From IMG/VR virus record IMGVR_UViG_2724679539_000005, positions 1 through 64,000 of that record: a DNA stretch of 64,000 bases; one strand, 5' to 3'. The notes below the pieces were generated by a model. The model saw only the letters and a program-made list of their open reading frames with translations. It did no database searches and was not told where the DNA came from. Source of the stretch: a virus. Taxonomy: Duplodnaviria; Heunggongvirae; Uroviricota; Caudoviricetes. Below are positions 1 through 64,000 of the stretch, one piece after another; within the stretch, counting starts at the first letter, position 1; the number at the start of each line of letters is the position of its first letter. The translations under genes were made by a program, and so were the position numbers.

Positions 1-1215
1 GTGAAACTCAATGCCCGTCAAATAGACACAGCCAAGCCAAAAGAGAAGGCTTACAAGCTGGCCGATGGTGGCGGTTTGTATCTCTTGGTAAAACCTAATG
101 GAGGTAAATACTGGCGACTTAAATATCGTGTAGCTGGTAAAGAGAAGCTATTGGCACTAGGTGTGTATCCTGAGGTTACTCTAGCCGATGCTCGGGCAAA
201 ACGTGAAGATGCGAAAAGAGGTATCGCTGGTGGTATCGATCCGATGGAAGCGAAACGAGAGGAAAAGATTGCCCGGGAAACGCAGTTAAACAACACCTTC
301 AAAGATATTGCCCTTGAGTGGCACAGCAGCAAATTAAAAAAATGGTCTGCTGGTTATGCTTCAGACATCCTCGAAGCCTTCAACAAAGATGTGTTCCCTT
401 ACATTGGCAAAAAACCAATCGCCGAAATCAAACCACTTGAACTTCTGAATGTGCTGCGGCGCATCGAGGGGCGCGGTGCTACAGAAAAAGCCAAAAAAGT
501 GAGGCAGCGGTGCGGGGAAGTTTTCCGCTATGCAATAGTCACTGGTCGCGCAGAGTATAACCCTGCACCAGACCTTACTAGCGCGATGCAAGGCCATGAA
601 TCTAATCATTACCCTTTCCTTACAGCTAAAGAATTACCTGATTTTTTCAAGGCATTGTCCAGTTACTCAGGAAGCGCATTGGTTGTTATGGCGGCTCGTC
701 TACTGATTATCACCGGCTTGCGGACTGGCGAACTACGTGGCGCATTATGGGATGAAATTGATTTCAACAAGGCTATCTGGGAGATACCCGCTTCACGTAT
801 GAAAATGCGGCGGCCTCATATTGTGCTATTGTCTGATCAGGCTCTTTCGCTTATTGGGAAGATTAGAGAAATAACAGGCAATTACCCTCTTATGTTTCCC
901 GGGCGCAATGATCCAAGGAAAACAATGAGTGAGGCCAGCATAAACCAAGTGTTTAAGCGCATTGGTTACGCTGGACGTGTAACTGGTCATGGGTTCCGGC
1001 ACACTATGAGCACGATTTTGCATGAGCAGGGCTATAACACCGCGTGGATAGAAACGCAGCTCGCTCACGTTGATAAGAACTCAATTCGTGGCACATACAA
1101 CCATGCGCAATATCTGGATGGAAGGCGGGAGATGCTTCAATGGTATGCCGACTATATGGATGCGCTGGAGAAGGAGGAGAACGTTGTTCATGGTTCGTTT
1201 GGGAAACGAGCTTAA
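1..1215 (+). CDS. int: Tyrosine recombinase, P4-family integrase (start at or just beyond window edge)
   Basis: N-terminal KAYKLADGGGLYLLVKPNGGKYWRLKYR arm-type motif; C-terminal HGFRHT and LAH..Y catalytic motifs. Confidence 0.9.
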   Translation: MKLNARQIDTAKPKEKAYKLADGGGLYLLVKPNGGKYWRLKYRVAGKEKLLALGVYPEVTLADARAKREDAKRGIAGGIDPMEAKREEKIARETQLNNTFKDIALEWHSSKLKKWSAGYASDILEAFNKDVFPYIGKKPIAEIKPLELLNVLRRIEGRGATEKAKKVRQRCGEVFRYAIVTGRAEYNPAPDLTSAMQGHESNHYPFLTAKELPDFFKALSSYSGSALVVMAARLLIITGLRTGELRGALWDEIDFNKAIWEIPASRMKMRRPHIVLLSDQALSLIGKIREITGNYPLMFPGRNDPRKTMSEASINQVFKRIGYAGRVTGHGFRHTMSTILHEQGYNTAWIETQLAHVDKNSIRGTYNHAQYLDGRREMLQWYADYMDALEKEENVVHGSFGKRA

Positions 1216-1357
1216 CTGTATGAATAGACCGTGTTAAGCAATGGTAGTAGACTTATGTAGACGAACAAAGAATAGGCTATGTCTAGGCTGATCCCCGAAA
1301 ACCCGTACACCCCTACGGGCTGGCATAGCCGTCAGAATTAGGGGCGCGGGGTGGCGT

Positions 1358-2239
1358 ATGGTGAGAGCCAAAAAACAAGATTTAGCATGGTTTGATATTA
1401 ATAATTATGAATTTTTAAATGATTTAACCTTGCCGGACTTGATTCAAGAATTAGAGTGGCGCGATTTTTTATTGCGTCATGCAAAAGATGACACTGCTAT
1501 ATTCAAAGAAGAGTACGATATAAAATATGAAAGGATTTTTTCGGGCGATCCTAACCTAACCATTCTCAATGAAGAAGAGGAAGAGGTCGAAGAATTTATT
1601 CGCAAAGTAAATGATGAAGCCCCATCATTAAGAAATGAGTACGATGATCTTCCCTCATTATCTTCAGCTATGGGGGTTAGTCCAGTAACATTTTCAGAGC
1701 TGGCCATGTACTCTTTCTCATCGATAGATCAAGGCTTTTTTAAAAGAGACGAAGAGGATTGCTACCTCAAGGCAAACGCTATGCTTGCGAGTGTTACTGG
1801 AAACCTAAGTAATTGTTCCCCTAACATCATACTCGTTTCTATAGATTTAGATGACGCCACTGATGACGAAATTATTACCAGCCTGACTCACCTTCTACCT
1901 CTATGGCGAAAAGAGTTAAAAGTACCAGAGAGAGAGCATGTCGCTCAGAAAAGGATTGGATTAAAGACCCTTCAGAAGTTGATATCTAATAGAGTGATAC
2001 CTATTGTTGATCTGCTGATTTGGGGTGAGAAGTCAGGTAAGGAAGTGAGCAATCCGATGATTTCTGCCTTGGTTTTTAGTGATGATCCGAAAGATACGCA
2101 GGCTATTAAGGAATCAATAAAGCCTTTTGCACTTGAATCTATAAGCGAGAGATACACCCGCTTGCTTCAGCTTTATGTAAACAAAGACAGAGAAATGAGC
2201 TTGATAAAAATATCTGATTTAATGAGTAGAGATTTATAG
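1358..2239 (+). CDS. Hypothetical acidic protein (293 aa), AT-rich, integrase-proximal
   Basis: Long ORF with much lower GC than flanks; no recognisable motif. Confidence 0.5.
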   Translation: MVRAKKQDLAWFDINNYEFLNDLTLPDLIQELEWRDFLLRHAKDDTAIFKEEYDIKYERIFSGDPNLTILNEEEEEVEEFIRKVNDEAPSLRNEYDDLPSLSSAMGVSPVTFSELAMYSFSSIDQGFFKRDEEDCYLKANAMLASVTGNLSNCSPNIILVSIDLDDATDDEIITSLTHLLPLWRKELKVPEREHVAQKRIGLKTLQKLISNRVIPIVDLLIWGEKSGKEVSNPMISALVFSDDPKDTQAIKESIKPFALESISERYTRLLQLYVNKDREMSLIKISDLMSRDL

Positions 2240-2436
2240 CAAGCAAAATCCTACGTAAACGTTTTAAGTAAATTTCGCGATTTCCGCTTTGAATACGCTA
2301 CTGTGTATTTCAAAGCGGATAATCTTCTCAAAAAAATATTTTATTTTTATCCGCTATCACCCATTCACCGGTTTGTTTAATCTCCTTTCTGTCTACTGAT
2401 GTCCATTAAAGAAGATGACAGAATATAGGAGTAAAC

Positions 2437-2634
2437 ATGTCTCAATCATTTATTCGTCTTTCTGAGGTTCAACGCCGTACTGGTTACAGCAAAGCGTGGA
2501 TTTATCGGCTCATCAAAGAACAGCGATTCCCTCAATCTGTAAAGATTGGAAGCCGATCAATTGCGTTTATTGAAAGTGAAATTGAAGAATGGATTAATCA
2601 GCGCATCGCTGAGTCGCGTGGCGAGGTAGCGTAA
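2437..2634 (+). CDS. alpA: AlpA-family DNA-binding regulator
   Basis: 65 aa, motif RLSEVQRRTGYSKAWIYRLIKEQRFP typical of AlpA/Vis; good RBS. Confidence 0.8.
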   Translation: MSQSFIRLSEVQRRTGYSKAWIYRLIKEQRFPQSVKIGSRSIAFIESEIEEWINQRIAESRGEVA

Positions 2635-3065
2635 TGAATAAGAAAAACCGCCCATTACAGGCGGCTAATTCAGATATTCGCGTATCTGATGTTACGCCCC
2701 TGACAAAATCCCTTCAAGCACCAAAGCGCACACCGAAAAAGCATCGTGCCAGAGTCTATATGCTGCGTACTGGTATAGAGGGATGGACAGAAAATGACAT
2801 TCTTCGCTACTGCCGTCTGTCTTCTGGTCGTAACTATGCAACAGAGTTAGAACGCCAGCTTGGAATCACTCTGGAGCGTATCGACGAAAAGAATCCTGAT
2901 GGTATCGGAACACACCTTCGCTACCGTTTCTCCTGCCGTGGTGATGTTCTGAAAGTGATCACTCATATTAACCATCTTGCGAACATAAATGATCACAACG
3001 GACTTTCTCAGCAGGAAATTGCCGACATTCTGAAACTCTACCCGGACGCGTTTAACGCCGCCTAA
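2634..3065 (+). CDS. Hypothetical protein (143 aa)
   Basis: ORF start overlaps alpA stop (coupled). Confidence 0.45.
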   Translation: MNKKNRPLQAANSDIRVSDVTPLTKSLQAPKRTPKKHRARVYMLRTGIEGWTENDILRYCRLSSGRNYATELERQLGITLERIDEKNPDGIGTHLRYRFSCRGDVLKVITHINHLANINDHNGLSQQEIADILKLYPDAFNAA

Positions 3066-3077
3066 CGGAGACTGAAA

Positions 3078-3911
3078 ATGAACATCGAAAAAAGCAGATT
3101 AATTTCTGAGGCCGCCCCTCATCTGAACGCCTCTCTGGGCACAATTAACGGTAATGAATTTGCCGCAATTGTCCCGGTTATTCCTGGTCATATCGGTGGG
3201 CGTGAAACCAATATTGTTAGCGCAAAAGCGTTGCACAAAGCGTTGGGCGTGGGAAAAGACTTCTCTACATGGATCACTGATCGCATCTCTGAATATGACT
3301 TCACCATTGGGCACGATTACTCAGTCCATAAAACAATTTCCCCAAATTTGGGGAAAAGCCCGAATGGCGCGGCTTACAGCAAGATAAAGCACTCTGGCAG
3401 ACCCGGCAAAGACTATCTGTTAAGTGTCGGAATGGCGAAAGAACTGGCAATGATCGAACGCAATGATCAGGGTCGCGCTATCCGCCGTTATTTCATCCAG
3501 TGCGAGGAAGAATTACAGCGTACCGTGCCTGAAATCGCCGCCCGCTATCGTCGCCAGCTAAAAGCCCGTATCAGTGCCGCAAACAACTTTAAGCCAATGT
3601 GCGATGCGCTGAATATGGCCCGTGCCGAGCAGGGGAAAACGACGCAGCAACACCACTACACAAACGAGAGCAATATGATTTCTCGTATCGTTCTTGGTGG
3701 GCTAACTGCCAAGCAGTGGGCGCGGATAAATGGCTATTCTGGCGAACCTCGCGACCATATGAACGCAGAACAGCTTGAGCACCTCTCATATCTCGAAAGC
3801 ACCAATATCACGTTAATTGATATGGGCATGGAATATGAGCAGCGCAAAGGAGAACTCACCCGCCTGTCGCAACGCTGGCTCGCCAAGCGTCTGGAGGTAG
3901 TCAATGTCTAA
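3078..3911 (+). CDS. Phage antirepressor-like protein (KilA-C type)
   Basis: 277 aa; C-terminal region resembles KilA-C antirepressor domain. Confidence 0.6.
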   Translation: MNIEKSRLISEAAPHLNASLGTINGNEFAAIVPVIPGHIGGRETNIVSAKALHKALGVGKDFSTWITDRISEYDFTIGHDYSVHKTISPNLGKSPNGAAYSKIKHSGRPGKDYLLSVGMAKELAMIERNDQGRAIRRYFIQCEEELQRTVPEIAARYRRQLKARISAANNFKPMCDALNMARAEQGKTTQQHHYTNESNMISRIVLGGLTAKQWARINGYSGEPRDHMNAEQLEHLSYLESTNITLIDMGMEYEQRKGELTRLSQRWLAKRLEVVNV

Positions 3912-4086
3912 GCCAACAGGAACACCACAACCACAAAAACGCTACAAAGATGCCCACGGAGCACTCGTTACTGTCGAAAGCGTGTCTCACAACCGAGTGA
4001 CGTTTTATCGCGACGGGTATCAATCGCCATGCGTACAACCGCTGGCACGTTTCATGAAGGAGTTCGCGGAGGTTAACAAATGCTAA
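3904..4086 (+). CDS. Hypothetical small protein
   Basis: 60-aa ORF coupled to the upstream gene. Confidence 0.3.
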   Translation: MSKPTGTPQPQKRYKDAHGALVTVESVSHNRVTFYRDGYQSPCVQPLARFMKEFAEVNKC

Positions 4087-4604
4087 CCGTCCAGAAGAAG
4101 ACATTTTCACTGGCAGGTATGTCGCCAAAATCCAGCAATATGACGGCAAAGTCAGGCATTAATACAGCAGATACAAGCAAAGTTTATCATTTGCTGGTGG
4201 TCGGAACGGATGCCTTAACCATACCAGAAATCTCGGGCGATGATATTAGCATTGAGAAGGTCAGCGGCTATGCCAGAGAATTTCTGGTCGTAGATGGCTT
4301 TCTCTGCTCGTGTAGTGACTCCACAAAAACCTTCGTCCACGCGCGTGACGTTAACGAAATGAGCGCGATGTACTGTGCTTCTGGTTCTTCCAATAGTGAG
4401 TTTTCGGAGTCCATAAAAAAGAGCTTGCCGTTATGCGGCAACACGGTTTATGGTTATAAGGCACCTCATAAAACGGGTGCCGGGATTGGCGTCCTGAAAA
4501 TTCTGAAGGCGACATATGACGCGCCGAGCGTCTTTTTTTATGTCGTAGGTCTGACTCACCCATTTTTTGGGCGTTGGTGTATAATCCAGCGCCTTTGTCA
4601 ATCA

Positions 4605-4690
4605 ATGGTGGCTCAGGCGGGGGCTTCTTCGGAAGCGCCGGTATCCTTCAGAGCCGGTTACGCCAACCCTGTCTGGGCTACCACCAGCGA
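4605..4690 (+). ncRNA. C4/CI-like antisense RNA (P1 C4, P4 CI type), copy A
   Basis: GGGCTTCTTCGGAAGCGCCGG hairpin with UUCG loop and CCGGTTACGCCAACC shared exactly with copy B at 32687; loop CCTTCAGA is complementary to TCTGAAGG in the RBS of the ORF at 4742. Confidence 0.5.
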
Positions 4691-4741
4691 AATTGGCGTT
4701 TCCGGTGGTAGCGTAACCTGCTATCTGAAGGAGGCTGCCAC

Positions 4742-4936
4742 ATGCTGGCTACTACCCCTACCCAAAAACCGCAATTTATCTGGATTATCGCCGCAGTTCG
4801 CCGCGATTGCCCGACAATTACCGCCAAAATTCATCATATTGCTGCCGAGTCTGAACGCGATGCTCGCCGTTCTCTGGTGCGCGATCACGTCTGCTTTTTT
4901 GCTGGTCGTATCCGCATGGAGGTGGCACATGATTAA
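4742..4936 (+). CDS. Hypothetical small protein, first gene after the antisense RNA
   Basis: Strong SD GAAGGAGG before ATG; SD overlaps predicted antisense target. Confidence 0.45.
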   Translation: MLATTPTQKPQFIWIIAAVRRDCPTITAKIHHIAAESERDARRSLVRDHVCFFAGRIRMEVAHD

Positions 4937-5147
4937 AACCTACGATGTGCATATGGATCCCCTCGAACGCACAAGCCAGATCATCACACTGACAGAAGTG
5001 ATTAACGACATTCTGGTGAGCAACTCTCCCTCACGAGACGAAAGACTGAAGGCGTTACTCGCGATATTGGATCTCGCCGTTCGTGACGTTCATTTCCTGC
5101 TGGAAGGTGGCGAAATGCCAGGAAAAACGGGGGCAACCAATGAATAA
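4929..5147 (+). CDS. Hypothetical small protein (72 aa)
   Basis: Internal ATG with GGAGGTGG SD inside a dubious 355-aa ORF. Confidence 0.35.
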   Translation: MIKTYDVHMDPLERTSQIITLTEVINDILVSNSPSRDERLKALLAILDLAVRDVHFLLEGGEMPGKTGATNE

Positions 5148-5334
5148 CTCAATTAATACCCCTCGCCTTACGTCCGCACTTCAATTAATCGAGCAAGCAG
5201 CGGCTGCCCTGGTTGCTGTCAGTCTTTCGGCTGAAGAAATGGACGCTGCTGATGTCGTGGATGCGATTAAAGCGTGCTCATCTTTGGTTAACGATGCCCG
5301 TGCCGAGCTGGTAATTCTTGGGGGTGAAAAATGA
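5140..5334 (+). CDS. Hypothetical small protein
   Basis: ATG MNNSINTPRL overlapping upstream stop. Confidence 0.4.
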   Translation: MNNSINTPRLTSALQLIEQAAAALVAVSLSAEEMDAADVVDAIKACSSLVNDARAELVILGGEK

Positions 5335-5594
5335 ATATCAACTTAATTTATCGTCATCCGTGTGAGCTGGAAATTGAATCATTGCTGGGGCGTGAAGAGC
5401 CATATCCAGACACATTCACTCCCGCAGATTGCGCGACTGAACGGCTTACCAGAGCGCGCACAGGTCTGGTTCATGTGATGAATGAGATTGTTCCCTCGGT
5501 GGGAGGGGAACAGGCGACAGTAATCAATAGCTGGCTACAAAAAGTTACCTCCCTGATAGATATCGGTTTAATCGATGTGGAGAGTGCGAAATGA
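5331..5594 (+). CDS. Hypothetical protein
   Basis: Coupled ORF in the operon leading to primase. Confidence 0.4.
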   Translation: MNINLIYRHPCELEIESLLGREEPYPDTFTPADCATERLTRARTGLVHVMNEIVPSVGGEQATVINSWLQKVTSLIDIGLIDVESAK

Positions 5595-5812
5595 CCAACA
5601 TCCAGCTCATTGAAGCGCAATGTCGCATCGAACAGGTTCAGACTGTTTTAGGGTTCTGGCTTGAAGGGGCCAGCCCCAGCAACAGAGACAAGTTAATGAT
5701 TGGCGCGGTTATGTCACTGCTCAATGGCGTACCAGAAGCTATTCAGGAAGCGGACGAATTGTTGGGCAAATATGAGTTACAGAATCATTCAGGCGAGGCT
5801 AAACATGAATAA
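5591..5812 (+). CDS. Hypothetical protein
   Basis: Coupled ORF. Confidence 0.4.
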   Translation: MTNIQLIEAQCRIEQVQTVLGFWLEGASPSNRDKLMIGAVMSLLNGVPEAIQEADELLGKYELQNHSGEAKHE

Positions 5813-6407
5813 TTTCTTAATCTTCCATGCAGAAGCAACGCCTGACGGCGTAAACATCATGCACCGCAGCAACGATGGCATGACAGAACGCGTTGAAACC
5901 GTCTCATATATTGATGCCGTAAATCGTCTGGATGCCGGGGATTATGACGATAAACCAGATGAAGGCATGTTTATACATCTCGCTATTGCCAGTGGCGGCA
6001 ACCAGGGATATTTCGATTACACATCACAGCATCACGTGATTATGTGGCGCTGGCTGATAGCAACAGCATTCATCAATGAAATGAGAAAGGAAAACGGCAC
6101 CGTCAGCATTATTGATGACAGTGGCAATCATTCCGTGGTTTCTGTTTATTCCAATGGCATCGTCGCCATGCCGCTGTATCCAGTAGCAGAGCGCCTCGCT
6201 ATGGCAAACAACATTGAGGGCGCAATGATCGAGAAATATGGTGTTGATGTCGGAACAAATAATGCCATCATTTTTTACAGCAACATGTTCGATGTCGAAC
6301 AGGGAACACTCACTTCGTTTGGGCGAGAAGTGCTTGCCGATCTTCACAACAGCTTTATTGCCGAACTAAACGAAAACGGCATCCCAGAAGCACCAGTGAC
6401 GCACTAA
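5805..6407 (+). CDS. Hypothetical protein (200 aa)
   Basis: In-frame ATG MNNFLIFH overlapping upstream stop. Confidence 0.5.
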   Translation: MNNFLIFHAEATPDGVNIMHRSNDGMTERVETVSYIDAVNRLDAGDYDDKPDEGMFIHLAIASGGNQGYFDYTSQHHVIMWRWLIATAFINEMRKENGTVSIIDDSGNHSVVSVYSNGIVAMPLYPVAERLAMANNIEGAMIEKYGVDVGTNNAIIFYSNMFDVEQGTLTSFGREVLADLHNSFIAELNENGIPEAPVTH

Positions 6408-6419
6408 ACGGAGGCCAGA

Positions 6420-8771
6420 ATGCGAAACATTGATCTTATCCGTCAGGTTATCAGTGCGTCTGAAAACAACTGGCCTCATGTGCTGGGCTGCCTGAACATA
6501 AATGTCCCTGACTCTCCGCGCCGTCATGCTCCCTGCCCTGCATGTGGGGGCAAAGATCGATTCCGGTTCGACGACAACGGGCGCGGTAGCTTCATCTGTA
6601 ATCAGTGCGGCGCTGGTGATGGGCTGGATTTAATTAAACGCGTAAATAACTGCGACACAACAGAGGCGGCGCTTCTTGCCGCTGATGTTCTGGGTATTGA
6701 TTACCGGACAACGGAAACACCAGAAGCCACCAGCCAGAAACGGGAACAACTGGAAACCGAGCGCCAGCAACGCGAACAGGAGCGCCTGAAAAGGGCAGAG
6801 AAGGACGAACAACAAAGACGGGATACGTTTTCCCGTCAGTTTGATGACATGCGCAGAAAGGCTGTAAACGGCAAATCTGATTATCTGTTTGCGAAAGGGG
6901 TAGGTGATTTTACATTCCCTGTGTTGCCCGATGGATCTCTGTTGCTGGCGCTGGTGGATAAATCCGGCGCAGTCACAGCAGCACAGACTATTACCTCACA
7001 TGGTGAAAAAAGACTCCTGACAGGTTCAGCAAAGCGAGGGGCATATCACGCCATAAACGCACAGAAACGACCTCACAGCATCATAATTGCTGAGGGGGTG
7101 GCTACCGCCCTGTCGTGCCATTTAATTCGCCCTGACGCAATGACAGTGGCAGCAATCGACGCTGGCAACCTGTTGCCAGTAGCGGAAGTCATGCGCAGAA
7201 CATATCCACAGGCACAAATCATCATTGCCGCAGATAACGATCACCAGCAAGGAAACTCCGAAAGTGGAGGGATCAACACGGGGAAAGATGCCGCAGAGAG
7301 GGCCGCTATTTCCGTAGCTGGCTGGGTGTCTCTGCCACCGACTGACTATAAAGCCGACTGGAACGACTATCACCAACAACACGGGCTGGCGGCAGCCACA
7401 GCAGCATTTAAAGATTCGATGTACCAGCCACGGGGGAAAGGGGCGCAGGTGAAAAATCACAAACAGTCAGTCGGGGCGCTGAATGAGATCAGTTCTGGCG
7501 AGGTGTTAAGCGATGATGAAATTGCTGTCCTCGAAGAAATCAACCGGACGTTTACGCATGTCACCATCGGCGGGAAACACAAGGTGGTGTCGCTAAAGCC
7601 TTCTCAAACCGGCGGTGTATCGCACGTTTTCGAGGATTTATCACAATTTCAGCATTATTTTCATCATAAACCGAGAGTCGCCAGAAAGCTGGCGGGATCG
7701 GCGTGGCTGTCATGGAGTGGGAAGAACTACAAGCCAGGAGGCGTAGGATTTTATCCAGTACCAGACAAATGCCCTGACGATGTTTTTAATCTGTATGAGG
7801 GGCTGGCACTGGAACCAATTGAAGGAGATTGCACGGTATACCTTAATCACCTGTTGCAGGTTGTCTGTGCCGGTAATGAAGAGGCATACCAATATCTTAT
7901 CCAGTGGATGGCGCACATTATCCAAAAGCCTGATGAAAAACCGTCCGTGGCAATCGTGATGAAATCTGTCCCGGGCACAGGGAAAGGCACAACGGTTAAA
8001 CCGCTGCTGCAAATACTGGGGCAGTACGCCGCCCACATTAACGGGGCGGGACATATTTCAGGGCGCTTCAATTCAATACTTGCTAACAAGCTACTGGTAT
8101 TTGCTGACGAAGTGACGATCCACAAGCCGTCTGAAGCTGACAGACTTAAAGCGATTATTAGCGAACCGACGTTTAACCTTGAGCGCAAGGGAATTGATGC
8201 TGAACCAATGCCGAATTTTGCCCGGTTGATATTTGCCAGTAACAGCACACAGGTATTACAGGCAGGGATAAGAGAGCGCCGCTATCTCGTGCTTGAGCCA
8301 TCTCCTGAAAAAGCACAGAGCCGGGAGTATTTTGATCGGCTGTACAGTTGGCTTAATGATGGCGGTGCCGCAAAGTTGCTTTGGCATCTTAAAGGGGTGG
8401 ATCTCTCAGGTTTTGACCCTCAACGAGCGCCACAGACCGATGCCTTACGTGAAGAAATCTTGCTGGGGCTGTCTGGCGTTGAATTGTTTCTTTATGGCGA
8501 GCTAATCAATGAACCTCCGTTTAATGGCGAAGTCCGTTTGTTTGCAAAGGATATGGTTAGTCGATTTGTAGCGTGGTCGCTTGAGCGTGGGGAAAAGCTT
8601 AAAGAACCAGCTGCCAGATCACTACTGGGTAAATCACTTGCACAAATGGGGCTGGTGAAGCATGGAAGACCAGACCGAGGGAATGGCGTGTTCTACGAAC
8701 TACCAGAGGTCGGAGTTCTACAGGCTGCGTTTGCCCGTCTGATCGGTATGGGGGGTTATGATGTTTTTTAA
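6420..8771 (+). CDS. P4 alpha-type primase/helicase
   Basis: N-terminal zinc-binding CPACGG..CNQCG, primase region, P-loop VPGTGKGT (D5/P4 alpha helicase type). Confidence 0.85.
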   Translation: MRNIDLIRQVISASENNWPHVLGCLNINVPDSPRRHAPCPACGGKDRFRFDDNGRGSFICNQCGAGDGLDLIKRVNNCDTTEAALLAADVLGIDYRTTETPEATSQKREQLETERQQREQERLKRAEKDEQQRRDTFSRQFDDMRRKAVNGKSDYLFAKGVGDFTFPVLPDGSLLLALVDKSGAVTAAQTITSHGEKRLLTGSAKRGAYHAINAQKRPHSIIIAEGVATALSCHLIRPDAMTVAAIDAGNLLPVAEVMRRTYPQAQIIIAADNDHQQGNSESGGINTGKDAAERAAISVAGWVSLPPTDYKADWNDYHQQHGLAAATAAFKDSMYQPRGKGAQVKNHKQSVGALNEISSGEVLSDDEIAVLEEINRTFTHVTIGGKHKVVSLKPSQTGGVSHVFEDLSQFQHYFHHKPRVARKLAGSAWLSWSGKNYKPGGVGFYPVPDKCPDDVFNLYEGLALEPIEGDCTVYLNHLLQVVCAGNEEAYQYLIQWMAHIIQKPDEKPSVAIVMKSVPGTGKGTTVKPLLQILGQYAAHINGAGHISGRFNSILANKLLVFADEVTIHKPSEADRLKAIISEPTFNLERKGIDAEPMPNFARLIFASNSTQVLQAGIRERRYLVLEPSPEKAQSREYFDRLYSWLNDGGAAKLLWHLKGVDLSGFDPQRAPQTDALREEILLGLSGVELFLYGELINEPPFNGEVRLFAKDMVSRFVAWSLERGEKLKEPAARSLLGKSLAQMGLVKHGRPDRGNGVFYELPEVGVLQAAFARLIGMGGYDVF

Positions 8772-8800
8772 TATAGTCTTTTTACAAGAAGATCGTTTTT

Positions 8801-8906
8801 ACCTGTACCACCTATACCACTTTTCTAATTCAGCATTAAAAACAATGCGTTATAGTGGTACAGGTCAATATCTTACCTATACCAGACCTGTACCACCTAT
8901 ACCATT
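8801..8906. repeat. Iteron cluster 1 (CCTGTACCACCTATACCA / GGTACAGGT units)
   Basis: Three or more direct/inverted copies immediately downstream of the primase gene. Confidence 0.5.
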
Positions 8907-8947
8907 AACAAACGCATTTCTTCTGGCTGGCTGAGAGGGAACAACCA

Positions 8948-9178
8948 ATGATGAGCACACCATTTTACAAAGTGCGCCAGTTAGCTTCTTCCTCTGGCTG
9001 GCAGCTACGGTTTGAGGGGCGTTCAGACTGGCTACCCATTGCGGCATGGGCGAATGTTGAAATGTGTATTGACGGCGATACCGTTGAAATCATTATTCCC
9101 TGCGTGGCAAGTCGGGACGGCTGTATAGAGCCAACAGATATGGCAGCAGAAATCAGAGAGGTAAAACATGAACAATAA
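8948..9178 (+). CDS. Hypothetical protein
   Basis: 76-aa ORF. Confidence 0.4.
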   Translation: MMSTPFYKVRQLASSSGWQLRFEGRSDWLPIAAWANVEMCIDGDTVEIIIPCVASRDGCIEPTDMAAEIREVKHEQ

Positions 9179-9905
9179 CTATTGCATACTGCAGGGAATG
9201 ACCAGAACGGAGCGCGAAGAATTAAAAAGTTTCGCTACACAGTGCGGGAATGCTGGCGACATCCAAAGTCTGGAACGCACTTTAATTATGATTGCGCACT
9301 GGATGCGCCAGGGGCAAAGAGTTTCATTTACTGAATATGCCAGCCAGTGGACAGAGGCACAGCGCGAACGGAGCGACGGTAATCACTCAACACCCGAAAT
9401 GGCGAAGCAATGGCCTTTCAGTGGTAAAAGCTGTATCAGTCCCGGTGGTTCAGATTATTACCCTGCTGGTGTGGGAGATGAGCCATGTTGTGACGAGACT
9501 GAAATCCGCCACGCAGTGACAGTAATTACCGCTGAATACCCACAATTTAACCTTGACGGACTGGCGCTCCACAACCGGAATGCGGACTGGGAAAACCCGC
9601 TTGATAACCCGTCATTTATCGTGTCGGCGAAAAGCTGCCTGAGATGGATCAGAGACAACGGGATGAGTAATGCCCAGATTGAGAGCTTCCCGCAGGATAA
9701 CCCCACATCTGACACGTTGAAGCATGAAGTGGAGCGATATAACCAGATAAACCACCAGCACAGTGATCACCCGCACTATATCCCCAACGGAGCATTTATT
9801 GCGGCGATGGTGGCAAGCGGCTACAAGGTTAAGCCAGCGGGAAGAATGAACGCATTTTTCAATATTTCAAAAAAGGGATTATGTGCTGCTATGGGTAAAA
9901 ATTAA
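9168..9905 (+). CDS. Hypothetical protein (245 aa)
   Basis: ORF flanked by the two iteron clusters. Confidence 0.5.
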   Translation: MNNNYCILQGMTRTEREELKSFATQCGNAGDIQSLERTLIMIAHWMRQGQRVSFTEYASQWTEAQRERSDGNHSTPEMAKQWPFSGKSCISPGGSDYYPAGVGDEPCCDETEIRHAVTVITAEYPQFNLDGLALHNRNADWENPLDNPSFIVSAKSCLRWIRDNGMSNAQIESFPQDNPTSDTLKHEVERYNQINHQHSDHPHYIPNGAFIAAMVASGYKVKPAGRMNAFFNISKKGLCAAMGKN

Positions 9906-9911
9906 ATAAAT

Positions 9912-10014
9912 GGTACAGGTCTGTACAGGTGGGGAGAGGTCATTTTTACCCACCTGTACCACCTGCAGGCCGCGCCACACAAGGGTTTGTGACATGGTGG
10001 TACAGGTGGTACAG
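9912..10014. repeat. Iteron cluster 2 (GGTACAGGT / ACCTGTACC units)
   Basis: Several direct and inverted copies of the same motif as cluster 1. Confidence 0.5.
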
Positions 10015-10381
10015 CAAAAACAGCGATTTTCTTTATAAGGTATGTTTTGCTCATCTGGCAGACGGAGGTATTCGCTGCGGTTTGGCACATAGCCCAGAAC
10101 AGCAAAGAGTTTTACGAGACTTTTGTAAAATCCAGTGTACAAGGGCGTGACGTTTTTGAAGGTGAGCACTACGAAATTTTTGTAGTTCAAAAAATAGCCT
10201 CTGAGATGTTGTTATGCCTGTTCAGCAAACCATCCGCATAGCTGATCGCGAATCAAATTACCAATGGAGCCAGAAGCAAGGGAAGAACTGGAAAGCGCCT
10301 GCCGTGAAGAGTAATGCGACTCCATAAATATAGTTTTTAGAGTCCATAAAAAAACTGTCAAAACCTGACATACAGAACGAT

Positions 10382-10412
10382 GCCACCAGCTACTGAACGG
10401 TGGCATTTTTTT
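10382..10412 (+). terminator. Rho-independent terminator
   Basis: GCCACC..GGTGGC hairpin followed by T7 run. Confidence 0.45.
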
Positions 10413-10507
10413 GTGCTATTTGTTTCATATTTTGCAATCACAATGATGAATGTTGCGTTTTATGAAACTATAATGACTGTTGTTTTATACAGTTCTAAGG
10501 GGGCGTT

Positions 10508-10681
10508 ATGGCTATTTCAGTAAAGCCAGTATTGATAAGTGAGAAGCAAATGGAAGCGATAAAGAAAATTCAGGAGGAGCAGCGTAAAAAATCAGAGGTA
10601 GGAGTTGCGCCAACGATCCACGAAATTGCTCGGGGATTAATGGATAAGGCGCTGGCTTACACTTTAACTGGACGTGGGTAA
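10508..10681 (+). CDS. Small protein (57 aa), possibly YlcI/YnfO-like prophage protein
   Basis: ATG with AAGGGGG SD; product MAISVKPVLISEKQMEAIKKIQEEQRKK; not in supplied ORF track (under 60 aa). Confidence 0.35.
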   Translation: MAISVKPVLISEKQMEAIKKIQEEQRKKSEVGVAPTIHEIARGLMDKALAYTLTGRG

Positions 10682-10685
10682 ATTT

Positions 10686-12029
10686 ATGGCTACGTGGCAA
10701 CAGGGTATTAATTCTGGTGGTTTTCTGGCTGGCATCGGTGCGCAAAATGAGAATGCGCCAAAGGCAAGCGACATTAACGCAACGCTTGGTCTGATCCGCG
10801 AAAACAATGAACTGGCTCGCTCAGGTGCAAATAACGTTGCTCTGACAGGTCTTCGTGGTCTGGCTGGAGTTGCTGACATTTATAAGCAGCAGCAACAGCA
10901 GGAACGTAAAGCGGCATTCCAGAAAGGTTATGCAGATGCTTATGCGTCCGGTGACAGGGAGCAGATGCGTAATCTTATTACAGCATTCCCAGAAGAGTTT
11001 GAGGAAGTCCGTAAAGGGATGAGTTATGTCGATGATGCTCAAAGGGATGATTATGGCAATCTGGCGCTCAAAGCACAGGTAGCCTCATCGCTTGGTCAGG
11101 GCGCATTTGGCAGGTTCATGATGGATAATGAGCAGGAGATGCGTCGTTTAGGTATCCCTCCAGAAACTATTGCTGAAATGCAGGTTAATGACCCGCAGGG
11201 CTTCCAGCATTTCGCAGGTAATCTGGCGCTGTTTTCTCTCGGTCATGAGAAGTATTTCGATATCAAAGATCAAATGGAAGGTCGTCGACTTGAGCAAGGG
11301 CGACTGGATGAAAGTATGCGTCAGGCTGACATGGAGAACGCGAGAGGATGGGCAAATATCCAGAACGCTCAACTAGACAGGGCTCAGCGAGCACAAATTC
11401 ACTCAGATGAGATGGGATTGAAGCTAATGGAGCTGGGGCAAAAAGGTAAGCCGTCAGCAGACTTAATTAAGGGATTAAATTCTGACATTACCAATTTTGG
11501 CAAAAATTATAACTCTGTCAGAGCGGCGGCAAACTCTCTGCAAGCCCTTAGCAAGGTAAATACTGGCGCTGCCCAACTTGGGATTATCTTCAACTACATG
11601 AAATCTCTTGACCCGCAGTCAGTCGTTCGTGAAGGCGAACAGGTTCAGGTAATGCGGTCTGATGGCATATGGGGACAAATCAAAGGATACATAGACCAGC
11701 TTAATGCTGGAAACGGCCTGTCGCAGGAGGCAAAGGATAACATTGTTAACGCCGCAAAAATCAACGCCAATGCTATGGGGCAGCAGTTTAACCAGCAGGT
11801 TGACGAGTATCTCGATACATATGGAGAAACTATTCCTCAGGGGCTAAGAAAAAGCCTTGAAAGAAGGAAAGCGAAGCTATTTGACGATGTTTCCGGGCAG
11901 CCTACATCACAGGCTGGCACTGGACAGGCAAAAGCGGCAACCGGAGGAATATCAGAAGGCGCAACGGCAACCAACCCTAAAACTGGTCAGAAAATCATTT
12001 ACAGGAACGGAAAATGGCAGCAAATGTAA
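10686..12029 (+). CDS. Hypothetical protein (about 450 aa), Gln/Ala/Asn-rich
   Basis: Long ORF; alternative GTG start at 10674. Confidence 0.6.
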   Translation: MATWQQGINSGGFLAGIGAQNENAPKASDINATLGLIRENNELARSGANNVALTGLRGLAGVADIYKQQQQQERKAAFQKGYADAYASGDREQMRNLITAFPEEFEEVRKGMSYVDDAQRDDYGNLALKAQVASSLGQGAFGRFMMDNEQEMRRLGIPPETIAEMQVNDPQGFQHFAGNLALFSLGHEKYFDIKDQMEGRRLEQGRLDESMRQADMENARGWANIQNAQLDRAQRAQIHSDEMGLKLMELGQKGKPSADLIKGLNSDITNFGKNYNSVRAAANSLQALSKVNTGAAQLGIIFNYMKSLDPQSVVREGEQVQVMRSDGIWGQIKGYIDQLNAGNGLSQEAKDNIVNAAKINANAMGQQFNQQVDEYLDTYGETIPQGLRKSLERRKAKLFDDVSGQPTSQAGTGQAKAATGGISEGATATNPKTGQKIIYRNGKWQQM

Positions 12030-14131
12030 TCTTACCGGAAGGTTTTGTGCTCGATGAACAACCTGATAACTCACAGTTTCCTGATAGTTCACAGCTTCCT
12101 GATGGTTTTGTGCTTGATGCCCAACCAGAACAGCAGCAATCACCTTTGGTTTCACCAGAGGAAAATTCCAGACAGGAAAATGTTGTTAATAATGCTAACG
12201 GTTTCGACCGTTTTATGTATGGCGTTCTCAGTGGATTGATGGATGTTGGTAAAGGTGTTGGCCTGTTTCAGGATATGACACCAGAAGAGCAAGCCGCAAT
12301 TCAGTCTCTACAGCAGAAGTTAGCGGCAAAACCATCAACCGCACAAGATGTTGGTGAGTTCGTTGGACAAGCAGCGCCATTTGTTAGTGGTGGTGGGATT
12401 ATTTCTCAGGTTCCCAAAGGGGCGGCAAGACTGGCTGCCGCCGCAGGGCTTGGTGCTGGAGAAGGGGCTATTGTAGCCAATGGAACAAATAGCGATGTTG
12501 CTTCCGGCGCTGCTATTGGCGCTGTGGCTGGCCCTGTAGCCGAACTTGCTGGCCCTGCAATTAATAAAATAGCTGGGAAATTAACCAAGAAGAATGTTTC
12601 TTCGATTCCAGATATTGAGGGGATTACTCCTGCCGAAGAGAAAATTCGTAAGTTATCTGCACAAGGCAACCCAAATCTTGCCTCTTCGCTTGAAGGGCTA
12701 GATCTAAAACCTCAGAAAGAAATTGTTGAGGCTGCAAATAGGCTTCATGTTGATTCAGTTCTTCCTTCTCATTTATCAGGAAATGAGCAATACCAAGCTG
12801 TAGAGCAAGCCCTAAAGTCACGGACAGGATCAGCGTTAAAAGCTCAAGAAGATAAAGCAATAAGCGAATTAGCCTCTAGTGCTGGCAAGATAATCGATGA
12901 TGTTGCTGGTGCGCCAGATGCGTTAGCTATGAGCGAAAAATATATTTATCAGATAAATAGTAGAATGGAAGCACTAAAAAACCGTAGTGATCAGTTATAT
13001 AAACGTGTTGATTCCGCTCTATCACCAAGAACAAAAGTCGAAGCAAATAACACAAGCACTATGCTGGAAAAAATCGCTGATGATTTAGGAGGGTGGGATA
13101 ATCTTGACCCAATAGAAAAGCGAGTTTTTACAGCAATAAACCCCGGACCAGATAGCATCCTAACGTATGCAAATTTAAACAGGCAAAGGCGTTTAGTTGG
13201 TGATGCCCTAAATAAAAAGCAGGGGCCATACAAAGATGCTGATAAAGAAACGCTATCAAGACTATATGGAGCTTTAGCTGAAGACCAAAAATCTGTCTTA
13301 TCCAATACTGGATACTTGCGAGATTTCGAAGTCGCACAACGCCTTGTAGCTATGAGAAAAAACTTAGAAAGGCAAATGGTAAATCTTCGCGGGAAAACAC
13401 TTAATGGGGATATAGCGTATAAAGTAACGAATTCTCTTCAATCTATGGCAAAAGGTGATGCGAGAGGGTTTCGTGAGATTATGCAAAATACTCCATCAAG
13501 AACATTGCGAAGGGAGCTAGTAGGAACAGCATTAAGAGATATGCTTTCCTCTGGGAAGCGTGGGGCCGACTTTAATCCATCTGGCTTTGCAGATTGGTGG
13601 CAAAACTTGCAACACAGTGGACAGCTAAAGACTTTGGCTGAACATTTGCCAAAAGAAACAATGAGCGGACTATATGATGTATACAAAGTTGCCAGAGCAA
13701 TAAAAAATGCTAAAGCGCATGAAATATCTACTGGTAAGCTGAATGAGTTTGTAAACAGATTTAATCGGGTAACAGCTCCATACGAACTAGCAGCAAAACA
13801 CATTCAAAAAATAGGCACGATGGTAGGCGCTCATTTTGGATCGCTTGGAGCCATTGCTGGGGCTGATATTGGAGCAAGATTGGCGAGTAAAGCTCGATTA
13901 GCTGGTGGAGCAGGGGCGGCTGATGCTGCGGATAAATTAATTGCCTCGCCAGCCTTCCAGAGCGCAGTAAAAAATCTACACGGAAAAGCGCCTGGGCACA
14001 TTGTTGATTCACGTATCAGGCGCTCCCCTCAATGGAAGAGTTTTTTTAACTCTCTTCCTGAACAGGAAAAACGGACCATCGCCAGACTGGGCATCATTAC
14101 TTGGCTATCTAATGATCCAGATAATGACTAG
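12014..14131 (+). CDS. Hypothetical protein (705 aa) with Ala/Gly-rich segments
   Basis: Start overlaps end of upstream gene (coupling). Confidence 0.65.
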   Translation: MAANVILPEGFVLDEQPDNSQFPDSSQLPDGFVLDAQPEQQQSPLVSPEENSRQENVVNNANGFDRFMYGVLSGLMDVGKGVGLFQDMTPEEQAAIQSLQQKLAAKPSTAQDVGEFVGQAAPFVSGGGIISQVPKGAARLAAAAGLGAGEGAIVANGTNSDVASGAAIGAVAGPVAELAGPAINKIAGKLTKKNVSSIPDIEGITPAEEKIRKLSAQGNPNLASSLEGLDLKPQKEIVEAANRLHVDSVLPSHLSGNEQYQAVEQALKSRTGSALKAQEDKAISELASSAGKIIDDVAGAPDALAMSEKYIYQINSRMEALKNRSDQLYKRVDSALSPRTKVEANNTSTMLEKIADDLGGWDNLDPIEKRVFTAINPGPDSILTYANLNRQRRLVGDALNKKQGPYKDADKETLSRLYGALAEDQKSVLSNTGYLRDFEVAQRLVAMRKNLERQMVNLRGKTLNGDIAYKVTNSLQSMAKGDARGFREIMQNTPSRTLRRELVGTALRDMLSSGKRGADFNPSGFADWWQNLQHSGQLKTLAEHLPKETMSGLYDVYKVARAIKNAKAHEISTGKLNEFVNRFNRVTAPYELAAKHIQKIGTMVGAHFGSLGAIAGADIGARLASKARLAGGAGAADAADKLIASPAFQSAVKNLHGKAPGHIVDSRIRRSPQWKSFFNSLPEQEKRTIARLGIITWLSNDPDND

Positions 14132-14150
14132 TGAATGGCCACGGATGGCC

Positions 14151-14576
14151 TCAATCTTTATTCTTTGAAATAGAGTCATTGATCTTTTCGAAACACCAAT
14201 GAAATCCACAAAAGAGAGCTACACCAATATAACAATACAAAACTATCAACCACCTTTCAGTGTCCGAAGGGTAAAAAACATCAATTACATAAGCAACACC
14301 AATTGGTATTAATGCTAGTAATAACATCGACACAGGACGTACAAACTTCTGAACTATATCAATTTTATAGAACCACAAGGCGGTATGTTTAATGATATAA
14401 GTAAAGATGGCTGCGCCAATAATGGCAAAAAACACCATCGATAAAGTCGGGTATAACTTTGCGACAATTAAACCCAACAAAATAATTATAACTGCCTGCC
14501 CCCTCACACCAACCCTCCCTTTAGCTTTGTTTAGAATGGCAATCATCATATATCCAAGACATGGCATTTGGTACAT
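14151..14576 (-). CDS. Predicted multi-pass membrane protein (about 141 aa from internal Met; ORF extends to 14765)
   Basis: Three hydrophobic helices; convergent with the 705-aa gene. Confidence 0.4.
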   Translation of the reverse strand: MYQMPCLGYMMIAILNKAKGRVGVRGQAVIIILLGLIVAKLYPTLSMVFFAIIGAAIFTYIIKHTALWFYKIDIVQKFVRPVSMLLLALIPIGVAYVIDVFYPSDTERWLIVLYCYIGVALFCGFHWCFEKINDSISKNKD

Positions 14577-14699
14577 AGCTTGGGTCGGGATTTCAAATCC
14601 GCCCCCGTTGATGGGGTCGTTACAGTACGCGCATATCCGCTTTATGTGAAACAGGAAGATTTTTCTGATATCACTGCCACAGCAAAACACCAATTTCGT

Positions 14700-14715
14700 G
14701 ACCAGTACGCGCGCG
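14700..14715. repeat. 16-bp motif GACMAGTACGCRCRCG, copy 1 (others at 14753, 14984, 17701)
   Basis: Four near-identical copies within 3 kb; copies 1 and 2 flank the palindrome CAGTTGCAAAATTTTTTGCAACTG. Confidence 0.5.
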
Positions 14716-15338
14716 AGGGGTATCAGTTGCAAAATTTTTTGCAACTGCGTCCGACCAGTACGCACACGATGGCGGGGGATACCATGAAACTGTTCTCTAC
14801 ACGAGACAGAGTGGTGGTGATGTGTTGATTATCGGCGTATATGCGCACAGGACGCGCTATGACGATGTTTTATGCGGGTACACCAATCACATGTATCTGG
14901 TGTGATAAATCGCGTTACATGACCTCTCATGTTGTGCTGGTGGTTATCACGACGTTCTGAATCTGGCTTTTGTCTGATATTTTGCGACAAGTACGCGCGC
15001 GTAACATCGAAATTATCGGATGGCGTATGTTGCTGGCAAGATAAAGTCGGCGTAATACAAAGGCGTTACTTGATAGCAGCAAGATTACAACAATGGTTGT
15101 TGAATTTGAGCGATGTAAGGAATTGATTTAGGGAGGCGCTGATGGCTAAAAAGTTCCACTACCAGCGGATGAATGCGCCAGCGATGGCCGTTTGGTAGTA
15201 AAAGAGGAGCCATTCCTCAATCAGTTGAATACATTATGCCAACTAAATGGGTGGGGGCACTGTGTGGGTATTCAGCGGTGACGGTATTTTTTAAGCCAAG
15301 GACTATCCGTAGCAGGGGGACTCATTTTGAAATATTTA

Positions 15339-15776
15339 TCATATGTAACTTATTATTTTAGATAAAGATTTCCAGTTAAAGAAAAAAGTTATCATTGATA
15401 TAATCAAATATGCCCCTGCGAGTAGCAGGGCATAATAATCCAGAGGCAGATTGCTGACAACAGGGGCAAACATCGAGATCATTGCTAATAGGCAGGCTGT
15501 GATCAGCGTAGTTCCTGTATCAAAAAGCCCCTCAATAATGCCTTTTAGTACTCCGTTACTTTTTAGAGCGCCTACAATTCCCTTTGAACTATCAAAGCTA
15601 CTTAGCATGGTGACTGATGCCAAAACAAAACCAAAGAGAACTCCAGAAATAGTTGAAAGAGCACCAGCAGCCGAAATGACAGCATTGTGATCTAGGTCGT
15701 GTAAAAAATGGGCACCAGCAATAGCCATAGCTAGAGCAAACAATGACTTGGCAGCAAACAATTTCCGAGAACTCAT
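15339..15776 (-). CDS. Small membrane protein (145 aa, four predicted TM helices)
   Basis: AGGAA SD 12 nt after upstream stop; hydrophobic segments throughout. Confidence 0.6.
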   Translation of the reverse strand: MSSRKLFAAKSLFALAMAIAGAHFLHDLDHNAVISAAGALSTISGVLFGFVLASVTMLSSFDSSKGIVGALKSNGVLKGIIEGLFDTGTTLITACLLAMISMFAPVVSNLPLDYYALLLAGAYLIISMITFFFNWKSLSKIISYI

Positions 15777-15788
15777 AATGTATTCCTG

Positions 15789-16874
15789 TTACGTTTGACT
15801 AACCAAATAGTACTGGGTTAGATACCTAAGGTTGTCATTCTTTGCTTGTAGCATAGCATTTTTAACGTCAGTATCGGTCGGATACCCATCTGCTTGGATA
15901 GGCACCATCTTCTTTACCGTAAGAACTTCGTCTACAAGACTTTTCTTCTTTTTATCGCCCTGAGCAACAACATTTGCTTTCTCAAAAGTTAAACGACCAT
16001 CACCACCAGGGAACTTTTCTAGCATCTCCTTAAGGCTTTTTTTAACGTCATCCTCAAGCCATCCCTTTGCTTTTCTTTTTAATGGAGAATGTCCGCGTAA
16101 CGAAATAGTCAGGTGGCTTGAACTGGTGCCTCTGATCATCTCAATCATCTGATTCGCGAACATTCCATCGAGTTGATACTGTGCGGCATTGAAGTTTCTT
16201 GGGATGGCCACAGAAATCTCGCAGCTTCTTAGATTGGATCCAGTTTCGAGTAGTTCTTTGATGCTTTCTTCTTTCCAAATGGCTTCAAAAGAAACAGGGA
16301 CTCCGCGATCACTGGAGTTGAAAAGAAGGAAGGCTAAGTCACTATGGCGTGGACCTAAATGATTTAAAGACAATACTAGAATGTCTGTCTGAGGATAATA
16401 AATAAAGTATGTACGTTCTGAAAGAGTCTTTGCCCCGGCTAGAGGGATTTTCTCTTCCACCCACTCTTTATCTGTAATATATGCCAGTGTTGCGCTTTTT
16501 CTTCTTCGAGACATGAATCCGAAGTAGGAGCCATCCTCGGGTGAGATGTCTAGAAAATGAATTTTAAGTTCTCTTTCACCAAAGTCTGCATAGTGGGTCA
16601 TCTTGAAGTCTTTAGAACACCGATCATACAGATTTTTAAAGGCCTCTGCGGTTAACCCCTTGTTACTAGTGCGAATATTCTCAGAGCTTGTGTAAAAGCC
16701 CACCCTTACAGATTTCAAACTTTGATCTTTTGGTGCCACAGTCATTTGAGCTCCATTGTACTCTGCGATAGTTTTTGCACACCTTGAAATCAAAATCTCC
16801 ATGTCAGTCACGAGAAAATAACTATGGATGAAACCCATCAAAGGCATTGAATACAGGTGGCTTTTGAGAATCAT
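15789..16874 (-). CDS. Hypothetical protein (361 aa), first gene of two-gene AT-rich operon
   Basis: Long AT-rich ORF, no recognisable motif. Confidence 0.65.
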   Translation of the reverse strand: MILKSHLYSMPLMGFIHSYFLVTDMEILISRCAKTIAEYNGAQMTVAPKDQSLKSVRVGFYTSSENIRTSNKGLTAEAFKNLYDRCSKDFKMTHYADFGERELKIHFLDISPEDGSYFGFMSRRRKSATLAYITDKEWVEEKIPLAGAKTLSERTYFIYYPQTDILVLSLNHLGPRHSDLAFLLFNSSDRGVPVSFEAIWKEESIKELLETGSNLRSCEISVAIPRNFNAAQYQLDGMFANQMIEMIRGTSSSHLTISLRGHSPLKRKAKGWLEDDVKKSLKEMLEKFPGGDGRLTFEKANVVAQGDKKKKSLVDEVLTVKKMVPIQADGYPTDTDVKNAMLQAKNDNLRYLTQYYLVSQT

Positions 16875-17225
16875 CCTAACCTGGTGACGGTGGTTCGCAT
16901 ATCCTGATGGATGATCAGTGATTAATCAATGCGCCAAGCAGATGTGTCTATGTGTTTGTTAATCATTGCATGACAGTAGATCGACATGGGAGATCACGTT
17001 ATATAGTTGAATTGTTAGGATATCCATGCACCGATCAACTGACTAGGCTGATGTGCTTTTTAGCAGGTGCCATATAGTAGTTAGGCGGTTCTGTGAAATG
17101 ATTACTGTTCCAGCATAACTGCGGCATAAAGCGGTGCTATATAAGCTATTTGCTGGCGGATTTAGTCTTCACCGTTAATATATGTAGTGACTATTTGACA
17201 GAGTGTTAGTTCACGGACACTTTTT

Positions 17226-17335
17226 GTTGGTTCAAAATGAGTTGATGTTGGTTCAATATTTTAGAAAAAACACAATAAAAACAACGCTCTTTACAAATTG
17301 AACCAACTGAACCAACTGAACCAACTGAACCAACA
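17226..17335. repeat. GAACCAAC repeat array: two inverted copies plus four tandem 9-bp copies (GAACCAACT)
   Basis: Tandem array at 17300-17335 and GTTGGTTC copies at 17226 and 17247, upstream of the PerC-like gene. Confidence 0.6.
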
Positions 17336-17370
17336 CCTTTTTGCTTATCTATATAATCTGAGAGGCAGAA

Positions 17371-17652
17371 ATGATAAGGGACAGGAAAGCTGAAGAGCTG
17401 GAGTCAAAAGGGCTATACCGGAGAGCTGCCGCACGATGGATGGAAGTCATGCTGTTATGCACCGAGGACGATGATCGGGAATGGATAAAGCGCCGCCGTG
17501 AAACGTGTCTGGAGAACGTGAAGCGCCCGCCCGTGAAGGTTGAGGAATTTGGCGACCTGCATAAAGCTGTTACCGAAACGCAACACCGCATGGGGATAGC
17601 GCAACCGAACGGTAACGCCTTCCGGTTAAATGGCGGCAAGAGGCAAAGGTAG
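17371..17652 (+). CDS. PerC-family transcriptional activator-like protein
   Basis: 93 aa with LESKGLYRRAAARWMEVM motif resembling PerC/Pch. Confidence 0.55.
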   Translation: MIRDRKAEELESKGLYRRAAARWMEVMLLCTEDDDREWIKRRRETCLENVKRPPVKVEEFGDLHKAVTETQHRMGIAQPNGNAFRLNGGKRQR

Positions 17653-17949
17653 ACCACCAGAGGGAAATCATCCTCTGGCTGGCGGTTTCTGGTATTTCGG
17701 GACAAGTACGCGCACGCGTAGCACCCAATCGGTGAGGAAATAGCGGCGACCTGAATGGTCAAAATCACAACGCAGCTATCCCCGTAAGCATCGCTTAACG
17801 GAATAGCAGTAACCTGAATCCAGTGGGGAGGGGGTAGTCAAATCTCTACAGGCCTGACTATCCGGGACTGCCCGCCCCATCGTTTTTTTATACCCGCGAA
17901 AAATGAAATTTAATCCGGGCGTGTTTCATCCTTCCAGAGGGTATGACGT

Positions 17950-18135
17950 ATGGCACCACGCGAAATAGCCTTATTGACCATCGCCAAACTTGAGCACGGA
18001 GGCCACCAGCTTACACAGGCAGATCAACGGGAGATAGAACGATCAGTTAATGCCGATATAGCCCGGCGCGACAGGTTCCGCGAAATGATGCGAGCACCTG
18101 CCTACCAGTGGAAGAAGCCAGCGCCGCGCAGGTAG
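17950..18135 (+). CDS. Hypothetical small protein
   Basis: 61-aa ORF. Confidence 0.3.
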   Translation: MAPREIALLTIAKLEHGGHQLTQADQREIERSVNADIARRDRFREMMRAPAYQWKKPAPRR

Positions 18136-18255
18136 ATATGGGATTATTCCACATGTAACTTATGCGTATTAAGCAAATTTCCTTTATTCACCTTTACAGA
18201 ATTGTGAGTACGTCAGTATCGTTATCCTTCCGATTCGCATTTATTCAGGATTTGC

Positions 18256-18798
18256 ATGTACCAGCTAAAGATAACCATCCGAGACAGCAAACCACCTATA
18301 TGGCGGCGTGTGCTGGTTCCAGAGCAAATCCCCTTTAGTAAACTTCATGCCGTGATCCAGTTAGCTTTTGGCTGGAATGACGAACACCTGTATATGTTCG
18401 AGAAAGGGCGTAAAGGTGATCCAGGTAGCGAGTATCGCGTATGGGGTGAGGATGAAAGCATGGGTAACGCGGCAATCACGCCACTATGGGCGGCGCTCCA
18501 GAATGAGGGTGACAAGCTGGTTTACACGTATGACTTTGGCGACTGGTGGGATTGCGTCATTGTGCTGGAGAAGCAAACACACGATACGAGTAATCAGCCC
18601 ATTAGCTGCCTGCGTGGGAAAGGCACCACCCCGGCGGAAAACTCAGGCGGCTTGCATGGTTACAATGAATTGCTATTACAGGCCAGAGAGTCTGATAATC
18701 CTGAGCAGGCCGAGATCCACAATTTCCTGATGCTGGATATTGAACGCCGGGTTTACGACCTGAGCCGCATCAACGACAGATTGCAGGCTATTAACTGA
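18256..18798 (+). CDS. pRiA4b ORF-3-like family protein
   Basis: YDFGDWWDCVIVLEK motif and N-terminal pattern recalled for this family. Confidence 0.45.
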   Translation: MYQLKITIRDSKPPIWRRVLVPEQIPFSKLHAVIQLAFGWNDEHLYMFEKGRKGDPGSEYRVWGEDESMGNAAITPLWAALQNEGDKLVYTYDFGDWWDCVIVLEKQTHDTSNQPISCLRGKGTTPAENSGGLHGYNELLLQARESDNPEQAEIHNFLMLDIERRVYDLSRINDRLQAIN

Positions 18799-19150
18799 CC
18801 CGCATGTATTCACCTGATATTGCGTTATCAGCGCCGCCAGTATCGCGCATAACAGCACAATGACCGGGTAAACCGTAACGCACGACCGTTGCGTTAGTCT
18901 CACCGCCGCGCCGTATCTGGCGCGATTCATACACTGTCACCCGCTCAAGCAGTCCACCAGCAACCATGCTTTCCAGTGTGCGCCGGGTTGATTCGAGCTG
19001 GTGACGCTTATCGAACGACACCATGCCATGAAGCAGGTAGGCCACACCCGACACATCGAACGGCGGCGCACCAATCTCACCAGTCACCCATTCGAGGTTA
19101 TCCGGTTCAAAGTAGCTAAGTATCTCTTTTTTGCGGCTGGTCATTCTCAT
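18791..19150 (-). CDS. Hypothetical protein
   Basis: 119-aa ORF. Confidence 0.35.
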   Translation of the reverse strand: MRMTSRKKEILSYFEPDNLEWVTGEIGAPPFDVSGVAYLLHGMVSFDKRHQLESTRRTLESMVAGGLLERVTVYESRQIRRGGETNATVVRYGLPGHCAVMRDTGGADNAISGEYMRVS

Positions 19151-19362
19151 GGCTGGCTGATTCCTTATTGTGGGATAGCACTATCATACAATAAGTGGGT
19201 TAAAGGGAGAGCGTTACCGCCTGATATGCTGTATGAATAACAACCAAATTTCAGGGGCGGAAAAAGATATGGGGGTACTTTTGGGGGTATCTATAAAAAA
19301 TGAACAATAAAAAAGGCAACAAAAACAAAGCTTATCGCCTATGTGTATTGTTCCTATTATCG

Positions 19363-19379
19363 CACCATCTAAATCAATA
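19363..19379 (+). repeat. attL core: 17-bp direct repeat CCTATTATCGCACCATC
   Basis: Identical 17-mer at 61139-61155; an AATCAATAA block follows both copies; 2 bp upstream of int stop. Confidence 0.7.
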
Positions 19380-19381
19380 AG

Positions 19382-20542
19382 TTACCTCGCATTTAAGTAA
19401 ACTACGTTCTCCTCTTGTGCCGTATTTGTGCCATTGCGACTTATAATCGCATCGATTTTGCTCGCGTGCTCGGTGAGATGCCCAGCTGAAAGGTGGGCGT
19501 ATCTTTGAACCATTTCGAGAGTTTCCCATCCTCCCATCTCTTTAAGTGCAAGAAGAGAGACACCGGACTGAACCAGCCAGCTTGCCCAGGTATGCCTCAG
19601 GTCATGGAAGCGGAAGTTGCTAATGCCTGCCCGCTTTAACGCTCCCTTCCATGCCTTGTTGCTGTCGGTTCTCATCTTCCTTACCGCTGCTGTTTTTGTT
19701 CCGTCGCTTCGGTAGGCAGGTTTGGTGTGGACAAATACCCATCTCTTATGGAGCCCCTGCTGTTTTCTTAATATCTGGCATGCGGTTTCGTTAAGAGGAA
19801 CTCCGATCGCATTGCCAGCTTTTGTTTCATCAGGGTGCATCCATGCCATTTTCTTATCCAGATCGACCTGTGACCACTCAAGGTCTGTAACGTTGGAACG
19901 ACGAAGGCCTGTCGTGATTGCAAACATGACCACAGGGAAGAAATGAGGAGCAATTTCTGCAAACAGGCGCTTCGATTCCTCCTCTGTAAGCCATCTGATT
20001 CGTCCATTCTTAACGCGTGGTGTTGATATTTTGGGCGCCCTGTCAAGCCATCCCCATTCAACAGCCATATTGAGAATAGCGCGAAGTATTGCCAGATGCC
20101 GCGTCTTCGTTCCTTTGCTTGCCAGCTTTGGTTTATACTCCGGCACTGGCTTGCCAAGCCGCAAACACCTATCCCGGCTCATCTCCCAGTTCAGGCGATG
20201 GCGGCGGTTTTCCATCCCGTCTACCGCCTCCATTATTTTTTCTGTTGTTATGTCAGAGAGAATGGTTTCTCTGAAGTGCAACATCCAGAACGATATAATG
20301 CTCTTGTCATCATCAATGGACTTCTTATCCGATTTCTCACGCAGCCACCGTATGCAGGCTTCCTTGAATAGCTTTTTCGGTGATTCCCCGAGATTTTTTA
20401 CTCTCCACGCTTCTGCTTTCAGACGATCGTGAAGTTCTTGCGCTTGCCTCTTGTCCGATGTTTCAAGAGAGCGTCTAACTCTTGATCCATCTGGCGCGAC
20501 GAAATCGCAGTGCCATGTGCCACCGCGCAGTTTGATTGACAT
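19382..20542 (-). CDS. int: Phage integrase (tyrosine recombinase, lambda family)
   Basis: 386 aa; catalytic HDLRHTWAS and LEMVQRYAHL motifs. Confidence 0.9.
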   Translation of the reverse strand: MSIKLRGGTWHCDFVAPDGSRVRRSLETSDKRQAQELHDRLKAEAWRVKNLGESPKKLFKEACIRWLREKSDKKSIDDDKSIISFWMLHFRETILSDITTEKIMEAVDGMENRRHRLNWEMSRDRCLRLGKPVPEYKPKLASKGTKTRHLAILRAILNMAVEWGWLDRAPKISTPRVKNGRIRWLTEEESKRLFAEIAPHFFPVVMFAITTGLRRSNVTDLEWSQVDLDKKMAWMHPDETKAGNAIGVPLNETACQILRKQQGLHKRWVFVHTKPAYRSDGTKTAAVRKMRTDSNKAWKGALKRAGISNFRFHDLRHTWASWLVQSGVSLLALKEMGGWETLEMVQRYAHLSAGHLTEHASKIDAIISRNGTNTAQEENVVYLNAR

Positions 20543-20838
20543 GCTTTAACCTCCTGCACATCAACCGCATTCACCGCGCCATTGTGTCTCACAGACTTAA
20601 GCGCCGCAATGCAGTCTGACTTGCAAATGCGATATGGGCTTTTAGGTTTATCTGGATTTATCTTTGCGGCTTGAAGTCGTCCACTTCGTATCCACTGCGT
20701 GATAGTGCCTTTGTCTACCTTCAGATACGACGCAGCCTCTTCACGAGTGAAGATTTCTTCTTCCACTTGGAGTCTCCATTTATTGGATTGACATGATTGC
20801 TGTAGGTCTGGATATCTTGAGAAGCTGGCAGGCCTCAT
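20419..20838 (-). CDS. xis: Excisionase-like DNA-binding protein
   Basis: HTH segment FTREEAASYLKVDKGTITQWIRSGRL; overlaps int start by 124 nt, so exact limits uncertain. Confidence 0.5.
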   Translation of the reverse strand: MRPASFSRYPDLQQSCQSNKWRLQVEEEIFTREEAASYLKVDKGTITQWIRSGRLQAAKINPDKPKSPYRICKSDCIAALKSVRHNGAVNAVDVQEVKACQSNCAVAHGTAISSRQMDQELDALLKHRTRGKRKNFTIV

Positions 20839-21113
20839 CGAGTGTGAGGCTGTATGATTCCATGGTTACCTCTGCTTTTTGAACGCATGTCACGTAACTT
20901 CTTAATGTGTTCTGCCGTTTCGATCTCTTCTGCTATCCGATCTGCATCAGCTTTATTCACAGGTTCAAAGTCATGATTAAATCGGAACATGCTGGCGATA
21001 CATGTTCTGCCTTTTCGGATGTAGTGAACTTTGTTGTGGGTAGAACGCAGGATTTTGCAGGGAGTGCCGTGGTGATCGACGTACCAGGTGTTAGGAAAAA
21101 TGATTCTGAACAT
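20835..21113 (-). CDS. Hypothetical protein
   Basis: 92-aa ORF. Confidence 0.4.
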   Translation of the reverse strand: MFRIIFPNTWYVDHHGTPCKILRSTHNKVHYIRKGRTCIASMFRFNHDFEPVNKADADRIAEEIETAEHIKKLRDMRSKSRGNHGIIQPHTR

Positions 21114-21160
21114 TTTTACACCTCAGTTGGACGATGTTGAAATTTGCTGCTTTGAGGCCA

Positions 21161-21379
21161 TCACAGTCCCCATTGTTTGTTCTTAAGTTCGATCTCCTCC
21201 TGGCAACTTGCACAAGTCCGACAACCCTGAACAGCCAGGCGTCTTCGCTCATCTATCGGATCGCCACACTCACAACAATGAGTTGCGGATACAGTCTGGT
21301 AGTTCAGACGACGCATTTTTATTGCTGTATTGCGCTGTAATTCTTCGATTTCTGATGCTGAATCAATGATGTCTGCCAT
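21161..21379 (-). CDS. TraR/DksA-family zinc-finger protein
   Basis: CCECGDPIDERRRLAVQGCRTCASC four-cysteine motif. Confidence 0.7.
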   Translation of the reverse strand: MADIIDSASEIEELQRNTAIKMRRLNYQTVSATHCCECGDPIDERRRLAVQGCRTCASCQEEIELKNKQWGL

Positions 21380-21477
21380 CTTCCATTAATCCCTGAATTG
21401 TTGGTTAATACGCTTGAGGATGAATGCGAACAATAAAAAAGGAGCCTGTAGCTCCCTGATGATTTTGCTTTTCATGT

Positions 21478-21693
21478 TCACCGTTCCTTAAAGAGGCCGT
21501 TTAACATGCCGATCGCCAGGCTTAAATGAGTCGGTGTGAATCCCATCAGCGTTACCGTTTCGCGGTGCTTCTTCAGTACGCTACGGCAAATGTCATCGAC
21601 GTTTTTATCCGGAAACTGCTGTCTGGCTTTTTTGATTTCAGAATTAGCCTGACGGGCAATACTGCGAAGGGCGTTTTCTTGCTGAGGTGTCAT
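21478..21693 (-). CDS. Hypothetical small protein (71 aa from internal Met)
   Basis: ORF in early-left operon. Confidence 0.3.
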   Translation of the reverse strand: MTPQQENALRSIARQANSEIKKARQQFPDKNVDDICRSVLKKHRETVTLMGFTPTHLSLAIGMLNGLFKER

Positions 21694-21769
21694 TGAACAA
21701 GTCCCATGTCGGCAAGCATAAGCACACAGAATATGAAGCCCGCTGCCAGAAAAATGCATTCTGTGGTTG

Positions 21770-22327
21770 TCATGCAGCCTCCCGACGGGCAAGAATCCTT
21801 GAGCCGAACGCCATCAACTCTCCACGATCAACGGTCGTAAAGTGGCAGTGTGTACGGGGATATGGGTGCCAGATAATGAGCATCGAGCCTTTATTATTTC
21901 CACTGACGGGTTTCCCGGTGAGTGGGTTAATAAATGCCAGTCGTCCTGCCGTGATGAATCTGACCTCACTGGCGGTTTGTATCGCTTCATGAAACCATCC
22001 GACAGACGTGTCAGCAGGCAATAACATTACACATCCCACACTACTGAATTTGTTTTCAGTGGCTGCCTTTTTAACAAAAGGGGAAATATTGCTGTATGGT
22101 GGATTCAGCCAGACATAACCAGAGGCATATCCCATTGCTTCAGGCCATGAAGTGGTTAATGTGTTCTGCTCCTGTGAGATAAAAAGCCGACATAGTCGGT
22201 TTTTTTCACTGGCTGCAGCATCAAGTTGAAAAACGAACTCTGCATTAAGCGCAGCAAAAATCTCTGGTGGTGTGCACCAGCTGTCGCGATGTTCTGCAGG
22301 AGTATTGCTTCCGGTGAAATCAGTCAT
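21770..22327 (-). CDS. Phage N6-adenine DNA methyltransferase (Dam-like)
   Basis: WLNPPYS catalytic motif. Confidence 0.75.
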   Translation of the reverse strand: MTDFTGSNTPAEHRDSWCTPPEIFAALNAEFVFQLDAAASEKNRLCRLFISQEQNTLTTSWPEAMGYASGYVWLNPPYSNISPFVKKAATENKFSSVGCVMLLPADTSVGWFHEAIQTASEVRFITAGRLAFINPLTGKPVSGNNKGSMLIIWHPYPRTHCHFTTVDRGELMAFGSRILARREAA

Positions 22328-22478
22328 ACAGCCCCCCGTTTATTATTTATCTCCTCAGCCAGCCGCTGGGCTTTCAGTGGATTTCGGATAACAGAAAGGC
22401 CGGGAAATACACAGCCTCGCTTTGTAACGGAGTAGACGAAAGTGATCGCGCCTACCCGGATATTATCGTGAGTATGCT

Positions 22479-23159
22479 TCATCGCCATTGCTCCCCAAAT
22501 ACAAAACCAATTTCAGCCAGTGCCTCGTCCATTTTTTCGATGAACTCCGGCACCATCTCGTCAAAACTCGCCATGTACTTTTCATCCCGCTCAACCACGA
22601 CATAATGCAGGCCTTCACGCTTCATTCGCGGGTCATAGTTGGCAAAGTACCAGGCATCTTTTCGCGTCACCCACATGCTGTACTGCACCTGGGCCATGTA
22701 AGCCGACTTTATGGCCTCGAAACCACCGAGCCGGAATTTCATGAAATCCCGGGAGGTAAACGGGCATTTCAGTTCAAGGCCGTTGCCATCACTGCATAAA
22801 CCATCTGGAGAGCAGGCGGTACGCATACTTTCGTCGCGATAGATGATCGGGGATTCAGTAACATTCACGCCGGAAGTAAACTCAAACAGGGCCCTGGCGT
22901 CGTTCTCGTACTGTTTTCCCCAGGCCAGCGCCTTAGCATTAACTTCCGGAGCCACACCGGTGCAAACCTCAGCCAGCAGGGTGTGGAAGTAGGACATTTT
23001 CATGTCAGGCCACTTCTTTCCTGAGCGGGGCTTTGCTATCACATTGTGAACTTCTGAAGCGGTGATGACGCCGAGCCGTAATTTGTGCCATGCATCATCC
23101 CCCTGTTCGACAGCTCTCACGTCGATCCCGGTACGCTGCAGTATAATGTCCGGTGTCAT
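22479..23159 (-). CDS. exo: Lambda exonuclease (Red alpha)
   Basis: 226 aa, near-identical to lambda Exo as I recall it. Confidence 0.95.
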
Positions 23160-23941
23160 GCTGCCACCTTCTGCTCAGTGGCTTTCTGTTTCAGGAATCC
23201 AAGAGCTTTCACTGCTTCGGCCTGTGTCAGTTCTGACGATGCGCGAATGTCGCGGCGAAATATCTGGGAACAGAGCGGCAATAAGTCGTCATCCCATGTT
23301 TTATCCAGGGCAATCAGCAGAGTGTTAATCTCCTGCATGGTTTCATCGTTAACCGGAGTGATGTCGCGTTCCGGCTGACGTTCTGCAGTGTATGCGGTAT
23401 TTTCGACAATGCGCTCGGCTTCATCCTTGTCATAGATACCAGCAAATCCGAAGGCCAGACGGGCACACTGAATCATGGCTTTATGCCGTAACATCCGTTT
23501 GGGATGCGACTGCCACGGCCCCGTAATTTCTCTGCCTTCGCGGGTTTTGAATGGTTCGCGGCGGCATTCATCCATCCACTCGGTAACGCAGATCGGATGA
23601 TTGCGGTCCTTGCGGTAAATCCGGCATGTACAGGATTCGTTGTCCTGCTCAAAGTCCATGCCATCAAACTGCTGGTTTTCATTGATGATGCGGGACCAGC
23701 CATCAACGCCCACCACCGGAACGATGCCATTCTGCTTATCAGGAAAGGCGTAAATTTCTTTCGTCCATGGATTAAGGCCGTACTGGTTGGCAACGATCAG
23801 TAATGCGATGAACTGCGCATCGCTGGCATCACCTTTAAATGCCGTCTGGCGAAGAGTGGTGATCAGTTCCTGTGGGTCGACAGAATCCATGCCGACACGT
23901 TCAGCCAGCTTCCCTGCCAGCGTTGCGAGTGCTGTACTCAT
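23156..23941 (-). CDS. bet: Recombination protein Bet (Red beta)
   Basis: 261 aa, near-identical to lambda Bet. Confidence 0.95.
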
Positions 23942-23946
23942 CCGTT

Positions 23947-24243
23947 TTATACCTCTGAATCAATATCAACCTGGTGGTGAGCAATGGTTTCAACCATGTA
24001 CTGGATGTGTTCTGCCATGCGCTCCTGAAACTCAACATCGTCATCAAACGCACGGGTAATGGCTTTTTTGCTGGCCCCGTGGCGTTGCAAATGATCGATG
24101 CATAGCGATTCAAACAGGTGCTGGGGCAGGCCTTTTTCCATGTCGTCTGCCAGTTCTGCCTCTTTCTCTTCACGGGCGATCTGCTGGTAGTGACGCGCCC
24201 AGCTCTGAGCCTCAAGACGATCCTGAATGTAATAAGCGTTCAT
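23947..24243 (-). CDS. gam: Host-nuclease inhibitor Gam
   Basis: 98 aa [21 protein letters not shown], matches lambda GamS. Confidence 0.9.
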
Positions 24244-24318
24244 GGCTGACCTCCTGAAAATGGCTGTGAAAATATCGCCCGCGAAATGCCAGGCTGATTA
24301 GGAAAACAGGAAAGGGGA

Positions 24319-24729
24319 TTAGTGATTCAGGCCGTTACCGCGTCCGTCGAGAAAAACTTCCACGAGCAAATCACGGGTATAAGTGCGCTCGATGCCGCGA
24401 TGCAGATAAAGCCGTCCGCGTAAATTAGCTGATGCAGTCCAGGTACCATCTTTGTGTTTGACCAGCATTCCTGGCATGACCGCACCTCGATTAACGGTCT
24501 GCGTTCCATAATGTTGATGAACCATAAAAACTCCTGCCCGTAAGCTGGGCTGCTGAACATATAGAGACTTCTGCGCGTATTCAGGCGGTGGATGGCCGCC
24601 GGTTGTCATAACTAAGCCGCCTCGTTGAAGCGACTGAGGTATGAGGTGTTGAGTTGATTTCAGCTGGTCACACCGACGTTCACGCGTCCGTTTCACCCCT
24701 CGCACTCCCCGGAGCCTGCCGAAATTCAA
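24319..24729 (-). CDS. Hypothetical protein with Arg-rich N-terminus (possible N-like antiterminator; uncertain)
   Basis: First leftward ORF downstream of putative OL; N-terminus [16 protein letters not shown]. Confidence 0.3.
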
Positions 24730-24799
24730 GCTGCGGATCTAAGCGGTCATCGCAACGGTGAATCAGGCGGTTGCCGTATCGTTGTGTTGTTGCGACATG

Positions 24800-24860
24800 G
24801 TAATAATAGCTATTGCTATTGGTGGTATCAATACTTATTGCTATTGATTGATGTGTTTTG
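24800..24860. promoter_or_regulatory. Putative OL/PL operator region
   Basis: Three TTGCTATTG copies plus ATCAATA, the same motif as the cI-cro intergenic region. Confidence 0.4.
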
Positions 24861-24964
24861 ATATTAACTGTTTGATAGCAAAAAGAATTAATTTTGTGAC
24901 TTGCATCGCATAGCGATAACTGAAGGGAGGTTGTGGTGGTTTTTCGAACGGTTTGTGTGATGAG

Positions 24965-25001
24965 GGGAGGGGACAAAAGAAAACCCGGCACGGTGGCCGG
25001 G
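24965..25001 (-). terminator. Putative terminator of the cI-kinase (PRM) operon
   Basis: CCCGGCACGGTGGCCGGG hairpin followed on the minus strand by a T-rich run. Confidence 0.4.
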
Positions 25002-25168
25002 CTAGATCTTAAAGTATTTATCTTTTAGAGATGTAGATGCAAAATTTTTTGCCTTTGAAAATTTTTTGTCATCAGAAGAGCTTATGAACTCATCTTTTTT
25101 GTAGGGAACCGCTAATGCTGCATCACGTCTGCGAGGCAGCTTACTTACTTCCTCGCACTTTTTCATGA

Positions 25169-26215
25169 TCAGTTATCCTTTAATAACCTATACAGTTTTG
25201 TAGGGGTACATCCTGAGGATATTGTTAAGTTCGTAGCACGCCTTTTCCGCCCACCATCGTATAAACGAAAACCAGTAGTAGACGAATTTTCTGCGTCAAA
25301 AACTATAGACAGTATAACGTCCCCAGACTTTTTTTGCCATTCATATGTGCCGTTAGTTGGTTTTGTCATCTGTAGACGCCAGTCAAGAACGCCATCACTT
25401 ATAGCTGAGAGATCGTTTAGTACGTCTAGTACGGATTGATATCTTTCATTTGGATCTACATGAATGCATTTGTTTACTATTGTTATCAATTTTTTATGTA
25501 TGTGGGAAGGATACTCTTTTAATGGATAGGAGCCATTAATTATCGACTCTCTGAGTTGTTCAATCGTTCTAAATGCAGATCTTTCTCTTTCAAAATTATC
25601 ATATCCAACACACATTCTATATATGGTTAATCCTGCCTGATATATGTCATATGTGAAATTATAATCATTTGTTGATAAAGAAAAATATTCCGGTGGCACA
25701 TGAAAATGATATCCAAACTCAGGCGCAGCTCTCGATTCCTCATTGACTAACTGAGACAATCCAAAGTCAGATAGCATGGCCTCATTTCTGTTTGATATCA
25801 TGATGTTATTAGGTTTTATATCAAAATGCATAAGACCTTTTGAGTGTATATGATAAAGCCCACTTAAAAATTGAATAGAATACCGTATTATCTCCCTGCT
25901 CGTAAGATTAATCTTTTTTATTAATTGGTTTAGCGAACCATTATGATAAAATGGCATGGCTATATAGATATTGCTCTCACATTGAGCAGCATACTGAACT
26001 TGCACAATATTTGGATGTGCATGTTTATAGAGAAGCCTTGCTTCATTAAAGTAGTCGTCGTGGTTAGTGTTTTCTTTTTTTTCTATTTCTTTAATCACCA
26101 AGTCATGAGCTAGGTGTCTGTCATGAGCCAGATATACTTTTGAAAAACAACCCTGTTCTTCTAGATCACGAATCCATTCGAATGCTACATCAGCTCTTTT
26201 GTATGGAGTCAGCAT
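25169..26215 (-). CDS. Eukaryotic-like (Hanks-type) Ser/Thr/Tyr protein kinase
   Basis: Gly-loop GCFSKVY, VIK lysine, catalytic loop HFDIKPNN, SDFGLS, PPE; AT-rich. Confidence 0.8.
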   Translation of the reverse strand: MLTPYKRADVAFEWIRDLEEQGCFSKVYLAHDRHLAHDLVIKEIEKKENTNHDDYFNEARLLYKHAHPNIVQVQYAAQCESNIYIAMPFYHNGSLNQLIKKINLTSREIIRYSIQFLSGLYHIHSKGLMHFDIKPNNIMISNRNEAMLSDFGLSQLVNEESRAAPEFGYHFHVPPEYFSLSTNDYNFTYDIYQAGLTIYRMCVGYDNFERERSAFRTIEQLRESIINGSYPLKEYPSHIHKKLITIVNKCIHVDPNERYQSVLDVLNDLSAISDGVLDWRLQMTKPTNGTYEWQKKSGDVILSIVFDAENSSTTGFRLYDGGRKRRATNLTISSGCTPTKLYRLLKDN

Positions 26216-26670
26216 CCCCTTACCTCCGCAGATAGTGCAGCCAAAACAGCTTCATTTGTTTCAGTTGTAAAACCAGAATTATCGATTCCATTTATATTAC
26301 GGTGTGACTTCAATATTTCTTTATACTCGATCTCTGTTAGGTTCAATGATGACTTCATACCAGATTTTCTAATGGTGTAATATCTTCTTACATCACTGCT
26401 TGAAAATGCTTCTTGAATAACAGCTTCTATATAAAGGCGGTCAATGCTAAGATTATCAGAGTTTGATTCAGTAACGCGTATAGCAGCTAATTCAACATTA
26501 TATAAATTAAGAATGTCGAGGATGTTATTTCGCACATACTTTAATTTTTCTGGTGTGTCTAAGGTCGAAGGTATTTTAATAACATCAACACATTTGAGTG
26601 CAGACTCATCAGTGCAATATACAACAAAAGATGTAACTTTGGGCGCCGCCCTAACACCTAGTATTCTCAT
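26209..26670 (-). CDS. Hypothetical protein (153 aa) coupled to the kinase gene
   Basis: Stop overlaps kinase start by 7 nt; AT-rich. Confidence 0.5.
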   Translation of the reverse strand: MRILGVRAAPKVTSFVVYCTDESALKCVDVIKIPSTLDTPEKLKYVRNNILDILNLYNVELAAIRVTESNSDNLSIDRLYIEAVIQEAFSSSDVRRYYTIRKSGMKSSLNLTEIEYKEILKSHRNINGIDNSGFTTETNEAVLAALSAEVRGC

Positions 26671-26750
26671 TTTTTATATCCCATTTTAGAATCAGGCTGC
26701 GTTTCTGCAGCCTCTCTCATCACCCAAATGTCTAATCAGGCTATTATTGA

Positions 26751-27443
26751 TTATCCATGTTTCCTGTATGTTTGCGGCATGCTCCCAATAACTTTCCCGA
26801 AGATAAACACCCGGTTCATCTCGTCTTTCTCGATTGGGTCCCACGGTGAGTAGCTCTTGTTATCAGAGATAACCAGCAGTTTATCCTTCATCATTTGCAG
26901 GCGCTTAACATGGGCTGTGTCGTCATACAGAAACGCATAGATACCATCACCGTCGAAAGATTTAACAGTGATATCAACGAACAGAAGATCACCTGGTTCG
27001 ATCGTTCCTGACATGCTGTCACCGCGTACGTTAATGATGCGGATATTTTCTGCCTTCCTGCCATCGAACATGTGACGAGCATCGTCAAACGAGTACTCAA
27101 CCGAGCGTAGAACTTCTACAAACTCACGGTTGATGACTCCCGGCCCGGCACTCACTTCTATATCAAGAACGTCAATCTTGAAGTATTTGGGATGGTTGGC
27201 AGCAGGCTTCCCTGATTGTTGACCGTCATTTCTCATCGGGCCTATGCCTGATGAGAGCCACTCTGTTCGAACACCCAATGCATTAGCTATTTCAACAATT
27301 TTTGTTGAGCCGCGTGCGTTGCCGCTTGTCAGTCTCCAGATTGTGGGTTGAGCTACGCCAGACGCCTTTGCAAGAGCGCCTTGAGACATTCCAGATTGTT
27401 CCATCGCTAGGTTTAAGCGATCAGCAAGAGTTTCTTTTTTCAT
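26751..27443 (-). CDS. cI: CI-like prophage repressor (HTH plus S24 peptidase domain)
   Basis: N-terminal HTH MSQGALAKASGVAQPTIWRL, C-terminal LexA-like domain; ATG at 27443 preferred over track TTG at 27479. Confidence 0.85.
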   Translation of the reverse strand: MKKETLADRLNLAMEQSGMSQGALAKASGVAQPTIWRLTSGNARGSTKIVEIANALGVRTEWLSSGIGPMRNDGQQSGKPAANHPKYFKIDVLDIEVSAGPGVINREFVEVLRSVEYSFDDARHMFDGRKAENIRIINVRGDSMSGTIEPGDLLFVDITVKSFDGDGIYAFLYDDTAHVKRLQMMKDKLLVISDNKSYSPWDPIEKDEMNRVFIFGKVIGSMPQTYRKHG

Positions 27444-27547
27444 AAGTTTTAATTTATACGCTTGCGTATTGATGGTCAAAACACGTTTTGCTATTGATTG
27501 GGTTAATACGCATTGCTATTATCCATTCATTGTAATACCAATAGGAA
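27444..27547. promoter_or_regulatory. Putative OR/PRM/PR operator-promoter region
   Basis: Divergent cI/cro intergenic with repeated TTGCTATTGAT / TACGCATTGCTATT motifs. Confidence 0.5.
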
Positions 27548-27781
27548 TTGATAATGACAAATCAAACCATTCAACTCGCAATCAGTATTACAGGTAGTCA
27601 AAAACGACTGGCAGATCTATGCGGTGTAGCCCAGCCCACTGTTTGGCGTTGGCTACACGGTGGCGGAATTGATGCCCGCTATGTAATGAAAATTGTCTCA
27701 GCCACTGGTGGAAAGATTAAACCAGCAGATATTCGTCCCGACCTTGCACCATTGTTTAACGCGAGTAATTCTGCCGCCTAA
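27548..27781 (+). CDS. cro: Cro-like HTH regulator
   Basis: 77 aa HTH LADLCGVAQPTVWRWL, divergent from cI. Confidence 0.7.
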   Translation: MIMTNQTIQLAISITGSQKRLADLCGVAQPTVWRWLHGGGIDARYVMKIVSATGGKIKPADIRPDLAPLFNASNSAA

Positions 27782-27805
27782 ACTGCGGCGTTAACTGATA
27801 AGGCA

Positions 27806-28351
27806 ATGATTATGCAACCACTTACATACCAACAGACTAGCGGATTTAGCCCGACTGCGGTGATAAATCGTTCTCAAATAAAACAGGTGCCAGGCCACGA
27901 AAAAATCCGTGATGCCGTTCGCGCCTGGTCGGCTGCAGATAATCAGGATGTTGTTGCCGCACTCATTGTGAATGAGTATCGGGAGCAGGGCGGCGGCACC
28001 ATCGATTTCCCTGATGATGTCAGCCGTGCACGCCAGAAGCTGTTCCGCTTCCTCGATAACAAATTCGATTCTGAAAAATACCGAAATAACGTGCGTGAAC
28101 TGACCCCGGCAATTCTGGCGGTACTACCGCTGGAATATCGCGGCCACCTGGTTGAGCAGGATAGCTTCATGGCTCGGCTGGCTGAAATGGAAAAGGAACT
28201 CTGTGAGGCAAAGCAGGCGGTCATTCTCAACGCACCACGCCACCAGAAACTGAAGGAGATGAGTGAAGGTATTGTGTCGATGTTTCGTGTGGACCCGGAT
28301 CTGGCTGGTCCATTGATGGCGATGGTCACCACCATGCTGGGGGCAATATGA
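27806..28351 (+). CDS. CII-like regulator (YdaT-type)
   Basis: 181 aa, position and size match the cro-proximal regulator of Rac-type prophages. Confidence 0.5.
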   Translation: MIMQPLTYQQTSGFSPTAVINRSQIKQVPGHEKIRDAVRAWSAADNQDVVAALIVNEYREQGGGTIDFPDDVSRARQKLFRFLDNKFDSEKYRNNVRELTPAILAVLPLEYRGHLVEQDSFMARLAEMEKELCEAKQAVILNAPRHQKLKEMSEGIVSMFRVDPDLAGPLMAMVTTMLGAI

Positions 28352-29367
28352 CAGGTTCAGAAATGGCGAAAGCCGGTCTGCGGGAACAGAGCCGACTTTC
28401 AGGTGCAAATCGTAACGCACTCATTGCGGGAGGAATTATGGCAAACACTGCTGAGATATTCAATTTTCCAGTGCCGGATGTGGCACAAAAGGAGCCGCGC
28501 GTGGCAGATCTTGATGATGGTTATACGCGCATTGCTAATGAGTTGCTGGAAGCTGTGATGCTGGCGGGATTAACACAGCACCAGCTTCTGGTCTTCCTGG
28601 CTGTCATGCGCAAAACATATGGCTTTAATAAAAAACTGGATTGGGTGAGCAACGAGCAACTTTCCGAATTGACCGGGATATTGCCGCACAAGTGTTCTGC
28701 TGCAAAAAGTGTTCTGGTAAAGCGTGGGATTTTAATTCAGAGCGGGCGGAATATCGGCATTAATAATGTGGTCAGTGAATGGTCAACATTACCCGAATCA
28801 GGTAAGAAAAATAAAGTTTACCTGAAAGAGGTAAATTTACCTGAATCAGGTAAGAAAAGTTTACCCAAATCAGGTAAAGGCGTTTACCCGAATCAGGTAA
28901 ACACAAAAGACAAACTAACAAAAGAAAATATAAAACCTTTTTCGTCCGAGAATTCTGGCGAATCCTCTGACCAGCCAGAAAACGACTTTCCTTTGGAGAA
29001 ACTGGATGCTGCAATTCAGAGCGGCAGCAAGTGGGGGACAGCAGAAGACCTGACCGCCGCAGAGTGGATGTTTGACATGGTGAAGACCATCGCGCCCTCA
29101 GCCAGAAAACCGAATTTTGCAGGGTGGGCTAACGATATCCGCCTGATGCGTGAACGTGACGGACGTAACCACCGCGACATGTGCGTGCTGTTCCGCTGGG
29201 CATGCCAGGACAACTTCTGGTCCGGTAACGTGCTGAGTCCGGCCAAACTCCGCGACAAGTGGACCCAACTCGAAATCAACCGTAACAAGCAACAGGCTGG
29301 CGTGACAACCGGAAAATCAAAACTCGACCTGACAAACACTGACTGGATTTACGGGGTGGATTTATGA
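28348..29367 (+). CDS. O: Replication initiator O-like protein
   Basis: Iterons embedded mid-gene; position before P. Confidence 0.8.
   Translation: MTGSEMAKAGLREQSRLSGANRNALIAGGIMANTAEIFNFPVPDVAQKEPRVADLDDGYTRIANELLEAVMLAGLTQHQLLVFLAVMRKTYGFNKKLDWVSNEQLSELTGILPHKCSAAKSVLVKRGILIQSGRNIGINNVVSEWSTLPESGKKNKVYLKEVNLPESGKKSLPKSGKGVYPNQVNTKDKLTKENIKPFSSENSGESSDQPENDFPLEKLDAAIQSGSKWGTAEDLTAAEWMFDMVKTIAPSARKPNFAGWANDIRLMRERDGRNHRDMCVLFRWACQDNFWSGNVLSPAKLRDKWTQLEINRNKQQAGVTTGKSKLDLTNTDWIYGVDL
28790..28902. repeat. Origin iterons inside O (five copies of about 19 bp, TTTACCYGAATCAGGTAA)
   Basis: Five palindromic repeats in tandem within the O coding sequence. Confidence 0.65.
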
Positions 29368-30065
29368 AAAACATCGCCGCACAGATGGTTAACTTTGACC
29401 GTGAGCAGATGCGCCGGATCGCCAACAACATGCCGGAACAGTACGACGAAAAGCCGCAGGTACAGCAGGTAGCGCAGATCATCAACGGTGTGTTCAGCCA
29501 GTTACTGGCAACTTTCCCGGCGAGCCTGGCTAATCGTGACCAGAACGAACTGAACGAAATCCGCCGCCAGTGGGTTCTGGCTTTCCGGGAAAACGGGATC
29601 ACCACGATGGAACAGGTTAACGCAGGAATGCGCGTAGCCCGTCGGCAGAATCGACCATTCCTGCCATCACCCGGGCAGTTTGTTGCCTGGTGCCGGGAAG
29701 AAGCATCCGTTACCGCCGGGCTGCCAAACGCCAGCGAGCTGGTTGATATGGTTTACGAGTATTGCCGGAAACGTGGCCTGTATCCAGATGCAGAGTCTTA
29801 TCCGTGGAAATCAAACGCGCACTACTGGCTGGTTACCAACCTGTATCAGAACATGCGGGCCAATGCGCTGACTGATGCGGAATTACGGCGCAAGGCTGCC
29901 GATGAACTGGCCTGTATGACAGCGCGAATTAACCGTGGTGAGGCGATACCTGAACCAGTAAAACAACTTCCTGTCATGGGCGGGAGACCGCTTAATCGTG
30001 TTCAGGCTCTGGCGAAGATCGCAGAAATCAAAGCGAAGTTTGGGCTGAAAGGAGCAAGTGTATGA
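29364..30065 (+). CDS. P: Replication protein P (helicase loader)
   Basis: 233 aa, near-identical to lambda P. Confidence 0.95.
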   Translation: MKNIAAQMVNFDREQMRRIANNMPEQYDEKPQVQQVAQIINGVFSQLLATFPASLANRDQNELNEIRRQWVLAFRENGITTMEQVNAGMRVARRQNRPFLPSPGQFVAWCREEASVTAGLPNASELVDMVYEYCRKRGLYPDAESYPWKSNAHYWLVTNLYQNMRANALTDAELRRKAADELACMTARINRGEAIPEPVKQLPVMGGRPLNRVQALAKIAEIKAKFGLKGASV

Positions 30066-30349
30066 CGGGCAAAGAGGCAATTATTCATTACCTGGGGACT
30101 CATAAGAACTTCTGTGCGCAGGACGTTGCCGCGGTAACAGGCGCAACCGTAACCAGCATAAATCAGGCTGCGGCTAAAATGGCGCGGTCAGGAATCCTGG
30201 TCGTTGATGGTAAGGTCTGGCGAACGGTGTATTACCGGTTCGCTACCAGAGAAGAACGGGAAGGAAAGGTGAGCACGAATCTGATTTTTAAGGAGTGTCG
30301 TCAAAGTGCCGCGATGAAGCGGGTGTTGGCTTTATATGGAAGAGAGTAG
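30062..30349 (+). CDS. ren: Ren protein
   Basis: Near-identical to lambda Ren. Confidence 0.9.
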   Translation: MTGKEAIIHYLGTHKNFCAQDVAAVTGATVTSINQAAAKMARSGILVVDGKVWRTVYYRFATREEREGKVSTNLIFKECRQSAAMKRVLALYGRE

Positions 30350-30413
30350 GTATGAGCAATTATTGTTACTAATTTTAGTTTTACGACATTCGTGATAACT
30401 AAATAATTGATGT

Positions 30414-30668
30414 GTGGAACTGAATTATAAAGGGGATGATGTTTTGGGAAATAAAGAAAATATCGATTGTAAGCACACAAGAAGCTCATGCTATAAAAAC
30501 AAGCAGATGAAAGATGTTATTTATATTACATTGCCTAAACTCACTGAAGAAGAAGTAGAAATTTTTAAGGGACCAATGCATAAAGCATTGCTTGCAGGGA
30601 TAAATGTTACAAAAAAGGCAGTTTCTGATGCCCTGCTAAACAAAGGGATAAAAGTTGAATTTAAATAG
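30414..30668 (+). CDS. Hypothetical small protein, AT-rich
   Basis: 84-aa ORF in the AT-rich insert. Confidence 0.3.
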   Translation: MELNYKGDDVLGNKENIDCKHTRSSCYKNKQMKDVIYITLPKLTEEEVEIFKGPMHKALLAGINVTKKAVSDALLNKGIKVEFK

Positions 30669-30719
30669 AGTAATTCAGTGGCAACAATAGCACTCATTTG
30701 TGAGTGCTATTGAAATTTA

Positions 30720-32138
30720 TTAGAAAATAATGTTTGCTATATCCGAGATAGCATTTAAAGAACCTCTGTGGTCACTTCCTGTTTTAGGTAAAATATAGGA
30801 ATATCGAGGGTCTTCATTATATGTTAACTTCCAGTGTTTTCCATCGCTTGACGCACTGAAACCTAAGTCCTTTAAATTTCTTTGTGTTGCGCTATCCATG
30901 CTTCTGTAACCTGTTAAAGTCCTTTTAAGTAATTGGCGGCGACTCTCGGTTTCTTTATTGTATTCATTATTGGCAATTAGGGATGATAAGATATGGTAGC
31001 TTCTACCAAATTCATTTTTATTTTTTATGGCAGTTTTTAGCGCGTCAATAATTATATTTTTGATTTCTCCATCAAAAAAATCAGTCTCTTCACCAGCATT
31101 AAGCACAATGCTTCCTTGGGCTGAAGCTTGTGATTGAAGAGTGCGTACTCTGTGCTCTAAAGAGGAGATCTTATGCTTAAGATCTTCTATTTGGTCATCT
31201 TTCGCAACATTATCGGCTTCGTAAAGCGCCATCAGTTCGCGTGTGTATTCTCCTCTTTCTTTGAGTGAGTTAATAGAGTCTTTCGTTTTTCTGGTTTGTA
31301 TCTCACTCCATCCACTATCTGAGACAGGAGCCATTGTAGTCGTAGCTCTTACAACATCATCAAATAACTCATCTTCAAATTCTTTTGCGGTTTTCTCACC
31401 ACGGCGATAAAAACTGATATTTTGACCCCGTGGCCAATAGATACCAACAGCACCAGCATAGGCATTTTTAGCATTTGTCTCATTTTTTAGCTTAATAGAA
31501 AATAGTCTATTGCTAGGCTCAATTAATACATGTGCTAATCCGCATACCTTTCTTGCAAGGCGTTCTGGGATGATATTGTGAGCATGTTCATTAAAAAAAT
31601 ACTTGGAGCTAACGTATATTATTGGTAGTCTGTTGTCAGTTTCACCATTTATAACTTTAGCTGCTATATTTAAATGTTCATCAGTATCATCTAAGGAATG
31701 AGGTTCGACTGACACCTTGAAAATATCATCAAGACCACCAGAAAATTTATCAATCAATCTCATAACAACTAATGGTTTCTTAGGTTGCGGGGCTAGATAA
31801 GCTGCATCTTGGCTTACAACGCTAGATTCCACCTGAATCCACATGGTATCAGTTTTGAGATTTTTATTAATTGAAATATCTGTTACCCATTTGTGTGGCT
31901 CAGATATTTTCGAATACCTAAAACAGCCTAAACTAGTATCTTTGTTTTTATAAGTTATTATATCAATTCTTTCATTTTTAGACTCTATGAAGTACTCCTC
32001 GCTTTTATAATCACATACTAATTGTGCTGGAATAAAAGTTGTATGTGGTGAGTCGTTTACCCAAGAAAAACATTCATTAAAGATCTCAGCTAGAGATGTG
32101 GAGTTTGAAACATAAAAACCAGTTGAGAAATATTTCAT
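30720..32138 (-). CDS. Hypothetical protein (472 aa), AT-rich moron
   Basis: Long ORF with coiled-coil-like C-terminal half; no recognisable motif. Confidence 0.65.
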   Translation of the reverse strand: MKYFSTGFYVSNSTSLAEIFNECFSWVNDSPHTTFIPAQLVCDYKSEEYFIESKNERIDIITYKNKDTSLGCFRYSKISEPHKWVTDISINKNLKTDTMWIQVESSVVSQDAAYLAPQPKKPLVVMRLIDKFSGGLDDIFKVSVEPHSLDDTDEHLNIAAKVINGETDNRLPIIYVSSKYFFNEHAHNIIPERLARKVCGLAHVLIEPSNRLFSIKLKNETNAKNAYAGAVGIYWPRGQNISFYRRGEKTAKEFEDELFDDVVRATTTMAPVSDSGWSEIQTRKTKDSINSLKERGEYTRELMALYEADNVAKDDQIEDLKHKISSLEHRVRTLQSQASAQGSIVLNAGEETDFFDGEIKNIIIDALKTAIKNKNEFGRSYHILSSLIANNEYNKETESRRQLLKRTLTGYRSMDSATQRNLKDLGFSASSDGKHWKLTYNEDPRYSYILPKTGSDHRGSLNAISDIANIIF

Positions 32139-32242
32139 GAAATTTCCTTATTAAAAATGAGATTAATCTCATTGGCTATGATAATTGTTACCCTCCTTTG
32201 GATCTAGTGTTCATTTGACATAAGAACCTATTGATTCATCAT

Positions 32243-32386
32243 AATCAACTCGCCATAATCATGTCATCGGAGCCTAAAAAACTCCGGTGACTTCTGCGCT
32301 AAACGGGGACGTTTATGCGCACACACAATCCAAACTCTCATCTCCATTCACAGATGCAGAAATGCACCTACGATTTTTTACATTCG
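32243..32386 (+). repeat. Direct repeat copy 1 (about 140 bp, about 90 percent identical to copy at 34177-34317)
   Basis: Alignable by eye: AATCAAC..GCCATAATCATG..AACTCCGGTGACTTCTGCGCTAAACGGGGACGTTTATGCGCACA..CGATTTTTT. Confidence 0.75.
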
Positions 32387-32669
32387 GTGTTTTACTTCGA
32401 CAGCCAGAATTGGGAGTCTCTATTCGTCTGGCGGCTAAAGGTGATATGGAAATCGTTATGTTTTGGCCTGAGGTAGTTGTAACTGTTGTAGCAGCTATGG
32501 CTGTGATCATCATGGTGTCCATTTACTGGGGTTGACGACATGATTTATCCGGCGCTATATTCTGTGCGTTGCCGCAAAATCGGCACACGGGATTGGCGTC
32601 CCGGGATACTACTCAACGCATACCGCGTTAAGCGGTTTTTTTGTGCGCTAAGCACGGCTATGCCCAAAT

Positions 32670-32755
32670 TATGGTGGGCTGTGTGAGGGCTTCTTCGGAA
32701 GCGCCGGGTTTGAGTAGCCGGTTACGCCAACCTTACACAGTTCACCACCAGTCGA
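32670..32755 (+). ncRNA. C4/CI-like antisense RNA, copy B
   Basis: Same conserved scaffold as copy A; loop TTGAGTAG is complementary to CTACTCAA at codons 2-4 of the ant gene. Confidence 0.5.
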
Positions 32756-32798
32756 TTGGCGTCGTTGGTGGTGATGGTTAACCTGATGAGGTGATACT

Positions 32799-33407
32799 AT
32801 GACTACTCAATTAGCATTCCACAAAACGACGTTTACCCCGATTTGCCACAATAACAGAATTTGGCTTACTGCCACTGAAGTTGGTTTAGCACTGGAATAT
32901 GCGGACGATAAAGCAGTTCAGCGCATTTACTCTCGGCACTCAGATGAATTCACAGATATGATGACAAGGGTGGTCAAAGTGACCACCCCTCGTGGAATGC
33001 AGGAGTCTCGAGTATTTAGCCTTCGCGGAGCCCATTTGATCGCCATGTTTGCTCGTACTCCTGTGGCCAAAGAATTCCGCCGCTGGGTTCTGGATATTCT
33101 CGATCGAGAAGTTCAACAATCCCCAATCACAAAACAATTCACTGATAACGAACTTTGCACACTCGCCTGGTTATGGCGAGCAAGTGATACGATGTTAACC
33201 GCCTGCCAGAACGTTACGCCCCTTCTTCAGGTCGCAGAGCATCGCGAAGCAGGTAGATTCACTTCAATCGAACAAGAATATCCTCGGATACTCAACAGGG
33301 CGCGAGAAATCCTTGCCAGAGAAACGGCGCATGTAAAATTCCAACCGTGGCAGGATGATAAGTGGAGTCGTGTGTTACCATATTTCCGTCAGAATCTGTT
33401 GCAATAA
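32799..33407 (+). CDS. ant: Phage antirepressor (Bro-N/Ant family)
   Basis: N-terminal NRIWLTATEVGLALEY region typical of Bro-N; directly downstream of C4-like RNA as in P1 immI. Confidence 0.65.
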   Translation: MTTQLAFHKTTFTPICHNNRIWLTATEVGLALEYADDKAVQRIYSRHSDEFTDMMTRVVKVTTPRGMQESRVFSLRGAHLIAMFARTPVAKEFRRWVLDILDREVQQSPITKQFTDNELCTLAWLWRASDTMLTACQNVTPLLQVAEHREAGRFTSIEQEYPRILNRAREILARETAHVKFQPWQDDKWSRVLPYFRQNLLQ

Positions 33408-33426
33408 AGTCACTAGTTAGAAATAC

Positions 33427-33467
33427 TGCCAGCATTCTGCGATGACGGAAGTGCTGGCATTTTTTTT
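33427..33467 (+). terminator. Rho-independent terminator
   Basis: TGCCAGCA..TGCTGGCA stem followed by T8. Confidence 0.5.
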
Positions 33468-33642
33468 GGTAATGTGCGAGTCCATTTCATAAAATACGGG
33501 TACTGGAACTGGACGATATAATCTAAAAGATACCATTATCAGTAGCATTAAAATCGCTATGTGCCGATACGGATATAAATTATATTGATTGTTCACATAC
33601 CTTATTGGATATTACTGAGGGGTGTTTATATAAGGTGTAACG

Positions 33643-34152
33643 ATGATGTGGAACTTTGACAGTGCCGACTTAAGTGCAATAGCAGCAGGCATTTCTGCGT
33701 TTGGCACATTAGCCGCAGCGGGGTCGGCGCTTGCAAGTTGGTACACGTCAAAAAAAGCGCTGCAGCTACAAAATAGAGTTTACCTTTATGAGTCTTTAAA
33801 GGCTTGCGCTGAGAGAGCCAATTCATCAGCTAAAGATAAGCGCGGATCTGAATGGAGCGTTAATGATGCAGCGGATATCATCAGGTGCCTAGTACGGGCG
33901 ATGGAGATCATCAAGCAGGATAGCCAGCAGAAAGAAGGTAATCAGGCATTAATGTTGAAACAGTACTTTGTTAATCTGCTAATAATGGAACTGTACGAGG
34001 AAGTTCATAACGGTGATGCGGCTGATTCTGTTTTTAAAAGTACGGAACCTACACAAGTACTTGATAACTTATGGAGCAAATGGCAGGAGGCTATAGCTTT
34101 TTTTGATATTTGGAATTACCCAGTTGCGACTGAGGAAGACTTGGCAGACTAA
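33643..34152 (+). CDS. Hypothetical protein (169 aa), AT-rich
   Basis: ORF inside repeat-flanked cassette. Confidence 0.45.
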   Translation: MMWNFDSADLSAIAAGISAFGTLAAAGSALASWYTSKKALQLQNRVYLYESLKACAERANSSAKDKRGSEWSVNDAADIIRCLVRAMEIIKQDSQQKEGNQALMLKQYFVNLLIMELYEEVHNGDAADSVFKSTEPTQVLDNLWSKWQEAIAFFDIWNYPVATEEDLAD

Positions 34153-34176
34153 TTTTCAGCACATTTGATTTCCAAT

Positions 34177-34317
34177 AATCAACCAGCCATAATCATGCCA
34201 TTGGAGCTTGAACAACTCCGGTGACTTCTGCGCTAAACGGGGACGTTTATGCGCACATACAATCCAAACTCTCTTCTCCCTTCACAGATGCAGAGATGCA
34301 CCTGCGATTTTTTGCAT
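34177..34317 (+). repeat. Direct repeat copy 2, immediately upstream of ninB
   Basis: See copy 1. Confidence 0.75.
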
Positions 34318-34346
34318 CCAGCGTTTGACCTCTGCGGAGGTGAAGC

Positions 34347-34802
34347 GTGAACCTCCCACAAGACGGCATCAAATTGCATCGTGGTAACTTCACTGCTATC
34401 GGTCAGCAGATCCAGCCTTATCTGGAGGAAGGCAAATGCTTTCGCATGGTGCTTAAACCGTGGCGTGAGAAACGCAGTCTTTCCCAGAATGCACTCAGCC
34501 ACATGTGGTACAGCGAAATCAGTGAATACCTCATCAGCAGGGGTAAAACGTTCGCCACTCCAGCTTGGGTAAAAGATGCTCTCAAACACACATATCTCGG
34601 TTATGAAACCAAAGACCTGGTTGATGTCGTAACCGGTGAGATCACCACTATCCAGTCGTTACGCCATACCTCCGATCTTGATACCGGAGAGATGTATATC
34701 TTCCTGTGTAAGGTTGAAGCCTGGGCGGTGAATATTGGCTGCCACCTGACTATTCCGCAGAGCTGCGAGTTCCAGCTGCTCCGCGACAAGCAGGAGGCGT
34801 AA
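34347..34802 (+). CDS. ninB: NinB-like recombination protein
   Basis: [13 protein letters not shown] motif resembles NinB; first nin-region gene. Confidence 0.6.
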
Positions 34803-34925
34803 TGGCTACACCGCTTATTCGTGTCATGAACGGACACATCTACAGAGTATCAAATCGTCGTAAGCGTAAACCTGAGCTGAAGCCATCCGAAATACCAACT
34901 CTGCTCGGATATACCGCCAGCCTGG

Positions 34926-35255
34926 TTGATAAAAAATGGTTGCGACTGGCAGCAAGGAGGAATCATGGCTGATTTGAGAAAAGCAGCGCGTGGTCGGGAA
35001 TGCCAGGTAAGAATCCCTGGCGTATGTAATGGCAATTCTGAAACGTCTGTACTGGCACATATCCGGCTGGCTGGATTGTGCGGTACCGGTATCAAACCGC
35101 CAGACCTGATTGCCACCATCGCATGTTCTGCCTGTCACGACGAAATCGACCGCCGCACACATTTTGTCGATGCTGAGTATGCAAAAGAATGCGCGCTGGA
35201 AGGTATGGCGAGAACACAGGTTATCTGGCTGAAAGAGGGGGTTATTAAGGCGTGA
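34926..35255 (+). CDS. Nin-region Cys-rich protein (DUF1364-like)
   Basis: Cys-rich segment [16 protein letters not shown]; coupled to rusA. Confidence 0.45.
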
Positions 35256-35614
35256 ATACCTACAGCATCACATTACCCTGGCCTCCGAGCAATAATCGCT
35301 ATTACCGCCATAATCGCGGGCGCACGCACGTCAGCGCAGAGGGGCAGGCATACCGCGATAACGTCGCCCGAATCATTAAAAACGCAATGCTGGATATCGG
35401 CCTGGCTATGCCTGTGAAAATCCGTATTGAGTGCCACATGCCGGATCGCCGTCGCCGTGACCTGGATAATCTGCAAAAAGCCGCTTTTGACGCACTCACC
35501 AAAGCAGGTTTCTGGCTGGATGATGTTCAGGTCGTTGATTACCGTGTTGTGAAGATGCCCGTTACCAAAGGTGGGAAGCTGGAGCTGACCATCACTGAAC
35601 TGGGGAATGAATGA
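35252..35614 (+). CDS. rusA: Holliday-junction resolvase RusA
   Basis: 120 aa with RRRRDLDNL motif. Confidence 0.85.
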
Positions 35615-35821
35615 TGTTTGAGTCTTATATGGCAGAACGTCTTCGCCACCGCTGGATGCGCCTGCGCTTATATCGTTTCCCCGGTTCTGTTTTGACCGAT
35701 TACCGGATACTGAAGAATTATGCCAAAACCCTGACAGGAGCAGGAGTATGAAGTCAGAGATAACAATCAACTAATACTGTTTTGTTGATTTTTGCTTGTA
35801 ATTGGCGTTCTGGTCTGATTT

Positions 35822-36214
35822 TTGTGGAGTAAGTTGATGCGTGATATTCAGATGGTTCTTGAGCGTTGGGGAGCGTGGGCGGCTAATAATCATGAAGATG
35901 TGACCTGGTCGTCCATTGCCGCCGGTTTTAAGGGATTAATTACTTCAAAAGTAAAATCTCGCCCGCAATGTTGTGACGATGACGCGATGATCATTTGCGG
36001 GTGCATGGCCCGTCTGAAAAAGAACAACAGCGATTTGCATGATTTATTGGTGGACTATTATGTCGGCGGCATGACTTTTATGGCGCTTGCACGTAAGCAT
36101 GGGCGATCTGATTGTTGGGTTGGCAGGATGCTCCAGAAAGCTGAGGGCGTAGTGGAGGGTATGCTGATGGTGTTGGATCTCCGATTGGAGATGGATGCTG
36201 ATTGTTCGAAATAA
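35822..36214 (+). CDS. Q: Antitermination protein Q (non-lambda Q family)
   Basis: Position after rusA, Cys/His-rich; alternative start 35837. Confidence 0.55.
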
Positions 36215-36312
36215 TTAAAGGAAAAGTTGCTGTCTGATTGTCATTAGTCTAATATTTTAAATGTTGGAATCGCAACGTAGTTATTATCATATAACAGCTT
36301 GTTTCCTGATTT

Positions 36313-36340
36313 AGCCAGCCTCCCCAAAGGCTGGTTTTTT
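36313..36340 (+). terminator. Putative tR-prime-like terminator after Q
   Basis: AGCCAGCC..GGCTGG hairpin followed by T6. Confidence 0.5.
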
Positions 36341-36368
36341 CTAATAAGTATTATTTCGAGTAGGGATT

Positions 36369-36893
36369 TTATTGTTTAACCCATAATAATTCATTGACAT
36401 TGAATCCCAACTTTTGAGCGGTTCGCACATAGTCTGCTTTTACTTTATCTGGAATAGTTGGGGTCCTTGCCAGAATCCATAGGTATTCTCTGTTCGGACC
36501 ACTGACAAGAGCATACTTATACTTATCATCCAGTTTGATTACATTATAGCCACCATAGAAGGGGCCAAAAAACGAAACCTTCAACGCTGCAGTTTTAGTA
36601 TCTCCAGTAAAGTATGCTTTACCTTCGCTCTCGCTCCATTTATTTTTCGTTGGATCGTATCCACGGTTAAGTACACGAATCCCTCCGTCGTTCCGTTTTC
36701 CATAAGTAGCGCTGACCTGTTCCAGACCACGTTCGAACCGGTTCTCGAGGCGAGCTATTTCATACCATTTTCCGAGGTAGCGGTTGGCGTCAAAATTTGT
36801 AATCGGCTGCACACCTTTAGGTGGTGTCGGGGCCTTACATGCTATAAGAGTGAAAGAGAGTGCAATGCCAGTCAACACAGGCCATAACTTCAT
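36369..36893 (-). CDS. blc: Outer-membrane lipocalin Blc-like lipoprotein
   Basis: Lipobox LIAC, motifs YLGKWYEIARLENRFERG and FFGPFYGGYNVI. Confidence 0.85.
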   Translation of the reverse strand: MKLWPVLTGIALSFTLIACKAPTPPKGVQPITNFDANRYLGKWYEIARLENRFERGLEQVSATYGKRNDGGIRVLNRGYDPTKNKWSESEGKAYFTGDTKTAALKVSFFGPFYGGYNVIKLDDKYKYALVSGPNREYLWILARTPTIPDKVKADYVRTAQKLGFNVNELLWVKQ

Positions 36894-37085
36894 AATAAAT
36901 CCTGTACTTTTGATAGTTGAGAGTAAGTATGAAAGATAGATGATTACGACCGATCACTTAAAGAACTTTCATACTATATTAGGAATAGTCCATAACAGGA
37001 AAATTGTCAGTGATGACGCCAGAAAGGCAATTTATTCCATGCACTACACAGTTTATGTGTTAATGAATTAGTCAAGGGGGAGAAT

Positions 37086-38045
37086 ATGATAAAAAAACCT
37101 GTGATTGGAATCAGCGGTTGTTTGGCCGGTTCTGCTGTTCGTTTTGATGGTGGTCACAAAAGAGCTGACTTTTTAATGGACAAATTAGTGGAATGGGTAA
37201 CATTCAGACCAGTATGTCCAGAAATGGCTATAGGGCTGCCAGTTCCGCGTCCTGCTCTACGTCTTGTGCGCTCGACGCAAGGGAATATACGGATGTGTTT
37301 CAGCCACGACCAGAATGAGGATGTGACAGAGAGAATGACAGAGTTTAGTCGTTCTTATATGGACAAATTAAAGGATGTATCGGGATTTGTGGTTTGTGCT
37401 AAATCTCCCAGCTGTGGCATGGAGCGCGTGCGTGTCTATGATGAAAATGGTAATCGAGGTCGTAAAGATGGAGTGGGACTATTTACGAGCACTTTGATGG
37501 AAAAGTTTTCCTGGCTACCGGTTGAAGAGGATGGGCGATTACATGATCCAGTGCTTCGTGAGAATTTTGTTGAAAGAGTTTTTGCTTTGCATGAGCTCAA
37601 TCACCTTTACAAGGAGAAATTATCAAGAAGAGAGTTATTAGCTTTTCATAGTCGTTATAAGCTTCAGTTGTTGGCGCATAGTCAGGCAGGCTATAAAGAT
37701 ATGGGACCATTTGTGGCTGCAATACACGAGTGGGCGGACCTTGAATCATACTTTGAGGTGTATCGTGATAAGCTGATGGCGATTCTCAGAAAACCTGCAT
37801 CACGTAAAAATCACACGAATGTGCTGATGCATATACAGGGGTATTTTAGTAACTACTTAAGTACACGCCAGCGTAAAGAGTTGAGCGAGGTTATACTTAA
37901 CTATCGTTCTGGCACATTACCTCTTCTTGCGCCGTTGACTCTGCTGAAGCATTATCTGGGTGAGTATCCTAATGATTACTTGCTTACACAGAATTACTTC
38001 GATCCCTATCCGGACGAACTGGCTCTAAGACTGATGGTAAATTAA
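37086..38045 (+). CDS. DUF523/DUF1722 (YbgA-like) protein
   Basis: 319 aa resembling YbgA-type proteins. Confidence 0.5.
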   Translation: MIKKPVIGISGCLAGSAVRFDGGHKRADFLMDKLVEWVTFRPVCPEMAIGLPVPRPALRLVRSTQGNIRMCFSHDQNEDVTERMTEFSRSYMDKLKDVSGFVVCAKSPSCGMERVRVYDENGNRGRKDGVGLFTSTLMEKFSWLPVEEDGRLHDPVLRENFVERVFALHELNHLYKEKLSRRELLAFHSRYKLQLLAHSQAGYKDMGPFVAAIHEWADLESYFEVYRDKLMAILRKPASRKNHTNVLMHIQGYFSNYLSTRQRKELSEVILNYRSGTLPLLAPLTLLKHYLGEYPNDYLLTQNYFDPYPDELALRLMVN

Positions 38046-38385
38046 TTGTATGCGATATCATCCAAAAGGATGAGTTCCTGCATGCAGGATATTTACAATC
38101 GTAAAAACTACACTATGATACCCAGAGTGTCAGTTTGTATAAAAACTCTGTTTACGCTGAAGAAACCATTGAGATGCAACTTAAAGTTGGTAAACATGCC
38201 AGTCAAAATATAATATTATGATTCCACGCAGCTATATATAATATAACAGATTGGTTTAATAATTTGTCTTTGTGAGTTAAATACATAATTTTATACTTGT
38301 GATGCAATGAGATTTTCCTTATTGTTGAACTGGCGAATATTGATTTTCCACCTATACTTACCTGGTGTAACCTCAATGATATCAG

Positions 38386-39126
38386 GTGGATAATATGCCA
38401 TACATATGTTCTATCATTTTGGTGTTGAACTCGTTTGATGCCCGAATTGGTAAAGAAGATATTTTGTTTAAAAAGGGAAGTGCTGTTCTCATTGATTACA
38501 ATTTAAAAGATTTTTTTTCATCAAATATAGATCATGTAATGATCGTAGATGTTGAAGAGAAAACAGTTAATGATTTCTTTAAAAGCAACACACTCTCACC
38601 TTTTTCTGTAAGAAGGTTTTATCCGGCATACTTGATGGTGGAATGTGAAGATTTTTCATTGTTAAAGAACTTGATTGCATGCTTGAATTGTGATGGCAGA
38701 ACTGTAGATTTTGTTAGAAATCAAATATCACTTGCATGTCTTGCTATCTTATCTTCAGAGAAAATAGTGCAAAGTTTTTTATTTGGATGTCTTAATAGTT
38801 TAGGAAGTAAAGTTAAGGCTATTATTCACACGGATATATCTGCAGCATGGAGACTTTGTGATATATCTTCAAGACTGTATCTGAGTGAAAGTCTGTTAAA
38901 AAGAAAATTAAAGCACGAAGGCTTATCATTTAGTAAGTTAATTCTTGAAGAGCGAATGGTGATGGCGGAAAGGTTATTAAGCTACAATTTATATTCTGTT
39001 GGAAAAGTTGCTGAGATATGCGGTTATGGAAACACGTCATATTTTGTAAGTGTTTTCAGAAGATATTTTGGTGTTCCTCCCCATCAATATTCATCAAGAT
39101 TTTTTTTAGAAAAAGACATGATGTAA
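38386..39126 (+). CDS. AraC-family transcriptional regulator, AT-rich
   Basis: C-terminal AraC HTH KVAEICGYGNTSYFVSVFRRYFGVPPHQY. Confidence 0.75.
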   Translation: MDNMPYICSIILVLNSFDARIGKEDILFKKGSAVLIDYNLKDFFSSNIDHVMIVDVEEKTVNDFFKSNTLSPFSVRRFYPAYLMVECEDFSLLKNLIACLNCDGRTVDFVRNQISLACLAILSSEKIVQSFLFGCLNSLGSKVKAIIHTDISAAWRLCDISSRLYLSESLLKRKLKHEGLSFSKLILEERMVMAERLLSYNLYSVGKVAEICGYGNTSYFVSVFRRYFGVPPHQYSSRFFLEKDMM

Positions 39127-39314
39127 CGTGATGCGTTTTAATGATTTTGTAATTTTCGTATTTGATAATTGTATGATGCTTTCAGCTACGCCAGAATAAT
39201 CGCTGGCGTTTTTCTTTTTGAATAGATGTTCAAGCCTTACGCTAATGTAACTTCTATACCTTTCCTCTTCGTTCCGAACCGTGTACACCATCCGTTATTT
39301 GCGGAGGTGAGGCT

Positions 39315-39530
39315 ATGAAATCCATGGATAAGTTAACAACGGGCATTGCCTACGGCACCTCCGCAGGCAGTGCTGGCTACTGGTTTTTACAGCTGCTCGA
39401 TAAAGTCACGCCCTCACAGTGGGCAGCAATAGGTGTGCTGGGTAGCTTGGTATTTGGCCTGCTGACGTACCTGACAAACCTTTATTTCAAGATTAAAGAA
39501 GATAAGCGCAAGGCTGCGAGAGGTGAATAA
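39315..39530 (+). CDS. S: Holin (phage 21 S-type)
   Basis: 71 aa with two TM segments, closely resembles S21. Confidence 0.85.
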
Positions 39531-40027
39531 TGCCTCCATCATTACGAAAAGCTGTTGCTGCTGCTATTGGTGGCGGGGCTATTGCTATAGCATCTGTGTT
39601 AATCACTGGCCCAAGTGGTAACGATGGTCTGGAAGGTGTGAGACATAATCCTTACAAAGACATAGTTGGTGTATGGACTGTATGTTACGGACACACCGGA
39701 AAAGACATTATGCTCGGTAAAACGTATACCGAAGCAGAATGCAAAGCCCTCCTGAATAAAGACCTTGCCACTGTCGCCAGACAAATTAACCCGTACATCA
39801 AAGTCGATATACCGGAAACAACGCGCGGCGCTCTTTACTCGTTCGTCTACAACGTGGGTGCTGGCAATTTCAGAACATCGACGCTTCTTCGCAAAATAAA
39901 CCAGGGTGATATCAAAGGCGCATGTGATCAGCTACGGCGCTGGACATACGCTGGCGGTAAGCAATGGAAAGGTCTCATGACTCGTCGTGAGATTGAGCGT
40001 GAAATCTGTTTGTGGGGTCAGCAATGA
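39530..40027 (+). CDS. R: SAR endolysin (lysozyme)
   Basis: N-terminal Gly/Ala-rich SAR segment; lysozyme-like motifs. Confidence 0.85.
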
Positions 40028-40485
40028 ACAGAGTAACCGCGATTATCTCCGCTCTGGTTATCTGCATCATCGTCTGCCTGTCATGGGCTGTTAATCATTA
40101 CCGTGATAACGCAATCGCCTACAAAGAGCAGCGCGATAACAAGGCCAGTGAACTGAAGCTGGCGAACTCGACAATTACTGATATGCAGCTTCGCCAGCGT
40201 GATGTTGCTGCGCTCGATGCAAAATACACGAAGGAGTTAGATGATGCGAAATCTGAAAATGATGCTCTGCGTGATGATGTTGCCGCTGGTCGTCGTCGGT
40301 TGCGCATCAAAGCAGTCTGTCCGTCCGTGCGTGAATCCACCACCGCCTCCGGCGTGGATAATGCAGCCTCCCCCCGACTGGCAGACACCGCTGAACGGAA
40401 TTATTTCACCCTCAGAGATAGACTGATAATAATGCAGAAACAACTGGAAGGGACTCAGCAGTATATTAAGGAACAGTGCAGATAA
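40024..40485 (+). CDS. Rz: i-spanin Rz
   Basis: N-terminal TM, coiled-coil; start overlaps endolysin stop. Confidence 0.8.
40241..40426 (+). CDS. Rz1: o-spanin Rz1 (embedded in Rz, +1 frame)
   Basis: Lipobox VVGCAS, Pro-rich mature region. Confidence 0.7.
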
Positions 40486-40516
40486 AGTTGCCCATATTGA
40501 TGGGCAACTCATGCAA

Positions 40517-40810
40517 TTATTGTGAGCAATATACCCGTGCTTCCAGCGGAGTATAAATGCCAAAAGTGATGAAACCGAGCAATCCATTTACGAATGTTTG
40601 CTGGGTTTCTGTTTTAACAACATTTTCTGCGCCGCCACAAATTTTGGCTGCATCAACAGTTTTCTCCTGTCCAATTCCCGAAACGAAGAAGTGATGGGTG
40701 ATGGTTTCCTTTGGTGTTACTGCTGTCGGTTTGTTTCCAACAGTAAACGTCTGTTGAGCACATCCTGTAATAAGCATTGCCAGAGCGGCAGAAAACAACA
40801 TTTTTTTCAT
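40517..40810 (-). CDS. bor: Bor lipoprotein
   Basis: 97 aa from MKKMLFSAALAMLITGC lipobox start. Confidence 0.8.
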   Translation of the reverse strand: MKKMLFSAALAMLITGCAQQTFTVGNKPTAVTPKETITHHFFVSGIGQEKTVDAAKICGGAENVVKTETQQTFVNGLLGFITFGIYTPLEARVYCSQ

Positions 40811-41390
40811 CTTATTATCCTGCATTGTTAAAAACGGCAGAATCCTATGTGACAACAATTAAACGATAGTTAAATGAATTGATGAAAATTAAAACTACAC
40901 AGGTGGACGCTCAGACTATTGGAGGGAGTTGGGGACATTCAGAATCCTGTGGAATGAAATAAACCGCTCTATCTGTCCTTTACCCTTTTAGCTGCGCTGT
41001 ATCGTCGCCGTATTCCCGCATTAACAATGACCGTAGCCCGACGGGGAACTCCTCTGCGCGAGTGTGCGGAAATAATCAAAAACGATGCACACCGGGTTTT
41101 TACCGCGCTAATTATTCGCGGGTTTGTCCCTCATGCTCGCAAGTTCTGTGTGGGGGGGAAGAAACAGGACATGTATTCTAGTCTGTGCGACCGTGGTCGT
41201 TCAGATTTTCATTCGTTTTGCGGAGTAAACCAGAGCGGTTGGCGGGTCCTCCTGGCGATTTGAAACACCGGGGGGCTGCGGACACGCGGAAAACGGCTGG
41301 TTTTTTGCATTTTATCGGCATCATCATCTTTTATCTAACCTGTTGATATTTCAGTTGTGAAGTTATTCATGATGTCGATTCGCTTAAATA

Positions 41391-41909
41391 TTGTTCACCA
41401 TCATGGATAACGAACTGAAAAATCTTCGCCTCAATATTAACCAGCTGGCGGCGCTGACTAATCTGCATCGTCAGACCGTCGCAAGTAGACTGAACAATGT
41501 TGAGCCTGCCCCCGGAAGTAACTCCCGCCTCAAGCTGTATTCGGTTCTGGATATTCTCAGGGAATTACTGGGCAGGACTACGACGCCGGAGCTGGTTGCT
41601 GTTGACAAAATGACACCGCCGGATCGAAAGGCGTGGTTTCAGTCTGAGCGGGAGCGCCTCAAGTTTCAGCAGGAGACCGGAGAGCTTATCCCGGCCTCAG
41701 AAGTCAGCCGGGAGTTTGCCTCAATGGCAAAAGCTGTCGTTCAGGTACTGGAAACGCTACCGGATATTCTCGAGCGTGACTGTGCAATGACACCGTCAGC
41801 CGTCGTCAGGGTGCAAAAAGTCATAGATGACCTGCGGGATCAGATTGCCATGAAGGTTGAGCTGGCAGAGTCGCCGGAACAGGAGGACAGTTTGTCACAA
41901 GAGGAGTAA
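41391..41909 (+). CDS. Putative terminase small subunit
   Basis: HTH-like N-terminus; immediately upstream of terminase large subunit. Confidence 0.5.
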   Translation: MFTIMDNELKNLRLNINQLAALTNLHRQTVASRLNNVEPAPGSNSRLKLYSVLDILRELLGRTTTPELVAVDKMTPPDRKAWFQSERERLKFQQETGELIPASEVSREFASMAKAVVQVLETLPDILERDCAMTPSAVVRVQKVIDDLRDQIAMKVELAESPEQEDSLSQEE

Positions 41910-41912
41910 GCC

Positions 41913-44030
41913 ATGCGACAGGCCACGGCGGCGGAAGTCAGAAAGAATACCGCCGGGATCATAAAGGCACCGCGTCGGATGCCTGTTGCCGAGGCCGTTC
42001 ATAAGTACATGCGGGTTCCCGTGGGCGTCGGAAACTCCGTCGAATGGGATCCGCAACTCGCCCCCTATGTCGTGGAGCCGATGAACTGCCTGGCATCACG
42101 TGAGTATGATGCTGTTATTTTTGTTGGTCCGGCCCGAACAGGTAAAACAATTGGGCTGATTGACGGCTGGGTGGTGTACAACGTGGTGTGTGACCCGTCG
42201 GATATGCTTATCGTCCAGATGACGGAAGAAAAAGCGCGTGAACACTCCAAAAAACGTCTGGCCAGAACATTTCGCGTCAGCCCGGAAGTGGCATGCAGGC
42301 TGAGTCCGTCGCGTAACGATAACAACGTTCATGACCGCACGTTTCTTGCCGGAAACTACCTCAAGATTGGCTGGCCCTCCGTCAACATCATGTCATCCTC
42401 GGATTTTAAATGCGTTGCACTGACGGATTACGACCGTTTTCCGGAGGATATCGACGGGGAAGGCGATGGTTTTTCGCTGGCCTCAAAACGAACCACCACA
42501 TTTATGTCGGCGGGCATGACCCTGGTGGAGAGCTCGCCAGGGCGGGAAATCACCAATACCAAATGGCGACGAAAATCACCCCATGAAGCGCCACCCACTA
42601 CCGGTATTCTGGCTTTATATAATCGCGGTGATCGCCGTCGCTGGTACTGGCCCTGTCCGCACTGTGGTGGGTACTTTCAGCCTGCTATGGAGGCGATGAC
42701 CGGTTACCGCGATATTGCCGATCCGGTAAAAGCCAGTGAAGCGGCACATATCGTCTGCCCGCACTGTAACGGGGTGATCACAGCTGATAAAAAGCGGGAG
42801 CTTAACGGACGTGGCGTCTGGCTCAGAGAAGGTCAGAGCATTGATAAAGCCGGGAATATATCGGGTGATGCCCGTCGTTCCCGCATCGCGTCCTTCTGGA
42901 TGGAAGGTCCCGCCGCGGCTTACCAGACCTGGGCACAGCTGGTTTACAAATTACTGACGGCAGAGCAGGACTATGAAACCACAGGCAGTGAAGAAACACT
43001 GAAAACGGTGATCAACACTGACTGGGGCTTACCTTATCTGCCACGCGCGGCGACCGAACAGCGCAGGGCTGATGTACTGATGCAGCGGGCGGAGGACTAC
43101 GGTAAACGTCTGGTACCACCGAAGGTGCGTTTTCTGCTGGCATCGGTGGATGTACAGGGCGGGAAGAAACGTCGTTTTGTGGTGCAGATTATCGGTTACG
43201 GTGAGAACGGCGAACGCTGGCTGGTGGATCGCTATAACATTCGTCAGTCCCTGCGCTGTGATGAAAACGGCGAGGCACTGACGATTCATCCGGGCTCTTA
43301 CCCTGAGGATTGGCAGTTGCTGATCACGGATGTGCTGGAGAAAACATACCCTCTCCAGTCAAATCCTTCCCGCCGTATGCCCGTGCTGGCTATGGCTGTG
43401 GACAGTGGGGGTGAGGATGGTGTGACGGATAATGCGTATAAGTTCTGGCGCACATGCCGCCGTGATGGTCTGGGAAAACGGGTATACCTGATAAAAGGTG
43501 ACAGTACCCGTCGCCAGAAAGTGATCACCCGAACACACCCTGATAATACCGGACGAAGCGATCGCCGGGCTGATGCCCGCGGCGAAGTACCGGTATATCT
43601 GTTGCAGACCGATCTGCTCAAAGATCAACTCAGCAATAATCTGGAGCGTGAAACCCCGGGGGCCGGGTATATCCATTTTCCCGACTGGCTCGGTGAGTGG
43701 TTTTACGAGGAGCTGACTTATGAGGAGCGGGGCAGCGACGGAAAATGGCGCAAGCCAGGTAAAGGGAACAACGAAGCATTCGACCTGTTCTGCTATGCCC
43801 ATGCCGTCGCTATTCTGCGTGGTTACGAAAAAATCCGAGACTGGGAGCAGCCGCCTGCCTGGGCGGCATCTCAGGACACAAATCCGGACATTATTGACGG
43901 GGAACGCCCCGGGGAGAGGGGAGTGAAAAAAGCGATATCCGCTCGTTCATCTCCGGTTGCCGTCACCGAACAGGCCAGCCCACTGTCTGGCGGCTGGCTG
44001 GGGGTCAGTGGTAACGGAGGCTGGCTATGA
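41913..44030 (+). CDS. Terminase large subunit (lambda gpA family)
   Basis: 705 aa; Walker A GPARTGKT; gpA-like organisation. Confidence 0.9.
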   Translation: MRQATAAEVRKNTAGIIKAPRRMPVAEAVHKYMRVPVGVGNSVEWDPQLAPYVVEPMNCLASREYDAVIFVGPARTGKTIGLIDGWVVYNVVCDPSDMLIVQMTEEKAREHSKKRLARTFRVSPEVACRLSPSRNDNNVHDRTFLAGNYLKIGWPSVNIMSSSDFKCVALTDYDRFPEDIDGEGDGFSLASKRTTTFMSAGMTLVESSPGREITNTKWRRKSPHEAPPTTGILALYNRGDRRRWYWPCPHCGGYFQPAMEAMTGYRDIADPVKASEAAHIVCPHCNGVITADKKRELNGRGVWLREGQSIDKAGNISGDARRSRIASFWMEGPAAAYQTWAQLVYKLLTAEQDYETTGSEETLKTVINTDWGLPYLPRAATEQRRADVLMQRAEDYGKRLVPPKVRFLLASVDVQGGKKRRFVVQIIGYGENGERWLVDRYNIRQSLRCDENGEALTIHPGSYPEDWQLLITDVLEKTYPLQSNPSRRMPVLAMAVDSGGEDGVTDNAYKFWRTCRRDGLGKRVYLIKGDSTRRQKVITRTHPDNTGRSDRRADARGEVPVYLLQTDLLKDQLSNNLERETPGAGYIHFPDWLGEWFYEELTYEERGSDGKWRKPGKGNNEAFDLFCYAHAVAILRGYEKIRDWEQPPAWAASQDTNPDIIDGERPGERGVKKAISARSSPVAVTEQASPLSGGWLGVSGNGGWL

Positions 44031-44242
44031 CGAAATCTGAAATCCAGCAGATGCTGGTCACGGTACGCCAGGCGTATCGTGATTCTCTGGACGGGAAAAG
44101 CGTGTCTTTTACTGGCGTGAATGGGCGCGCCATTACCAACCATGATCCCGTCGCACTTCGTAAAGAGCTTGAATACTGGGAAAAACGCTGGCAGGCCGTC
44201 AACGGTCGCGGCACCAACTTCAAACTCGCTAACTTTCTGTAA
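44027..44242 (+). CDS. Head-tail joining protein gpW-like
   Basis: 71 aa between terminase and portal. Confidence 0.55.
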   Translation: MTKSEIQQMLVTVRQAYRDSLDGKSVSFTGVNGRAITNHDPVALRKELEYWEKRWQAVNGRGTNFKLANFL

Positions 44243-44250
44243 GGTCATTC

Positions 44251-45762
44251 ATGGGCATTTTTGACAGGGCACTTGGCGCGATTGCGCCAGGGTGGGCTGT
44301 TTCGCGCGCCAGAAACAGAATGCTTCTTCGCGCCTACGAGGCGGCGCACCCCTCCAGAGTGAACAAAACAAAACGTGAGAGTCGGGCGGCAGATACTGCG
44401 GTGGGTGTGGCTGGCGTATCTCTGCGTGAGCAGGCACGGGCACTGGATGAAGACCATGACATAGTGATTGGTCTGCTGGATAAGCTGGAAGAACGTGTTA
44501 TTGGTGCGCAGGGGATCCAGGTGGAGCCGCAACCGCTCAGTCTGGACGGTAAGCTGCATGAAGAATTTGCAGCACAGATATCTGCACTCTGGTCGGAATG
44601 GTCGGTGCGTCCGGAGGTGACGGGGGTGTTTACCCGTCCGGAAGCCGAGCGACTGGCGCTGCGTTCAGCACTGCGTGATGGTGAGATGTTCACGCAGCTG
44701 GTGCGGGGCCCGGTTGCCGGACTGACGCACGCTACCCGAGTGCCGTTTTCACTGGAACTGCTGGAAGCTGATTTTGTCCCGTTCAGTCTGAACAGCACAT
44801 CGGGGCAGCAGATCCGCCAGGGCATTATCGTTAACGACTGGGGGCGTCCTGTTGGTTACCGGGTTTACAAATATCACCCGGCCAGTATGACGCGCTTCAG
44901 CGCTGAACTGAAAACCATTGCGGCAGAGAACATGCTGCACCTTGCCCAGCGTAAACGCCTTCACCAGTTACGTGGCATAAGTCTGCTTCATGGGGTGATC
45001 CGCCGTCTGGGTGACATTAAGGACTACGAAGAGAGCGAACGTGTGGCTGCCCGCATTGCTGCCGCGCTGGGCTTCTACATCAAGCGTGGTGATGCCGCCA
45101 GCTTTCCGGCGGATGAAGACTGGAAACCCTCAGGACAAAAGTACCGCCACTTTGATATTGCGCCAGGCATGATTTTCGACGACCTGGCGCCGGGGGAAGA
45201 TCTGGGCATGGTTGAGTCAAACCGTCCGAACGTCCACCTCCATGAGTTTCGTAACGGGCAACTGCGGGCGGTTGCCGCCGGGAGTCGCGGTAGCTATTCC
45301 AGTATTGCCCGTGACTATAACGGCACCTACAGCGCACAACGTCAGGAACTGGTGGAAAGTTACGAAGGTTATAACGTCCTGCAGCAATGGTTTGTGGGGC
45401 AGTTCAGCCGTCCGGTGTACCGCGCCTGGCTGGCAATGGCGCTGCTTGACATGGATATCCCGCCTGATATCGACAAAACCACGCTCTTTAACGCGACCTA
45501 TCTTGGTCCGGTGATGCCGTGGATTGATCCCGTCAAAGAGGCTGCAGCATGGCGGGCCATTCTTCGTGGTGGAGCAGGAACGGAAGCCGAGTGGATCCGT
45601 GCCAGAGGGCAGTCACCGCAGGAGGTCAAACGCCAGCGAATGCGTGAAACCGAATTTAACCGACAAAACGGGCTGGTGTTCGATTCTGACGCCGCCAACG
45701 ATAAAGGAGTGCTCCCTGATGCAGCAAATGATAAGCCCGCCCTGTCGCGGGATGACGATTAA
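44251..45762 (+). CDS. Portal protein (lambda B family)
   Basis: 503 aa after gpW. Confidence 0.85.
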   Translation: MGIFDRALGAIAPGWAVSRARNRMLLRAYEAAHPSRVNKTKRESRAADTAVGVAGVSLREQARALDEDHDIVIGLLDKLEERVIGAQGIQVEPQPLSLDGKLHEEFAAQISALWSEWSVRPEVTGVFTRPEAERLALRSALRDGEMFTQLVRGPVAGLTHATRVPFSLELLEADFVPFSLNSTSGQQIRQGIIVNDWGRPVGYRVYKYHPASMTRFSAELKTIAAENMLHLAQRKRLHQLRGISLLHGVIRRLGDIKDYEESERVAARIAAALGFYIKRGDAASFPADEDWKPSGQKYRHFDIAPGMIFDDLAPGEDLGMVESNRPNVHLHEFRNGQLRAVAAGSRGSYSSIARDYNGTYSAQRQELVESYEGYNVLQQWFVGQFSRPVYRAWLAMALLDMDIPPDIDKTTLFNATYLGPVMPWIDPVKEAAAWRAILRGGAGTEAEWIRARGQSPQEVKRQRMRETEFNRQNGLVFDSDAANDKGVLPDAANDKPALSRDDD

Positions 45763-47797
45763 CCCCCGCGCCAGCCTTGCGGGTGTCGATGCCGCAAACG
45801 GTCAGTGCTGGTACGAAATCCGTGCACAGGCAACCGGACGGGTGGAAATTTTCCTCTATGACGTGATTGGTGGATGGGGCATCACCGCGCAGCAGTTTAT
45901 CACTGACTGTAAAGATGCGGGGGTGTTTGAGGCCAGCGCCATTGATCTGCATATCCACAGCCCGGGCGGTGATGTGATGCAGGGCTTTGCCATCTTTAAC
46001 ACGCTGTCACGCCTGAAAGCGAAGGTGGATATCTGGGTGGATGGTGTCGCTGCCAGTATGGCATCGATGATCGTCTGCCTTCCCGGAGCCACAGTACATA
46101 TGCCTGAAAACGCCTGGATTATGGTGCATAAGCCCTGGGGCGGGATCGCCGGTGATTCCGATGATATGCGTGATTATGCCGACTGGCTGGATCGCAACGA
46201 GGCGCTGATGCTGTCTGCCTACATGAATAAAACCGGACTGGGGCAGGAGGAGCTGGAGGCCATGCTGAAAGCGGAAACCTGGCTCAGCGGCGCTGAAGCT
46301 GTGGAAAAGGGCTTTGCAGACTCCCTCGAACCCGAATTACAGGCTGCGGCCTGTGTGAACCAAAATAAACTGAAGGATTATCAGAATATGCCAGAACAGG
46401 TTAATGCTCTTTTTGCTCCGCGTGCAGAAACTCAGGTTACCCCACCGCAGGCCAGCCAGCCTCCGGCACCACAGGTATCTCAGGACACGCAGCAGCCAGG
46501 CGCCGTAGATATTGCCGCGCTGGCCACTCAGCTTCAGCAGCAGATGCAGGCTGCCAATGCGGAACGTGTGAACGCTGTCTCTGCCGTGTTCGACGCATTT
46601 CCGGCATTTGCCTCGCTGAAAGCGGAATGCCTGAGCGATTTCACCTGCTCGGCTGAAAAAGCCCGTGAACGACTGCTGCAGGCGCTGGCGGCGGGTACCA
46701 CGCCCTGTGCCGGGCCGGGAGCAGCACACATTTACGCAGGCAACGGCAATCTGGTGGGTGATTCCATCCGTGCAGCAGTGATGGCTCGCGCAGGGTACAG
46801 CGAAGCCGAAAAAGACAATGCCTATAACGGCTTTACGTTACGCGAACTGGCGCGTGCCTCACTGGTGGATCGCGGCATAGGGATTTCAGGACATGCCGCA
46901 CCGATGGCAATGGTGGGGCTGGCATTCACCCACAGTGGCAGTGACTTTGGCAATATCCTGATGGATGTTGCTCACAAAGCGGCACTGCAGGGCTGGGACA
47001 GCGCCAGTGAAACGTTTGATCAGTGGACCCGCAAGGGCACACTGTCAGATTTTAAAACTGCCCACCGTGTGGGGCTGGAGGCTTTCCCGACCCTGCGACA
47101 GGTTCAGCCGGGCGCTGAATATAAGTATGTAACCCTTAAAGATCGTGGTGAGCCCATTGCGCTGGCTACGTATGGCGAACTCTTCAGCATTGATCGCCAG
47201 ACCATCATTAACGATGACCTGGATATGCTGACCCGTATTCCGATGGCAATGGGAGCAGCAGCGCGTACCACAGTGGGCGATCTTGTCTGGGCCGTACTGA
47301 CCAGCAACCCGAAAATGTCTGATGGTAAACCGTTGTTCCATGCCGATCACGGCAACCTGGTGACTGCGGATCTGTCCATTGAAGGACTGGATGCAGGGCG
47401 TAAAGCCATGTTGCTGCAAAAGTCCGGTAGCCGCCGCCTGAATATTCGTCCGGCCTTTATGCTGACACCTGTTGCCATTGAATCCCGGGCAAGTCAGTTA
47501 ATTAAATCTTCCAGTGTACCGGGGGCAGATGCCAACAGCGGCATTGTTAACCCGATCCAGAACTTTGCCACCGTTCTGTCAGAAGCCCGTCTGGATGACA
47601 GCAGCCCGACCGATTATTACCTGGTGGCGGCACAGGGGCGTGACACGATTGAAGTGGCTTATCTTGACGGTATCGATACTCCGTATCTGGAACAGCAGCA
47701 GGGCTTTACCGTTGACGGGGCCGCATTCAAAGTGCGCATTGATGCCGGGGTCGCACCGCTTGACTGGCGTGGCATGGTTAAAGTCAAAAAACAGTAA
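45719..47797 (+). CDS. Head maturation protease (ClpP-like) / scaffold / major capsid fusion protein
   Basis: ClpP-like N-terminal domain, Gln/Ala-rich linker, capsid-like C-terminus; AAAGGAG SD before ATG at 45719. Confidence 0.8.
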   Translation: MQQMISPPCRGMTINPRASLAGVDAANGQCWYEIRAQATGRVEIFLYDVIGGWGITAQQFITDCKDAGVFEASAIDLHIHSPGGDVMQGFAIFNTLSRLKAKVDIWVDGVAASMASMIVCLPGATVHMPENAWIMVHKPWGGIAGDSDDMRDYADWLDRNEALMLSAYMNKTGLGQEELEAMLKAETWLSGAEAVEKGFADSLEPELQAAACVNQNKLKDYQNMPEQVNALFAPRAETQVTPPQASQPPAPQVSQDTQQPGAVDIAALATQLQQQMQAANAERVNAVSAVFDAFPAFASLKAECLSDFTCSAEKARERLLQALAAGTTPCAGPGAAHIYAGNGNLVGDSIRAAVMARAGYSEAEKDNAYNGFTLRELARASLVDRGIGISGHAAPMAMVGLAFTHSGSDFGNILMDVAHKAALQGWDSASETFDQWTRKGTLSDFKTAHRVGLEAFPTLRQVQPGAEYKYVTLKDRGEPIALATYGELFSIDRQTIINDDLDMLTRIPMAMGAAARTTVGDLVWAVLTSNPKMSDGKPLFHADHGNLVTADLSIEGLDAGRKAMLLQKSGSRRLNIRPAFMLTPVAIESRASQLIKSSSVPGADANSGIVNPIQNFATVLSEARLDDSSPTDYYLVAAQGRDTIEVAYLDGIDTPYLEQQQGFTVDGAAFKVRIDAGVAPLDWRGMVKVKKQ

Positions 47798-47800
47798 TTC

Positions 47801-47826
47801 ACCGCCGCGTCAGGCGGTTTTTTTTA
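47801..47826 (+). terminator. Rho-independent terminator after capsid gene
   Basis: ACCGCC..GGCGGT hairpin followed by T9. Confidence 0.55.
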
Positions 47827-47868
47827 CTCAGGCGGCACCGTCGGGAGCCGCTTATACCGGAGGTAAAA

Positions 47869-48198
47869 ATGTCAAAAAATTATGTTCAGGACGGTACGAC
47901 CGTTGAATGGGTGAACGATAGCGGTAAAACAGTCTTATCCGGGGAACTGGTCGTTAAAGACAATCTGATCGGGGTGGCGCATGCGGATATTCTGCAGGAT
48001 GGCTCAGGTGTTTTGCATACCACGGGGATTTTTGCATTACCCAAAGAAGCTGAAGAACTGACACAGGGAAAACGGGTATATCTCAGGTCTGATACTGCCA
48101 CGCTGACAGCAACAGAATCGGGCAATGCGCTGGTGGGAACCGTATGGGCAGCGGCAGAAACCAGCGATGCTACCGTGTGTGTGCGTCTCGGTTACTGA
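47869..48198 (+). CDS. Phage head-associated protein (hypothetical)
   Basis: 109-aa ORF after capsid gene. Confidence 0.45.
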   Translation: MSKNYVQDGTTVEWVNDSGKTVLSGELVVKDNLIGVAHADILQDGSGVLHTTGIFALPKEAEELTQGKRVYLRSDTATLTATESGNALVGTVWAAAETSDATVCVRLGY

Positions 48199-48554
48199 TG
48201 GGCAATTTCCATGAACGGCTGATGCGGGCAGAGGCCCGCATAACGCGACTTTTTGCGCAGCCATACCCCGCAGTGTTGTACATCGGTAATGAATGTCGTC
48301 AGGTGAATGTGATTTTTGAAACGCCGGATGCTCCGGTCAGTGTTCCGGGTGGCGGAGAAATCAGCAATCACGCCCCGGCATTCAGTGCGATGACGACGGA
48401 TATTGTCGGACTGTCCAGGCATGATGAGGTGGTGGTGAACAATATTCGCTACCGGGTAACGCATGTCGGTGCGAACGAAGCCGGGCGCACCCGTGTCACA
48501 CTGGCGTATGGCGCACCGGGAAACGTTCAGCCACCGATTGAACAATGGAGCTGA
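48198..48554 (+). CDS. Putative head-tail connector protein
   Basis: ATG overlapping upstream stop. Confidence 0.4.
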   Translation: MGNFHERLMRAEARITRLFAQPYPAVLYIGNECRQVNVIFETPDAPVSVPGGGEISNHAPAFSAMTTDIVGLSRHDEVVVNNIRYRVTHVGANEAGRTRVTLAYGAPGNVQPPIEQWS

Positions 48555-48555
48555 T

Positions 48556-49212
48556 ATGGCGCGAGGATTCAGACTGCGACGGGATTTACCGATCGATATT
48601 GATGTGGATGCTATCTGGCAGATTGCGGACAGTATCGGTGCCACACAAAAACAGTTTCGGGCAGCCTACTCCCGGGCGCTCAGACGAACTGCTGCCACCC
48701 TGCGCAAAAAAGCGCTGGCTGATCTGAAAGACGGGCTGGCGCCGCGCAGTATCGGGCTGGTACGCCGCCGTCTGCTCTCTTTTCGCCTCGACAGAGGCTC
48801 CCGGCTGGATAATTTCAGGATCTGGTTTGGTCTCAACGCCATTAAGGTTAAAGACCTGAAAGGGCGAATTAACGGGCGGCTACGCCCGCGCCATACCCTG
48901 CGGGATAAATCCACGGGGCGTTTTATCAAAGCTCGTCGACAGGTAAAAAATGCCGGGTTTACGCCTAAAGGCAGTCTGCTTTCGACACTGACCTTCGAAA
49001 ATGGCGAAGTCGCCCGCTCAAAACGAGAGAATCGGCGAACGGTGGTTATTCGTGATCCGCAAACCCGGCGTACCCGGGAAGCTGAGGTGGATATTTATGA
49101 ACCGATGCTCAATTACATTGAAGATAACGCCTTTGCCGAAGCAATGGACATTTTCATGCACCATTTTGAAACAGATATCCGTGGGCGGGTGAAAGCCAGG
49201 ATATCTGTATGA
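48556..49212 (+). CDS. Putative head-tail/tail completion protein
   Basis: ORF from internal ATG MARGFRLR. Confidence 0.4.
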   Translation: MARGFRLRRDLPIDIDVDAIWQIADSIGATQKQFRAAYSRALRRTAATLRKKALADLKDGLAPRSIGLVRRRLLSFRLDRGSRLDNFRIWFGLNAIKVKDLKGRINGRLRPRHTLRDKSTGRFIKARRQVKNAGFTPKGSLLSTLTFENGEVARSKRENRRTVVIRDPQTRRTREAEVDIYEPMLNYIEDNAFAEAMDIFMHHFETDIRGRVKARISV

Positions 49213-49222
49213 GGTCATCACA

Positions 49223-49774
49223 ATGGCTGAACCTTTATCTCTGGCCCGATACCACGATGCGGTTATCAGTGCGCTGAAGCAGATAACGTGGGTAAGTGAT
49301 GCCGGAGCTTATCCTGAAAAAAATATTCCCCGTTTCACCGGGCTGGTGACGCCTGCCGTGTATTTCACCATTAACAGCTGGGAGCAGAACGGCGGCAATG
49401 AGGGGCAACTCAATGTTGAACTCTCGTGCGATCTTTATGTGGTGGTTGATGCCGCGTCTGGTCTCAGTTGTCCGGAAATCTTCCTGCGAACAGCGGCAGC
49501 AGATATTACGCAGTGGATTGACGGGCAACAGTTTGGTCTGACTCACATTTCACCCGCCGTATTCACTGCTGCAGAGCGTGACGAATTTGATCCTCGCATG
49601 GATGACTACCTGGTGTGGCGGGTGTCGTTTACCCAGGAGGCAGCTTTTGGCGTGGATCCGTTCGCCCGCACCGCTATGCCACTGAGTCAGGTCTGGCTGG
49701 GAGTAGCACCGGATACGGGGCGGCAGCATGTGGACGACTATTACCTTATCCTGGAGGCAGGAGCTGATGAGTGA
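49223..49774 (+). CDS. Phage structural protein (hypothetical)
   Basis: 183-aa ORF. Confidence 0.4.
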   Translation: MAEPLSLARYHDAVISALKQITWVSDAGAYPEKNIPRFTGLVTPAVYFTINSWEQNGGNEGQLNVELSCDLYVVVDAASGLSCPEIFLRTAAADITQWIDGQQFGLTHISPAVFTAAERDEFDPRMDDYLVWRVSFTQEAAFGVDPFARTAMPLSQVWLGVAPDTGRQHVDDYYLILEAGADE

Positions 49775-50384
49775 CATTACAGGGGATTTGCAACGCAGAC
49801 TGGCAAATCTGGTACGACGCGGTGTGATTCATTCTGTCCGGCATGATGGTATCCCCAAATGCCGGGTTGATCTGGGCGATATCATCACGACCTGGCTGCC
49901 GCTGTGTCAGGGTTTTTCTGGCGCAAACCGGGCTGATTCGAATCCTTATGCCGTCGGTGATGCGGTGACAGTGTTGTCGGAGGCCGGAGAGTTAAACAAC
50001 GGGCGGGTGTTTCCTGGCTGGAACACCGGGAAATTACCCGTGCCGGAGGGCAGCGACAGCGAACATATTACCCGTTACAGCGACGGCACAGAGATCCGGT
50101 ATGACCGGGCAGCTCATGCCCTGACGATCACCCTGACCGAAGGAGGCACTTACAAAATCACCGGTAAGGGTACGCTTGATGGTCCGGTTGAAATCACCGA
50201 TACCCTGACTGTACAGGGGAAAACGCAGATTAACGCCGATACGACGGTGAAGGGTAATATTGGTGCCTCTGCAGAAATTACCGACAAAACCGGCAGTATG
50301 AGCGGGATCCGCAACATCTTTAACGAGCACAACCACCCCGGCGACAGTGGCGGGAGTACGGATAAACCTAATCAGAAAATGTGA
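49767..50384 (+). CDS. Baseplate spike protein gpV (P2 V family)
   Basis: C-terminal HNHPGDSGGST and N-terminal VRRGVI..CRV..WLP resemble P2 gpV. Confidence 0.75.
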   Translation: MSDITGDLQRRLANLVRRGVIHSVRHDGIPKCRVDLGDIITTWLPLCQGFSGANRADSNPYAVGDAVTVLSEAGELNNGRVFPGWNTGKLPVPEGSDSEHITRYSDGTEIRYDRAAHALTITLTEGGTYKITGKGTLDGPVEITDTLTVQGKTQINADTTVKGNIGASAEITDKTGSMSGIRNIFNEHNHPGDSGGSTDKPNQKM

Positions 50385-50406
50385 CCTGCTGCGGCAGGTT
50401 TTTTTA
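50384..50406 (+). terminator. Rho-independent terminator
   Basis: CCTGCTGCGGCAGG hairpin followed by T7. Confidence 0.5.
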
Positions 50407-50421
50407 TGGCTGGAGAAAGAC

Positions 50422-51891
50422 ATGTCTCAGTTACATGGTGTTGAAACAATTGAACTGACCTCGGGAACTGTGGCGGTGACCACTATCCAGACGGCTATTA
50501 TCGGTCTGGTGGGCACGGCACCGGAGTCGTCTGCCGGGAGTGCGGCAGCGGTCACCACCGGGACGCCGATTCTGGATAACGTTCTGAACTTCACAGCAAA
50601 GGAGAGGGGCCGGGCTGGCAATGTTATCCAGGTGGACGCGGTGGCGGCGGTACCAGATACGGAAAGCCCGCAGGCTGTTAACACATCGGCATCCTGGGAT
50701 GACGTTACGCACAAACTGACGGTGACACTGGGCTGTGATGAGCAGGGGGTGATCACGGCGCGACCTGCTGATGTGGTCAGTGTGGTCAATGCGCTGGATG
50801 GCGTCAAAGTTCAGGCCGAAGGCAGTGGCGAGGGGCTGTTGGTAACGTTCAGTGTAAAGCTGGAAGGGGGCGAAGATGAGCCTTTTCCGTTAAATACGCC
50901 TGTGGCTGTGGCGGGCACCGCGCTCATTAATCGTCTGGGAGACAAGGGGACTCTCAAACAGGCGCTGACAGAGATTAATGATCAGCGTAATGCGCTGACA
51001 GTGGTGGTGCGGGTGGCTGATGAAACTGACGGGGCAAAAAAACGGGCAGCCATACTGAAAGGGATTGGACTTCTGTCATCAGCAAAATCCATTACCACGT
51101 ATCAGCCACGTATTGTGATTGCGCCGGGATTCAGTGAGGACGATGCGGTCGGGAAAGCCCTGGAAACGGTGGCCGGGAAATTACGCGCGGTGGCTTATGT
51201 TGACTGTGCTTCCGGAGCAACGTTGCAGGAGGTGGTACAGCGCCGTCAGTCCTATGGTGCCCGTACTGAACTGTTGCGACCGCGTGTTCAGGCTGCCGAT
51301 GCGGATGGCCAGTTAGTGTATCGCCCTTACTCTGCTTTTGCCGCCGGATTACGTGCCCGTATCGACTACGAAAAGGGCTGGTGGTGGAGCAAATCGAACC
51401 AGGACATCAACAATATCCTCGGAGTGGAGCAGATCGACGAATTTATTCTCGGGGATGAAAACTGCGATGCGAACCTGCTCAACATGCAGAACGTATCCAC
51501 CATTATCCGTCGTGCGGGCTTTAAACACTGGGGAAACCGTCTGTGCGCAACCGATCCGCAGTGGCGTTTTGAATCCGTACGACGTACAGCAGATGTTATC
51601 GAGGACAGCATTCAGGAAACCATGCTGGAGTATGTTGACCGTCCGCTGGATCGCGAAAATGCCGATGACATTATCGGCACCATTAATGCCTATATGCGAC
51701 AACTGGTCGGACTGGGCGCCATCTTCGGTGGTCGGGCCTGGCTGGATGAAGAACTTAATACCGCAGAGAGCATGGCGGCAGGTGTTCTGTATATCAACTA
51801 TGACTTTGGACCGAAATCGCCGACTGAACTTATCAGTCTGCGCGTCCGGGTGAATAATAACTATGCGCTTGAGGAGATGCTGGCAGCATGA
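50422..51891 (+). CDS. Tail sheath protein (FI-like)
   Basis: About 490 aa preceding tube gene. Confidence 0.8.
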   Translation: MSQLHGVETIELTSGTVAVTTIQTAIIGLVGTAPESSAGSAAAVTTGTPILDNVLNFTAKERGRAGNVIQVDAVAAVPDTESPQAVNTSASWDDVTHKLTVTLGCDEQGVITARPADVVSVVNALDGVKVQAEGSGEGLLVTFSVKLEGGEDEPFPLNTPVAVAGTALINRLGDKGTLKQALTEINDQRNALTVVVRVADETDGAKKRAAILKGIGLLSSAKSITTYQPRIVIAPGFSEDDAVGKALETVAGKLRAVAYVDCASGATLQEVVQRRQSYGARTELLRPRVQAADADGQLVYRPYSAFAAGLRARIDYEKGWWWSKSNQDINNILGVEQIDEFILGDENCDANLLNMQNVSTIIRRAGFKHWGNRLCATDPQWRFESVRRTADVIEDSIQETMLEYVDRPLDRENADDIIGTINAYMRQLVGLGAIFGGRAWLDEELNTAESMAAGVLYINYDFGPKSPTELISLRVRVNNNYALEEMLAA

Positions 51892-52394
51892 GCGATAAAA
51901 ATACACTACGTGCCTGGACTTTCTTCCGGCAGGGGATCCGTATTCAGGGGGCGCATGAGTTTACGCCGCCATCGCTGACAATCGTGAAAACTGACCTGCG
52001 AACTGGTGCCCAGGATGCGCCCACGCCCGTGGATGACGGGATGGAAGCACTGACCTGTCAGGTGAAATTTTACGGTCTGGACACGGATATGCTGGCCAGC
52101 TTTGGATTTGTCAGTGGCAGTCGTTCCCGCTTTACGGCCTACCAGGGGTATCTCGGCAACGGTACTGCTCGCGGTACTGTTGAGGAAATTGAAGGGTTTA
52201 TTCAGGCTGTCACGCCAGATGCGCGGGGTAAGGATAATCTTTCTGAAAATGCCATCACGGTCGATATTGCGGTCAGTTATTACCGACAGACGCTGGATGG
52301 TCGTGAACTGTTTGCCATTGATACCGAGCGCTTTTCCCGTCGGGTAAATGGTGTCGATATGTTGTCGGGTCTGGCGGCAAAAGTTCGTCTCTGA
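51888..52394 (+). CDS. Tail tube protein (FII-like)
   Basis: 168 aa coupled to sheath gene. Confidence 0.75.
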   Translation: MSDKNTLRAWTFFRQGIRIQGAHEFTPPSLTIVKTDLRTGAQDAPTPVDDGMEALTCQVKFYGLDTDMLASFGFVSGSRSRFTAYQGYLGNGTARGTVEEIEGFIQAVTPDARGKDNLSENAITVDIAVSYYRQTLDGRELFAIDTERFSRRVNGVDMLSGLAAKVRL

Positions 52395-52418
52395 TTATTC
52401 CCGTTCTTTAACTACCTG

Positions 52419-52439
52419 ACGGCCTGCGGGCCGTTTTTT
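52419..52439 (+). terminator. Rho-independent terminator
   Basis: CGGCCTGCGGGCCG hairpin followed by T6. Confidence 0.5.
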
Positions 52440-52440
52440 A

Positions 52441-52752
52441 ATGGAGGTGATTATGCCTTTTCCCGGTGAAACCCGCGTTATCCGATTGTTTTCCCCTGTC
52501 ACTCTGGAGGGTGGCGTGATCCTTGAGGAAGTGACGATGCGTGAACCGCTGGTGCGCGATCGTATTGCTCATGCCAAAGATCGTGGCAATGAAGAAGAAA
52601 AAGAAGCCCGGATGATTGCGCTGTTGTGCAACCTCAGTGAAAAGGACATCTGGCAACTGACGGCTGCAGACTATGCGCAACTGCTGGATGCCTTCAATGT
52701 TTTTATGCTGCCGCCCGCGAAGCGTCCGAAAGACACCTCCTCCGGGCGATAA
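52441..52752 (+). CDS. Tail assembly chaperone
   Basis: Small ORF between tube and tape measure. Confidence 0.5.
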   Translation: MEVIMPFPGETRVIRLFSPVTLEGGVILEEVTMREPLVRDRIAHAKDRGNEEEKEARMIALLCNLSEKDIWQLTAADYAQLLDAFNVFMLPPAKRPKDTSSGR

Positions 52753-52854
52753 AACTCCTTGGACGGCGACTGCATTTTCCTATGTCGGACTATCTGGATA
52801 TGCCGTTCAGCACTTTCTCTGATTTTCTTACTGATGAACTGGAGACGATGAACC

Positions 52855-54765
52855 GTGGGCGGAATAAGCCAGAATCTTAAAGCCGTTATCACGTTTGGCG
52901 GTAACCTGGACAGTTCATGGAAGCGCTCGGCTGACGGTTTACAAAAGAGCCTGAATGATGTCGGGAAACGTTCAGAACGTCTGACAAAGGAGCAGGCAAA
53001 ACTGGCTGCTGAAATTAAACGCGCGAAACTGGCAGGTGAAAGTCTGGGGAATTTGAAACGCCGTTATAGCGAAGTTTCCAGAGAGATCCGCAAGGCAGAG
53101 GCAGAGCAGCAGAAACTGAATGTCCAGATGCAAAAAGCACAGCGGATTGAGGCATTCAAAGGTGCCGGGAAGGGATTGTTCCGGCGTGGTCTGGGGATTG
53201 CCGGTCAGGTCGGAGGTATGTTCGGTACCGGACTGGCATTTGGTGGCGGTGGTGTGGTGGCCTCAGCGCTCGGCACGCTTATCGCCCCGGCGGCAACGAA
53301 TGCTGAAACTGCCACCCGCGCCAGTGTGGCGAAAAGCTACGGTGTGGATGTCGCCACCTTCAGTGCGTGGGACTCCCTGGCCCGTCAGTACGATATGAAT
53401 GCCGAAAATATTGGTGACCTTTTTGAGGAGTATCTGCACAAAGCGGGTGAGTATAAGCAAAATGGGAAACAGGGCTCTCTGCAGGATGCCTTTGAAACGC
53501 TGGGGTTTAAAGAGGGCGATTTTGCCGGGCTCAGTGATATGGCGCAGTTCGATAAAATTGTTGAGCGGGCGCTCAGTCTCCAGGATGAGGCAAAAGCATC
53601 TTTTGCGCTGGACTCTCTTTTTGGCGGGGAGGCCAGTAAGCTGCTGATGCTGATCAAACAGTCGGGCAGAAGCTACCGGGAGCTGATGGACGAGCAGCGT
53701 CGTTATAACCTGGTGACCCGGGAGGGGGCAGAAGGTGCGATTGCCGGTAATCAGGCTATCAGTAATCTGCGCACGGTGTTCTCTTCGGCGGTGGCGGAGA
53801 TTTCCGGGCAACTGGGTAATGAGCTGGCACCTGATATCCGGCGATTAACGGACGATTTGGCAGACTGGTTTAAAGGGGGCGGCGTCAGGCGTATTGTCAC
53901 TTTCCTGCGTAACGATCTTTATCCCGGGGTGTTGAGCTTTGGTCAGGGCGTGGTTTTTGTTGGCAAAATTGTCTATGCGCTGGCTAAAAAACTGGCCTGG
54001 CTGTTACCGGATGAGCGTGAAGATCAGCGTGATGTGCTGAAGGCGCTCGCCAGAAGTGGTTCCGTTGACCTTGCCAGACTGACCGCGCAGCGAAGTGGAC
54101 AGGGGGAATGGTTTGAACAGCAGTTAACAGCGCATCCGGACTTACCGGAAAAGGTGAAACGGTCCTGGACATCGACACGTGGTTATTTTGGTTTTGATTC
54201 GGATGATGAGGCATTTAACCAGTCTGTTGATCACTATCTGACCCCGGAAAGCCACGAATCCTTATTAAACTGGAATACCGCTTTACAGCGTAACCAGCGG
54301 GAGTCTGCATCGTTTCCCCCGGTAACAACGGAAAATAACACAGTTATTCATACCGCTCCGATGACGACAGAAAACAACACATTTATGCATTACGTTCCGG
54401 CAATGACGGAGAACAATACCGAAGCCTGGAATAAAGATGTGTTACCTCCCGTCTTTCCTGCTGTTCTACCGGAATTCACATTTTCTTCACGACAACAACA
54501 AGCCGCGGATCCGCGTTCTGCCAGAGAGCAGGAGGACAAAACAGGGGGCTACTGGGAAAATCTGCTGCAGAAAATGGACGCACTGGATAAACAGCCGCCG
54601 TCCAGGCAGGTTATCGATAACCGGAAGTTTGATTATCACTTCGAAATTAATGCAGCTCCCGGGCAGGATGAAAAAGCCATTGCCGATGAACTGACCACGG
54701 TCACCCGAAATAATCCGGCTTTTAACGGGGACAACCGTCTGACGGATGGAGGACTGGTCTGGTGA
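52855..54765 (+). CDS. Tail tape measure protein
   Basis: 636 aa, coiled-coil N-terminus, Gly/Ala-rich hydrophobic segment. Confidence 0.75.
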   Translation: MGGISQNLKAVITFGGNLDSSWKRSADGLQKSLNDVGKRSERLTKEQAKLAAEIKRAKLAGESLGNLKRRYSEVSREIRKAEAEQQKLNVQMQKAQRIEAFKGAGKGLFRRGLGIAGQVGGMFGTGLAFGGGGVVASALGTLIAPAATNAETATRASVAKSYGVDVATFSAWDSLARQYDMNAENIGDLFEEYLHKAGEYKQNGKQGSLQDAFETLGFKEGDFAGLSDMAQFDKIVERALSLQDEAKASFALDSLFGGEASKLLMLIKQSGRSYRELMDEQRRYNLVTREGAEGAIAGNQAISNLRTVFSSAVAEISGQLGNELAPDIRRLTDDLADWFKGGGVRRIVTFLRNDLYPGVLSFGQGVVFVGKIVYALAKKLAWLLPDEREDQRDVLKALARSGSVDLARLTAQRSGQGEWFEQQLTAHPDLPEKVKRSWTSTRGYFGFDSDDEAFNQSVDHYLTPESHESLLNWNTALQRNQRESASFPPVTTENNTVIHTAPMTTENNTFMHYVPAMTENNTEAWNKDVLPPVFPAVLPEFTFSSRQQQAADPRSAREQEDKTGGYWENLLQKMDALDKQPPSRQVIDNRKFDYHFEINAAPGQDEKAIADELTTVTRNNPAFNGDNRLTDGGLVW

Positions 54766-55232
54766 GTAATTTCATGTCTTTTATTGATGAATTTGGTCAG
54801 CAACAGGCTGAAAACCTGCGTTCGGCAGGAGCCGCCCGCGTGATGATGATGCTGGGAGATTTTGCTTTTTCGATTGATACGACAGCCTATAACCAGCTGA
54901 CCCGCGAAGCAACCTGGCGCTGGAGCGAACAGGAGCGCATTGGTAAGCAGGATCTTCTCCAGTACACCGGAAAGCCGGGGCGTACCGTCAGACTTGAAGG
55001 CGAATCCCATGCCTTTTTTCGAAAAGGTGTTGGCCCCGTCAATGACCTGTTTGCTCTTGCCGACCAGGCGAAGCCACTGCAGCTGGTCAGTGGAGAAGGG
55101 GATGTTCTGGGATGGTGGGTGGTAACTGACTTTACTGACACCACTAACCGGTTCCTGCCGGGAGGTGGTCACCGTAATAAAAACTGGACAATGACACTGA
55201 AACACTATGCCGACGATATATCAAACCCGTGA
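54762..55232 (+). CDS. Tail protein (P2 gpU-like)
   Basis: 156 aa following tape measure. Confidence 0.5.
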   Translation: MSNFMSFIDEFGQQQAENLRSAGAARVMMMLGDFAFSIDTTAYNQLTREATWRWSEQERIGKQDLLQYTGKPGRTVRLEGESHAFFRKGVGPVNDLFALADQAKPLQLVSGEGDVLGWWVVTDFTDTTNRFLPGGGHRNKNWTMTLKHYADDISNP

Positions 55233-55422
55233 CGGTGATGTGCTGGATGCGATTTGCGCCGCGCACTATGGCAGCGAAAATCTCGCTGACACGATAATCC
55301 AGGTTCTGGAGGCAAATCCCGGGCTGGCTGATCGTGGCGCGGTATATCCCTCCGGTCTGTCTGTTATTCTGCCGGAACGGGTGATCCCGGTTGTGGAGTC
55401 TGCTTTCAGCTTATGGGATTAA
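55207..55422 (+). CDS. Tail protein X (P2 gpX-like)
   Basis: DVLDAICAAHYG..ANPGLA..LWD resembles P2 gpX. Confidence 0.7.
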   Translation: MPTIYQTRDGDVLDAICAAHYGSENLADTIIQVLEANPGLADRGAVYPSGLSVILPERVIPVVESAFSLWD

Positions 55423-55423
55423 T

Positions 55424-56542
55424 ATGGTTTCTCAGACGATGACTCCTGAATATGCGCCAGCATTCCGCATAAAGGCAGAAGGGAAAGATATTACCCGCAT
55501 ACTTGAGCAATGCCTTTCTGAACTGACGCTGACAGATTACGGTGGCGCGACCGCCAGAGCCGATGAACTGAAAATTACCCTGCTTTCTGAAACGCTGACA
55601 CTTCCGCCCAGAGGGGCGCGACTACAGGTTGCGCTGGGATTTAATGAGCAGCTTGTCGATAAAGGCTGGTTTGTTGTCAGCGGAGTTGCCAGCAGTGGGC
55701 CACCGAGGCGCATTGAAATTTATGCCACCGCAGCGCCCATGAATGCACGGAAGCAACCCGGTGACGTCACCAGTCAGAAAACACGAAGCTGGGATAACAT
55801 TCGTCTGGAGGATGTGGTGAAAACCGTGGCCACCGATAATGGCCTGATCCCCAGAGTCGCTGCCGTGCTGAAAGATATTCACATTAACCACATCGACCAG
55901 GTGGCTGAATCTGATGCTAACCTGCTGTCCCGGCTTGCCCGCATCTACAACGCGGTGAGTAAACCTTCCGGTGGTTACTGGCTTTTTCTGCCGCAGGGGG
56001 CGACAGCGACCGTTTCCGGTAAACAGATTGACAGTATCACCATTACGCCTGCAGACGTGACAACGTGGTCATACAGTGAAGGTGAGCGGGGGAGTTCCAC
56101 GGGTAAGGTCACGGAAAGTGGGGGTAAAGCAAAAGAGAAAATCGGGGTTCGCTATTACGATGAAGTGGATGGCAGGACAAAAACCGCAGCGGTCGAACAT
56201 GACGGACCGGCAATGACCAACCCGTATACCCAGTCAGAAAAGGATACGGCAGAGAAGCAGGCGAAAGCACGAAAAACACAGGTAAGACGGAATGAGCAGA
56301 AAATGACGCTCACCGGCCCCTGCCGACCACAGCATATTCCCCTGACGGCAGAAGCAGGGGTGGCAACCTCAGGATTTGGTACCCGGGAAGACAGAGCCTG
56401 GGTGGTTGAGTCGCTGGTCTTTTCACTGACCGCTGCCGGATTCAGTTATACCTGCAATCTGGTGGTGGATATTCACAAACCACAAAAATCCGCAAAAAAA
56501 TCGAAGCAACAGGATAAAACTGGTCCGGCTTACTTCGGTTAA
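55424..56542 (+). CDS. Tail protein D (P2 gpD-like)
   Basis: About 370 aa in gpD position. Confidence 0.65.
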   Translation: MVSQTMTPEYAPAFRIKAEGKDITRILEQCLSELTLTDYGGATARADELKITLLSETLTLPPRGARLQVALGFNEQLVDKGWFVVSGVASSGPPRRIEIYATAAPMNARKQPGDVTSQKTRSWDNIRLEDVVKTVATDNGLIPRVAAVLKDIHINHIDQVAESDANLLSRLARIYNAVSKPSGGYWLFLPQGATATVSGKQIDSITITPADVTTWSYSEGERGSSTGKVTESGGKAKEKIGVRYYDEVDGRTKTAAVEHDGPAMTNPYTQSEKDTAEKQAKARKTQVRRNEQKMTLTGPCRPQHIPLTAEAGVATSGFGTREDRAWVVESLVFSLTAAGFSYTCNLVVDIHKPQKSAKKSKQQDKTGPAYFG

Positions 56543-56582
56543 TCCATCGCGCCATCCGGCGCTTTTGTAACGGAAAATCATC

Positions 56583-56936
56583 ATGAACGGTGTAAACAGC
56601 CGGACAGGCAAACGTCTGTCTGGCGTGGCGCATTTGCGCCAGTCTGTCCGGGACATTCTGACCACGCCCGTCGGGAGTCGTGTGCTGATCCGTGACTATG
56701 GCAGTGAACTGTTTTCGTTGCTGGATAACCCACGGGATGACCTGACGCGCCTGCGGATAATCGCCGCCTCAGCGACTGCACTGGCTCGCTGGGAGCCGCG
56801 TTTAAAGGTGACGCGGGTGATGGTCTCCTTCCCGGCGGGCGAATCCGGTTGTGTTCTGGATATCGAAGGGATCAACAAAGAAGACGGCTTACCCGTCAGA
56901 ACAGGAGAAATAACGCTAAATGCCCAACAGTTATGA
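56583..56936 (+). CDS. Baseplate protein gpW (gp25-like)
   Basis: 117 aa with GPW/gp25-type motifs. Confidence 0.7.
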   Translation: MNGVNSRTGKRLSGVAHLRQSVRDILTTPVGSRVLIRDYGSELFSLLDNPRDDLTRLRIIAASATALARWEPRLKVTRVMVSFPAGESGCVLDIEGINKEDGLPVRTGEITLNAQQL

Positions 56937-57840
56937 TGTGATCAATCTGTCTGAACTCGCTGTTCCTGATGCGCTTGTAGTGCCGGATGCCACAGAGATT
57001 TTCTCCCGATGGCTGGCACGTCTGCAGGAGCTGGATCCGCAGTTTGATGCGCTGGTAGAGTCCGATCCGGCGTTTAAACAGGGAGAGGTGAATGCATATC
57101 AGCTGACGCTGGCCTTTCAGCGTGTCAATGATGCAGTGCGGGCAGTATTTCTTGCCAGCGCCAGAGGCGCAGACCTTGATCAGATTGGCGCTGCCTTCAA
57201 TGTTAAACGCCAGGTTATCAGACCGGGTGATCCGGATGCCGTTCCCCCCGTCGAAGTGGAACTGGAAGATGACGGCGCATTTCGTGAACGTATTCAGTTG
57301 TCCTGGGCACAGTTAAATACGGCGGGTGCCCGCAACGCTTACCGCTTCCATGCGAAATCGGCGGATACCGATGTGCTGGATGCTGAAGCTTATGGCCCCG
57401 AAACACACAGCCGCCCGGGGTGTGTTGATGTGTATGTGCTTTCCCGTACGGGAGACGGAACAGCAGCTGCACCACTGCTGGATAAAGTTAACAGCACACT
57501 GAATGCCGATGAAATCCGTCCATTGACAGACTACGTGACGGTGAAGAGCGCCACTATCAAAAATTATGCCATCACGGCTGAACTGGAGATCCCGGACGGC
57601 CCGGACGCCACGACAGTTCTGAACAATGCCATTGAAGCCTTGCAGTCCTACACCATGCTGTCTCACCGGATTAACACCGTGGTGCCGTTATCTGCCATCT
57701 ATGCCGCTTTACAGCAATCCGGTGTGGTTCGCGTCAGACTGATCTCCCCCGTGGCTGATCTGGAAGCCGAAGCCGGAAAAGCACCGTGGTGTACTGCCAT
57801 CAACGTCACCCGCAGGGAGGTAAGCAGCCATGACGGATAA
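56920..57840 (+). CDS. Baseplate protein J
   Basis: 306 aa in gpJ position. Confidence 0.75.
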   Translation: MPNSYDVINLSELAVPDALVVPDATEIFSRWLARLQELDPQFDALVESDPAFKQGEVNAYQLTLAFQRVNDAVRAVFLASARGADLDQIGAAFNVKRQVIRPGDPDAVPPVEVELEDDGAFRERIQLSWAQLNTAGARNAYRFHAKSADTDVLDAEAYGPETHSRPGCVDVYVLSRTGDGTAAAPLLDKVNSTLNADEIRPLTDYVTVKSATIKNYAITAELEIPDGPDATTVLNNAIEALQSYTMLSHRINTVVPLSAIYAALQQSGVVRVRLISPVADLEAEAGKAPWCTAINVTRREVSSHDG

Positions 57841-58393
57841 ATTTCGCTCCCTGCTGCCGCCGGGCGCATTTCATGAAGAACGGGTGCAGGAGCAGGCGAC
57901 GACAGAACACATCATCGCACTGGATACCAACATGGTGCGTAAGGTGAAAGATGCGGCCAGCTGCCCGGCACATCTTTTACCGTGGCTTGCGTGGGAACAT
58001 GCCGTCGATTTCTGGGATGACAGCTGGACAGAGACACAAAAGCGCCAGGTGATTAAGGACGCCGCTTACGTGCATCAGCACCGGGGAACGGCGGGTGCGG
58101 TCAGGCGTTCTCTGGGGGCGGTAAACCTGCCGACCACTGTCGTGGAGTGGTGGCAGGATTCACCGCAGGCTGCACCCTACACATTCCGGATTGAAGTTCA
58201 CAGCAGTCAGGGCGTCAGCGATGCACTGTATCACCAGATTCGTCAGCTTACTGACCGGGCTAAAAACCTGCGCAGTCATCTGAGCAAAATAGATGTTCTG
58301 GCGAATATCGGGATGGATGGCGCTTTTTATATTTCAGGTGCGACGACAGCACATATCGATGTGGATATTTTTGCCGGGGAGTCTCATGGCTGA
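57830..58393 (+). CDS. Tail protein I (P2 gpI-like)
   Basis: 187 aa coupled between J and fibre gene. Confidence 0.6.
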
Positions 58394-60083
58394 ATATTAT
58401 TCAATTATTACTAACCGGGGAAAAGAACTGGAGGCGGAAGCGCTTGCCAGTGGTAGCCAGATTATTCTGACACAGTTTGTGGTTGGCGACAGTAATGGCA
58501 AACCGCTGAAACCCGATCCGGCACAAACGCAGCTTGTTAATGAAACCTACCGTGGAGATATTGCAGAGCTGGTGGTATCACCGGAACAGCCGACACAGCT
58601 CATGGCCAGAATTGTGCTGCCAACGGGAACGGGGGGGTTTACAGTCCGCGAAGTGGGACTGATGACTGATGGGGGGGAATTGTATGCCGTGGCGAACTGC
58701 CCGGCGATTGACAAACCGGTTGGCGGTGTCAGCGTCAATATGCAGTTCCGGCTTGCTGTATCTGACACCTCAAACATCACGTTAAATGTGGCAACGGGAG
58801 ACGGACTTTTTCTGCGCATTGACCAGAACCTGAAGGAAATCAAAGCGCGCGGAGCTGGCGCGCAAAAAGAATCCCGCGAGTCTCTTGGTGTTCTGGATGC
58901 CACGACTAAGCAAAAAGGTCTGGTGCAACTGAACAGTGCGGTGAACAGCACCAGTGAGACACAGGCAGCGACATCAAAGGCGGTTAAGACAGCATATGAC
59001 CTTGCTGATGGCAAATACACTGCACAGGACGCCACCACGGCACGAAAAGGGATTGTTCAGTTAAGCAGCGCCACTAACAGTGATTCTGAAACGCTTGCCG
59101 CGACTCCGAAAGCGGTGAAAGCTGCCAATGACAATGCAAACGGGCGTGTGCCCTCAGGACGTAAGGTTAATGGCAAACCACTGAACAATGATGTCAATGT
59201 TACATCGCAGGATATTTTTAACGGTCAGAGTATTGAGATTGGTGCAAACCAGAATCTGGATAATTACAAAACGCCGGGGCTGTACCATCAGCCACTGAAT
59301 GCCAATACAAGCGCAGTGCTGAAATACCCTGAGAATCTTTCAGGTACTCTGGTTGTGCTTAAAAATGCCGGAATAACACAAATTTACTATGTGTATAACA
59401 CATCCAGAAGCTATACCCGCAGCCAGTACTCAACGGGTGGCTGGACACCATGGACGCCGCAGGATTCATTTCCGGTAGGTGCGGCGATTCCGTGGCCTTC
59501 TGATTCAGTACCTACAGGCTATGCCATTATGCAGGGGCAGACTTTTGACAAGGCAGCCTATCCCCTGCTTGCAGGAGCTTATCCGTCAGGAGTGATTCCC
59601 GATATGCGGGGCTGGACAATCAAGGGCAAACCCGCCAGTGGCCGCGCTGTATTGTCTCAGGAACAGGACGGTATTAAATCGCATACTCACAGCGCCAGTG
59701 CGTCAAATACGGATTTAGGAACGAAAACGACAAGTTCATTTGATTACGGCACGAAGACAGTCAGCACGTTTAACCATGGTACCAAAACCACCAATACAAC
59801 AGGTAATCATACCCATACAATTTACAGGGGTAATGCCAGAACCAACAGTGAAACCGGTTATACGGGTTTTGATAATCCATCATTTAATGGAACATCAAGT
59901 GCAGCAGGGAACCATGCTCATACTGTTGACATTGGTCAACATAACCACACCGTAGGTATTGGTGCCCATGCACACACTGTGGCATTGGGGGCGCACGGAC
60001 ACACCATCACGGTCAATGCTACGGGGAATGCAGAGAACACCGTAAAAAACGTTGCATATAACTATATTGTGAGGCTGGCATAA
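58386..60083 (+). CDS. Tail fibre protein
   Basis: Conserved N-terminus [12 protein letters not shown]; His-rich C-terminal repeats. Confidence 0.8.
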
Positions 60084-60667
60084 TGACTTTCAGAATGAGT
60101 GCAGAGGCACAAACTATTCGTGTATTTAATTTACTGGATGGAAGCAATGAATTTATTGGCGAAAGCGATGCATATATTCCACCGTATACAGGTCTGCCTG
60201 CAAACAGTACAGATATTGCACCTCCAGATATTCCAGCTGGCTATGCTGCCGTTTTCAATGCAGACGAAATGAAATGGCATTTGACAGAGGACCATCGTGG
60301 GAAAACTGTCTATGAAACAAAAACAGGAGCAGCCATTTATATTTCTGAACTTGGTGCATTACCTCCTGACGTGACAACAATTTCCCCGACTGGCAATTAT
60401 CAGAAATGGAACGGGAATGCGTGGGTCGATGATGTAGATGCGGAGCGTGTGGCACTTATCAACGAAGCCGAATCGCAGAAGAAAGAGCTGCTCAGACATG
60501 CAAGTGAAATCATCGCCACCTTACAGGACGCTGTTGATTTAGATATGGCGACCGATGAGGAAAAATTACGTCTGAATGAATGGAAAAAATATCGAGTTTT
60601 ATTGAATCGTATCCGACCGGAGAATGCTCCGGATATCGAGTGGCCGGTAATCCCTGTCATGGAATAA
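60083..60667 (+). CDS. tfa: Tail fibre assembly protein
   Basis: 194 aa; C-terminal motif [13 protein letters not shown]. Confidence 0.8.
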
Positions 60668-61108
60668 TCGTTTTGTGATATGCCGCAGACACGTAGCATG
60701 CAATAACGTGCTGCGGCTGGCTGGTGAACTTCCGATAGTGCGAGTATTGAATGATTTCCAGCCGTTACCGATTTTACGTGTTAATACTTCCACATCATTT
60801 AAACGGTTTGTAAGTTCCTGGTAGGTAATTCTCCCGTTAACATGCCTATGGCGCCGTTTGGTTTCAGGCTTATCTTTTTTTGCGTAATAAAAGGTGAGAC
60901 AAAAATGAGACACACAAAGCTTTGTACTGGATTGCAAGGCTTTGCGCTCTTCTGTGGATGTGTGGCTACATGTTTGAAGATCGTTGTGCCGTATTTGTGA
61001 CATACACATGACAACATCATGCATCAACTTTCTGTTTGTGCCATCAACTATAGCTTAGTGAATGCGGTTAATGCTTGCTAAAACAGATAGTTATGATTGG
61101 TGCTACAG

Positions 61109-61153
61109 ATTCGTAATGCGAAGGTCGTAGGTTCGACTCCTATTATCGCACCA
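61109..61153 (+). pseudogene. 3-prime half of a tRNA-Thr(CGU)-like gene (thrW-like), no matching 5-prime half
   Basis: ATTCGTAATGCGAAGGTCGTAGGTTCGACTCCTATTATCG..CACCA matches anticodon loop, T-arm and acceptor of tRNA-Thr as I recall it; upstream bases cannot pair as acceptor/D-arm. Confidence 0.6.
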
Positions 61154-61155
61154 TC
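61139..61155 (+). repeat. attR core: 17-bp direct repeat CCTATTATCGCACCATC
   Basis: Identical to 19363-19379. Confidence 0.7.
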
Positions 61156-61758
61156 AAGAAAATCAATAACTTAGCTTAACTTCTCTAAGAAATTGTATCT
61201 TCTGTTATCACTTACAAACGCCTATACGTTGTTATGGGCTTTGGTAGTGTAACACGTATGGGCGAGTAGTTCCCAGGCTCAACCTCGTAACAAGTTCCTT
61301 TGAAGCTGGAAGACGTGCCACCGTCTCTAAACCTTCTACCAAAACTCTTAGCAAGATGTTCCACACCTGGCGCGGTGTCCAATGATGCTACACGTCGTGA
61401 GACGTTGCAGAGGATAAACAGGCTAAATGATGGGAAGAGTTTTAAGTGCAATAGTGGATTAAAGCCCACCTCTTCAAAACCTAACTTGATCGGGAAAGAA
61501 TCAAGCTCTAGCACGGTTTCGTCCACCGGAGTACAACGGGTGCCTGATAAGAGAAGAACTGCTAAGACTTCATAGCTTTTGTGAAAAAGCCCTTTTTAGT
61601 GGATACGCCTACGGCGCTTATTTTTTGGTATAACCATCAAAGGCGCTTTATGGCTCCTATTGTCTTGAAAATGTATCTTTACTTGTATTGTGTTTTATGC
61701 GTAGTCTCCCTGTGTAGTATGTAACTTGTTAATTTTCATATGAATACAGAGGCACACG

Positions 61759-61911
61759 ATGAAAAACATTGCAGCTATCAAACGTAATAACCGCAAGATT
61801 CACGCTCGTAAGTTCCTGTCTACGCCAGAGGGAAAAGCCTGGCTAGAACGTAAACAGCGAGAGAACGAAGAAAGAAAACTCCTTAGTGAGTTGAAATGGC
61901 TTAAGGATTGA
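61759..61911 (+). CDS. Hypothetical small basic protein (50 aa)
   Basis: AGAGG SD before ATG; not in ORF track (under 60 aa). Confidence 0.3.
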   Translation: MKNIAAIKRNNRKIHARKFLSTPEGKAWLERKQRENEERKLLSELKWLKD

Positions 61912-62530
61912 ATCACCAGTAGGCGCATAACACATCCAGCGATCAAAGATGTGTTTATGCACCTGATAGTGAAATTATTAAAGTCGTTTAGTTAACATCG
62001 CCATTGCTTGAGCAATAATTGCAACAGCGTCCATCTCTTCACTGGAAGCGATGCAAATGCGGTAACTAATAGCCACAACGAATACATCAATAACGAGAAA
62101 GTGAATAGTGTGAAGATGTTTTGAAAGTAAATGCATAACTTCCTCCGGTTTGTAGATAGGAGGATTAGAACACGCATTAAATGATGTTGCAACAATGGCA
62201 ATTTACCCTAATAGTCTACTATTCACCTCAATCTACGTCAACCAATATTTGATGTGGATTTAATTTTCTTTTAAAAACAATATGTTGCTATTTGTTGGGT
62301 TTTGGAGTTAGGTTGTTTTTTGGACGTTTCCATCAAGTGTAAAGATACGTCTAGCCTTCATAGTGAGTTCAGTTACTGTCTTTTTCTCTGAAATCGGCGC
62401 AAACGTGATCATCGCTTGAGGTTGCTGCTCTTACTTCTCAAATTGTGATGGAGAACGATAAAGGTTAGAGGGCACTTTTATTTTTTTAAGCAAGTGTATA
62501 GCATAAGAATAATCTAAAAAGGGAGGTTAT

Positions 62531-63082
62531 ATGCGCAGGTCTGCATTTGTGAGGATGATGATTTTTACAACGTTGTTTGTAGGGGGAGCTTCTACCGCAG
62601 TTGCTAAAAACTGCAAAAAAGGAATACCTTGTGGTAACTCGTGTATAGCTGTTGGTAAGACGTGCCGGATTGGCTCTTATGCCCCTTCATCTTATAAAAA
62701 TCATTCATACTCTTATCCTTCATCCTCTATTCGAAGCTCGCAATCAAATAATTCACGAAAAACTGAAGGAGTGAAAACGACTCCTGCTGCCAAAAATTAT
62801 CTTTGCCAATACTCTATTGCATCAATCGAAAACGGACGTTTAGGGGCATTACGTGTTCAGGGATACGCACAAGTAACTTTATATGCAGATAGCTTCAAGG
62901 CTAACAGATTAAATGGAACATATTTGATATCGCCAAAACTGTATGCTAACGGCAAGTTTATGATGGCAGATGATAAAAGCAAGGTTTATGCTTATGATTC
63001 TTGGCTATTAAATTTTGCAATAAGCGATCGTATCACAAGAACGACAGAACAATGGGATCGATGTAAGCTCAATCAAAAATAA
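62531..63082 (+). CDS. Hypothetical secreted protein (signal peptide, Cys-rich N-terminal region)
   Basis: N-terminal hydrophobic signal-like segment; GGAGG SD. Confidence 0.4.
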   Translation: MRRSAFVRMMIFTTLFVGGASTAVAKNCKKGIPCGNSCIAVGKTCRIGSYAPSSYKNHSYSYPSSSIRSSQSNNSRKTEGVKTTPAAKNYLCQYSIASIENGRLGALRVQGYAQVTLYADSFKANRLNGTYLISPKLYANGKFMMADDKSKVYAYDSWLLNFAISDRITRTTEQWDRCKLNQK

Positions 63083-64000
63083 CAGTTAGAGAAGCTCTTG
63101 TAGAGGCATTATTGAGTTATTGGTTTTAATATTTTTGTGCCTCTATGGGCTTTTTTTGCCTTTTTGCAATGTAGGAGAGAGCACAGGAATCGTTAAAATT
63201 AATTATTGGGGTATTTAAGGTTATTTTCAGGTGATTTAAGGGTATTAAACTTGATTTAATTGGTTAAAATATAAACAGATAGTTCTGTATCTTATTGATT
63301 TATAAGGTTATTTTTAAATAAAGGTAAATAAAAAATAAATAGCTATAAATACATCTTAATACCTATATCCCTTCCCTTATGGCTAGATTGCGAGAGGTGC
63401 TTAACGCGATTTTCAGCGCCCCCCGATCTGGAAAATCCAGAATCCCCAAATATCAGCAAGGAATTTCTTGCACAATCAACATCGTTTTTACCTATTAAAT
63501 CATTACACAGAAAGCCTTTCTGTAATGCCTCTCACTAAACTTTCACTAAACACGAGAATGATCGGTTTTATGTCGGATCTGATGCTAGAAACAGCACCAC
63601 GTCTCACAAGGGCTGTAAGCGATGAAACCAGTGTTTATGCGGGTGCGGGTCAAAATATAGGCCAAAATCCATTTAACATAATAATCGTAATATGCACTAA
63701 GGAACACATAGAACGCCTTGAATTGATGTATCAGGGGAAAAGTGATGGATTTTTTACGTAGGAGCACGAGAGGGCTTCTGTTGACTTTTGTATGTTATGA
63801 AATATAATTAAAGGTTTTTTTGTTTTTATCGTGTGATGTAGTGGATTACACAGGGGAATAGATTAAATGGTGTTCTGTTTATACAGGTTTATTTGTTAGA
63901 TCAACAATTTGGCATTTCTAAACAGATGTTTGAACGTTGCCAAATGTTTTGACAACACAAGAAAAGGGCTTGCTATGCCACGCATTACACGAAATAAGGC

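Follow-up and report, generated by a model that had tools for sequence, protein, structure and literature searches.

Background

Tandem stacking of integrative elements at one tRNA gene is an ordinary and already well-known arrangement. In the Islander/TIGER tandem tRNA arrays, one intact tDNA is followed by islands, each with its own integrase and a co-oriented tDNA fragment. A parallel exists in E. coli K-12, where the cryptic prophage CP4-6 lies between thrW, the tRNA-Thr(CGU) gene adjoining proA in E. coli, and the ptwF fragment. Several phages use the same locus by proA, including SfX, HK446, HK75, HK542, mEpX2 and mEp213, and a 46-bp attP core is common to SfI, SfII, SfV, SfX and P22 (PMC3636060). 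Displaced tDNA fragments in which a small deletion lies 3 bp upstream of the discriminator have already been published under the name 'tDNA fragment damage'. This damage has been seen for tRNA-Thr, in PICI-type islands only and not in prophages, and it debilitates the gene upon island excision.

CP4-57 (E. coli ssrA) and CP4So (Shewanella ssrA) combine a P4-family integrase with AlpA at the 3' end of a tRNA-like gene. Their displaced fragment has a single-nucleotide acceptor-stem deletion which is inherited by the host gene on excision, and excision of CP4-57 and CP4So thus removes one acceptor-stem nucleotide of ssrA. P4-like satellites are defined by seven core components (int, psu, delta, sid, alpha, alpA and epsilon). 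Helper-embedded PICIs (Tommasini, Mageeney and Williams 2023) are small islands with int and alpA in or against a prophage, and the prophage is whole again only once the island excises.

In this study, we analyzed a window of 64,000 nucleotides, the whole stretch of DNA considered here, whose source is E. coli GCA_000968905.2. The window is a three-element tandem array downstream of one E. coli thrW gene, and is as such a further example of an array type that is already known. Compared with other tRNA arrays, two crossover sublocations of one tRNA gene are mixed here, and therefore the internal fragments differ in length (18 and 45 nt).

Results and discussion

Three elements downstream of thrW

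The order of the locus is proA, thrW, a 19.5-kb P4-integrase island, a 41.8-kb prophage and a third island, and the features are listed in Table 1. ARAGORN found no tRNA gene in the whole window, which agrees with the preliminary description in that a 5' tRNA half is missing on both sides of the prophage. The intact tRNA which that description predicted to the left was located in the source contig as tRNA-Thr(CGT), 166 bp left of window position 1; in strain CE0026f thrW is likewise found 166 bp upstream of the island integrase. One intact tDNA is thus followed by islands with integrases and co-oriented 3' fragments, as in Islander tandem tDNA arrays, the island integrase being paired with an 18-bp fragment and the prophage integrase with a 45-nt fragment, both on the + strand. 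The third island in relatives is about 12 kb long and includes a capsid gene, a Dit-like gene and, at its far end, a DUF6538 integrase, which lies beyond the window and is known from relatives only.

Table 1. Features of the thrW array in window coordinates
Feature	Position	Strand	Basis or remark
P4-family tyrosine integrase	1..1215	+	Pfam Arm-DNA-bind_3, Phage_int_M, Phage_integrase; position 1 is the start codon
int-alpA RNA motif	1276..1343	+	Rfam RF02996, 46.7 bits vs gathering score 35.8
AlpA-family regulator or excisionase	2437..2634	+	Pfam Phage_AlpA, E = 8.9e-20
AntA	3078-3911		Pfam-based island gene order
Ash	4080-5147		Pfam-based island gene order
P4 alpha-type primase-helicase	6420..8771	+	Pfam Zn_Ribbon_Prim, Toprim_3, DUF5906; PHROG DNA primase E = 1.3e-91
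Cargo: two P22-type DNA ejection genes (gp20-like, gp16-like)	10674..14131	+	Pfam Inj_translocase E = 2.5e-73; PHROG 917, 770
Internal att site, 18-bp thrW 3' fragment	19352..19369	+	Single G at 19362, 1-nt acceptor-stem deletion
Prophage P' arm	19370..19500		Identical to sequence after intact thrW in canonical lysogens
Prophage integrase, SfX/HK446/P22 thrW-targeting type	19382..20542	-	Pfam Phage_integrase
Xis-like HTH_17 protein	20419..20838	-	Pfam HTH_17; same place in canonical lysogens
Lambdoid early region: exonuclease (YqaJ), RecT, CI-like repressor, YdaT, replication O and P	22479..30065		Pfam
Q antiterminator, moron genes, lysozyme, Rz lysis genes	35822..40485	+	Pfam Phage_antitermQ, Phage_lysozyme, Phage_lysis
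Lambda-type packaging and head: small terminase, gpA-type large terminase, lambda-family portal, ClpP protease-capsid fusion	41391..47797	+	Pfam
P2-type contractile tail: sheath, tube, tape measure, gpD-like, baseplate J and I, fibre, fibre assembly	50347..60667	+	Pfam
Prophage P arm	60895..61108		In free phages and in an unrelated P22-like prophage with the same integrase
Prophage attR core, 45-nt thrW 3' fragment	61109..61153	+	46-bp attP core minus one G
Right copy of the 18-bp repeat, inside attR	61138..61155	+	Sequence match
Third thrW island, left end	61156..64000		Same DNA directly follows intact thrW in most genomes

thrW-derived repeats

The 17-mer CCTATTATCGCACCATC has exactly two + strand copies in the window, at 19353-19369 and 61139-61155, and by chance none would be expected even with 2 mismatches allowed. 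The repeat previously reported at both ends is therefore real, with its left copy starting at 19353 rather than 10 bp further on at 19363. The repeat is also longer than the 17 bp given for it, since the preceding T (19352, 61138) is common to both copies and extends it to 18 bp, and the int stop lies 12 bp, not 2 bp, from it. As had been described, tRNA sequence lies ahead of the right copy only; the left copy follows unrelated island DNA.

The segment at 61109-61153 corresponds to thrW, with one G missing, from the base immediately preceding the anticodon loop through to the CCA end, and thus retains 45 of the 46 positions of the thrW 3' core ATTCGTAATGCGAAGGTCGTAGGTTCGACTCCTATTATCGGCACCA. 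Both repeat copies lack the same G: intact thrW reads CGGCACCA where the window reads CGCACCA, and a single G is found at 61148 (attR) and at 19362 (internal site) in place of GG. The deletion of the internal site falls at thrW acceptor positions 70-71, which is 3 bp upstream of the discriminator, the place of the small deletion in published tDNA fragment damage. The P4-integrase island ends on the right in this internal fragment, which borders directly on the prophage P' arm. The C after CACCAT at the internal site (19369/19370) is a phage allele, which is found in canonical lysogens too. The G missing from both copies is a point absent from the earlier reading.

The prophage and its attachment arms

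The exact prophage integrase protein adjoins proA-thrW in nine of the ten contexts listed. At the nucleotide level the integrase is 98.6-99.1% identical to thrW-abutting integrases in the 40 best-matching complete E. coli genomes, in most of which a tRNA-Thr is annotated under the match. When the right end (60930-61155) is joined to the left end (19370-19560), the contiguous attP-int region of HK446, HK75, HK542, mEpX2 and SfX is obtained, which bears out the claim that the prophage is bounded by thrW-derived repeats. The int-attP region has about 97% nucleotide identity to HK446, HK75, mEpX2 and SfX, and across the six phages of this type named above the integrase and the two att arms form one continuous stretch at 97% identity. 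On the basis of motif counts, a candidate arm-type site TTTGTGCCAT was found at 19425-19434 in the P' arm, and further candidates were found at 60994-61003 and 61035-61044 in the P arm.

The attachment sites themselves differ from those of SfX/HK446-type phages. The attP sites of free phages have both Gs in 4/4 checked, and in a canonical lysogen each end has the complete 46 bp, both Gs included. In the window, attR is one G short of the core present in SfX-type phages, P22, SfV, SfII and SfI, and attL is split by the island. The integrase gene is directly abutted by only 18 bp of thrW, not by a regenerated intact gene, and intact thrW is 19.5 kb from it, on the far side of the island. Genes of the gtr or oac kind are absent beside attP, and the morphogenesis genes differ, a lambda-type head being combined with a P2-type contractile tail.

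The 41.8-kb lambdoid prophage is apparently complete. Its early region has 95-96% nucleotide identity to lambdoid phages, and its packaging and head module has 80% nucleotide identity to Citrobacter phage Chris1. The P2-type tail genes noted in the preliminary description were confirmed by matches to Phage_sheath_1, Phage_tube, Baseplate_J, Tail_P2_I and Caudo_TAP; the match of the gpD-like tail protein to Phage_GPD (28.0 bits) is under the Pfam cut-off of 30.1.

The P4-integrase island

The neighbouring island has a P4-family integrase, and the prophage does stand in tandem with a P4-like element as proposed. Integrase, alpA and the alpha-type primase-helicase are present in P4 order, as in the P4-like satellites of Moura de Sousa and Rocha (2021). 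In contrast to those satellites, the island is longer (19.5 kb against about 10 kb), and psu, sid, delta and cos were not detected. No Pfam match to Psu or Ogr_Delta was obtained in any island ORF scanned, whereas these families do show in two true P4 satellites that fill the same thrW slot of other genomes. The sid gene was not detected in the island with libraries that contain no dedicated Sid model, and the P2/P4 cos 19-mer had no match at ≤3 mismatches. Comparison of the island with the prophage revealed no common packaging site, the only similarity being a 49-bp C4-RNA segment and the att repeat. With psu, sid, delta, a P2 cos and a common packaging site all undetected, and with a head of lambda type, the satellite-helper relation of island and prophage at which the earlier description hinted lacks support.

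In its zones (integration, Bro/AntA/Ash, replication) the island is closer to Gram-negative PICI-type islands than to P4 satellites. The gene order is of PICI type and runs from int and alpA through a Bro-type (AntA/Ash) zone and a replication zone to cargo. For the ejection cargo, relatives show a precomputed P22_gp16 match. The small int and alpA island against a prophage recalls the helper-embedded PICIs, but it interrupts the att site and the regenerated tRNA gene, not a late gene, and no common cos site or helper relationship was found. CP4-57 and CP4So differ from the island in their target (ssrA, not thrW), in its cargo of P22-type ejection proteins, PerC and PRiA4_ORF3, and in that the scar here is read from sequence only.

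Two integrase classes and two crossover places

Four unrelated left arms of the prophage integrase class all diverge from thrW exactly 5' of ATTCGTAATG, and in four arms belonging to P4-type elements or to the third island the divergence begins at the border of T-loop and T-stem. Judging from these identity-block starts and from the A and J site classes of Islander, the anticodon loop is the most likely place of strand exchange by the prophage integrase, which would explain why the prophage attP includes the final 46 bp of thrW. For the island integrase the most likely place is near the T-stem/acceptor junction, and its exchange would leave a displaced fragment of about 18 bp with a 1-nt acceptor-stem deletion. 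Identity blocks of the prophage integrase type always span 46 bp, beginning at the anticodon loop, and the 18-bp site is without that part. In its sequence, the 18-bp site agrees with what P4-family integrases leave behind, down to the known 1-nt deletion.

Order of events

The final structure is alike whichever element came first, and the order of entry is not recorded in the structure itself. A nearly isogenic pair bears on it: strains 14EC033 and CUWW06 have the same IS1-truncated prophage, with 99.8-99.96% identity across it, and in CUWW06 only a 10.4-kb island separates thrW from int, its new junction being one-G. Insertion of that island in CUWW06 makes the same junction as 19352..19369, which suggests that the small island entered after the phage, not before. 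The pair is fitted equally well if the island attP was already one-G and the exchange took place 3' of that G, in which case excision would be scarless.

The history that we favour, with somewhat better than even confidence, joins the two crossover classes with a sequence of four steps. A P4-family island would already have been resident at thrW when the phage integrated canonically into the thrW anticodon loop; the island would then have excised, leaving its 1-nt scar in the present prophage attR, and would finally have re-integrated into the regenerated thrW, between the tRNA gene and the prophage integrase. The one-G scar in attR points to such an earlier island excision from that copy.

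The best of the competing accounts, which we regard as unlikely, holds that the island integrated once in the lysogen and that the missing G of attR is unrelated to it, being an independent 1-bp deletion or a homopolymer assembly error. A non-functional remnant is under no selection, the exact attR occurs in no other of 5,426 complete E. coli genomes (best match 99.1%), and a Logan contig from an independent read set stops before attR, so that it provides no cross-check. However, the deletion lies exactly 3 bp upstream of the discriminator, where P4-family and PICI islands delete, and ESBLEC_HM50 has the same one-G 45-nt fragment and third island with a different left arm; prophages, moreover, are reported not to damage their fragments.

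Less probable still is assembly of the array by homologous recombination (transduction or conjugation) between strains with different thrW arrays, the junctions then coming from different ancestors. Across E. coli, the int-att cassette, the P4-integrase island and the third island are indeed found combined and ordered in many ways, copies of the P4-integrase island from unrelated strains with other neighbours are 99-100% identical to this one, and IS elements rearrange the locus in several genomes. Nevertheless, every junction is a precise att junction of known type and so had a site-specific origin at some point, the one-G attR scar is not explained by recombination alone, and no donor and recipient pair was identified.

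Least probable, and improbable in itself, is the earlier proposal that the island first entered thrW next to the third island and the phage then entered the 18-bp remnant at the island's distal end: such a target is real, since the island right end is joined directly to the third island via the one-G 18-mer in nine complete genomes, relative to which the window is a clean insertion between two identical 18-bp copies, and tandem integration at partial tRNA copies occurs, but the remnant has the P4-type form and lacks the anticodon-loop core where identity blocks of this integrase class start, a single exchange of a two-G attP within 18/19 bp leaves one two-G junction whereas both are one-G here, and in 14EC033 and CUWW06 the prophage is IS1-truncated and immobile, so the island is what entered.

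The island as a possible lock on the prophage

Under the favoured history of island excision and re-integration, the attL core is now about 19.5 kb from the P' arm and int, and precise excision of the prophage would therefore need the island to leave first. We tentatively propose, as a possibility that we rate as less likely than not, that the island may act as a movable lock, because an island in the phage-regenerated tRNA gene parts the attL core from the P' arm and int: precise prophage excision would be possible only after the island leaves, each departure would stamp a 1-nt deletion on the tRNA copy left behind, and the one-G attR would record a past hop. If this is true, a cis-acting hierarchy of island, prophage and tRNA gene would follow from att-site geometry alone, and the one-G attR would be a readable record of an earlier island hop within the array. 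Elsewhere, the island is found on the right-hand side of a prophage, where it lies at a fragment of 46 bp, and thrW and ptwF are given as matching sites in the GenBank notes on HK446 and mEpX2.

Organisation of the thrW locus

The retrieved loci of contig JZWQ02000012.1 (E. coli GCA_000968905.2) were found to be identical to the window, and on this contig an intact tRNA-Thr(CGT) gene, thrW, follows proA, its end 166 bp short of window position 1, where the integrase gene of the left island has its start codon. Strain CE0026f, 100% identical to window 1-4000, has proA, thrW and int arranged likewise. The preliminary description had predicted an intact tRNA gene left of the window, which is now seen directly, and the tandem array that it proposed is confirmed: with one intact tRNA, the locus carries three separate elements, not a single 60-kb "prophage" (Table). 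The arrangement adds to a known kind, tandem arrays of islands behind one tRNA gene, and the locus has long been recognised as a hot spot; annotation gains correct boundaries and three elements called separately.

Table. Elements of the thrW array and candidate integrase arm-type sites
Feature	Position	Length	Content or remark
Left island	1-19369	~19.5 kb	P4-family integrase, int-alpA RNA motif, AlpA
Left island, further genes	within 1-19369		AntA, DUF4222 and Ash-family proteins
Left island, replication gene	within 1-19369		P4 alpha-type primase-helicase
Left island, other cargo	within 1-19369		two P22-type ejection proteins, PerC, PRiA4_ORF3 protein
Lambdoid prophage	19370-61108	41.8 kb	int, Xis-like protein
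Prophage early genes	within 19370-61108		exonuclease, RecT, CI-like repressor, replication proteins O and P
Prophage late and lysis genes	within 19370-61108		Q, lysozyme, Rz
Prophage head	within 19370-61108		lambda-type terminase, portal, ClpP-capsid module
Prophage tail	within 19370-61108		P2-type contractile
Candidate arm-type sites, TTTGTG[AC]CAT	19425, 60994, 61035
Third island, left end	from 61156 on		directly 3' of intact thrW in most E. coli genomes

Joined in that order, 60930-61155 and 19370-19560 form a sequence that runs uninterrupted (97% identity) in the free phages HK446, HK75, HK542, mEpX2, mEp213, mEp043, SfX and ECP1, where GenBank labels the joined region attP adjoining int; the att-bounded prophage ends described earlier are therefore right. 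No disrupted genes were apparent in the prophage. The 46-bp sequence ATTCGTAATGCGAAGGTCGTAGGTTCGACTCCTATTATCGGCACCA is the attP core of SfI, SfII, SfV, SfX and P22 (PMC3636060). A canonical lysogen, strain 19451123, shares int and P arm with the window prophage but carries an unrelated P22-like podovirus; its intact thrW abuts int on one side, with the P arm, the full 46 bp and the third island on the other.

Repeat copies and the missing G

The 17-mer CCTATTATCGCACCATC occurs exactly twice in the window, at 19353-19369 and 61139-61155, both on the + strand, for a chance expectation of none, 2 mismatches allowed included. The repeat exists as first reported, with its left copy placed 10 bp too high at 19363; the int ORF spans 19382-20542 (- strand), so the int stop codon lies 12 bp from that copy and not 2 bp. 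Since the base 5' of each copy is identical, the repeat is 18 bp long (19352-19369 and 61138-61155). No tRNA gene was detected inside the window by ARAGORN. As had been noted, tRNA sequence precedes the right copy only: the 45-nt attR fragment at 61109-61153 matches thrW from one base 5' of the anticodon loop through the CCA end, and the DNA 5' of the left copy is unrelated to tRNA. Both copies read CGCACCA versus CGGCACCA in intact thrW, the absent G being one of the GG pair at acceptor positions 70-71.

Order of integration

The preliminary description had the prophage entering an att remnant at the distal end of the island. The end structure is identical whether island or phage came first, so structure alone cannot back that proposal; the repeats alone (the G count, and T or C after CACCAT) require an added assumption for either order, and the C after CACCAT proved to be an ordinary phage allele.

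Integration sites are more informative. Four unrelated left arms (this phage's P arm, that of gtr-carrying prophages, that of another island and that of strain ESBLEC_HM50) diverge from thrW at the same nucleotide, immediately 5' to the anticodon loop, and four arms, belonging to P4-type elements and the third island, diverge at the T-loop/T-stem border. Two crossover classes, anticodon-centred and at the T/acceptor junction, have been described for tRNA-integrating islands (PMC4383910), and as putative crossover positions the two divergence blocks match them. The 18-bp internal site at the island/prophage border is without the loop that a phage of the anticodon class would need, which counts against prophage entry there. 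In addition, 14EC033 and CUWW06 have a common IS1-truncated immobile prophage (99.8-99.96% identity) and differ by a 10.4-kb island of the left-island family between thrW and int, the new junction carrying the one-G 18-mer; the unit that moved between them is the island. Finally, the internal site has C after CACCAT, a phage allele found also in the canonical lysogens L008, L011 and L013; the site is thus exactly the product expected of island integration into a lysogen's thrW. On the loop-less 18-bp site, the near-isogenic pair and the C allele, the less likely order is the one in which the prophage entered the island remnant.

The C allele is also present in CP056936.1, whose early region is similar to that of the window prophage. 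In CP053045.1 (L013, ~11192-12386) the space between thrW and the same prophage int is taken by another island, whose integrase has 357 aa, and the internal junction retains the full 46 bp, as expected if both elements use the anticodon loop. The 23-mer quoted as the "P22 attP site" (PMC8022706) is uninformative on the crossover point and hence was not counted as evidence.

The mixed fragment lengths and the missing G make the locus a clear worked example for reading tRNA-gene arrays: internal tRNA fragment length and acceptor-stem deletion reveal the integrase class behind each junction, which constrains the order of events beyond the reach of repeat-finding alone.

Acceptor-stem scar and proposed history

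Displaced tDNA fragments of certain islands have small deletions 3 bp upstream of the discriminator (PMC4383910); such deletions have been reported for tRNA-Thr, only in PICI-type islands and never in prophages, and are thought to debilitate the tRNA gene upon island excision (PMC10111431). Excision of the P4-like CP4-57 and CP4So likewise removes one acceptor-stem nucleotide of ssrA (PMC10107115). The G lost at positions 70-71 is at the described deletion site, so that a one-G 18-mer is the island's expected mark. A prophage should not bear this mark, yet the 45-nt attR has it too, which is most simply read as the former excision of a P4-family island from the thrW 3' copy now in attR. The island would first have stood at thrW beside the third island, a state present in nine complete genomes; the phage would then have entered thrW at the anticodon loop; excision of the island would have left its scar in the present prophage attR; and the regenerated thrW would have taken the island back. 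This inferred history is one that uses canonical reactions only and accounts for every base.

The single G at 61148 may instead be a deletion by chance or an error of assembly; among 5,426 complete E. coli genomes no other exact match to the attR sequence was found. No full-length one-G thrW beside the third island was seen in complete genomes. A one-G 45-nt fragment beside the third island occurs among complete genomes in ESBLEC_HM50 only, at a rearranged position. A phage attP with one G was rejected, since all four free phages checked have two Gs, as does the attR of the canonical lysogen.

The ESBLEC_HM50 fragment (L006 2981-3025, by dhaR) has a different left arm and another chromosomal position, which suggests array inversion or transposition.

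Predicted consequence for excision

Some 19.5 kb now separates the anticodon-loop core in thrW from the prophage P' arm and int. At this distance Int and Xis should fail to assemble a normal attL complex as long as the island is present, and prophage excision would thus wait on island departure. The motif of the candidate arm-type sites occurs 5 times in the window versus 0.46 expected. If the dependency is true, prophage induction in such strains would be gated by the neighbouring island, and island movement would toggle a tRNA gene between intact and damaged. This excision hierarchy is the sole part of the arrangement that might be new.

Relationship between the island and the prophage

The preliminary description placed a satellite-type element beside a phage with P2-type tail genes. 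The adjacency and the tail genes stand; a helper link finds no support. The left island has three of seven P4 core components (int, alpA, alpha) and twice the usual P4 satellite size, and neither psu, delta and sid nor a P2/P4 cos site was detected in it. In other genomes the same thrW slot holds true P4 satellites in which Psu and Ogr_Delta are found, so such genes in the island would not have escaped the models used. The neighbouring phage has P2-type tail genes, yet its terminase, portal and capsid are lambda-type, and nothing resembling a packaging site common to island and prophage was found. A satellite-helper link was therefore rejected for want of a P2 cos site and a common packaging site, and because the variable loops of the C4-like RNAs differ; the adjacency is explained by a common integration hot spot.

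Pairs of isrK sRNA and C4-type antisense RNA (Rfam, above gathering scores) were found in the island (4461-4538 and 4601-4688) and the prophage (32570-32642 and 32667-32752), each upstream of or within an Ash/Ant-type gene, with stems kept and variable loops unlike. Judged by these loops, the two pairs probably differ in immunity specificity.

Other features of the three elements

The P22-type ejection protein genes of the left island (gp20-like and gp16-like, 10674-14131) are odd cargo for a P4-integrase island and hint at a P22-like podovirus, not P2, as the helper, if there is one. Its relatives L030, L033 and L034 (about 19380-20880) encode gp7 and a DUF2824 protein too. A PADLOC scan revealed no defence genes among the island's ORFs of no assigned function. 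In many E. coli genomes all that separates the same island from chromosomal genes (yagP or yagU) is a remnant, 80-150 bp long, of a diverged integrase 3' end (CE0026f, L001 25527-25610; KP63, L045 3231-3374), so the island often adjoins long-dead prophage remnants. In L034 the island is found on the right-hand side of a prophage, where it adjoins a 46-bp fragment, and is thus able to occupy either side of such prophages.

In relatives the third island, itself a mobile element, is about 12 kb long, with a DUF6538 integrase at the far end. It has a Phage_cap_E capsid gene, a ~610-aa protein and a Dit-like protein (61156-64000; L035-L044; L030, L033), with its own thrW fragment of ~21 bp, and may be a capsid-encoding satellite.

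Within the prophage early region, the gene at 25169-26215 (-) strongly matches PADLOC kinase-type defence models (mad6, 8e-49; PD-T4-6, 1.5e-36), its product being a candidate prophage-borne anti-phage kinase. Two low-GC moron blocks were also observed: 30720-32138 (-), a 472-aa ORF of 38% GC with a weak HEC-07 match, and 36369-39126, downstream of Q, with genes for a lipocalin, YbgA and an AraC-type regulator.

Follow-up and report, generated by a model that had tools for sequence, protein, structure and literature searches.

The locus described here lies in the window, a stretch of 64,000 nucleotides from a Caudoviricetes record, and consists of a cI-type repressor gene followed on the same strand by three genes, termed A, B and C, which code for a RuvC-fold protein, a Hanks-type kinase and a small basic protein, respectively (Table 1). 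The coordinates of genes A and B in the initial annotation of this DNA were reproduced. Gene C had been missed there. The three genes are adjacent and their junctions overlap or abut: the stop codon of gene A (TGA, 26209-26211) overlaps the start codon of the kinase gene (ATG, 26215-26213) as ATGCTGA, 7 nt, with GGAGG standing upstream of the ATG, which agrees with the translational coupling claimed earlier for this pair, and the ATG of gene C follows 2 nt past the kinase stop codon with AAGGA as Shine-Dalgarno sequence. The GC content is 0.32-0.37 in the cassette compared to about 0.5 in the flanks, and cI ends at 26751, 80 nt upstream of gene A; both the AT-richness of the genes and their place directly downstream of cI had thus been described correctly.

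Table 1 Features of the stk cassette and the surrounding immunity region (positions in the window).
Feature	Coordinates	Strand	Basis and remarks
oL-like operators and pL-like promoter	24797..24892		Left bound of immunity region; repeats shared with 27472-27553
Intrinsic terminator, equivalent of 933W tM	24972..25003	-	Stem AGCCCGGCCACCGTGCCGGGTT then TTCTTTTGTC
Shared cassette (leader hairpin, genes A/B/C, terminator)	24976..26733	-	blastn against 933W locus
Gene C, basic protein, 54 aa	25002..25166	-	Orthologue of 933W L0081/ST933Wp21; PHROG 4063
Gene B, Hanks-type kinase Stk, 348 aa	25169..26215	-	Pfam Pkinase; PHROG 2361; 933W orthology
Gene A, predicted RuvC-fold protein, 153 aa	26209..26670	-	Orthologue of 933W L0083/ST933Wp23; WP_001221207.1
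Hairpin GGCTGCAGAAACGCAGCC	26694..26713	-	In 63-nt leader 5' of gene A; no T-run
cI-type repressor (HTH + S24 peptidase)	26751..27443	-	Pfam Peptidase_S24 1.5e-18, HTH_3; PGAP start
oR-like operators, pRM-like (-) and pR-like (+) promoters	27451..27553		Promoter scan; repeats in common with oL

In a blastn comparison, the cassette matched positions 3477-5232 of the locus of phage 933W with 96.9% DNA identity over 1758 nt, and the adjoining cI and oL regions had no match, both flanks being unrelated to 933W. At the protein level, the differences from 933W amount to 2 of 153 residues for A, 11 of 348 for B (337 identical) and 4 of 54 for C. Both phages have the same gene order (L0083-stk-L0081-tM) and the same terminator, and both carry the operon 3' of cI within the immunity region; near-identity together with synteny qualifies B as the orthologue of 933W Stk (ST933Wp22). 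Based on the DNA identity of the block, the locus is the known 933W stk operon beside a different cI. The likeness to Stk, put forward initially as one of equivalent position and to be checked by alignment, therefore goes beyond mere analogy. The window cI, for which sequence comparison found no similarity to the cI of 933W, is on this comparison of another immunity type. The surroundings differ as well: a DUF3024 gene that parts cI from L0083 in 933W is absent in the window, and 933W is an Stx phage whereas the window prophage, with RusA and an AT-rich island, is not. By synteny with L095, the window prophage would also carry emrE, quuD and iss.

The repressor most likely starts at the ATG at 27443, which gives a protein of 230 aa and matches the PGAP annotation; the mechanical open reading frame reaches further, to a TTG at 27479. 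The operator-like repeats mentioned in the initial annotation were found again on both sides of the immunity region, with 73% identity over 49 nt between 24797-24845 and 27472-27520 and an inverted match between 24826-24845 and 27534-27553. A promoter scan, in which 10 sites were obtained compared to 10.3 in shuffled sequence and thus no excess, gave a pRM-like promoter (TTGACC-17-TAAATT, 27479..27451, -) that ends 7 nt before the cI ATG in a leaderless-like arrangement, a pR-like promoter (TTGATT-17-TATTAT, 27494..27522, +) and a pL-like promoter (TTGATA-17-TATTAT, 24831..24803, -), whereas a promoter inside the cassette could not be made out convincingly. No terminator-like site was found in the stretch that separates cI from gene A. 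The sole such site in 24500-27700 is the hairpin with T-tract after gene C (25003..24982, -15.5 kcal/mol, z=-3.5), which is annotated as tM in 933W; this element had been recognised before and placed directly after the kinase gene, but gene C intervenes. The tM-like terminator most likely ends a cI-A-B-C transcript that the lysogen makes from pRM. For 933W, published accounts place stk under pRM (PMC3430580) and describe it as co-transcribed with cI and as aborting superinfection by HK97 (PMC3564112). More transcript of A than of cI has also been reported. The leader hairpin GGCTGCAGAAACGCAGCC is conserved within the block common to 933W, and the 80-nt spacer between cI and gene A folds at -19.5 kcal/mol (z=-2.6); a search of Rfam over 24300-27700 found no RNA family.

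Membership of gene B in the Hanks-type kinases was confirmed by Pfam Pkinase (PF00069), which matched residues 21-260 with E=1.2e-46 and 159.7 bits compared to a cut-off of 31.7 bits, and the protein also matched PHROG 2361 (9e-139). The VIK, HFDIKPNN, DFG and PPE motifs listed in the initial annotation are all present, but the Gly-rich loop named along with them is degenerate (EEQG22CFS25KV), with G22 as single glycine plus S25. The catalytic residues, i.e. K42 of VIK, E58 of helix alphaC, H130-F-D132-I-K134-P-N-N137, D150-F-G, P175-E176, D190 and R258, are invariant in all 82 family members. An AlphaFold2 (AF2) model (pLDDT 87) predicts a kinase domain at about residues 12-272 (nt 25400-26182), followed by a small C-terminal domain of beta strands and a helix at residues 279-348 (nt 25172-25381; strands 290-326, helix 338-347), and the Foldseek matches of this model are the eukaryotic Ser/Thr kinases AMPK, Aurora, CaMKII and PAK1. 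Tyrosine-kinase activity was reported for the 933W Stk allele. Among the PADLOC models, the kinase domain of B matched mad6 (8e-49) and PD-T4-6 (1.5e-36). The PD-T4-6 entry itself groups kinase models under a loose definition.

We then compared kinase loci across genomes. Gene A was immediately upstream of the kinase gene, on the same strand, in 90 of 90 loci, 82 of them non-redundant; 80 came from a scan on the kinase alone and cover alpha-, beta- and gamma-Proteobacteria, Bacteroidota, Ignavibacteria and Cyanobacteria. The two genes overlap by 1-8 nt at 59 of the 82 non-redundant junctions and lie within 12 nt of each other at the remainder. On the other side, an open frame matching the small-protein profile was present 3' of the kinase gene in all 88 loci with enough downstream sequence, the profile having been built from 72 of those same 88 loci, and an ORF of 45-75 aa starts between -8 and +12 nt from the kinase stop codon in 71 of the 88, compared to 7.9% of random positions. 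Gene C, which matched PHROG 4063 with 3e-38, is hence conserved in position and motif, and a cross-phylum HMM test is among the supporting evidence. Being small (~55 aa), gene C is often skipped by annotation pipelines. An obligatory phospho-acceptor role of the C-terminal tyrosine of gene C was dropped as a general rule because several members have H, F or N at this position. Likewise, we found no sign that A is fused to or paired with other effectors: among the best 150 of 442 representative A-family proteins, almost all are single-domain proteins of 150-165 aa. Two distant members of the A family, picked regardless of kinase, were each followed by a Pkinase gene and an ORF of 62-67 aa.

The contexts of the cassette vary. 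It was found behind cI-type repressors, beside integrases, Abi_2 and type I restriction-modification genes and as a moron among tail genes, and in some loci no phage genes were identifiable among the nearest neighbours. The census of neighbours is accordingly heterogeneous and comprises HTH/S24/M78 regulators, deaminases, type I restriction-modification systems, integrases and transposases, but also housekeeping genes. The three-gene cassette also occurs in soil and marine Proteobacteria, Bacteroidota and one cyanobacterium. This distribution speaks against a role of the kinase in lysogenic conversion, i.e. as a virulence factor directed at the eukaryotic host of Shiga-toxin-producing E. coli, as might be thought of a eukaryote-like kinase carried by Stx phages. 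Moreover, commensal or environmental E. coli carry the window allele in prophages that are not of the Stx type, inspection of the sequences revealed no obvious secretion signal, and Hansen et al. reported that stk is without effect on the A/E lesion phenotype (PMC3681748). We regard such a role as extremely improbable. The constant linkage of the three genes suggests that their products may interact physically.

The structure of gene A was predicted with high confidence (AF2, pLDDT 91.8), and the best Foldseek matches of the model were RuvC structures (4ld0, E=1.3e-9, TM 0.79; 1hjr, E=5e-8), with TM values to bacterial RuvC of 0.72-0.80, so that the predicted fold is that of RuvC. The C-terminal domain structures of TEFM (5ola, 5ol8) were matched as well. 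The initial annotation had left this protein unexplained and had overlooked both an existing, misleading annotation and a published orthologue: RefSeq, PGAP and PHROGs list A under 'RuvC-like Holliday junction resolvase', 'RuvC family protein' or 'res', and its orthologue, NP_049483, was identified by 2D-PAGE as a lysogen-restricted protein in work on phi24B (PMC3342100). Fold and annotations, together with the invariant acidic residues D52, E68, E82, E87 and E140 (the last being the sole conserved acid in the last helix), which could make up an unconventional active site, would fit a genuine RuvC Holliday-junction resolvase that serves phage recombination and merely stands beside the kinase gene. 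The catalytic tetrad of E. coli RuvC (D7, E66, D138, D141), however, is not retained at the aligned D7 and E66. In two independent alignments (hhalign and the Pfam RuvC HMM, positions 1-64 of which correspond to residues 3-65 of A), which are statistically weak (probability of 1.4% for hhalign; E=0.06 for Pfam RuvC, below the gathering cut-off) and reach the N-terminal 62-63 residues, thereby covering two catalytic positions out of four, with D138 and D141 outside both, RuvC D7 and E66 correspond to R7 and R65 of A. These arginines are present in 82 of 83 and 80 of 83 members, respectively.

At the level of sequence families, A scored 13.6 bits with Pfam RuvC (PF02075) compared to a cut-off of 22.2 bits, and when the sequences in the PDB were searched with a profile of the A family, no RuvC chain was returned, only chance matches at E ~0.4. 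Apart from this sub-threshold match, no meaningful match to Pfam, NCBIfam or PADLOC was found for A or C; matches to tm_HEPN (E=0.015) and EMYY lipoprotein (E=0.0045) in these searches were taken as noise. Further points against a resolvase are that the prophage already has one of its own, RusA (35252-35614), that the A orthologue is expressed in stable lysogens and not on induction (PMC3342100), and that A and the kinase gene are coupled in all 90 loci, some of which have no identifiable phage genes among their nearest neighbours. We thus consider it very unlikely that A acts as a resolvase; given the arginines at the aligned catalytic positions, A is probably no nuclease, and 'pseudo-nuclease' is probably a better description than the 'resolvase' of current annotation.

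The explanation that we favour, and hold to be probable, is that the locus is an stk moron in which B is an abortive-infection effector and A and C are obligatory non-enzymatic subunits. The AT-rich operon would be a moron in its own right, standing after the cI gene of another lambdoid prophage; in the lysogen, transcription from pRM would run through cI and the cassette as far as the tM-like terminator, giving rise to three translationally linked proteins. B would be held nearly inactive in the uninfected lysogen until a component of a superinfecting heterologous phage, HK97 in the case of the 933W allele, turns it on; active B would then phosphorylate cellular proteins and the infection would abort. 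A and C may serve as regulator, scaffold or sensor, i.e. regulate or sense rather than catalyse, and A would not be a Holliday-junction resolvase. Orthology with 933W Stk suggests that the window prophage and its stk allele exclude phages too, which lends support to the lysogen-expressed exclusion module proposed initially, and the mobile or defence-like contexts as well as the PADLOC matches of the kinase may also count for this reading.

According to the account in PMC3681748, 933W Stk is activated on HK97 infection and shows little activity otherwise, and something must hence restrain it. Such restraint is also what would be expected of a prophage-regulatory module of the toxin-antitoxin type, in which the kinase would be the toxin, held back by A and/or C as antitoxin or brake, and which would stabilise the prophage or tune lysogeny; exclusion would then be a side effect that occurs when shut-off of host expression leads to loss of a labile inhibitor, not a result of specific sensing. 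The tight coupling of the three genes resembles that of toxin-antitoxin operons, C is small, basic and fast-evolving (4 of 54 residues changed relative to 933W), and the KKP module is a precedent for combined regulatory and defence roles (PMC11341870). According to the published accounts, however, it is a specific heterologous phage that activates 933W Stk (PMC3681748, PMC3564112), the cassette also occurs where no prophage genes were identified, and no phosphatase or protease partner is present. We therefore judge a module of this type to be rather unlikely, although it overlaps with the favoured abortive-infection moron and differs from it only in the mode of kinase release.

A more specific version of the abortive-infection moron, which we offer tentatively as a possibility, is that Stk does not stand alone but acts as effector in a widespread immune system of three proteins, in which the catalytically dead RuvC-fold protein A senses infection. 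A might recognise the recombination machinery of the invader, or branched or single-stranded DNA intermediates, and then switch on the kinase; as a dimeric scaffold, it could perhaps favour trans-autophosphorylation at Y169, an invariant residue of the activation loop. C might act as brake or adaptor. Both carriers, i.e. the window prophage and 933W, encode Red exo/bet/gam, whereas the excluded phage HK97 encodes Erf and Abc2, with gp41 of HK97 being erf by gene order. HK97 gp41 is reportedly the trigger of Stk. The difference between the Red carriers and the Erf-using HK97 is a hint for A as sensor, not evidence. A literature search on a RuvC-like partner of an anti-phage kinase and on HK97 gp41 gave nothing relevant.

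Stk of 933W was one of the first kinase-based abortive-infection genes, and the finding of the kinase is in itself ordinary since this kinase is already known. What deserves to be carried forward is the architecture, in which A accompanies the kinase without exception in the loci examined. This three-gene architecture is apparently undescribed: no prior description of the A-B-C unit was found in the literature searched, an absence that is no proof. The question how Stk is kept off and switched on becomes a directly testable problem of three components, and the propagating annotation of A as 'RuvC-like Holliday junction resolvase' is corrected. In addition, a family is defined that is missed by the PADLOC models searched here, in which A and C are not represented and the kinase is caught by generic kinase-domain models only. 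If stk alone sufficed for exclusion in the 933W constructs, A and C would be modulators and not essential subunits.

Lambda carries rexAB in the slot beside cI. RexA/RexB resemble the cassette in this position, with cI on one side and the pL/oL end of the immunity region on the other, in the logic of cI-linked expression in the lysogen and in the class of outcome, abortive exclusion of other phages. They differ from it in having two genes instead of three and an effector that is no kinase; RexB is a membrane protein. No Rex family was among the Pfam matches of A, B and C, and the two systems have position and regulation in common rather than homology. A, in turn, has its predicted fold in common with RuvC but not D7 and E66, is not recognised as RuvC by sequence in the PDB, and resembles in predicted structure the C-terminal domain of TEFM, which is catalytically inactive. 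The PD-T4-6 and MADS Mad6 models match the generic kinase domain of B with 125-165 bits, compared to 400-520 bits for the profile of its own family, and the architectures differ; no MADS partner genes lie near the cassette, and A and C have no meaningful PADLOC match. The KKP module of Pf prophages, for which regulatory and defence roles were described (PMC11341870), is likewise a prophage-encoded Ser/Thr-kinase module of several genes with a role in defence, but is composed of two kinases and a phosphatase in a toxin-antitoxin-like arrangement, whereas the cassette has no phosphatase and its partners are unrelated. Staphylococcal Stk2 (Depardieu 2016) is, like B, a Hanks-type kinase, is turned on by a protein of the phage and, through broad phosphorylation, makes the infection abort. 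Stk2 is, however, a single gene encoded by the host, whereas the cassette kinase always occurs with the RuvC-fold partner and the small third gene and has a C-terminal domain of its own of ~70 aa.

In the window, the kinase gene (gene B) is preceded by the 153-aa ORF (gene A) and followed by a 54-aa ORF (gene C), and the three genes lie downstream of the cI-type repressor gene on the same strand. The initial annotation had placed the kinase and the 153-aa ORF there and had described both as AT-rich and translationally coupled, which was confirmed by a GC content of 0.32-0.37 over genes A, B and C versus about 0.5 outside and by the overlap of gene A stop and kinase start (ATGCTGA), with GGAGG upstream. 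The hairpin with T-tract reported after the kinase was also present, but it is separated from the kinase by the previously omitted gene C, which starts 2 nt past the kinase stop, preceded by AAGGA; the terminator after gene C is the only terminator-like site between 24500 and 27700. Operator-like repeats had been noted as well and indeed form an oL-like set. The 63-nt leader of the cassette (26671-26733, minus strand), which includes the hairpin of the spacer, is conserved with phage 933W despite the different upstream gene; it contains a TAAAAT box, lacks a good -35 and is a candidate promoter, processing site or stabiliser.

Features of the immunity region and the kinase cassette in the window
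Feature	Position	Strand	Remarks
oR-like operators and divergent pRM/pR-like promoters	27451-27553		
cI-type repressor	26751-27443 (from its ATG)	-	Peptidase_S24 (1.5e-18) plus HTH
Spacer between cI and gene A		-	80 nt; GC hairpin without T-run at 26694-26713
Gene A, 153-aa ORF	26209-26670	-	
Gene B, 348-aa ORF	25169-26215	-	
Gene C, 54-aa ORF	25002-25166	-	
Strong intrinsic terminator	25003..24982 plus T-run	-	
oL-like operators and pL-like promoter	24797-24892		sequences repeat those of oR

Downstream of the pL-like promoter (24319-24800, minus strand), neither an N gene nor nutL could be recognised. In related genomes, the annotated early-left genes begin with one for a division inhibitor of the DicB/Kil type (24319-24525), after which come gam, bet and exo; the early-left region also contains a phage Dam-type N6-adenine DNA methyltransferase gene (21770-22327, minus strand; Pfam 7.6e-56). 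On the opposite side (27548-28351, plus strand), a YdaS-type HTH protein occupies the position of cro and a YdaT-domain protein that of lambda cII, a Rac/Qin-like organisation adjoining a lambda-like O/P replication module. A second AT-rich island (about 30200-32000, GC 0.32-0.41) to the right of the replication genes carries, as judged from synteny with a nearly identical prophage of E. coli, the DLP12-type cargo emrE, ylcJ and ybcK.

A megablast search against phage records revealed 97% identity of positions 25000-26733 to 933W and about 50 other Stx phages, in which the genes bear the names L0081, stk and L0083, and tM, the pM terminator, is annotated at the hairpin. Direct blastn comparison with 933W delimited the common block to 24976-26733 (96.9% over 1758 nt); the DNA on both flanks is without match to 933W, with another cI on one side and other operators on the opposite side. 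The initial annotation had pointed to 933W Stk in the equivalent immunity-region position; the alignment yielded 11 differences in 348 residues for gene B within the same operon, 2/153 for gene A and 4/54 for gene C. The window kinase is thus stk itself, beyond mere positional equivalence, and has moved as part of a self-contained AT-rich moron. At codon level, we counted 2 nonsynonymous and 8 synonymous changes in gene A, 11 and 12 in gene B, and 4 and 3 in gene C, which points to a much tighter constraint on gene A than on the kinase or gene C. The block was found in 225 of 5426 complete E. coli genomes as two alleles, the window's own (at least 99%) in non-Stx lambdoid prophages of 30 genomes and the other (about 97.6%) in O157:H7-type Stx prophages of 196 genomes. 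A DUF3024 gene located between cI and L0083 in 933W is absent from the window; it lies directly upstream of gene A in 933W (locus L001, 5239-5580) and Proteus penneri (locus L014, 2100-2441), and its orthologue in phi24B (P2) is likewise restricted to lysogens (PMC3342100). This gene may be an optional fourth component of the cassette.

Published work describes 933W Stk as a eukaryote-like tyrosine kinase that is transcribed jointly with cI and through its activity aborts superinfection by HK97 (PMC3564112; PMC6356687). Its expression is driven by pRM (PMC3430580) and occurs together with cI in lysogens; the kinase is nearly silent until infection by a heterologous phage (PMC3681748), which is followed by kinase-dependent abortive infection. 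The 933W orthologue of gene A is NP_049483.1, to which protein P3, seen by 2D-PAGE in phi24B lysogens, is listed as 100% identical; P3 mRNA is restricted to lysogens and greatly exceeds cI mRNA in abundance (PMC3342100), the transcript of the gene A orthologue being five orders of magnitude above cI according to Riley et al. The orthology to 933W stk and the fact that no terminator separates cI from the cassette support the earlier interpretation of these genes as a putative lysogen-expressed exclusion module.

Gene B matched the Pfam Pkinase model at 1.2e-46. Every catalytic motif listed in the initial annotation was found, but the Gly-rich loop is degenerate, with G22 as single glycine. The catalytic residues are all invariant across the family, as are W279 and W293 within a C-terminal beta+helix domain of about 70 aa. 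Its D-x-K-P-x-N catalytic loop corresponds to the Ser/Thr type, although tyrosine-kinase activity has been reported. In the activation loop, between DFG and PPE, all 82 family members share the tyrosine Y169 (25709-25711); it is a candidate autophosphorylation site, which would fit that activity.

In order to collect relatives, GTDB (one genome per species, 185,579 species) was scanned with kinase motifs only, yielding 179 relatives; 80 loci were retained, representing alpha-, beta- and gamma-Proteobacteria, Bacteroidota, Ignavibacteria and one cyanobacterium. A match to the gene A profile (E 1e-34 to 1e-75) was located directly upstream of the kinase on the same strand in 90/90 loci; the junction is an overlap of 8, 4 or 1 nt in 59 of the 82 non-redundant loci and lies within 12 nt in the others. 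An exhaustive search with the gene A profile gave 442 representative clusters; among the best 150 of these, nearly all proteins are 150-165 aa long and consist of a single domain, and two distant relatives that were looked up are each followed by a 347-362-aa Pkinase gene. The cassette moves among immunity regions, other prophage positions and genomic islands: gene A homologues followed by the kinase were found after a cI-like gene in Klebsiella and after an integrase in the alphaproteobacterium Terasakiella, while kinase homologues adjoin Abi_2 and integrase in Pseudomonas, lie as a moron among tail genes in Acinetobacter and adjoin type I R-M in Vibrio, each of these three with an upstream 152-154-aa ORF overlapping the kinase start. 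In the loci collected from other genomes (L014-L093), dCMP/cytidine-deaminase-domain genes flank four cassettes; HTH/S24/M78 regulators, type I restriction subunits, integrases or transposases border several more, and housekeeping genes also occur among the neighbours.

Gene C belongs to PHROG 4063 and is left unannotated by PGAP in related E. coli genomes; independent gene callers place a 59-67-aa gene at this position in Klebsiella and two metagenomic contigs. Downstream sequence was sufficient in 88 loci; in 71 of these, an ORF of 45-75 aa has its start between -8 and +12 nt relative to the kinase stop, versus 7.9% at random positions drawn from the same loci. Two motifs are common to the encoded proteins, K-(I/V)-K-N...Y-x-(T/S)-R-x-x-L at the N-terminus, in which the Arg is almost invariant, and G-(Y/H/F)-(F/I/V)-x-(W/F/L) at the C-terminus. 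Using a profile built from proteobacteria only, the top four of 2160 ORFs were the downstream ORFs of the cyanobacterial (5e-8), the Ignavibacteria (0.01) and two Bacteroidota loci (0.08, individually weak). In the apparent exceptions, the corresponding frame is present too but begins deeper within the kinase gene (E about 1e-8 for Photobacterium, Enterovibrio and a Cytophagales locus, only 0.002-0.02 for the Pseudomonas group). Including these, a matching open frame is present in 88/88 loci, a count that is circular for the 72 loci that fed the profile.

Gene A is labelled a RuvC-like or RuvC-family resolvase by RefSeq, PGAP and PHROGs. Its structure model, built on 32 homologues (pLDDT 91.8, pTM 0.86), best matched RuvC of Thermus, Deinococcus, E. 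coli and Pseudomonas in the PDB (E down to 1.3e-9, TM 0.72-0.80), followed by other resolvases and TEFM C-terminal domain structures. By sequence, gene A is not a RuvC: the Pfam RuvC score of 13.6 bits is below the 22.2-bit cut-off, and the family profile did not find RuvC among PDB sequences. Two independent alignments (Pfam HMM positions 1-64 with residues 3-65; hhalign of E. coli RuvC with residues 2-64) both paired ILGVR7 with ILGID7 and AAIR65 with FAIE66 of RuvC and thus put arginine at two of the four catalytic carboxylates, the equivalents of D138 and D141 lying outside both alignments. Among 83 family members (30-67% identical to the window protein), R7 is conserved in 82 and R65 in 80, and K44, R47, R78, D52, E68, E82, E87, S91, S92, Y97 and E140 are also conserved. 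Gene A most likely codes for a RuvC-fold pseudo-nuclease; the alignments behind the residue mapping are statistically weak by sequence but consistent with the fold match. That it is instead a genuine resolvase merely located beside the kinase, as the database labels imply, is very unlikely in view of these arginine replacements, the lysogen-restricted expression of its orthologue and the strict coupling to the kinase. In addition, the prophage codes for a bona fide Holliday-junction resolvase, RusA, in the nin region (35252-35614, plus strand; Pfam 6e-22), and thus has no need of the 153-aa protein in this role.

In all loci examined, the kinase is accompanied by a small basic protein and by a RuvC-fold protein that is apparently catalytically inactive, encoded in translationally coupled A-B-C order. 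We consider it probable that A and C are non-enzymatic subunits of the abortive-infection kinase B, which they would hold off and/or link to an infection signal. Since RuvC proteins are dimers, A may scaffold two kinases for trans-autophosphorylation, possibly at the invariant Y169, and C could act as brake or adaptor. An alternative is a prophage-regulatory or toxin-antitoxin-like module that excludes phages once a labile inhibitor is lost; it would differ from this subunit model solely in the release step and seems rather unlikely. It is far less plausible still that Stk is a virulence factor directed against the animal host, given the distribution of the cassette in environmental bacteria and the negative A/E-lesion result in PMC3681748. 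Within the subunit model, it is conceivable, albeit doubtful, that the signal sensed by A consists of phage recombination proteins or DNA intermediates. Both carriers, the window prophage and 933W, code for Red exo/bet/gam, whereas HK97 codes for Erf and Abc2, its gp41 being, by gene order, the Erf-like annealing protein (erf; HK97 sequence L094, 2176-2781). HK97 gp41 is reportedly the trigger of Stk; only if this holds is the difference between carriers and HK97 relevant, as a weak hint at recombination sensing.

The gene set of the window is already known as the 933W stk operon with its exclusion kinase. Searching the literature, with few subscription papers covered, we found no paper later than 2019 on 933W Stk together with HK97, and PADLOC models match only the generic kinase domain of the cassette, with nothing for genes A or C; thus, the organisation in three genes and the pseudo-nuclease character of gene A appear to be undescribed in the literature searched. 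Our analysis corrects the resolvase annotation of gene A and delineates a testable system of three components, which is rare (179 relatives in 185,579 species) yet phylogenetically widespread. Staphylococcal Stk2 is likewise a kinase-based abortive system, but consists of a single host gene, and lambda RexAB, occupying the same slot under the same regulation, is a functional parallel of the stk cassette made up of unrelated proteins.

Follow-up and report, generated by a model that had tools for sequence, protein, structure and literature searches.

This locus raises the question of what a block of low-GC DNA does in the lambdoid E. coli prophage that carries it. The window, i.e. the whole 64,000-nucleotide stretch analysed (positions 1 to 64,000 of IMG/VR record IMGVR_UViG_2724679539_000005), has a GC content of 0.477. 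A composition scan gave GC values of 0.30–0.41 across 30350-32300, compared with 0.51–0.58 over O, P and ren on the left and 0.46–0.51 on the right. The block, referred to here as a moron, was delimited to 30350..32230 (no strand assigned), from the ren stop codon to the first copy of a direct repeat. This matches the preliminary description, in which approximately 1.9 kb of low-GC DNA had been placed between ren and a repeat. On the left, ren (30062..30349; named Ren in RefSeq records with identical DNA) directly adjoins the block. The right edge was set by two observations: 162 E. coli records match query bases 1922–2001 only (window 32221–32300), and the repeat begins at 32231. The repeat had correctly been taken as the end of the block, but its copies (32231–32398 and 34165–34332, 87% identical) measure 168 nt and not 140 bp. 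The locus had also been called the ren-ninB junction. Adjacency to ren was confirmed, but the gene at the ninB position (ybcN, 34347..34802) is separated from the moron in the window by a c4/isrK antisense-RNA and antirepressor module, which is flanked by the repeats. In strain MB20 the same moron directly abuts ybcN. An Rfam scan of the block returned no RNA families. The rexAB slot of the same prophage holds other defence-like cargo, a PD-T4-6-like kinase.

Both reading frames reported earlier were recovered. The gene for the 472-aa protein occupies 30720..32138 on the minus strand (stop codon 30720–30722; GC 0.357, GC3 0.275). The 84-aa ORF, with a GTG start and of uncertain coding status, lies at 30414..30668 on the plus strand. 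The two had been described as divergent; they are convergent, with their stop codons facing each other across a hairpin with a 12-bp stem (30685..30712, no strand assigned). This hairpin is bidirectional and terminator-like with a weak T-tract (-17.3 kcal/mol, z = -5.95), and 0 of 200 shuffled sequences were as stable. A Shine-Dalgarno-like AAGGA (32145..32149, minus strand) was read from the sequence 6 nt upstream of the ATG at 32138. A scan located a promoter-like site, ATGACA-18 nt-TATGAT (32238..32267, minus strand), at the edge of the 168-nt repeat and pointing towards the 472-aa gene; its 10 of 12 matches to consensus are not evidence of function. The 472-aa gene thus appears to possess expression signals of its own, the promoter and terminator as consensus matches, and is probably expressed by the prophage from these signals, antisense to the early-right operon.

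The 84-aa ORF had been counted with the cargo unit but was found to be an orphan and not a conserved partner of the 472-aa gene. Only 4 homologous clusters, all at least 86% identical, were retrieved among 5.8 billion proteins. Searches of Pfam (also at E≤1), PADLOC, PHROG and NCBIfam gave no match, nor did tblastn against phages and plasmids, and no homologues were found outside this moron. One allele carries a 12-nt indel just upstream of Met32. If the ORF is real, it probably starts at Met32 (ATG at 30507) and encodes 53 aa; for this ORF alone, a decayed remnant or a mis-called frame is a plausible reading of the sequence. The label "phospholipase D-like" attached to it in RefSeq (NZ_CP073976.1) was rejected on the missing Pfam match and the missing homologues outside the moron. 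It was likewise set aside as support for a two-gene system or a phospholipase D remnant.

The 472-aa gene had been regarded as foreign cargo in a variable position, and its distribution bears this out. The full 2-kb block was present in 24 of 5,426 complete E. coli genomes, and the protein had no match among 50,697 phage records. In other lambdoids the ren-to-ybcN slot is filled by emrE/qacE, ylcJ or the ybcK recombinase. Besides the lambdoid prophage slot next to ren, homologues were located adjoining the integrase of DUF927 (satellite-like) islands at two different chromosomal sites, at the ends of P2-like and other prophages (Pseudomonas and Lelliottia), within a Dickeya ICE, on 5.9-kb ColE1-type Klebsiella plasmids (as the main cargo, next to a RelE/ParE toxin gene), and on a metagenomic island with Schlafen/AlbA_2 ATPases. 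In 2 of the approximately 10 contexts examined (Caulobacter and P0073) no clear mobile element was recognised. Homologue GC was below that of the surrounding locus at 9 of 9 loci measured, by 3–25 points (median 12). No partner gene was common to all loci examined. A HipA_C-like kinase together with a 249-aa protein recurs beside two Pseudomonas homologues and is absent elsewhere. The 472-aa gene is horizontally mobile and solitary. The block therefore has the deviant composition, variable presence and alternative slot cargo of a moron, with transcription signals at the level of consensus matches; dispensability for the phage cycle is suggested by the distribution, since the phage records held no match.

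The position within the early-right region beside ren, itself exclusion-related, could suggest that the gene serves the prophage's own cycle, e.g. lysogeny control, replication or lambdoid-specific superinfection exclusion. This is very improbable: the gene is rare in E. coli and lacking from the phage records, homologues reside on plasmids, ICE and non-lambdoid elements in Pseudomonas and Caulobacter, and sister phages carry unrelated cargo in the same slot. The distribution thus largely refutes a phage-cycle role, and a conserved core phage function, which the preliminary description had named as the finding that would overturn its view, is ruled out.

A homology search returned 75 full-length homologues of the 472-aa protein. 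At E<1e-30 the family comprises 1,044 cluster representatives (50%-identity clusters); among the 150 representatives listed of these 1,044, nearly all are 460–480 aa long. No Pfam or NCBIfam model describes the family, and members are annotated only as "hypothetical protein". Searches of the full protein against Pfam, NCBIfam and PHROGs yielded coiled-coil noise only, the C-terminus matched one PHROG of unknown function, and a sequence search of the PDB found nothing. Thirty-seven homologues with identities from 81% down to 23% were aligned; all are full length (~470 aa), and 20 residues are invariant. Two E. coli alleles differ by 14 synonymous and 4 nonsynonymous substitutions (dN/dS 0.07). 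Against a 77%-identical homologue dS was saturated and dN was 0.16. The gene is under purifying selection. Low GC and the absence of database annotation would also be expected of a decaying remnant or a mis-called, functionless frame, but this reading has a negligible chance of being right given full-length conservation across proteobacterial orders, the dN/dS ratio and confident structure prediction (AlphaFold2 pLDDT 82.4 for the whole protein and 91 for aa 350–472 modelled separately). Selection together with distribution rules out the pseudogene that had been named as a second possible refutation.

Five segments were distinguished in the protein, all encoded on the minus strand. The N-terminal alpha+beta domain (aa 1–120; 31779..32138) consists of a strand, a helix and then an antiparallel sheet; it is among the regions that vary most and is a candidate recognition surface. 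It is followed by a thioredoxin-fold domain without CxxC (aa 121–270; 31329..31778), which contains the most conserved motifs (LPIVYVS, GxAHVxVEP and NxYGGAVGIYWP). It is here, rather than in the putative effector, that conservation is strongest (D137, H203, E207 and the GIYWP loop), and dN is lowest in this domain. Long helices at 277–294 and 300–335 form a coiled-coil-like segment (aa 271–345; 31104..31328), defined from the model and weak Pfam matches (Tropomyosin, Taxilin) and likely to be a dimerisation element. The part ahead of aa 346 is START-like and thioredoxin-like, with no similarity to HicB. A conserved acidic linker (GxE..FxxE) and a three-helix bundle follow (aa 346–410; 30909..31103; alignment and model). 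This segment has invariant E351, E358 and R379 and is nevertheless the most variable, with 31–63% identity where whole-protein pairs show 49–77%. The last segment (aa 411–472; 30723..30908; His435 codon 30834–30836) is a HicA-like alpha-beta-beta-beta-alpha domain and putative RNase effector. The earlier statement of a coiled-coil-like C-terminal half therefore applies to approximately aa 277–335 only, as the remainder is a helical bundle and then a small alpha/beta domain. The further statement that no catalytic motif was recognised needs revision because of an invariant G-x-H motif in this small C-terminal domain.

Structure and profile searches, which had been proposed at the outset, pointed to a HicA-like C-terminal fold and a partial homology to HEC-07. 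In the predicted structure, aa 411–472 adopt the alpha-beta-beta-beta-alpha arrangement of a double-stranded-RNA-binding domain. Foldseek placed HicA at ranks 1–4 of 350,542 PDB chains (probability 0.57–0.82). Pfam HicA_toxin was the commonest family among C-terminal segments, matched by 6 of 23 members, all below threshold: the best score was 17.4 bits (E 0.0048), short of the 27-bit gathering score of PF07927, and the window protein's own segment gave no PF07927 match. In an hhalign comparison with E. coli K-12 HicA (E 4.5e-5), DGKH was aligned with GSNH. A PDB profile search with the C-terminal alignment did not retrieve HicA, so the case rests on the fold searches, the weak Pfam matches and hhalign. 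Gly-x-His lies in the beta1-beta2 turn, aligned with the HicA motif required for toxicity; in B. pseudomallei HicA, Gly22 and His24 are both required (PMC3969222). Among the 37 aligned homologues H435 is invariant and G433 at least 90% conserved. A catalytic role of the motif here is putative, as is the assignment of aa 411–472 as a HicA-like RNase effector, for which the HicA lines are weak but concordant.

Alternatively, the C-terminal domain could be a non-catalytic binder of RNA or protein, with the thioredoxin fold acting as an enzyme or ligand binder in fitness or regulation. The concentration of conservation and low dN in the thioredoxin fold would fit such a protein, as would the fact that every piece of HicA evidence is sub-threshold. 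We consider it unlikely, since H435, G433 and a P-K-T-G-S-D-x-R-G loop are invariant or nearly so across 23–81% identity and aligned with the required G-x-H of HicA, and since the sister family HEC-07 has an RNase-type domain of another kind in the corresponding place. The latter suggests that the architecture exists to deploy an RNase effector.

HEC-07 (Hma-embedded candidate 07 of Payne et al.; PADLOC models PDLC04158-04161) was the sole match in any annotated library, and a partial one. The PADLOC hit (E 1e-9, 35.8 bits) joins aa 83–334 to profile positions 107–366 of 553 and was obtained with 1 of 4 models. A genuine HEC-07 run as control (P0228) scored 740 bits over positions 6–553 and matched 4 of 4 models; a full-length, high-scoring match of this kind was not obtained with the 472-aa protein. 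Profile-profile alignment of the family with HEC-07 by hhalign gave a probability of 95.3% (E 2e-8, 227 columns, residues 82–321), with ~19% identity over ~240 residues. No homology links the C-terminal halves (hhalign probability 0.4%). When HEC-07 was included in the profile search, two length classes emerged, of ~470 aa and ~550 aa. Residues 82–321, about half of each protein, are on these alignments remotely homologous to HEC-07, and the effector appears to have been swapped between the families, RelE-like in one and HicA-like in the other. HEC-07 was among seven candidates that reduced phage plaquing and was described as a thioredoxin-like domain without CxxC joined to a C-terminal RNase (preprint 10.1101/2024.01.29.577857). 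The mechanism ascribed to HEC-07 is itself putative. By the partial match and the profile comparison, the earlier designation of the gene as a candidate defence or fitness factor is supported at candidate level.

With the front half of a tested system, HEC-07, and a different, HicA-like and putatively RNA-cutting tail, the protein is a good immunity candidate. On balance we lean towards a single-gene, self-inhibited abortive-infection RNase, a mobile immunity gene expressed by the lysogen. RNase activity, self-inhibition, trigger, lysogen expression and anti-phage function are what we infer for the 472-aa protein. In the uninfected cell, the front half and a coiled-coil dimer would keep the RNase domain inactive and act as an antitoxin in cis; the neighbourhood encodes no HicB-type partner. 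When another phage infects, either the variable N-terminal domain or the helical bundle would sense one of its products or some consequence of the infection. Inhibition would then be lifted and the HicA-like domain would cut RNA, so that translation would halt and the infection abort, to the benefit of the lysogen. Several points weigh against this proposal. Some RNA binders that adopt the double-stranded-RNA-binding fold have no catalytic activity, conservation peaks in the thioredoxin fold, which may itself be an enzyme, and the HEC-07 link is remote and covers about half of each protein. The promoter and terminator are consensus matches, and 2 of the approximately 10 contexts show no clear mobile element.

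The same architecture could instead be that of a fused toxin-antitoxin (addiction) module whose role is to stabilise the element carrying it and not to defend against phages. The N-terminal part would then be a labile antitoxin in cis, and loss or silencing of the gene would free the HicA-like toxin. Such a role would suit main cargo of 5.9-kb mobilisable plasmids with a RelE/ParE toxin gene as neighbour, and carriage by ICE and islands; single-gene fused HicA-HicB modules have been published (PMC10865869). For classical post-segregational killing, however, the two halves of one polypeptide would have to be degraded at unequal rates, and the N-terminal part resembles START-like and thioredoxin-like domains and not HicB. 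The sole characterised relative was moreover scored for phage defence, although the two roles are not mutually exclusive. We give an addiction module a rather low probability and retain the abortive-infection RNase as the preferred reading.

A broader possibility, which we put forward tentatively and hold to be somewhat short of even, is that the START-like/thioredoxin-fold/coiled-coil scaffold is a widespread, unrecognised modular infection sensor equipped with interchangeable toxin-type RNases, of RelE-like type in proteins of the 550-aa class and HicA-like in those of the 470-aa class. If so, it would represent a new and abundant single-gene defence system of >1,000 sequence clusters, with a HicA-type RNase controlled wholly in cis without HicB, and the invariant His/Glu/Asp cluster of the thioredoxin fold would be the signal-receiving or ligand-binding site. 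Confirmation of a defence role would give a named function to >1,000 clusters across Proteobacteria. Members occur on prophages, satellite-like islands, an ICE and small plasmids, among them plasmids of clinical Klebsiella, and the family has no full PADLOC model. Comparison with HEC-07 would then show two RNase folds, unrelated to each other, under the control of a single sensor scaffold, which would make the sensing mechanism approachable by domain swaps. Confirmation would also extend HicA biology to a form needing no HicB antitoxin. The ren-ninB junction would join the immunity-cargo slots of temperate coliphages, with a bearing on phage-therapy host range in E. coli. Should the role not be defence, the family would stand as a well-conserved mobile gene of unknown role.

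HEC-07 is among the closest known systems. Like the 472-aa family it is a single-gene system. The region in common comprises the end of the N-terminal alpha+beta domain, the thioredoxin fold (without CxxC, as in the second domain of HEC-07) and the start of the coiled coil, with a G-x-AHV motif in the thioredoxin fold and an LYE-DN motif at the coiled-coil start in both. At the C-terminus of each lies a small RNase-like domain of toxin type in which a histidine is conserved. An N-terminal AdoMetDC-like domain also belongs to the description of HEC-07. HEC-07 is longer (~550 aa against ~470 aa). Its C-terminus is RelE/YhaV-like, whereas the 472-aa protein has a helical bundle and a HicA-like domain; a RelE-family C-terminal RNase with H543 is not found there, the fold being alpha-beta-beta-beta-alpha. 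HEC-07 is embedded in Hma systems, whereas the 472-aa family is prophage, plasmid or ICE cargo.

HicA toxins (PF07927; PDB 5YRZ, 6G26, 4C26 and 1WHZ) share the fold of the C-terminal 55–60 residues, the G-x-H motif and, preceding the last helix, a conserved P...D..G loop. They are free proteins of ~60 aa, whereas here the domain closes a protein of 472 aa, with no adjacent HicB gene in any context examined and no HicB family match. Fused HicA architectures were proposed as self-inhibited defence toxins (PMC10865869). Gerdes 2024 classes 11–13 (HicA-HicB) and 14 ("SMC-HicA") likewise have one gene with a C-terminal HicA and a larger region ahead; class 13 is given as 340–440 aa and mostly helical, and class 14, which is compared by description only, as an SMC-like coiled coil, a globular domain and a C-terminal HicA domain, some members with NERD (PMC10865869). 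From classes 13 and 14 as described there, the 472-aa protein differs in its START-like and thioredoxin-like domains and its coiled coil of ~60 residues. CapRel(SJ46), according to the same source (PMC10865869), offers a conceptual parallel: within one polypeptide, a sensor/antitoxin domain keeps a toxin that targets translation in check, and binding of a phage protein releases it. It is related neither in sequence nor in fold, it acts by tRNA pyrophosphorylation compared with the putative RNA cleavage here, and its domain order is reversed.

The GC content fell from 0.51–0.58 across P and ren to 0.30–0.41 in 30350-32300 and returned to 0.46–0.51 beyond. In the ORF listing, O- and P-like replication genes precede ren (95 aa, 30062..30349), which lies immediately left of the low-GC block. 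The block is closed on the right by the first copy of a 168-nt direct repeat (32231-32398 and 34165-34332, copies 87% identical). It carries a 472-aa ORF (30720..32138, minus strand; GC 0.357, GC3 0.275, compared with 0.477 for the whole window) and an 84-aa ORF with a GTG start (30414..30668, plus strand). Listing and profile thus agreed with the preliminary description of low-GC DNA with these two ORFs beside ren. The ORFs had been called divergent, wrongly, since they converge on a hairpin with a 12-bp stem (30685-30712, z = -5.95). AAGGA is located 6 nt 5' of the ATG of the 472-aa gene, and a promoter-like site was found by consensus match only at 32267..32238 (minus strand), at the left edge of the first repeat copy. 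Antisense placement to the early-right operon together with these signals, the promoter being a consensus match, fits expression in the lysogen.

Of 5,426 complete E. coli genomes, 24 had the 2-kb block at ≥97.8% identity; ren was annotated beside it in all but two among the records listed. The match in another 162 E. coli genomes was limited to its last 80 bases, a pattern that locates the right junction. The copy of the block in strain MB20 immediately adjoins ybcN, ninE, ybcO, rusA and Q, whereas in the window an extra module, bracketed by the 168-nt repeats, separates it from ybcN. This module contains a1b1 targets (32555-32607; Rfam 39.6 bits, below the family gathering score of 46.7), isrK (32570-32642; 58.7 bits), a C4 antisense RNA (32667-32752; 74.8 bits), directly downstream a Bro-N/P22_AR_C antirepressor gene (32799-33407, plus strand), and a phrog_1779 protein. 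Positions 32555-33407 (plus strand) form an antirepressor control module of the P1/P7 c4-ant (IsrK-like) type that was inserted in a lambdoid nin region. The repeats around the antisense-RNA/ant/phrog_1779 insertion suggest that it was inserted or duplicated by recombination upstream of ybcN.

In other lambdoids, in strain FDAARGOS_497 and in the sequenced phage Turner (loci L023 and L024, 635-2750 in each), the ren-to-ybcN slot is filled instead by emrE/qacE, which encodes SMR efflux, by ylcJ and by a recombinase-family gene, ybcK. The slot is therefore variable, as had been proposed, and the 472-aa cargo is one rare option. The Turner genome thus includes an efflux or biocide-resistance gene at this position. 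A tblastn search of 50,697 phage records with the 472-aa protein returned zero matches, and a role in the phage's own life cycle was considered very improbable.

Elsewhere in the prophage, low-GC DNA (25169-26670, minus strand, GC 0.33-0.37) directly left of the cI-like S24 repressor, the position of lambda rexAB, encodes a Ser/Thr protein kinase of 348 aa that overlaps an ORF of 153 aa. The kinase matched Pfam Pkinase (1.2e-46) and PADLOC mad6 (8e-49) and PD-T4-6 (1.5e-36); the 153-aa ORF had no family match. This region has the look of another moron of defence type. The gene at 27806-28351 (plus strand), which follows the cro-like HTH gene and occupies the cII position, matches one that RefSeq annotates as a 'toxin YdaT domain-containing protein' in near-identical prophages.

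The 84-aa ORF had no match in Pfam, PADLOC, PHROGs or NCBIfam, and none by tblastn among phages or plasmids. Among 5.8 billion proteins searched its matches were confined to four clusters, each at 86% identity or higher, and it was never found with the more distant homologues of the 472-aa gene. One allele has a 12-nt insertion (ATTAGGGTAAGT) immediately 5' of an internal ATG, at which one database entry begins (53 aa). The 'phospholipase D-like' label in one RefSeq record found no support in any search. The ORF was treated as an orphan of uncertain coding status, outside any conserved system.

For the 472-aa protein, the first search yielded 75 homologues, nearly all of 466-482 aa. Their sources were Enterobacterales, Pseudomonas, Stutzerimonas, Caulobacter and metagenomes; none had a Pfam domain, and each was labelled 'hypothetical'. 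When 1.84 billion cluster representatives were searched with a profile, 3,514 matched at E≤1e-3, of which 1,044 reached E≤1e-30; among the 150 matches listed, almost all were 460-480 aa long and aligned end to end. In the 37-sequence family alignment 20 positions were invariant and 34 nearly so. The window and VCSW7 alleles differ by 14 synonymous and 4 nonsynonymous changes (dN/dS 0.07); against a 77%-identical homologue dN was 0.16 with dS saturated. The family is real, widespread and constrained, and the chance that the gene is a non-functional remnant was judged negligible.

Homologues occupy diverse contexts: adjoining ren in lambdoid prophages (the window, L001 and L002); two separate chromosomal locations beside the integrase of DUF927 (primase-type) islands (P0004, 77% identical); a Pseudomonas prophage end adjoining the integrase (L009); just past the tail-fibre end of P2-like prophages of Lelliottia (L025) and Pseudomonas (L029); the interior of a Dickeya ICE, with IS110 and Mrr_cat as neighbours (L021); mobilisable Klebsiella plasmids of ColE1 type and 5.9 kb, whose main cargo it is (L013); and a metagenomic island that also encodes Schlafen/AlbA_2 ATPases and has radical-SAM genes (L014-L018). 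Caulobacter and P0073 members had no obvious mobile element. Gene GC was below that of its locus in 9 of 9 loci measured, by 3 points (0.33 vs 0.36, metagenomic island) to 25 points (0.44 vs 0.69, Caulobacter). No neighbour was common to all contexts examined, which argues that the gene works alone. That it is an addiction module stabilising its carrier element was thought rather improbable.

In the two Pseudomonas loci (L009 6094-7813, L029 5119-6844), the genes directly upstream of the family member encode a HipA_C-like kinase of 326-327 aa and a protein of 248-249 aa, the latter with a weak HIRAN match in one of the two. This pair, not found in the enterobacterial contexts, could be a co-travelling cassette or reflect a shared hotspot. 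On the ColE1-type mobilisable plasmids of clinical K. pneumoniae (NZ_CP028803.2 of 5,897 bp plus four Klebsiella plasmids like it), the 49%-identical homologue is the largest gene, and its neighbours encode a RelE/ParE toxin and a TraY-domain protein.

The AlphaFold2 model based on the family alignment (mean pLDDT 82.4) comprised an alpha+beta domain of strand, helix and antiparallel sheet in that order (residues 1-120), an alpha/beta domain (121-270), long helices (277-335), a low-confidence linker with a conserved acidic motif GxE..FxxE (about 336-357), a three-helix bundle (358-408) and an alpha-beta-beta-beta-alpha unit (416-472). Residues 350-472 modelled separately reached pLDDT 91. Foldseek of the C-terminal domain against 350,542 PDB chains placed HicA, the toxin of HicAB systems, at ranks 1-4 (5yrz_B, 6g26_F, 4c26, 6g26_E; probability 0.57-0.82, target-normalised TM-scores 0.48-0.58, non-significant E-values of 0.4-0.6). 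Among Pfam matches of the family's C-terminal segments, HicA_toxin recurred most often, in 6 of 23 members, with a best E of 0.0048 and 17.4 bits, below the cut-off of 27. By hhalign, E. coli K-12 HicA (from NC_000913.3) matched with E 4.5e-5 and 69% probability, DGKHWKL being aligned with GSNHLKL. Toxicity of B. pseudomallei HicA requires Gly22 and His24 of the G-x-H motif (PMC3969222); in the family H435 is invariant and G433 at least 90% conserved. These four lines, individually weak, are concordant and point to a HicA-like C-terminal domain. Residues 411-467 (30723-30908) also matched phrog_2053 (E 9e-8), phage proteins of roughly 72 aa and of unknown function, and phrog_2089 (E 0.009; range of both roughly 70-100 aa). 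Phages therefore also carry this HicA-like domain in free-standing form, where it may act as a toxin or a decoy.

Conservation was highest in the thioredoxin-fold and C-terminal domains. That the latter is non-catalytic and the real activity resides in the highly conserved thioredoxin-fold domain was regarded as unlikely. The 472-aa protein is a well-founded putative defence candidate, and a single-gene, self-inhibited abortive-infection protein is the best-supported reading, somewhat more likely than not. A HEC-07-type sensing scaffold and coiled-coil dimer would control a HicA-like RNase, and the N-terminal domain and helical bundle may serve as recognition surfaces; the protein varies most in its N-terminal domain and across the helical residues 346-410.

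The sole match in the defence-library search was PADLOC HEC-07 (E 1e-9, aa 83-334 vs profile 107-366 of 553), a single-gene candidate among the seven that reduced plaquing, with AdoMetDC-like, thioredoxin-like (without CxxC) and C-terminal RelE-family RNase domains, the last with a conserved H543 (Payne et al.). With the first 399 residues of the tested protein as HEC-07 query (Table S2, Payne et al.), hhalign gave 95.3% probability and E 2e-8 over 227 columns (aa 82-321 vs 102-351), spanning the common motifs G-x-AHV and LYE-DN. When HEC-07 was included in a profile search, the matches split by length into a class of about 470 aa and a discrete second one of 545-560 aa. In their C-terminal parts the two families are unrelated (hhalign probability 0.4%), and the HEC-07 tail weakly resembles YhaV (RelE superfamily). 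Against the PADLOC model, genuine HEC-07 scored 740 bits and the 472-aa protein 35.8 bits. From this partial, low score and the unrelated C-terminal parts, the family is a distant sister of HEC-07 and not a member. Pfam and NCBIfam offer no model for it, nor does PADLOC a dedicated one. It was rated as a HEC-07-type scaffold with a swapped effector: the scaffold is common to both, whereas the effector is RelE-family in HEC-07 and HicA-like here. The 14 contexts of HicA domains in the catalogue of Gerdes (PMC10865869) include single-gene fusions and a class 14 'SMC-HicA'; as described there, class 14 included, none has START-like plus thioredoxin-like domains.

Follow-up and report, generated by a model that had tools for sequence, protein, structure and literature searches.

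Two diverged copies of the conserved ninB leader flank an antirepressor cassette in an Escherichia coli prophage

Gene organisation of the locus

The window analysed here is a stretch of 64,000 nucleotides, positions 1 to 64,000 of the IMG/VR record IMGVR_UViG_2724679539_000005. A repeat search of the window reported a single family of direct repeats, formed by two copies of a 168-nt unit located on the + strand at 32231..32398 (copy 1) and 34165..34332 (copy 2), 1934 nt apart. Their ungapped identity is 87% (146 of 168 positions) and their longest perfect run covers 44 nt, at repeat positions 50-93. An earlier note, made from the sequence alone, had described two copies of about 140 bp and about 90% identity at 32243-32386 and 34177-34317. 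These intervals fall inside the 168-nt limits, so that the repeat is confirmed and slightly extended. The note had also allowed that two unrelated sequences might resemble each other by chance. The blastn alignment of the two copies (88.6% identity over 158 nt, E=3e-55) excludes chance similarity, and the same unit is conserved upstream of ninB elsewhere. An assembly artefact is ruled out, since numerous independent complete genomes, as well as phage isolates, show the arrangement again.

On the left side, the slot between ren and the leader is occupied by an accessory gene of 472 aa (30720..32138, - strand) with a weak PADLOC match to HEC-07. In phage PhiR26_1 the same slot carries an annotated PD-lambda-1, to which the 472-aa protein shows no BLASTP similarity; this assignment was rejected. 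Copy 1 follows. It begins with the promoter-like hexamers TTGATT-17-CATAAT (32231-32259), continues with a hairpin H1 (32263-32291), whose loop CCUAAAAAA is mutated with respect to the consensus CCUGAACAA, and with a hairpin H2 (32296-32320), the start of a shortened leader ORF, orf33', lying at 32315. Its homology to the ninB leader stops at about codon 27 of orf33 and the distal hairpin H4 is absent; copy 1 is thus a truncated member of the ninB leaders.

In our genome comparisons copy 1 is always accompanied by a spacer (32399..32531, + strand). A small ORF of this spacer (32446-32535, + strand) would encode a hydrophobic peptide of 29 aa, MEIVMFWPEVVVTVVAAMAVIIMVSIYWG, is preceded by AAGGTG and matches phrog_4612 (1.7e-16). 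In the variant L120 it has in-frame indels, and in L008 a stop interrupts it at codon 7. Two other frames, a 57-aa ORF also related to phrog_4612 and a 53-aa extension of orf33', are probably not conserved, a 1-nt deletion being found in L046. The 29-aa ORF with its own Shine-Dalgarno is the sole small frame that we consider plausible.

The cassette then presents its own promoter-like site, TTGACG-18-TATATT, detected by sequence scan at 32532..32561 (+ strand); the PisrK promoter has been experimentally defined in Gifsy-1 (PMC4825925). Rfam models delineate downstream the regulatory-RNA block of an antirepressor module (32555..32752, + strand), which comprises a c4-a1b1 target (32555-32607, 39.6 bits, under the gathering score of 46.7), isrK with its terminator (32570-32642, 58.7 bits for a gathering score of 50) and a C4 RNA (32667-32752, 74.8 bits for a gathering score of 45). 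The list of open reading frames places an orf45-like upstream ORF at 32671-32781 (+ strand). The antirepressor gene ant (32799..33407, + strand, 202 aa) exhibits Bro-N (4.4e-10) and P22_AR_C (1.7e-17) domains, and the module is closed by a predicted intrinsic terminator (33427..33467, + strand) made of a hairpin at 33427-33459 followed by U8, with a folding energy of -18.6 kcal/mol. The last element is an ORF of 169 aa (33643..34152, + strand; phrog_1779, function unknown). It is an independent moron, found in other genomes directly upstream of single leaders lacking ant as well. Every element anticipated in the 1.8-kb interval (C4-like RNA, ant, terminator and 169-aa ORF) was thereby located.

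Copy 2 is the repeated part of a complete ninB leader. It comprises the same promoter-like hexamers (34165-34193) and predicted hairpins H1 (34197-34225), H2 (34230-34254) and H3 (34287-34318), all on the + strand. A leader ORF of 33 codons of the orf33/ylcH type (34249..34350, + strand), identified from the sequence and from orf33 of phage 82 (X92588), runs through it in full and ends in a TGA that shares bases with the GTG start codon of ninB (GTGA); in other genomes, PGAP annotates 102-nt CDSs at the same position. The hairpin H4 (GCGUUUGACCUC-UGCG-GAGGUGAAGCG, 34321..34347, + strand) is predicted to bury the Shine-Dalgarno GGAGG of ninB and ends at its start codon. Copy 2 stops 14 nt before the GTG at 34347, in agreement with its initial description as the immediate upstream region of ninB. 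The gene itself (ninB/ybcN, 34347..34802, + strand, 151 aa), the first of the nin operon, belongs to the Orf/NinB family: its Pfam NinB score of 22.8 bits is just below the cut-off of 23.8, its match to NCBIfam PRK09741 reaches 1e-83 and PGAP names it ybcN. The repeat therefore consists of two diverged copies of the conserved ninB control region, which flank an antirepressor cassette in an E. coli prophage.

The repeat unit as the conserved leader of the ninB operon

The repeat unit corresponds to the conserved leader of the ninB/ybcN operon, known by its ORF as orf33 in phage 82 and ylcH in DLP12. About 150 nt of it are found directly upstream of ninB/ybcN in phages 82, phi80, HK639, CobraSix, HK225 and KO-TP1 and in DLP12-type prophages, and the sequence is also conserved in Enterobacter and Klebsiella phages; these lambdoid genomes are otherwise mosaic. 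Its counterpart in phi80 is the IR4 element upstream of ninB/ybcN. Among the 5,426 complete E. coli genomes, about half carry the leader, giving roughly 2,800 leaders; K-12 with DLP12 (ylcH-ybcN) is among these genomes. About 120 IMG/VR contigs have it in the same position; since they were fetched with a pattern lying inside the leader, divergent leaders are under-sampled in this set and the apparent invariance of the patterned block is partly there by construction. The 5' neighbours vary (ren, morons, the 169-aa ORF, theta-like or N15 gp45-like genes) and the 3' neighbours are ninB variants. The repeat contains a highly conserved block, CACAGATGCAGAAATGCACCTGCG. No covariance model of Rfam 15 matched at E<=1 within 32231-32398 or 34165-34346. 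In the literature on ylcH, orf33, phi80 IR4 and the PhiR phages we found no description of the leader, and no transcription-start or reporter data for ylcH/orf33; the site reported in the HusR paper lies at ybcO/rusA, not in the leader.

The leader combines promoter-like hexamers, two covarying hairpins (H1 and H2) and the 33-codon leader ORF. In both copies the -35 hexamer of the promoter-like TTGATT-17-CATAAT is embedded in a palindrome, TTGAT-N8-ATCAA. It fits neither FNR sites, which have a spacing of N4, nor LexA boxes. H1 has a covarying stem and a constant loop, YCUGAACAM, while H2 is predicted to hold the Shine-Dalgarno of orf33 in its loop and the orf33 start codon in its stem. Covariation was evaluated on a model-based (covariance-model) alignment, A9, chosen because the MAFFT-based RNAalifold analysis mis-registered H1. 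In A9, 96% of the base-pair cells are paired, compared with 81.5% after shuffling and 25-48% in the slid controls, a percentage inflated by the fact that A9 was fitted to the structure; compensatory changes were found at 14 of the 21 pairs. The z-scores of the leader folds range from -3.1 to -6.2. Searched with the leader model R1, copy 1 obtains 40.1 bits (E=4e-7) and copy 2 34.9 bits (E=9e-6). H4 occurs in three sequence classes, each predicted to bury GGAGG with about -12 to -20 kcal/mol. The orf33 frame, of 31-34 codons among leaders, is open and has its stop overlapping the ninB start in 99 of the 101 unique ninB-type leaders.

Other functions were considered for these elements. For H1, an RNA hairpin is favoured over a DNA operator by the many G-U-compatible asymmetries and by the constant loop, a role as DNA being less likely. 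An N-utilisation boxB is unlikely, the same loop being present in phages with different antitermination systems, such as HK639, which uses put RNA rather than N. A terminator scan flagged 34289-34306, in copy 2 only, and a tR2-like terminator was set aside: the U-run is not constant from one homologue to another (GATATATT, GATGTCTT) and is predicted to pair with AGAAA in H3, which makes a terminator role doubtful. Separately, a possible long-range pairing of 6 bp was observed between UUCUGC and GCAGAA, both segments being invariant.

Filled, empty and chimeric alleles

The junction joining copy 1, the spacer and isrK was found in 299 of the 5,426 complete E. coli genomes, and the full double-leader cassette in 112. 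In 20 E. coli genomes a single leader links the 472-aa gene to ybcN in one contiguous piece: the predicted deletion product matches contiguously at 96.4-98.5% identity, with the same genes on both sides, the 472-aa gene being the left flank common to filled and empty alleles. The earlier note had proposed a search for cassette-free alleles and would have abandoned its reading had none existed; these 20 genomes provide them in an identical context.

The single leader of one genome, L131, is a chimera of the two copies. It follows copy 1 at 9/9 diagnostic sites of the 5' part (positions 7-44) and copy 2 at 11/11 sites of the 3' part (positions 94-166), the rare GCAGAGATG variant included, so that the switch falls between positions 44 and 94, across the identical run. 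Identity to the window is 99.6% in the left flank of L131 and only 97.3% in its right flank; by the latter value, L131 does not derive directly from the window. Another crossover is visible inside copy 1 of PhiR26_1, at about positions 49-64: the 5' 64 nt are different, the 3' 104 nt match at 100% and the cassette downstream at about 98.6%. In L132 and L133, an otherwise copy-1-type leader contains a different sub-module spanning H2 and the 5' part of orf33. Recombinant joints thus occur inside the leader at variable positions. Finally, L109 possesses the cassette without copy 1, and the left edge of its cassette is at the promoter-like site 32532..32561.

Two readings of the repeat had been put forward at the outset, namely a module boundary permitting cassette gain and loss, and an insertion that had duplicated the ninB leader in place. 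The empty and chimeric alleles support the former. The latter finds no support, given the 12-13% divergence of the copies and the age of the junction: that the fusion of truncated leader and spacer is old follows from its presence in 299 genomes and from its being identical in variants since diverged to about 85%. The proposal that the region is a double-insertion hotspot also stands, as the ren-to-leader and the ant-to-leader slots both contain unrelated cargo in different genomes. Both slots adjoining the repeats contain an assortment of accessory genes, among which are established and candidate defence genes; the locus is therefore a practical place to seek new ones.

Proposed origin and exchange of the cassette

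We propose, with a probability of about 0.8, that the two copies are homologous leaders, that the cassette is gained and lost by homologous recombination inside the leader, and that the leader regulates the ninB operon. In an earlier event, a leader cut after about codon 27 of orf33 would have been fused to the spacer and an isrK/C4-antirepressor module situated upstream of a complete leader-ninB unit, yielding a block ordered truncated leader-cassette-leader-ninB. This block now circulates as a polymorphism. With a single-leader phage or prophage as partner, a crossover at copy 1 would keep the cassette and a crossover at copy 2 would lose it, while intramolecular recombination between the copies would delete it. 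The 44-nt identical run would be the most likely exchange point. Repeated crossing over inside the leader is expected because the leader is among the few stretches common to otherwise unrelated lambdoid genomes. The recombinase may be RecA or a phage enzyme of the Red/RecT type, and the direction of any single event is likewise something that we infer. For sequences diverged by 12%, phage recombination in lytic growth is reduced only about 100-fold with respect to identical sequences (De Paepe et al. 2014, PMC3945230). Gain and loss at this locus are in our reading ordinary lambdoid mosaicism, unusually well documented.

As for regulation, a sigma-70-type promoter with its -35 in the TTGAT-N8-ATCAA palindrome would start a transcript in which H1 comes first, H2 next, and orf33/ylcH runs through H3 and H4. 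H2 would lock the start codon of orf33 and H4 would hide the Shine-Dalgarno of ninB. Since H4 is predicted to bury this Shine-Dalgarno and the orf33 stop overlaps the ninB start, translation of ninB is probably gated by that of orf33 through translational coupling.

The divergence of the copies bears directly on the possibility that the cassette entered a single leader recently, in this lineage. Possible routes would be the Campbell-type integration of a circular DNA bearing a piece of the leader and an unequal exchange between sister genomes. A single reciprocal exchange, in either direction, would account for the direct-repeat geometry and for the exactly chimeric empty allele. The copies should then have been identical at first, and one would expect near-identical copies in all double-leader alleles, or a fusion confined to this lineage. 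The opposite is observed: 22 of the 168 positions differ, copy 1 resembles ninB leaders from other phages (91.6-93.7%, the highest value being that of phage Turner, 93.7%) more than it does its own copy 2 (88.6%), and the same junction is shared by alleles whose cassettes have diverged and whose right-hand cargo and left flanks differ. We consider a recent duplication in place highly improbable. A mobile element, acting by transposition or through a site-specific recombinase at a core site in the repeat (integron- or att-like), is scarcely credible. Apart from the conserved block of the repeat nothing specific speaks for it; no transposase, integrase or recombinase ORF lies in or beside the cassette, the repeat search of the window found no terminal inverted repeats, a duplication of 168 nt far exceeds the short target-site duplications (2-14 bp), and the exchange points differ between L131, PhiR26_1 and the sub-module swaps of L132 and L133.

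Whether copy 1 is more than a recombination scar is a distinct matter, compatible with the above account of gain and loss. It could have been selected as a working regulatory leader, driving the hydrophobic ORF of the spacer and, by read-through, isrK and C4-ant under the same signal as ninB. Copy 1 does retain promoter-like hexamers, H1, H2 and the orf33 start, it scores higher than copy 2 with R1, its junction with the spacer has been kept throughout the diverged variants, and the small ORF, of 29-31 aa with its own AAGGTG, survives indels of 3 and 6 nt in L120. Against such a function, H1 is nearly lost in L107 and L008 (-4.0 kcal/mol), L036 has other sequence in place of the promoter and of half of H1, and the window itself has a mutated H1 loop. 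The near-identical L046 has lost 1 nt, which puts orf33' out of frame, and the small ORF is interrupted in L008. The cassette, moreover, has its own promoter-like site and exists without copy 1 in L109. On balance we find a selected function of copy 1 unlikely, though worth keeping in mind. Greater doubt attaches to the most far-reaching version, in which an undescribed and very widespread cis-regulatory RNA leader with four hairpins and YlcH/orf33 would gate the NinB/Orf operon while its truncated copy, being functional, would co-regulate a small membrane peptide and the antirepressor module. If true, recombination functions and prophage derepression would be co-regulated by one signal.

We retain homologous exchange within the leader as the preferred reading. 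The locus offers a clean natural example of accessory-cassette swapping in lambdoid prophages, since public genomes display the homology that serves for exchange, the alleles with and without the cassette, and a chimeric joint. The leader may also control translation of the NinB/Orf-RusA recombination genes, a candidate role that is easy to test.

Comparison with known systems

According to the modular theory, the mosaic boundaries of lambdoid phages arise by homologous recombination at short conserved sequences. Clark and colleagues are said to have described "boundary/linker sequences" at lambdoid mosaic junctions in 2001, and Martinsohn, in 2008, is reportedly a source for homologous recombination at short conserved sequences. 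The leader resembles these boundaries in being a conserved stretch between non-homologous modules with recombinant joints inside it, in that about 88% homology is enough for exchange, and in that temperate phages and defective prophages (DLP12) both participate. It differs from the usual boundary in two respects. The conserved stretch is here directly repeated within a single genome, and its presence twice in one element provides two alternative exchange points and a possible intramolecular deletion. Moreover, the boundary is a structured regulatory leader and not a gene end.

The position of the leader recalls the entry of the lambda nin region, where tR2 lies upstream of ninB: in both cases a regulatory sequence directly precedes ninB, where the nin operon begins, but the leader is not known to be related to tR2 in sequence. 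The direct counterpart of copy 2 is the region upstream of orf33-orf151 in phage 82 and of ylcH-ybcN in K-12 DLP12 (GenBank X92588, Mahdi et al. 1996). Copy 2 and the phage 82 sequence are 92.9% identical over 156 nt and have in common the putative -35/-10, the inverted repeat, the RBS, orf33 and its overlap with the next gene. The X92588 entry annotates putative signals only, without the four-hairpin organisation, the covariation or the truncated second copy.

The cargo is related to the isrK-orf45-anrP module of Gifsy-1 and to the immI region (c4-icd-ant) of P1/P7. As in these systems, isrK and C4 are recognised above the Rfam gathering scores, an upstream ORF crosses the C4 region, and the antirepressor is followed by a terminator. 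The a1b1 match of the cassette, unlike its C4 and isrK, is below the gathering score. In Gifsy-1 a Q-like gene precedes the locus (PMC4825925), whereas the cassette is here between ren and ninB, behind a truncated ninB leader. Finally, the proposed coupling of ninB to orf33 is similar to systems in which translation of an upstream ORF melts a hairpin, such as orf45-anrP in the same type of cassette: the hairpin burying the downstream Shine-Dalgarno is likewise enclosed in the upstream ORF, whose stop codon overlaps the next start codon, the coupling of orf33 to ninB being predicted from the sequence.

Direct repeats around the antirepressor cassette

A repeat search of the window returned a single direct-repeat family in the region, made of copy 1 (32231-32398) and copy 2 (34165-34332), 168 nt each, with 87% ungapped identity. 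The two copies are the same at 146 of the 168 positions, the longest perfect stretch being 44 nt (repeat positions 50-93), and blastn aligned them with 88.6% identity over 158 nt (E=3e-55). The earlier note had described direct repeats of about 140 bp around a cassette; these were recovered with its coordinates lying inside ours, and all the contents it listed (C4-like RNA, ant, terminator and 169-aa ORF) were found between the copies. Downstream of copy 1 come a 133-nt spacer (32399-32531), a promoter-like site (32532-32561), a below-threshold Rfam match to c4-a1b1 preceding isrK, isrK itself (32570-32642) and C4 (32667-32752), the latter two exceeding the Rfam gathering score. They are followed by the antirepressor gene ant (32799-33407, Bro-N/P22_AR_C), a strong terminator 3' of it (33427-33467) and the 169-aa ORF (phrog_1779), located between this terminator and copy 2. 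As proposed, copy 2 is the immediate upstream region of ninB/ybcN, ending 14 nt 5' of its GTG start (34347).

The repeated unit is a ninB leader

Using copy 1 as query against phage records, a unit of about 150 nt, hereafter the leader, was found directly 5' of a ninB/ybcN homologue in phages 82, phi80, HK639 and HK225, Enterobacter phage CobraSix, Klebsiella phage KO-TP1 and lambda hybrids with DLP12-type DNA. The phage 82 annotation (X92588) comprises putative -35/-10 elements, an inverted repeat called "possible regulator-binding site", an RBS and a small ORF, orf33; the inverted repeat of phi80 is annotated IR4. A pattern scan of IMG/VR with CACAGATGCAGARATGCAYCTRCG yielded 120 contigs, in nearly all of which NinB then NinE lie directly 3' of the unit, and among which its upstream neighbour differs. 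Since CACAGATGCAGARATGCAYCTRCG served as the pattern, its invariance in that set is in part built in; the block is still identical in phi80, HK639 and CobraSix, recovered by blastn with the whole unit. The leader is present in 2,759 to 2,970 of 5,426 complete E. coli genomes, including K-12, in which the small ORF corresponds to ylcH.

The left edge of the unit is exactly a TTGATT -35-like hexamer, within a TTGAT-N8-ATCAA palindrome. At window 32231-32248 and 34165-34182, this palindrome has arms that are kept across phages and a variable centre. Judging from its sequence, a protein may bind there, one that we could not assign to a known regulator.

Leader anatomy

Located 3' of CATAAT, hairpin H1 has a stem of 10-12 bp whose sequence varies from phage to phage and a loop, YCUGAACAM, that hardly changes. 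A conserved GACUUCUGCGC separates it from H2. In each of the three sequence classes of H2, the loop contains GGGA and the 3' arm contains the codon (AUG or GUG) at which orf33 starts. The orf33 frame, 31-34 codons long, spans H3 (GAUGCAGAAA...UUUUYUGCAUY) and H4. The latter falls into three unrelated sequence classes, each predicted to bury the ninB Shine-Dalgarno GGAGG and to finish at the start codon of ninB. Among 101 unique ninB-type leaders, 99 have an uninterrupted orf33 whose stop shares bases with the ninB start codon (ATGA or GTGA). We infer that ninB translation would be coupled to that of orf33, itself limited by H2.

A covariance model was built from nine sequences in consistent register and 106 instances were re-aligned. 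Although an alignment fitted to its model is biased toward pairing, the margin over the controls is large: standard pairs occupy 96.0% of the pair cells versus 81.5% in shuffles (0 of 500 reaching the observed value), and drop to 25-48% when the pairing partners are slid. Compensatory double changes were found in 14 of 21 pairs. For the leader at window 34165-34350 (also 32231-32398), strong covariation was observed in H1 and H2. No Rfam family matched the leader, and we found no description of it in the literature, nor, among the databases and papers searched, any that presents it as a regulatory RNA.

Gain and loss of the cassette

The predicted product of a crossover within the 44-nt run (1,566 nt) was searched against complete E. 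coli genomes. Cassette-free alleles were found in 20 of these genomes, each aligning without interruption along the full 1,566 nt with 96.4-98.5% identity. The three genomes inspected display the order O-P-ren-84-aa ORF-472-aa gene (reverse strand)-orf33-ybcN-ninE-ybcO-rusA, which is the window context minus the cassette.

Chimeric leaders were also detected. In L131, one of the empty alleles, the leader has the copy-1 base at 9 of 9 diagnostic sites (positions 7-44) and the copy-2 base at 11 of 11 (positions 94-166), including the uncommon GCAGAGATG variant; its loop positions 46 and 49 carry the consensus bases, as in the near-identical copy 1 of L046, and its left and right flanks are 99.6% and 97.3% identical to the window. 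The first 64 nt of the PhiR26_1 copy 1 are of a different promoter/H1 type, followed from position 65 by 100% identity to the window and about 98.6% in the downstream cassette region. In two further loci (L132 and L133), a copy-1-type 5' part is joined to another H2/orf33-5' class. Together, empty alleles and chimeric joints support the proposal of the earlier note that the repeat is a module boundary permitting cassette gain and loss.

The cassette lacks a transposase, an integrase and terminal inverted repeats. Given this and the variable exchange points, we conclude that the process is homologous recombination and not site-specific recombination or transposition. During lytic growth, a divergence of 12% reduces phage recombination only about 100-fold relative to identical sequences (De Paepe et al., PMC3945230), so these repeats are adequate substrates. 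By its sequence, any given empty allele could derive either from an intramolecular deletion or from an inter-genome crossover at copy 2 in place of copy 1.

Age and fate of copy 1

The earlier note also envisaged an insertion that duplicated the ninB leader in situ. This is not supported: the copies differ at 22 positions and the junction is widely distributed. Copy 1 is nearer to the ninB leaders of other phages (91.6-93.7%) than to copy 2. The junction of truncated leader, spacer and isrK also occurs in variants just 84-90% identical to the window, namely L008 and L107 (with an ant + HEPN + hypothetical cassette), L120, L036 and phage IdasGreatGrand, in which both the cargo between ant and copy 2 and the left flanks differ. 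Finally, at least 80% of 32231-32760 is present in 299 complete E. coli genomes. The duplication is not recent, and these observations taken together lead us to conclude that the leader-spacer fusion arose once, some time ago, then spread. The cassette is independent of copy 1, since in L109 it directly follows ren without copy 1, the homology starting at the cassette's own -35, TTGACG.

The leader is complete in copy 2. What copy 1 retains is the promoter-like hexamers, H1, H2 and the beginning of orf33, from its start through about 27 codons, past which it diverges into the spacer; its H1 loop is privately mutated (CCUAAAAAA), H3 is weakened and H4 absent. The spacer always accompanies copy 1 and contains a 29-aa hydrophobic ORF (MEIVMFWPEVVVTVVAAMAVIIMVSIYWG, 32446-32535) with its own AAGGTG, matching the C-terminal half of phrog_4612, whose product may be a small membrane protein. 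The frame of this ORF survives 3- and 6-nt indels in L120; in L008, codon 7 is a premature stop. Copy 1 might regulate the small ORF and the antirepressor module, but signs of decay in several lineages make a decaying scar the likelier reading.

Cargo around the leaders

Consistent with the suggestion of a double-insertion hotspot, different genomes carry unrelated cargo in both the ren-to-leader and the ant-terminator-to-copy-2 slots. The former holds in the window a reverse-strand, HEC-07-like 472-aa gene (30720-32138; weak PADLOC HEC-07 match, 1e-9) and in PhiR26_1 a reverse-strand 500-aa gene annotated PD-lambda-1 (locus L001, 2214-3716), with no detectable similarity between the two proteins; holding unrelated large genes in near-identical phages, it looks like a defence-gene exchange slot. 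PhiR5_1 has three small ORFs there, and DLP12-type prophages emrE-ybcK with or without an alpha/beta hydrolase. The latter slot contains the 169-aa ORF, a HEPN pair, a 241-aa reverse-strand gene or an 81-aa + 195-aa pair. As the 169-aa ORF is also found alone before single leaders, the "cassette" itself is two modules.

In two DLP12-type loci (L009 and L010, both 2488-2811), an antirepressor gene reduced to its C-terminal part lies after the recombinase gene ybcK, and next come the 169-aa or another ORF and a single leader. The truncated ant shows that the cassette was once present there, and the arrangement implies that the emrE-ybcK insertion took out copy 1 and the 5' part of the ancestral ant cassette. 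Further rearrangements involving the leader are indicated by L096, with two leaders 4 kb apart (6830-7002 and 10921-11103) and a NinB fragment after the first, and by L089 (5047-5536), with a NinB fragment 5' of the leader-ninB unit.

About 28 kb upstream in the window (4461-4688 and 1276-1343), another isrK (67.8 bits) is paired with another C4 (79.9 bits) near an int-alpA RNA match (46.7 bits). This grouping suggests that the window holds a further integrative element with an antisense-controlled module of its own; no leader copy lies beside the pair.

Comparison with known systems

The homology start at TTGACG in L109 agrees with PisrK of the Gifsy-1 isrK-orf45-anrP locus, which has been experimentally defined (PMC4825925). 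In the window, the Q antiterminator gene (35822-36214) is followed by a reverse-strand lipocalin-family lipoprotein gene (36369-36893; Lipocalin_2, 1.4e-43) and a forward-strand 2-thiouracil desulfurase/DUF1722 gene (37086-38045) as accessory cargo, whereas DLP12-type prophages have a porin gene at this site. The more interesting by-product of the analysis is the leader, a widespread covarying four-hairpin element with a putatively coupled leader ORF. The locus itself is a well-documented case of lambdoid mosaicism, the known process in which recombination takes place at conserved sequences.
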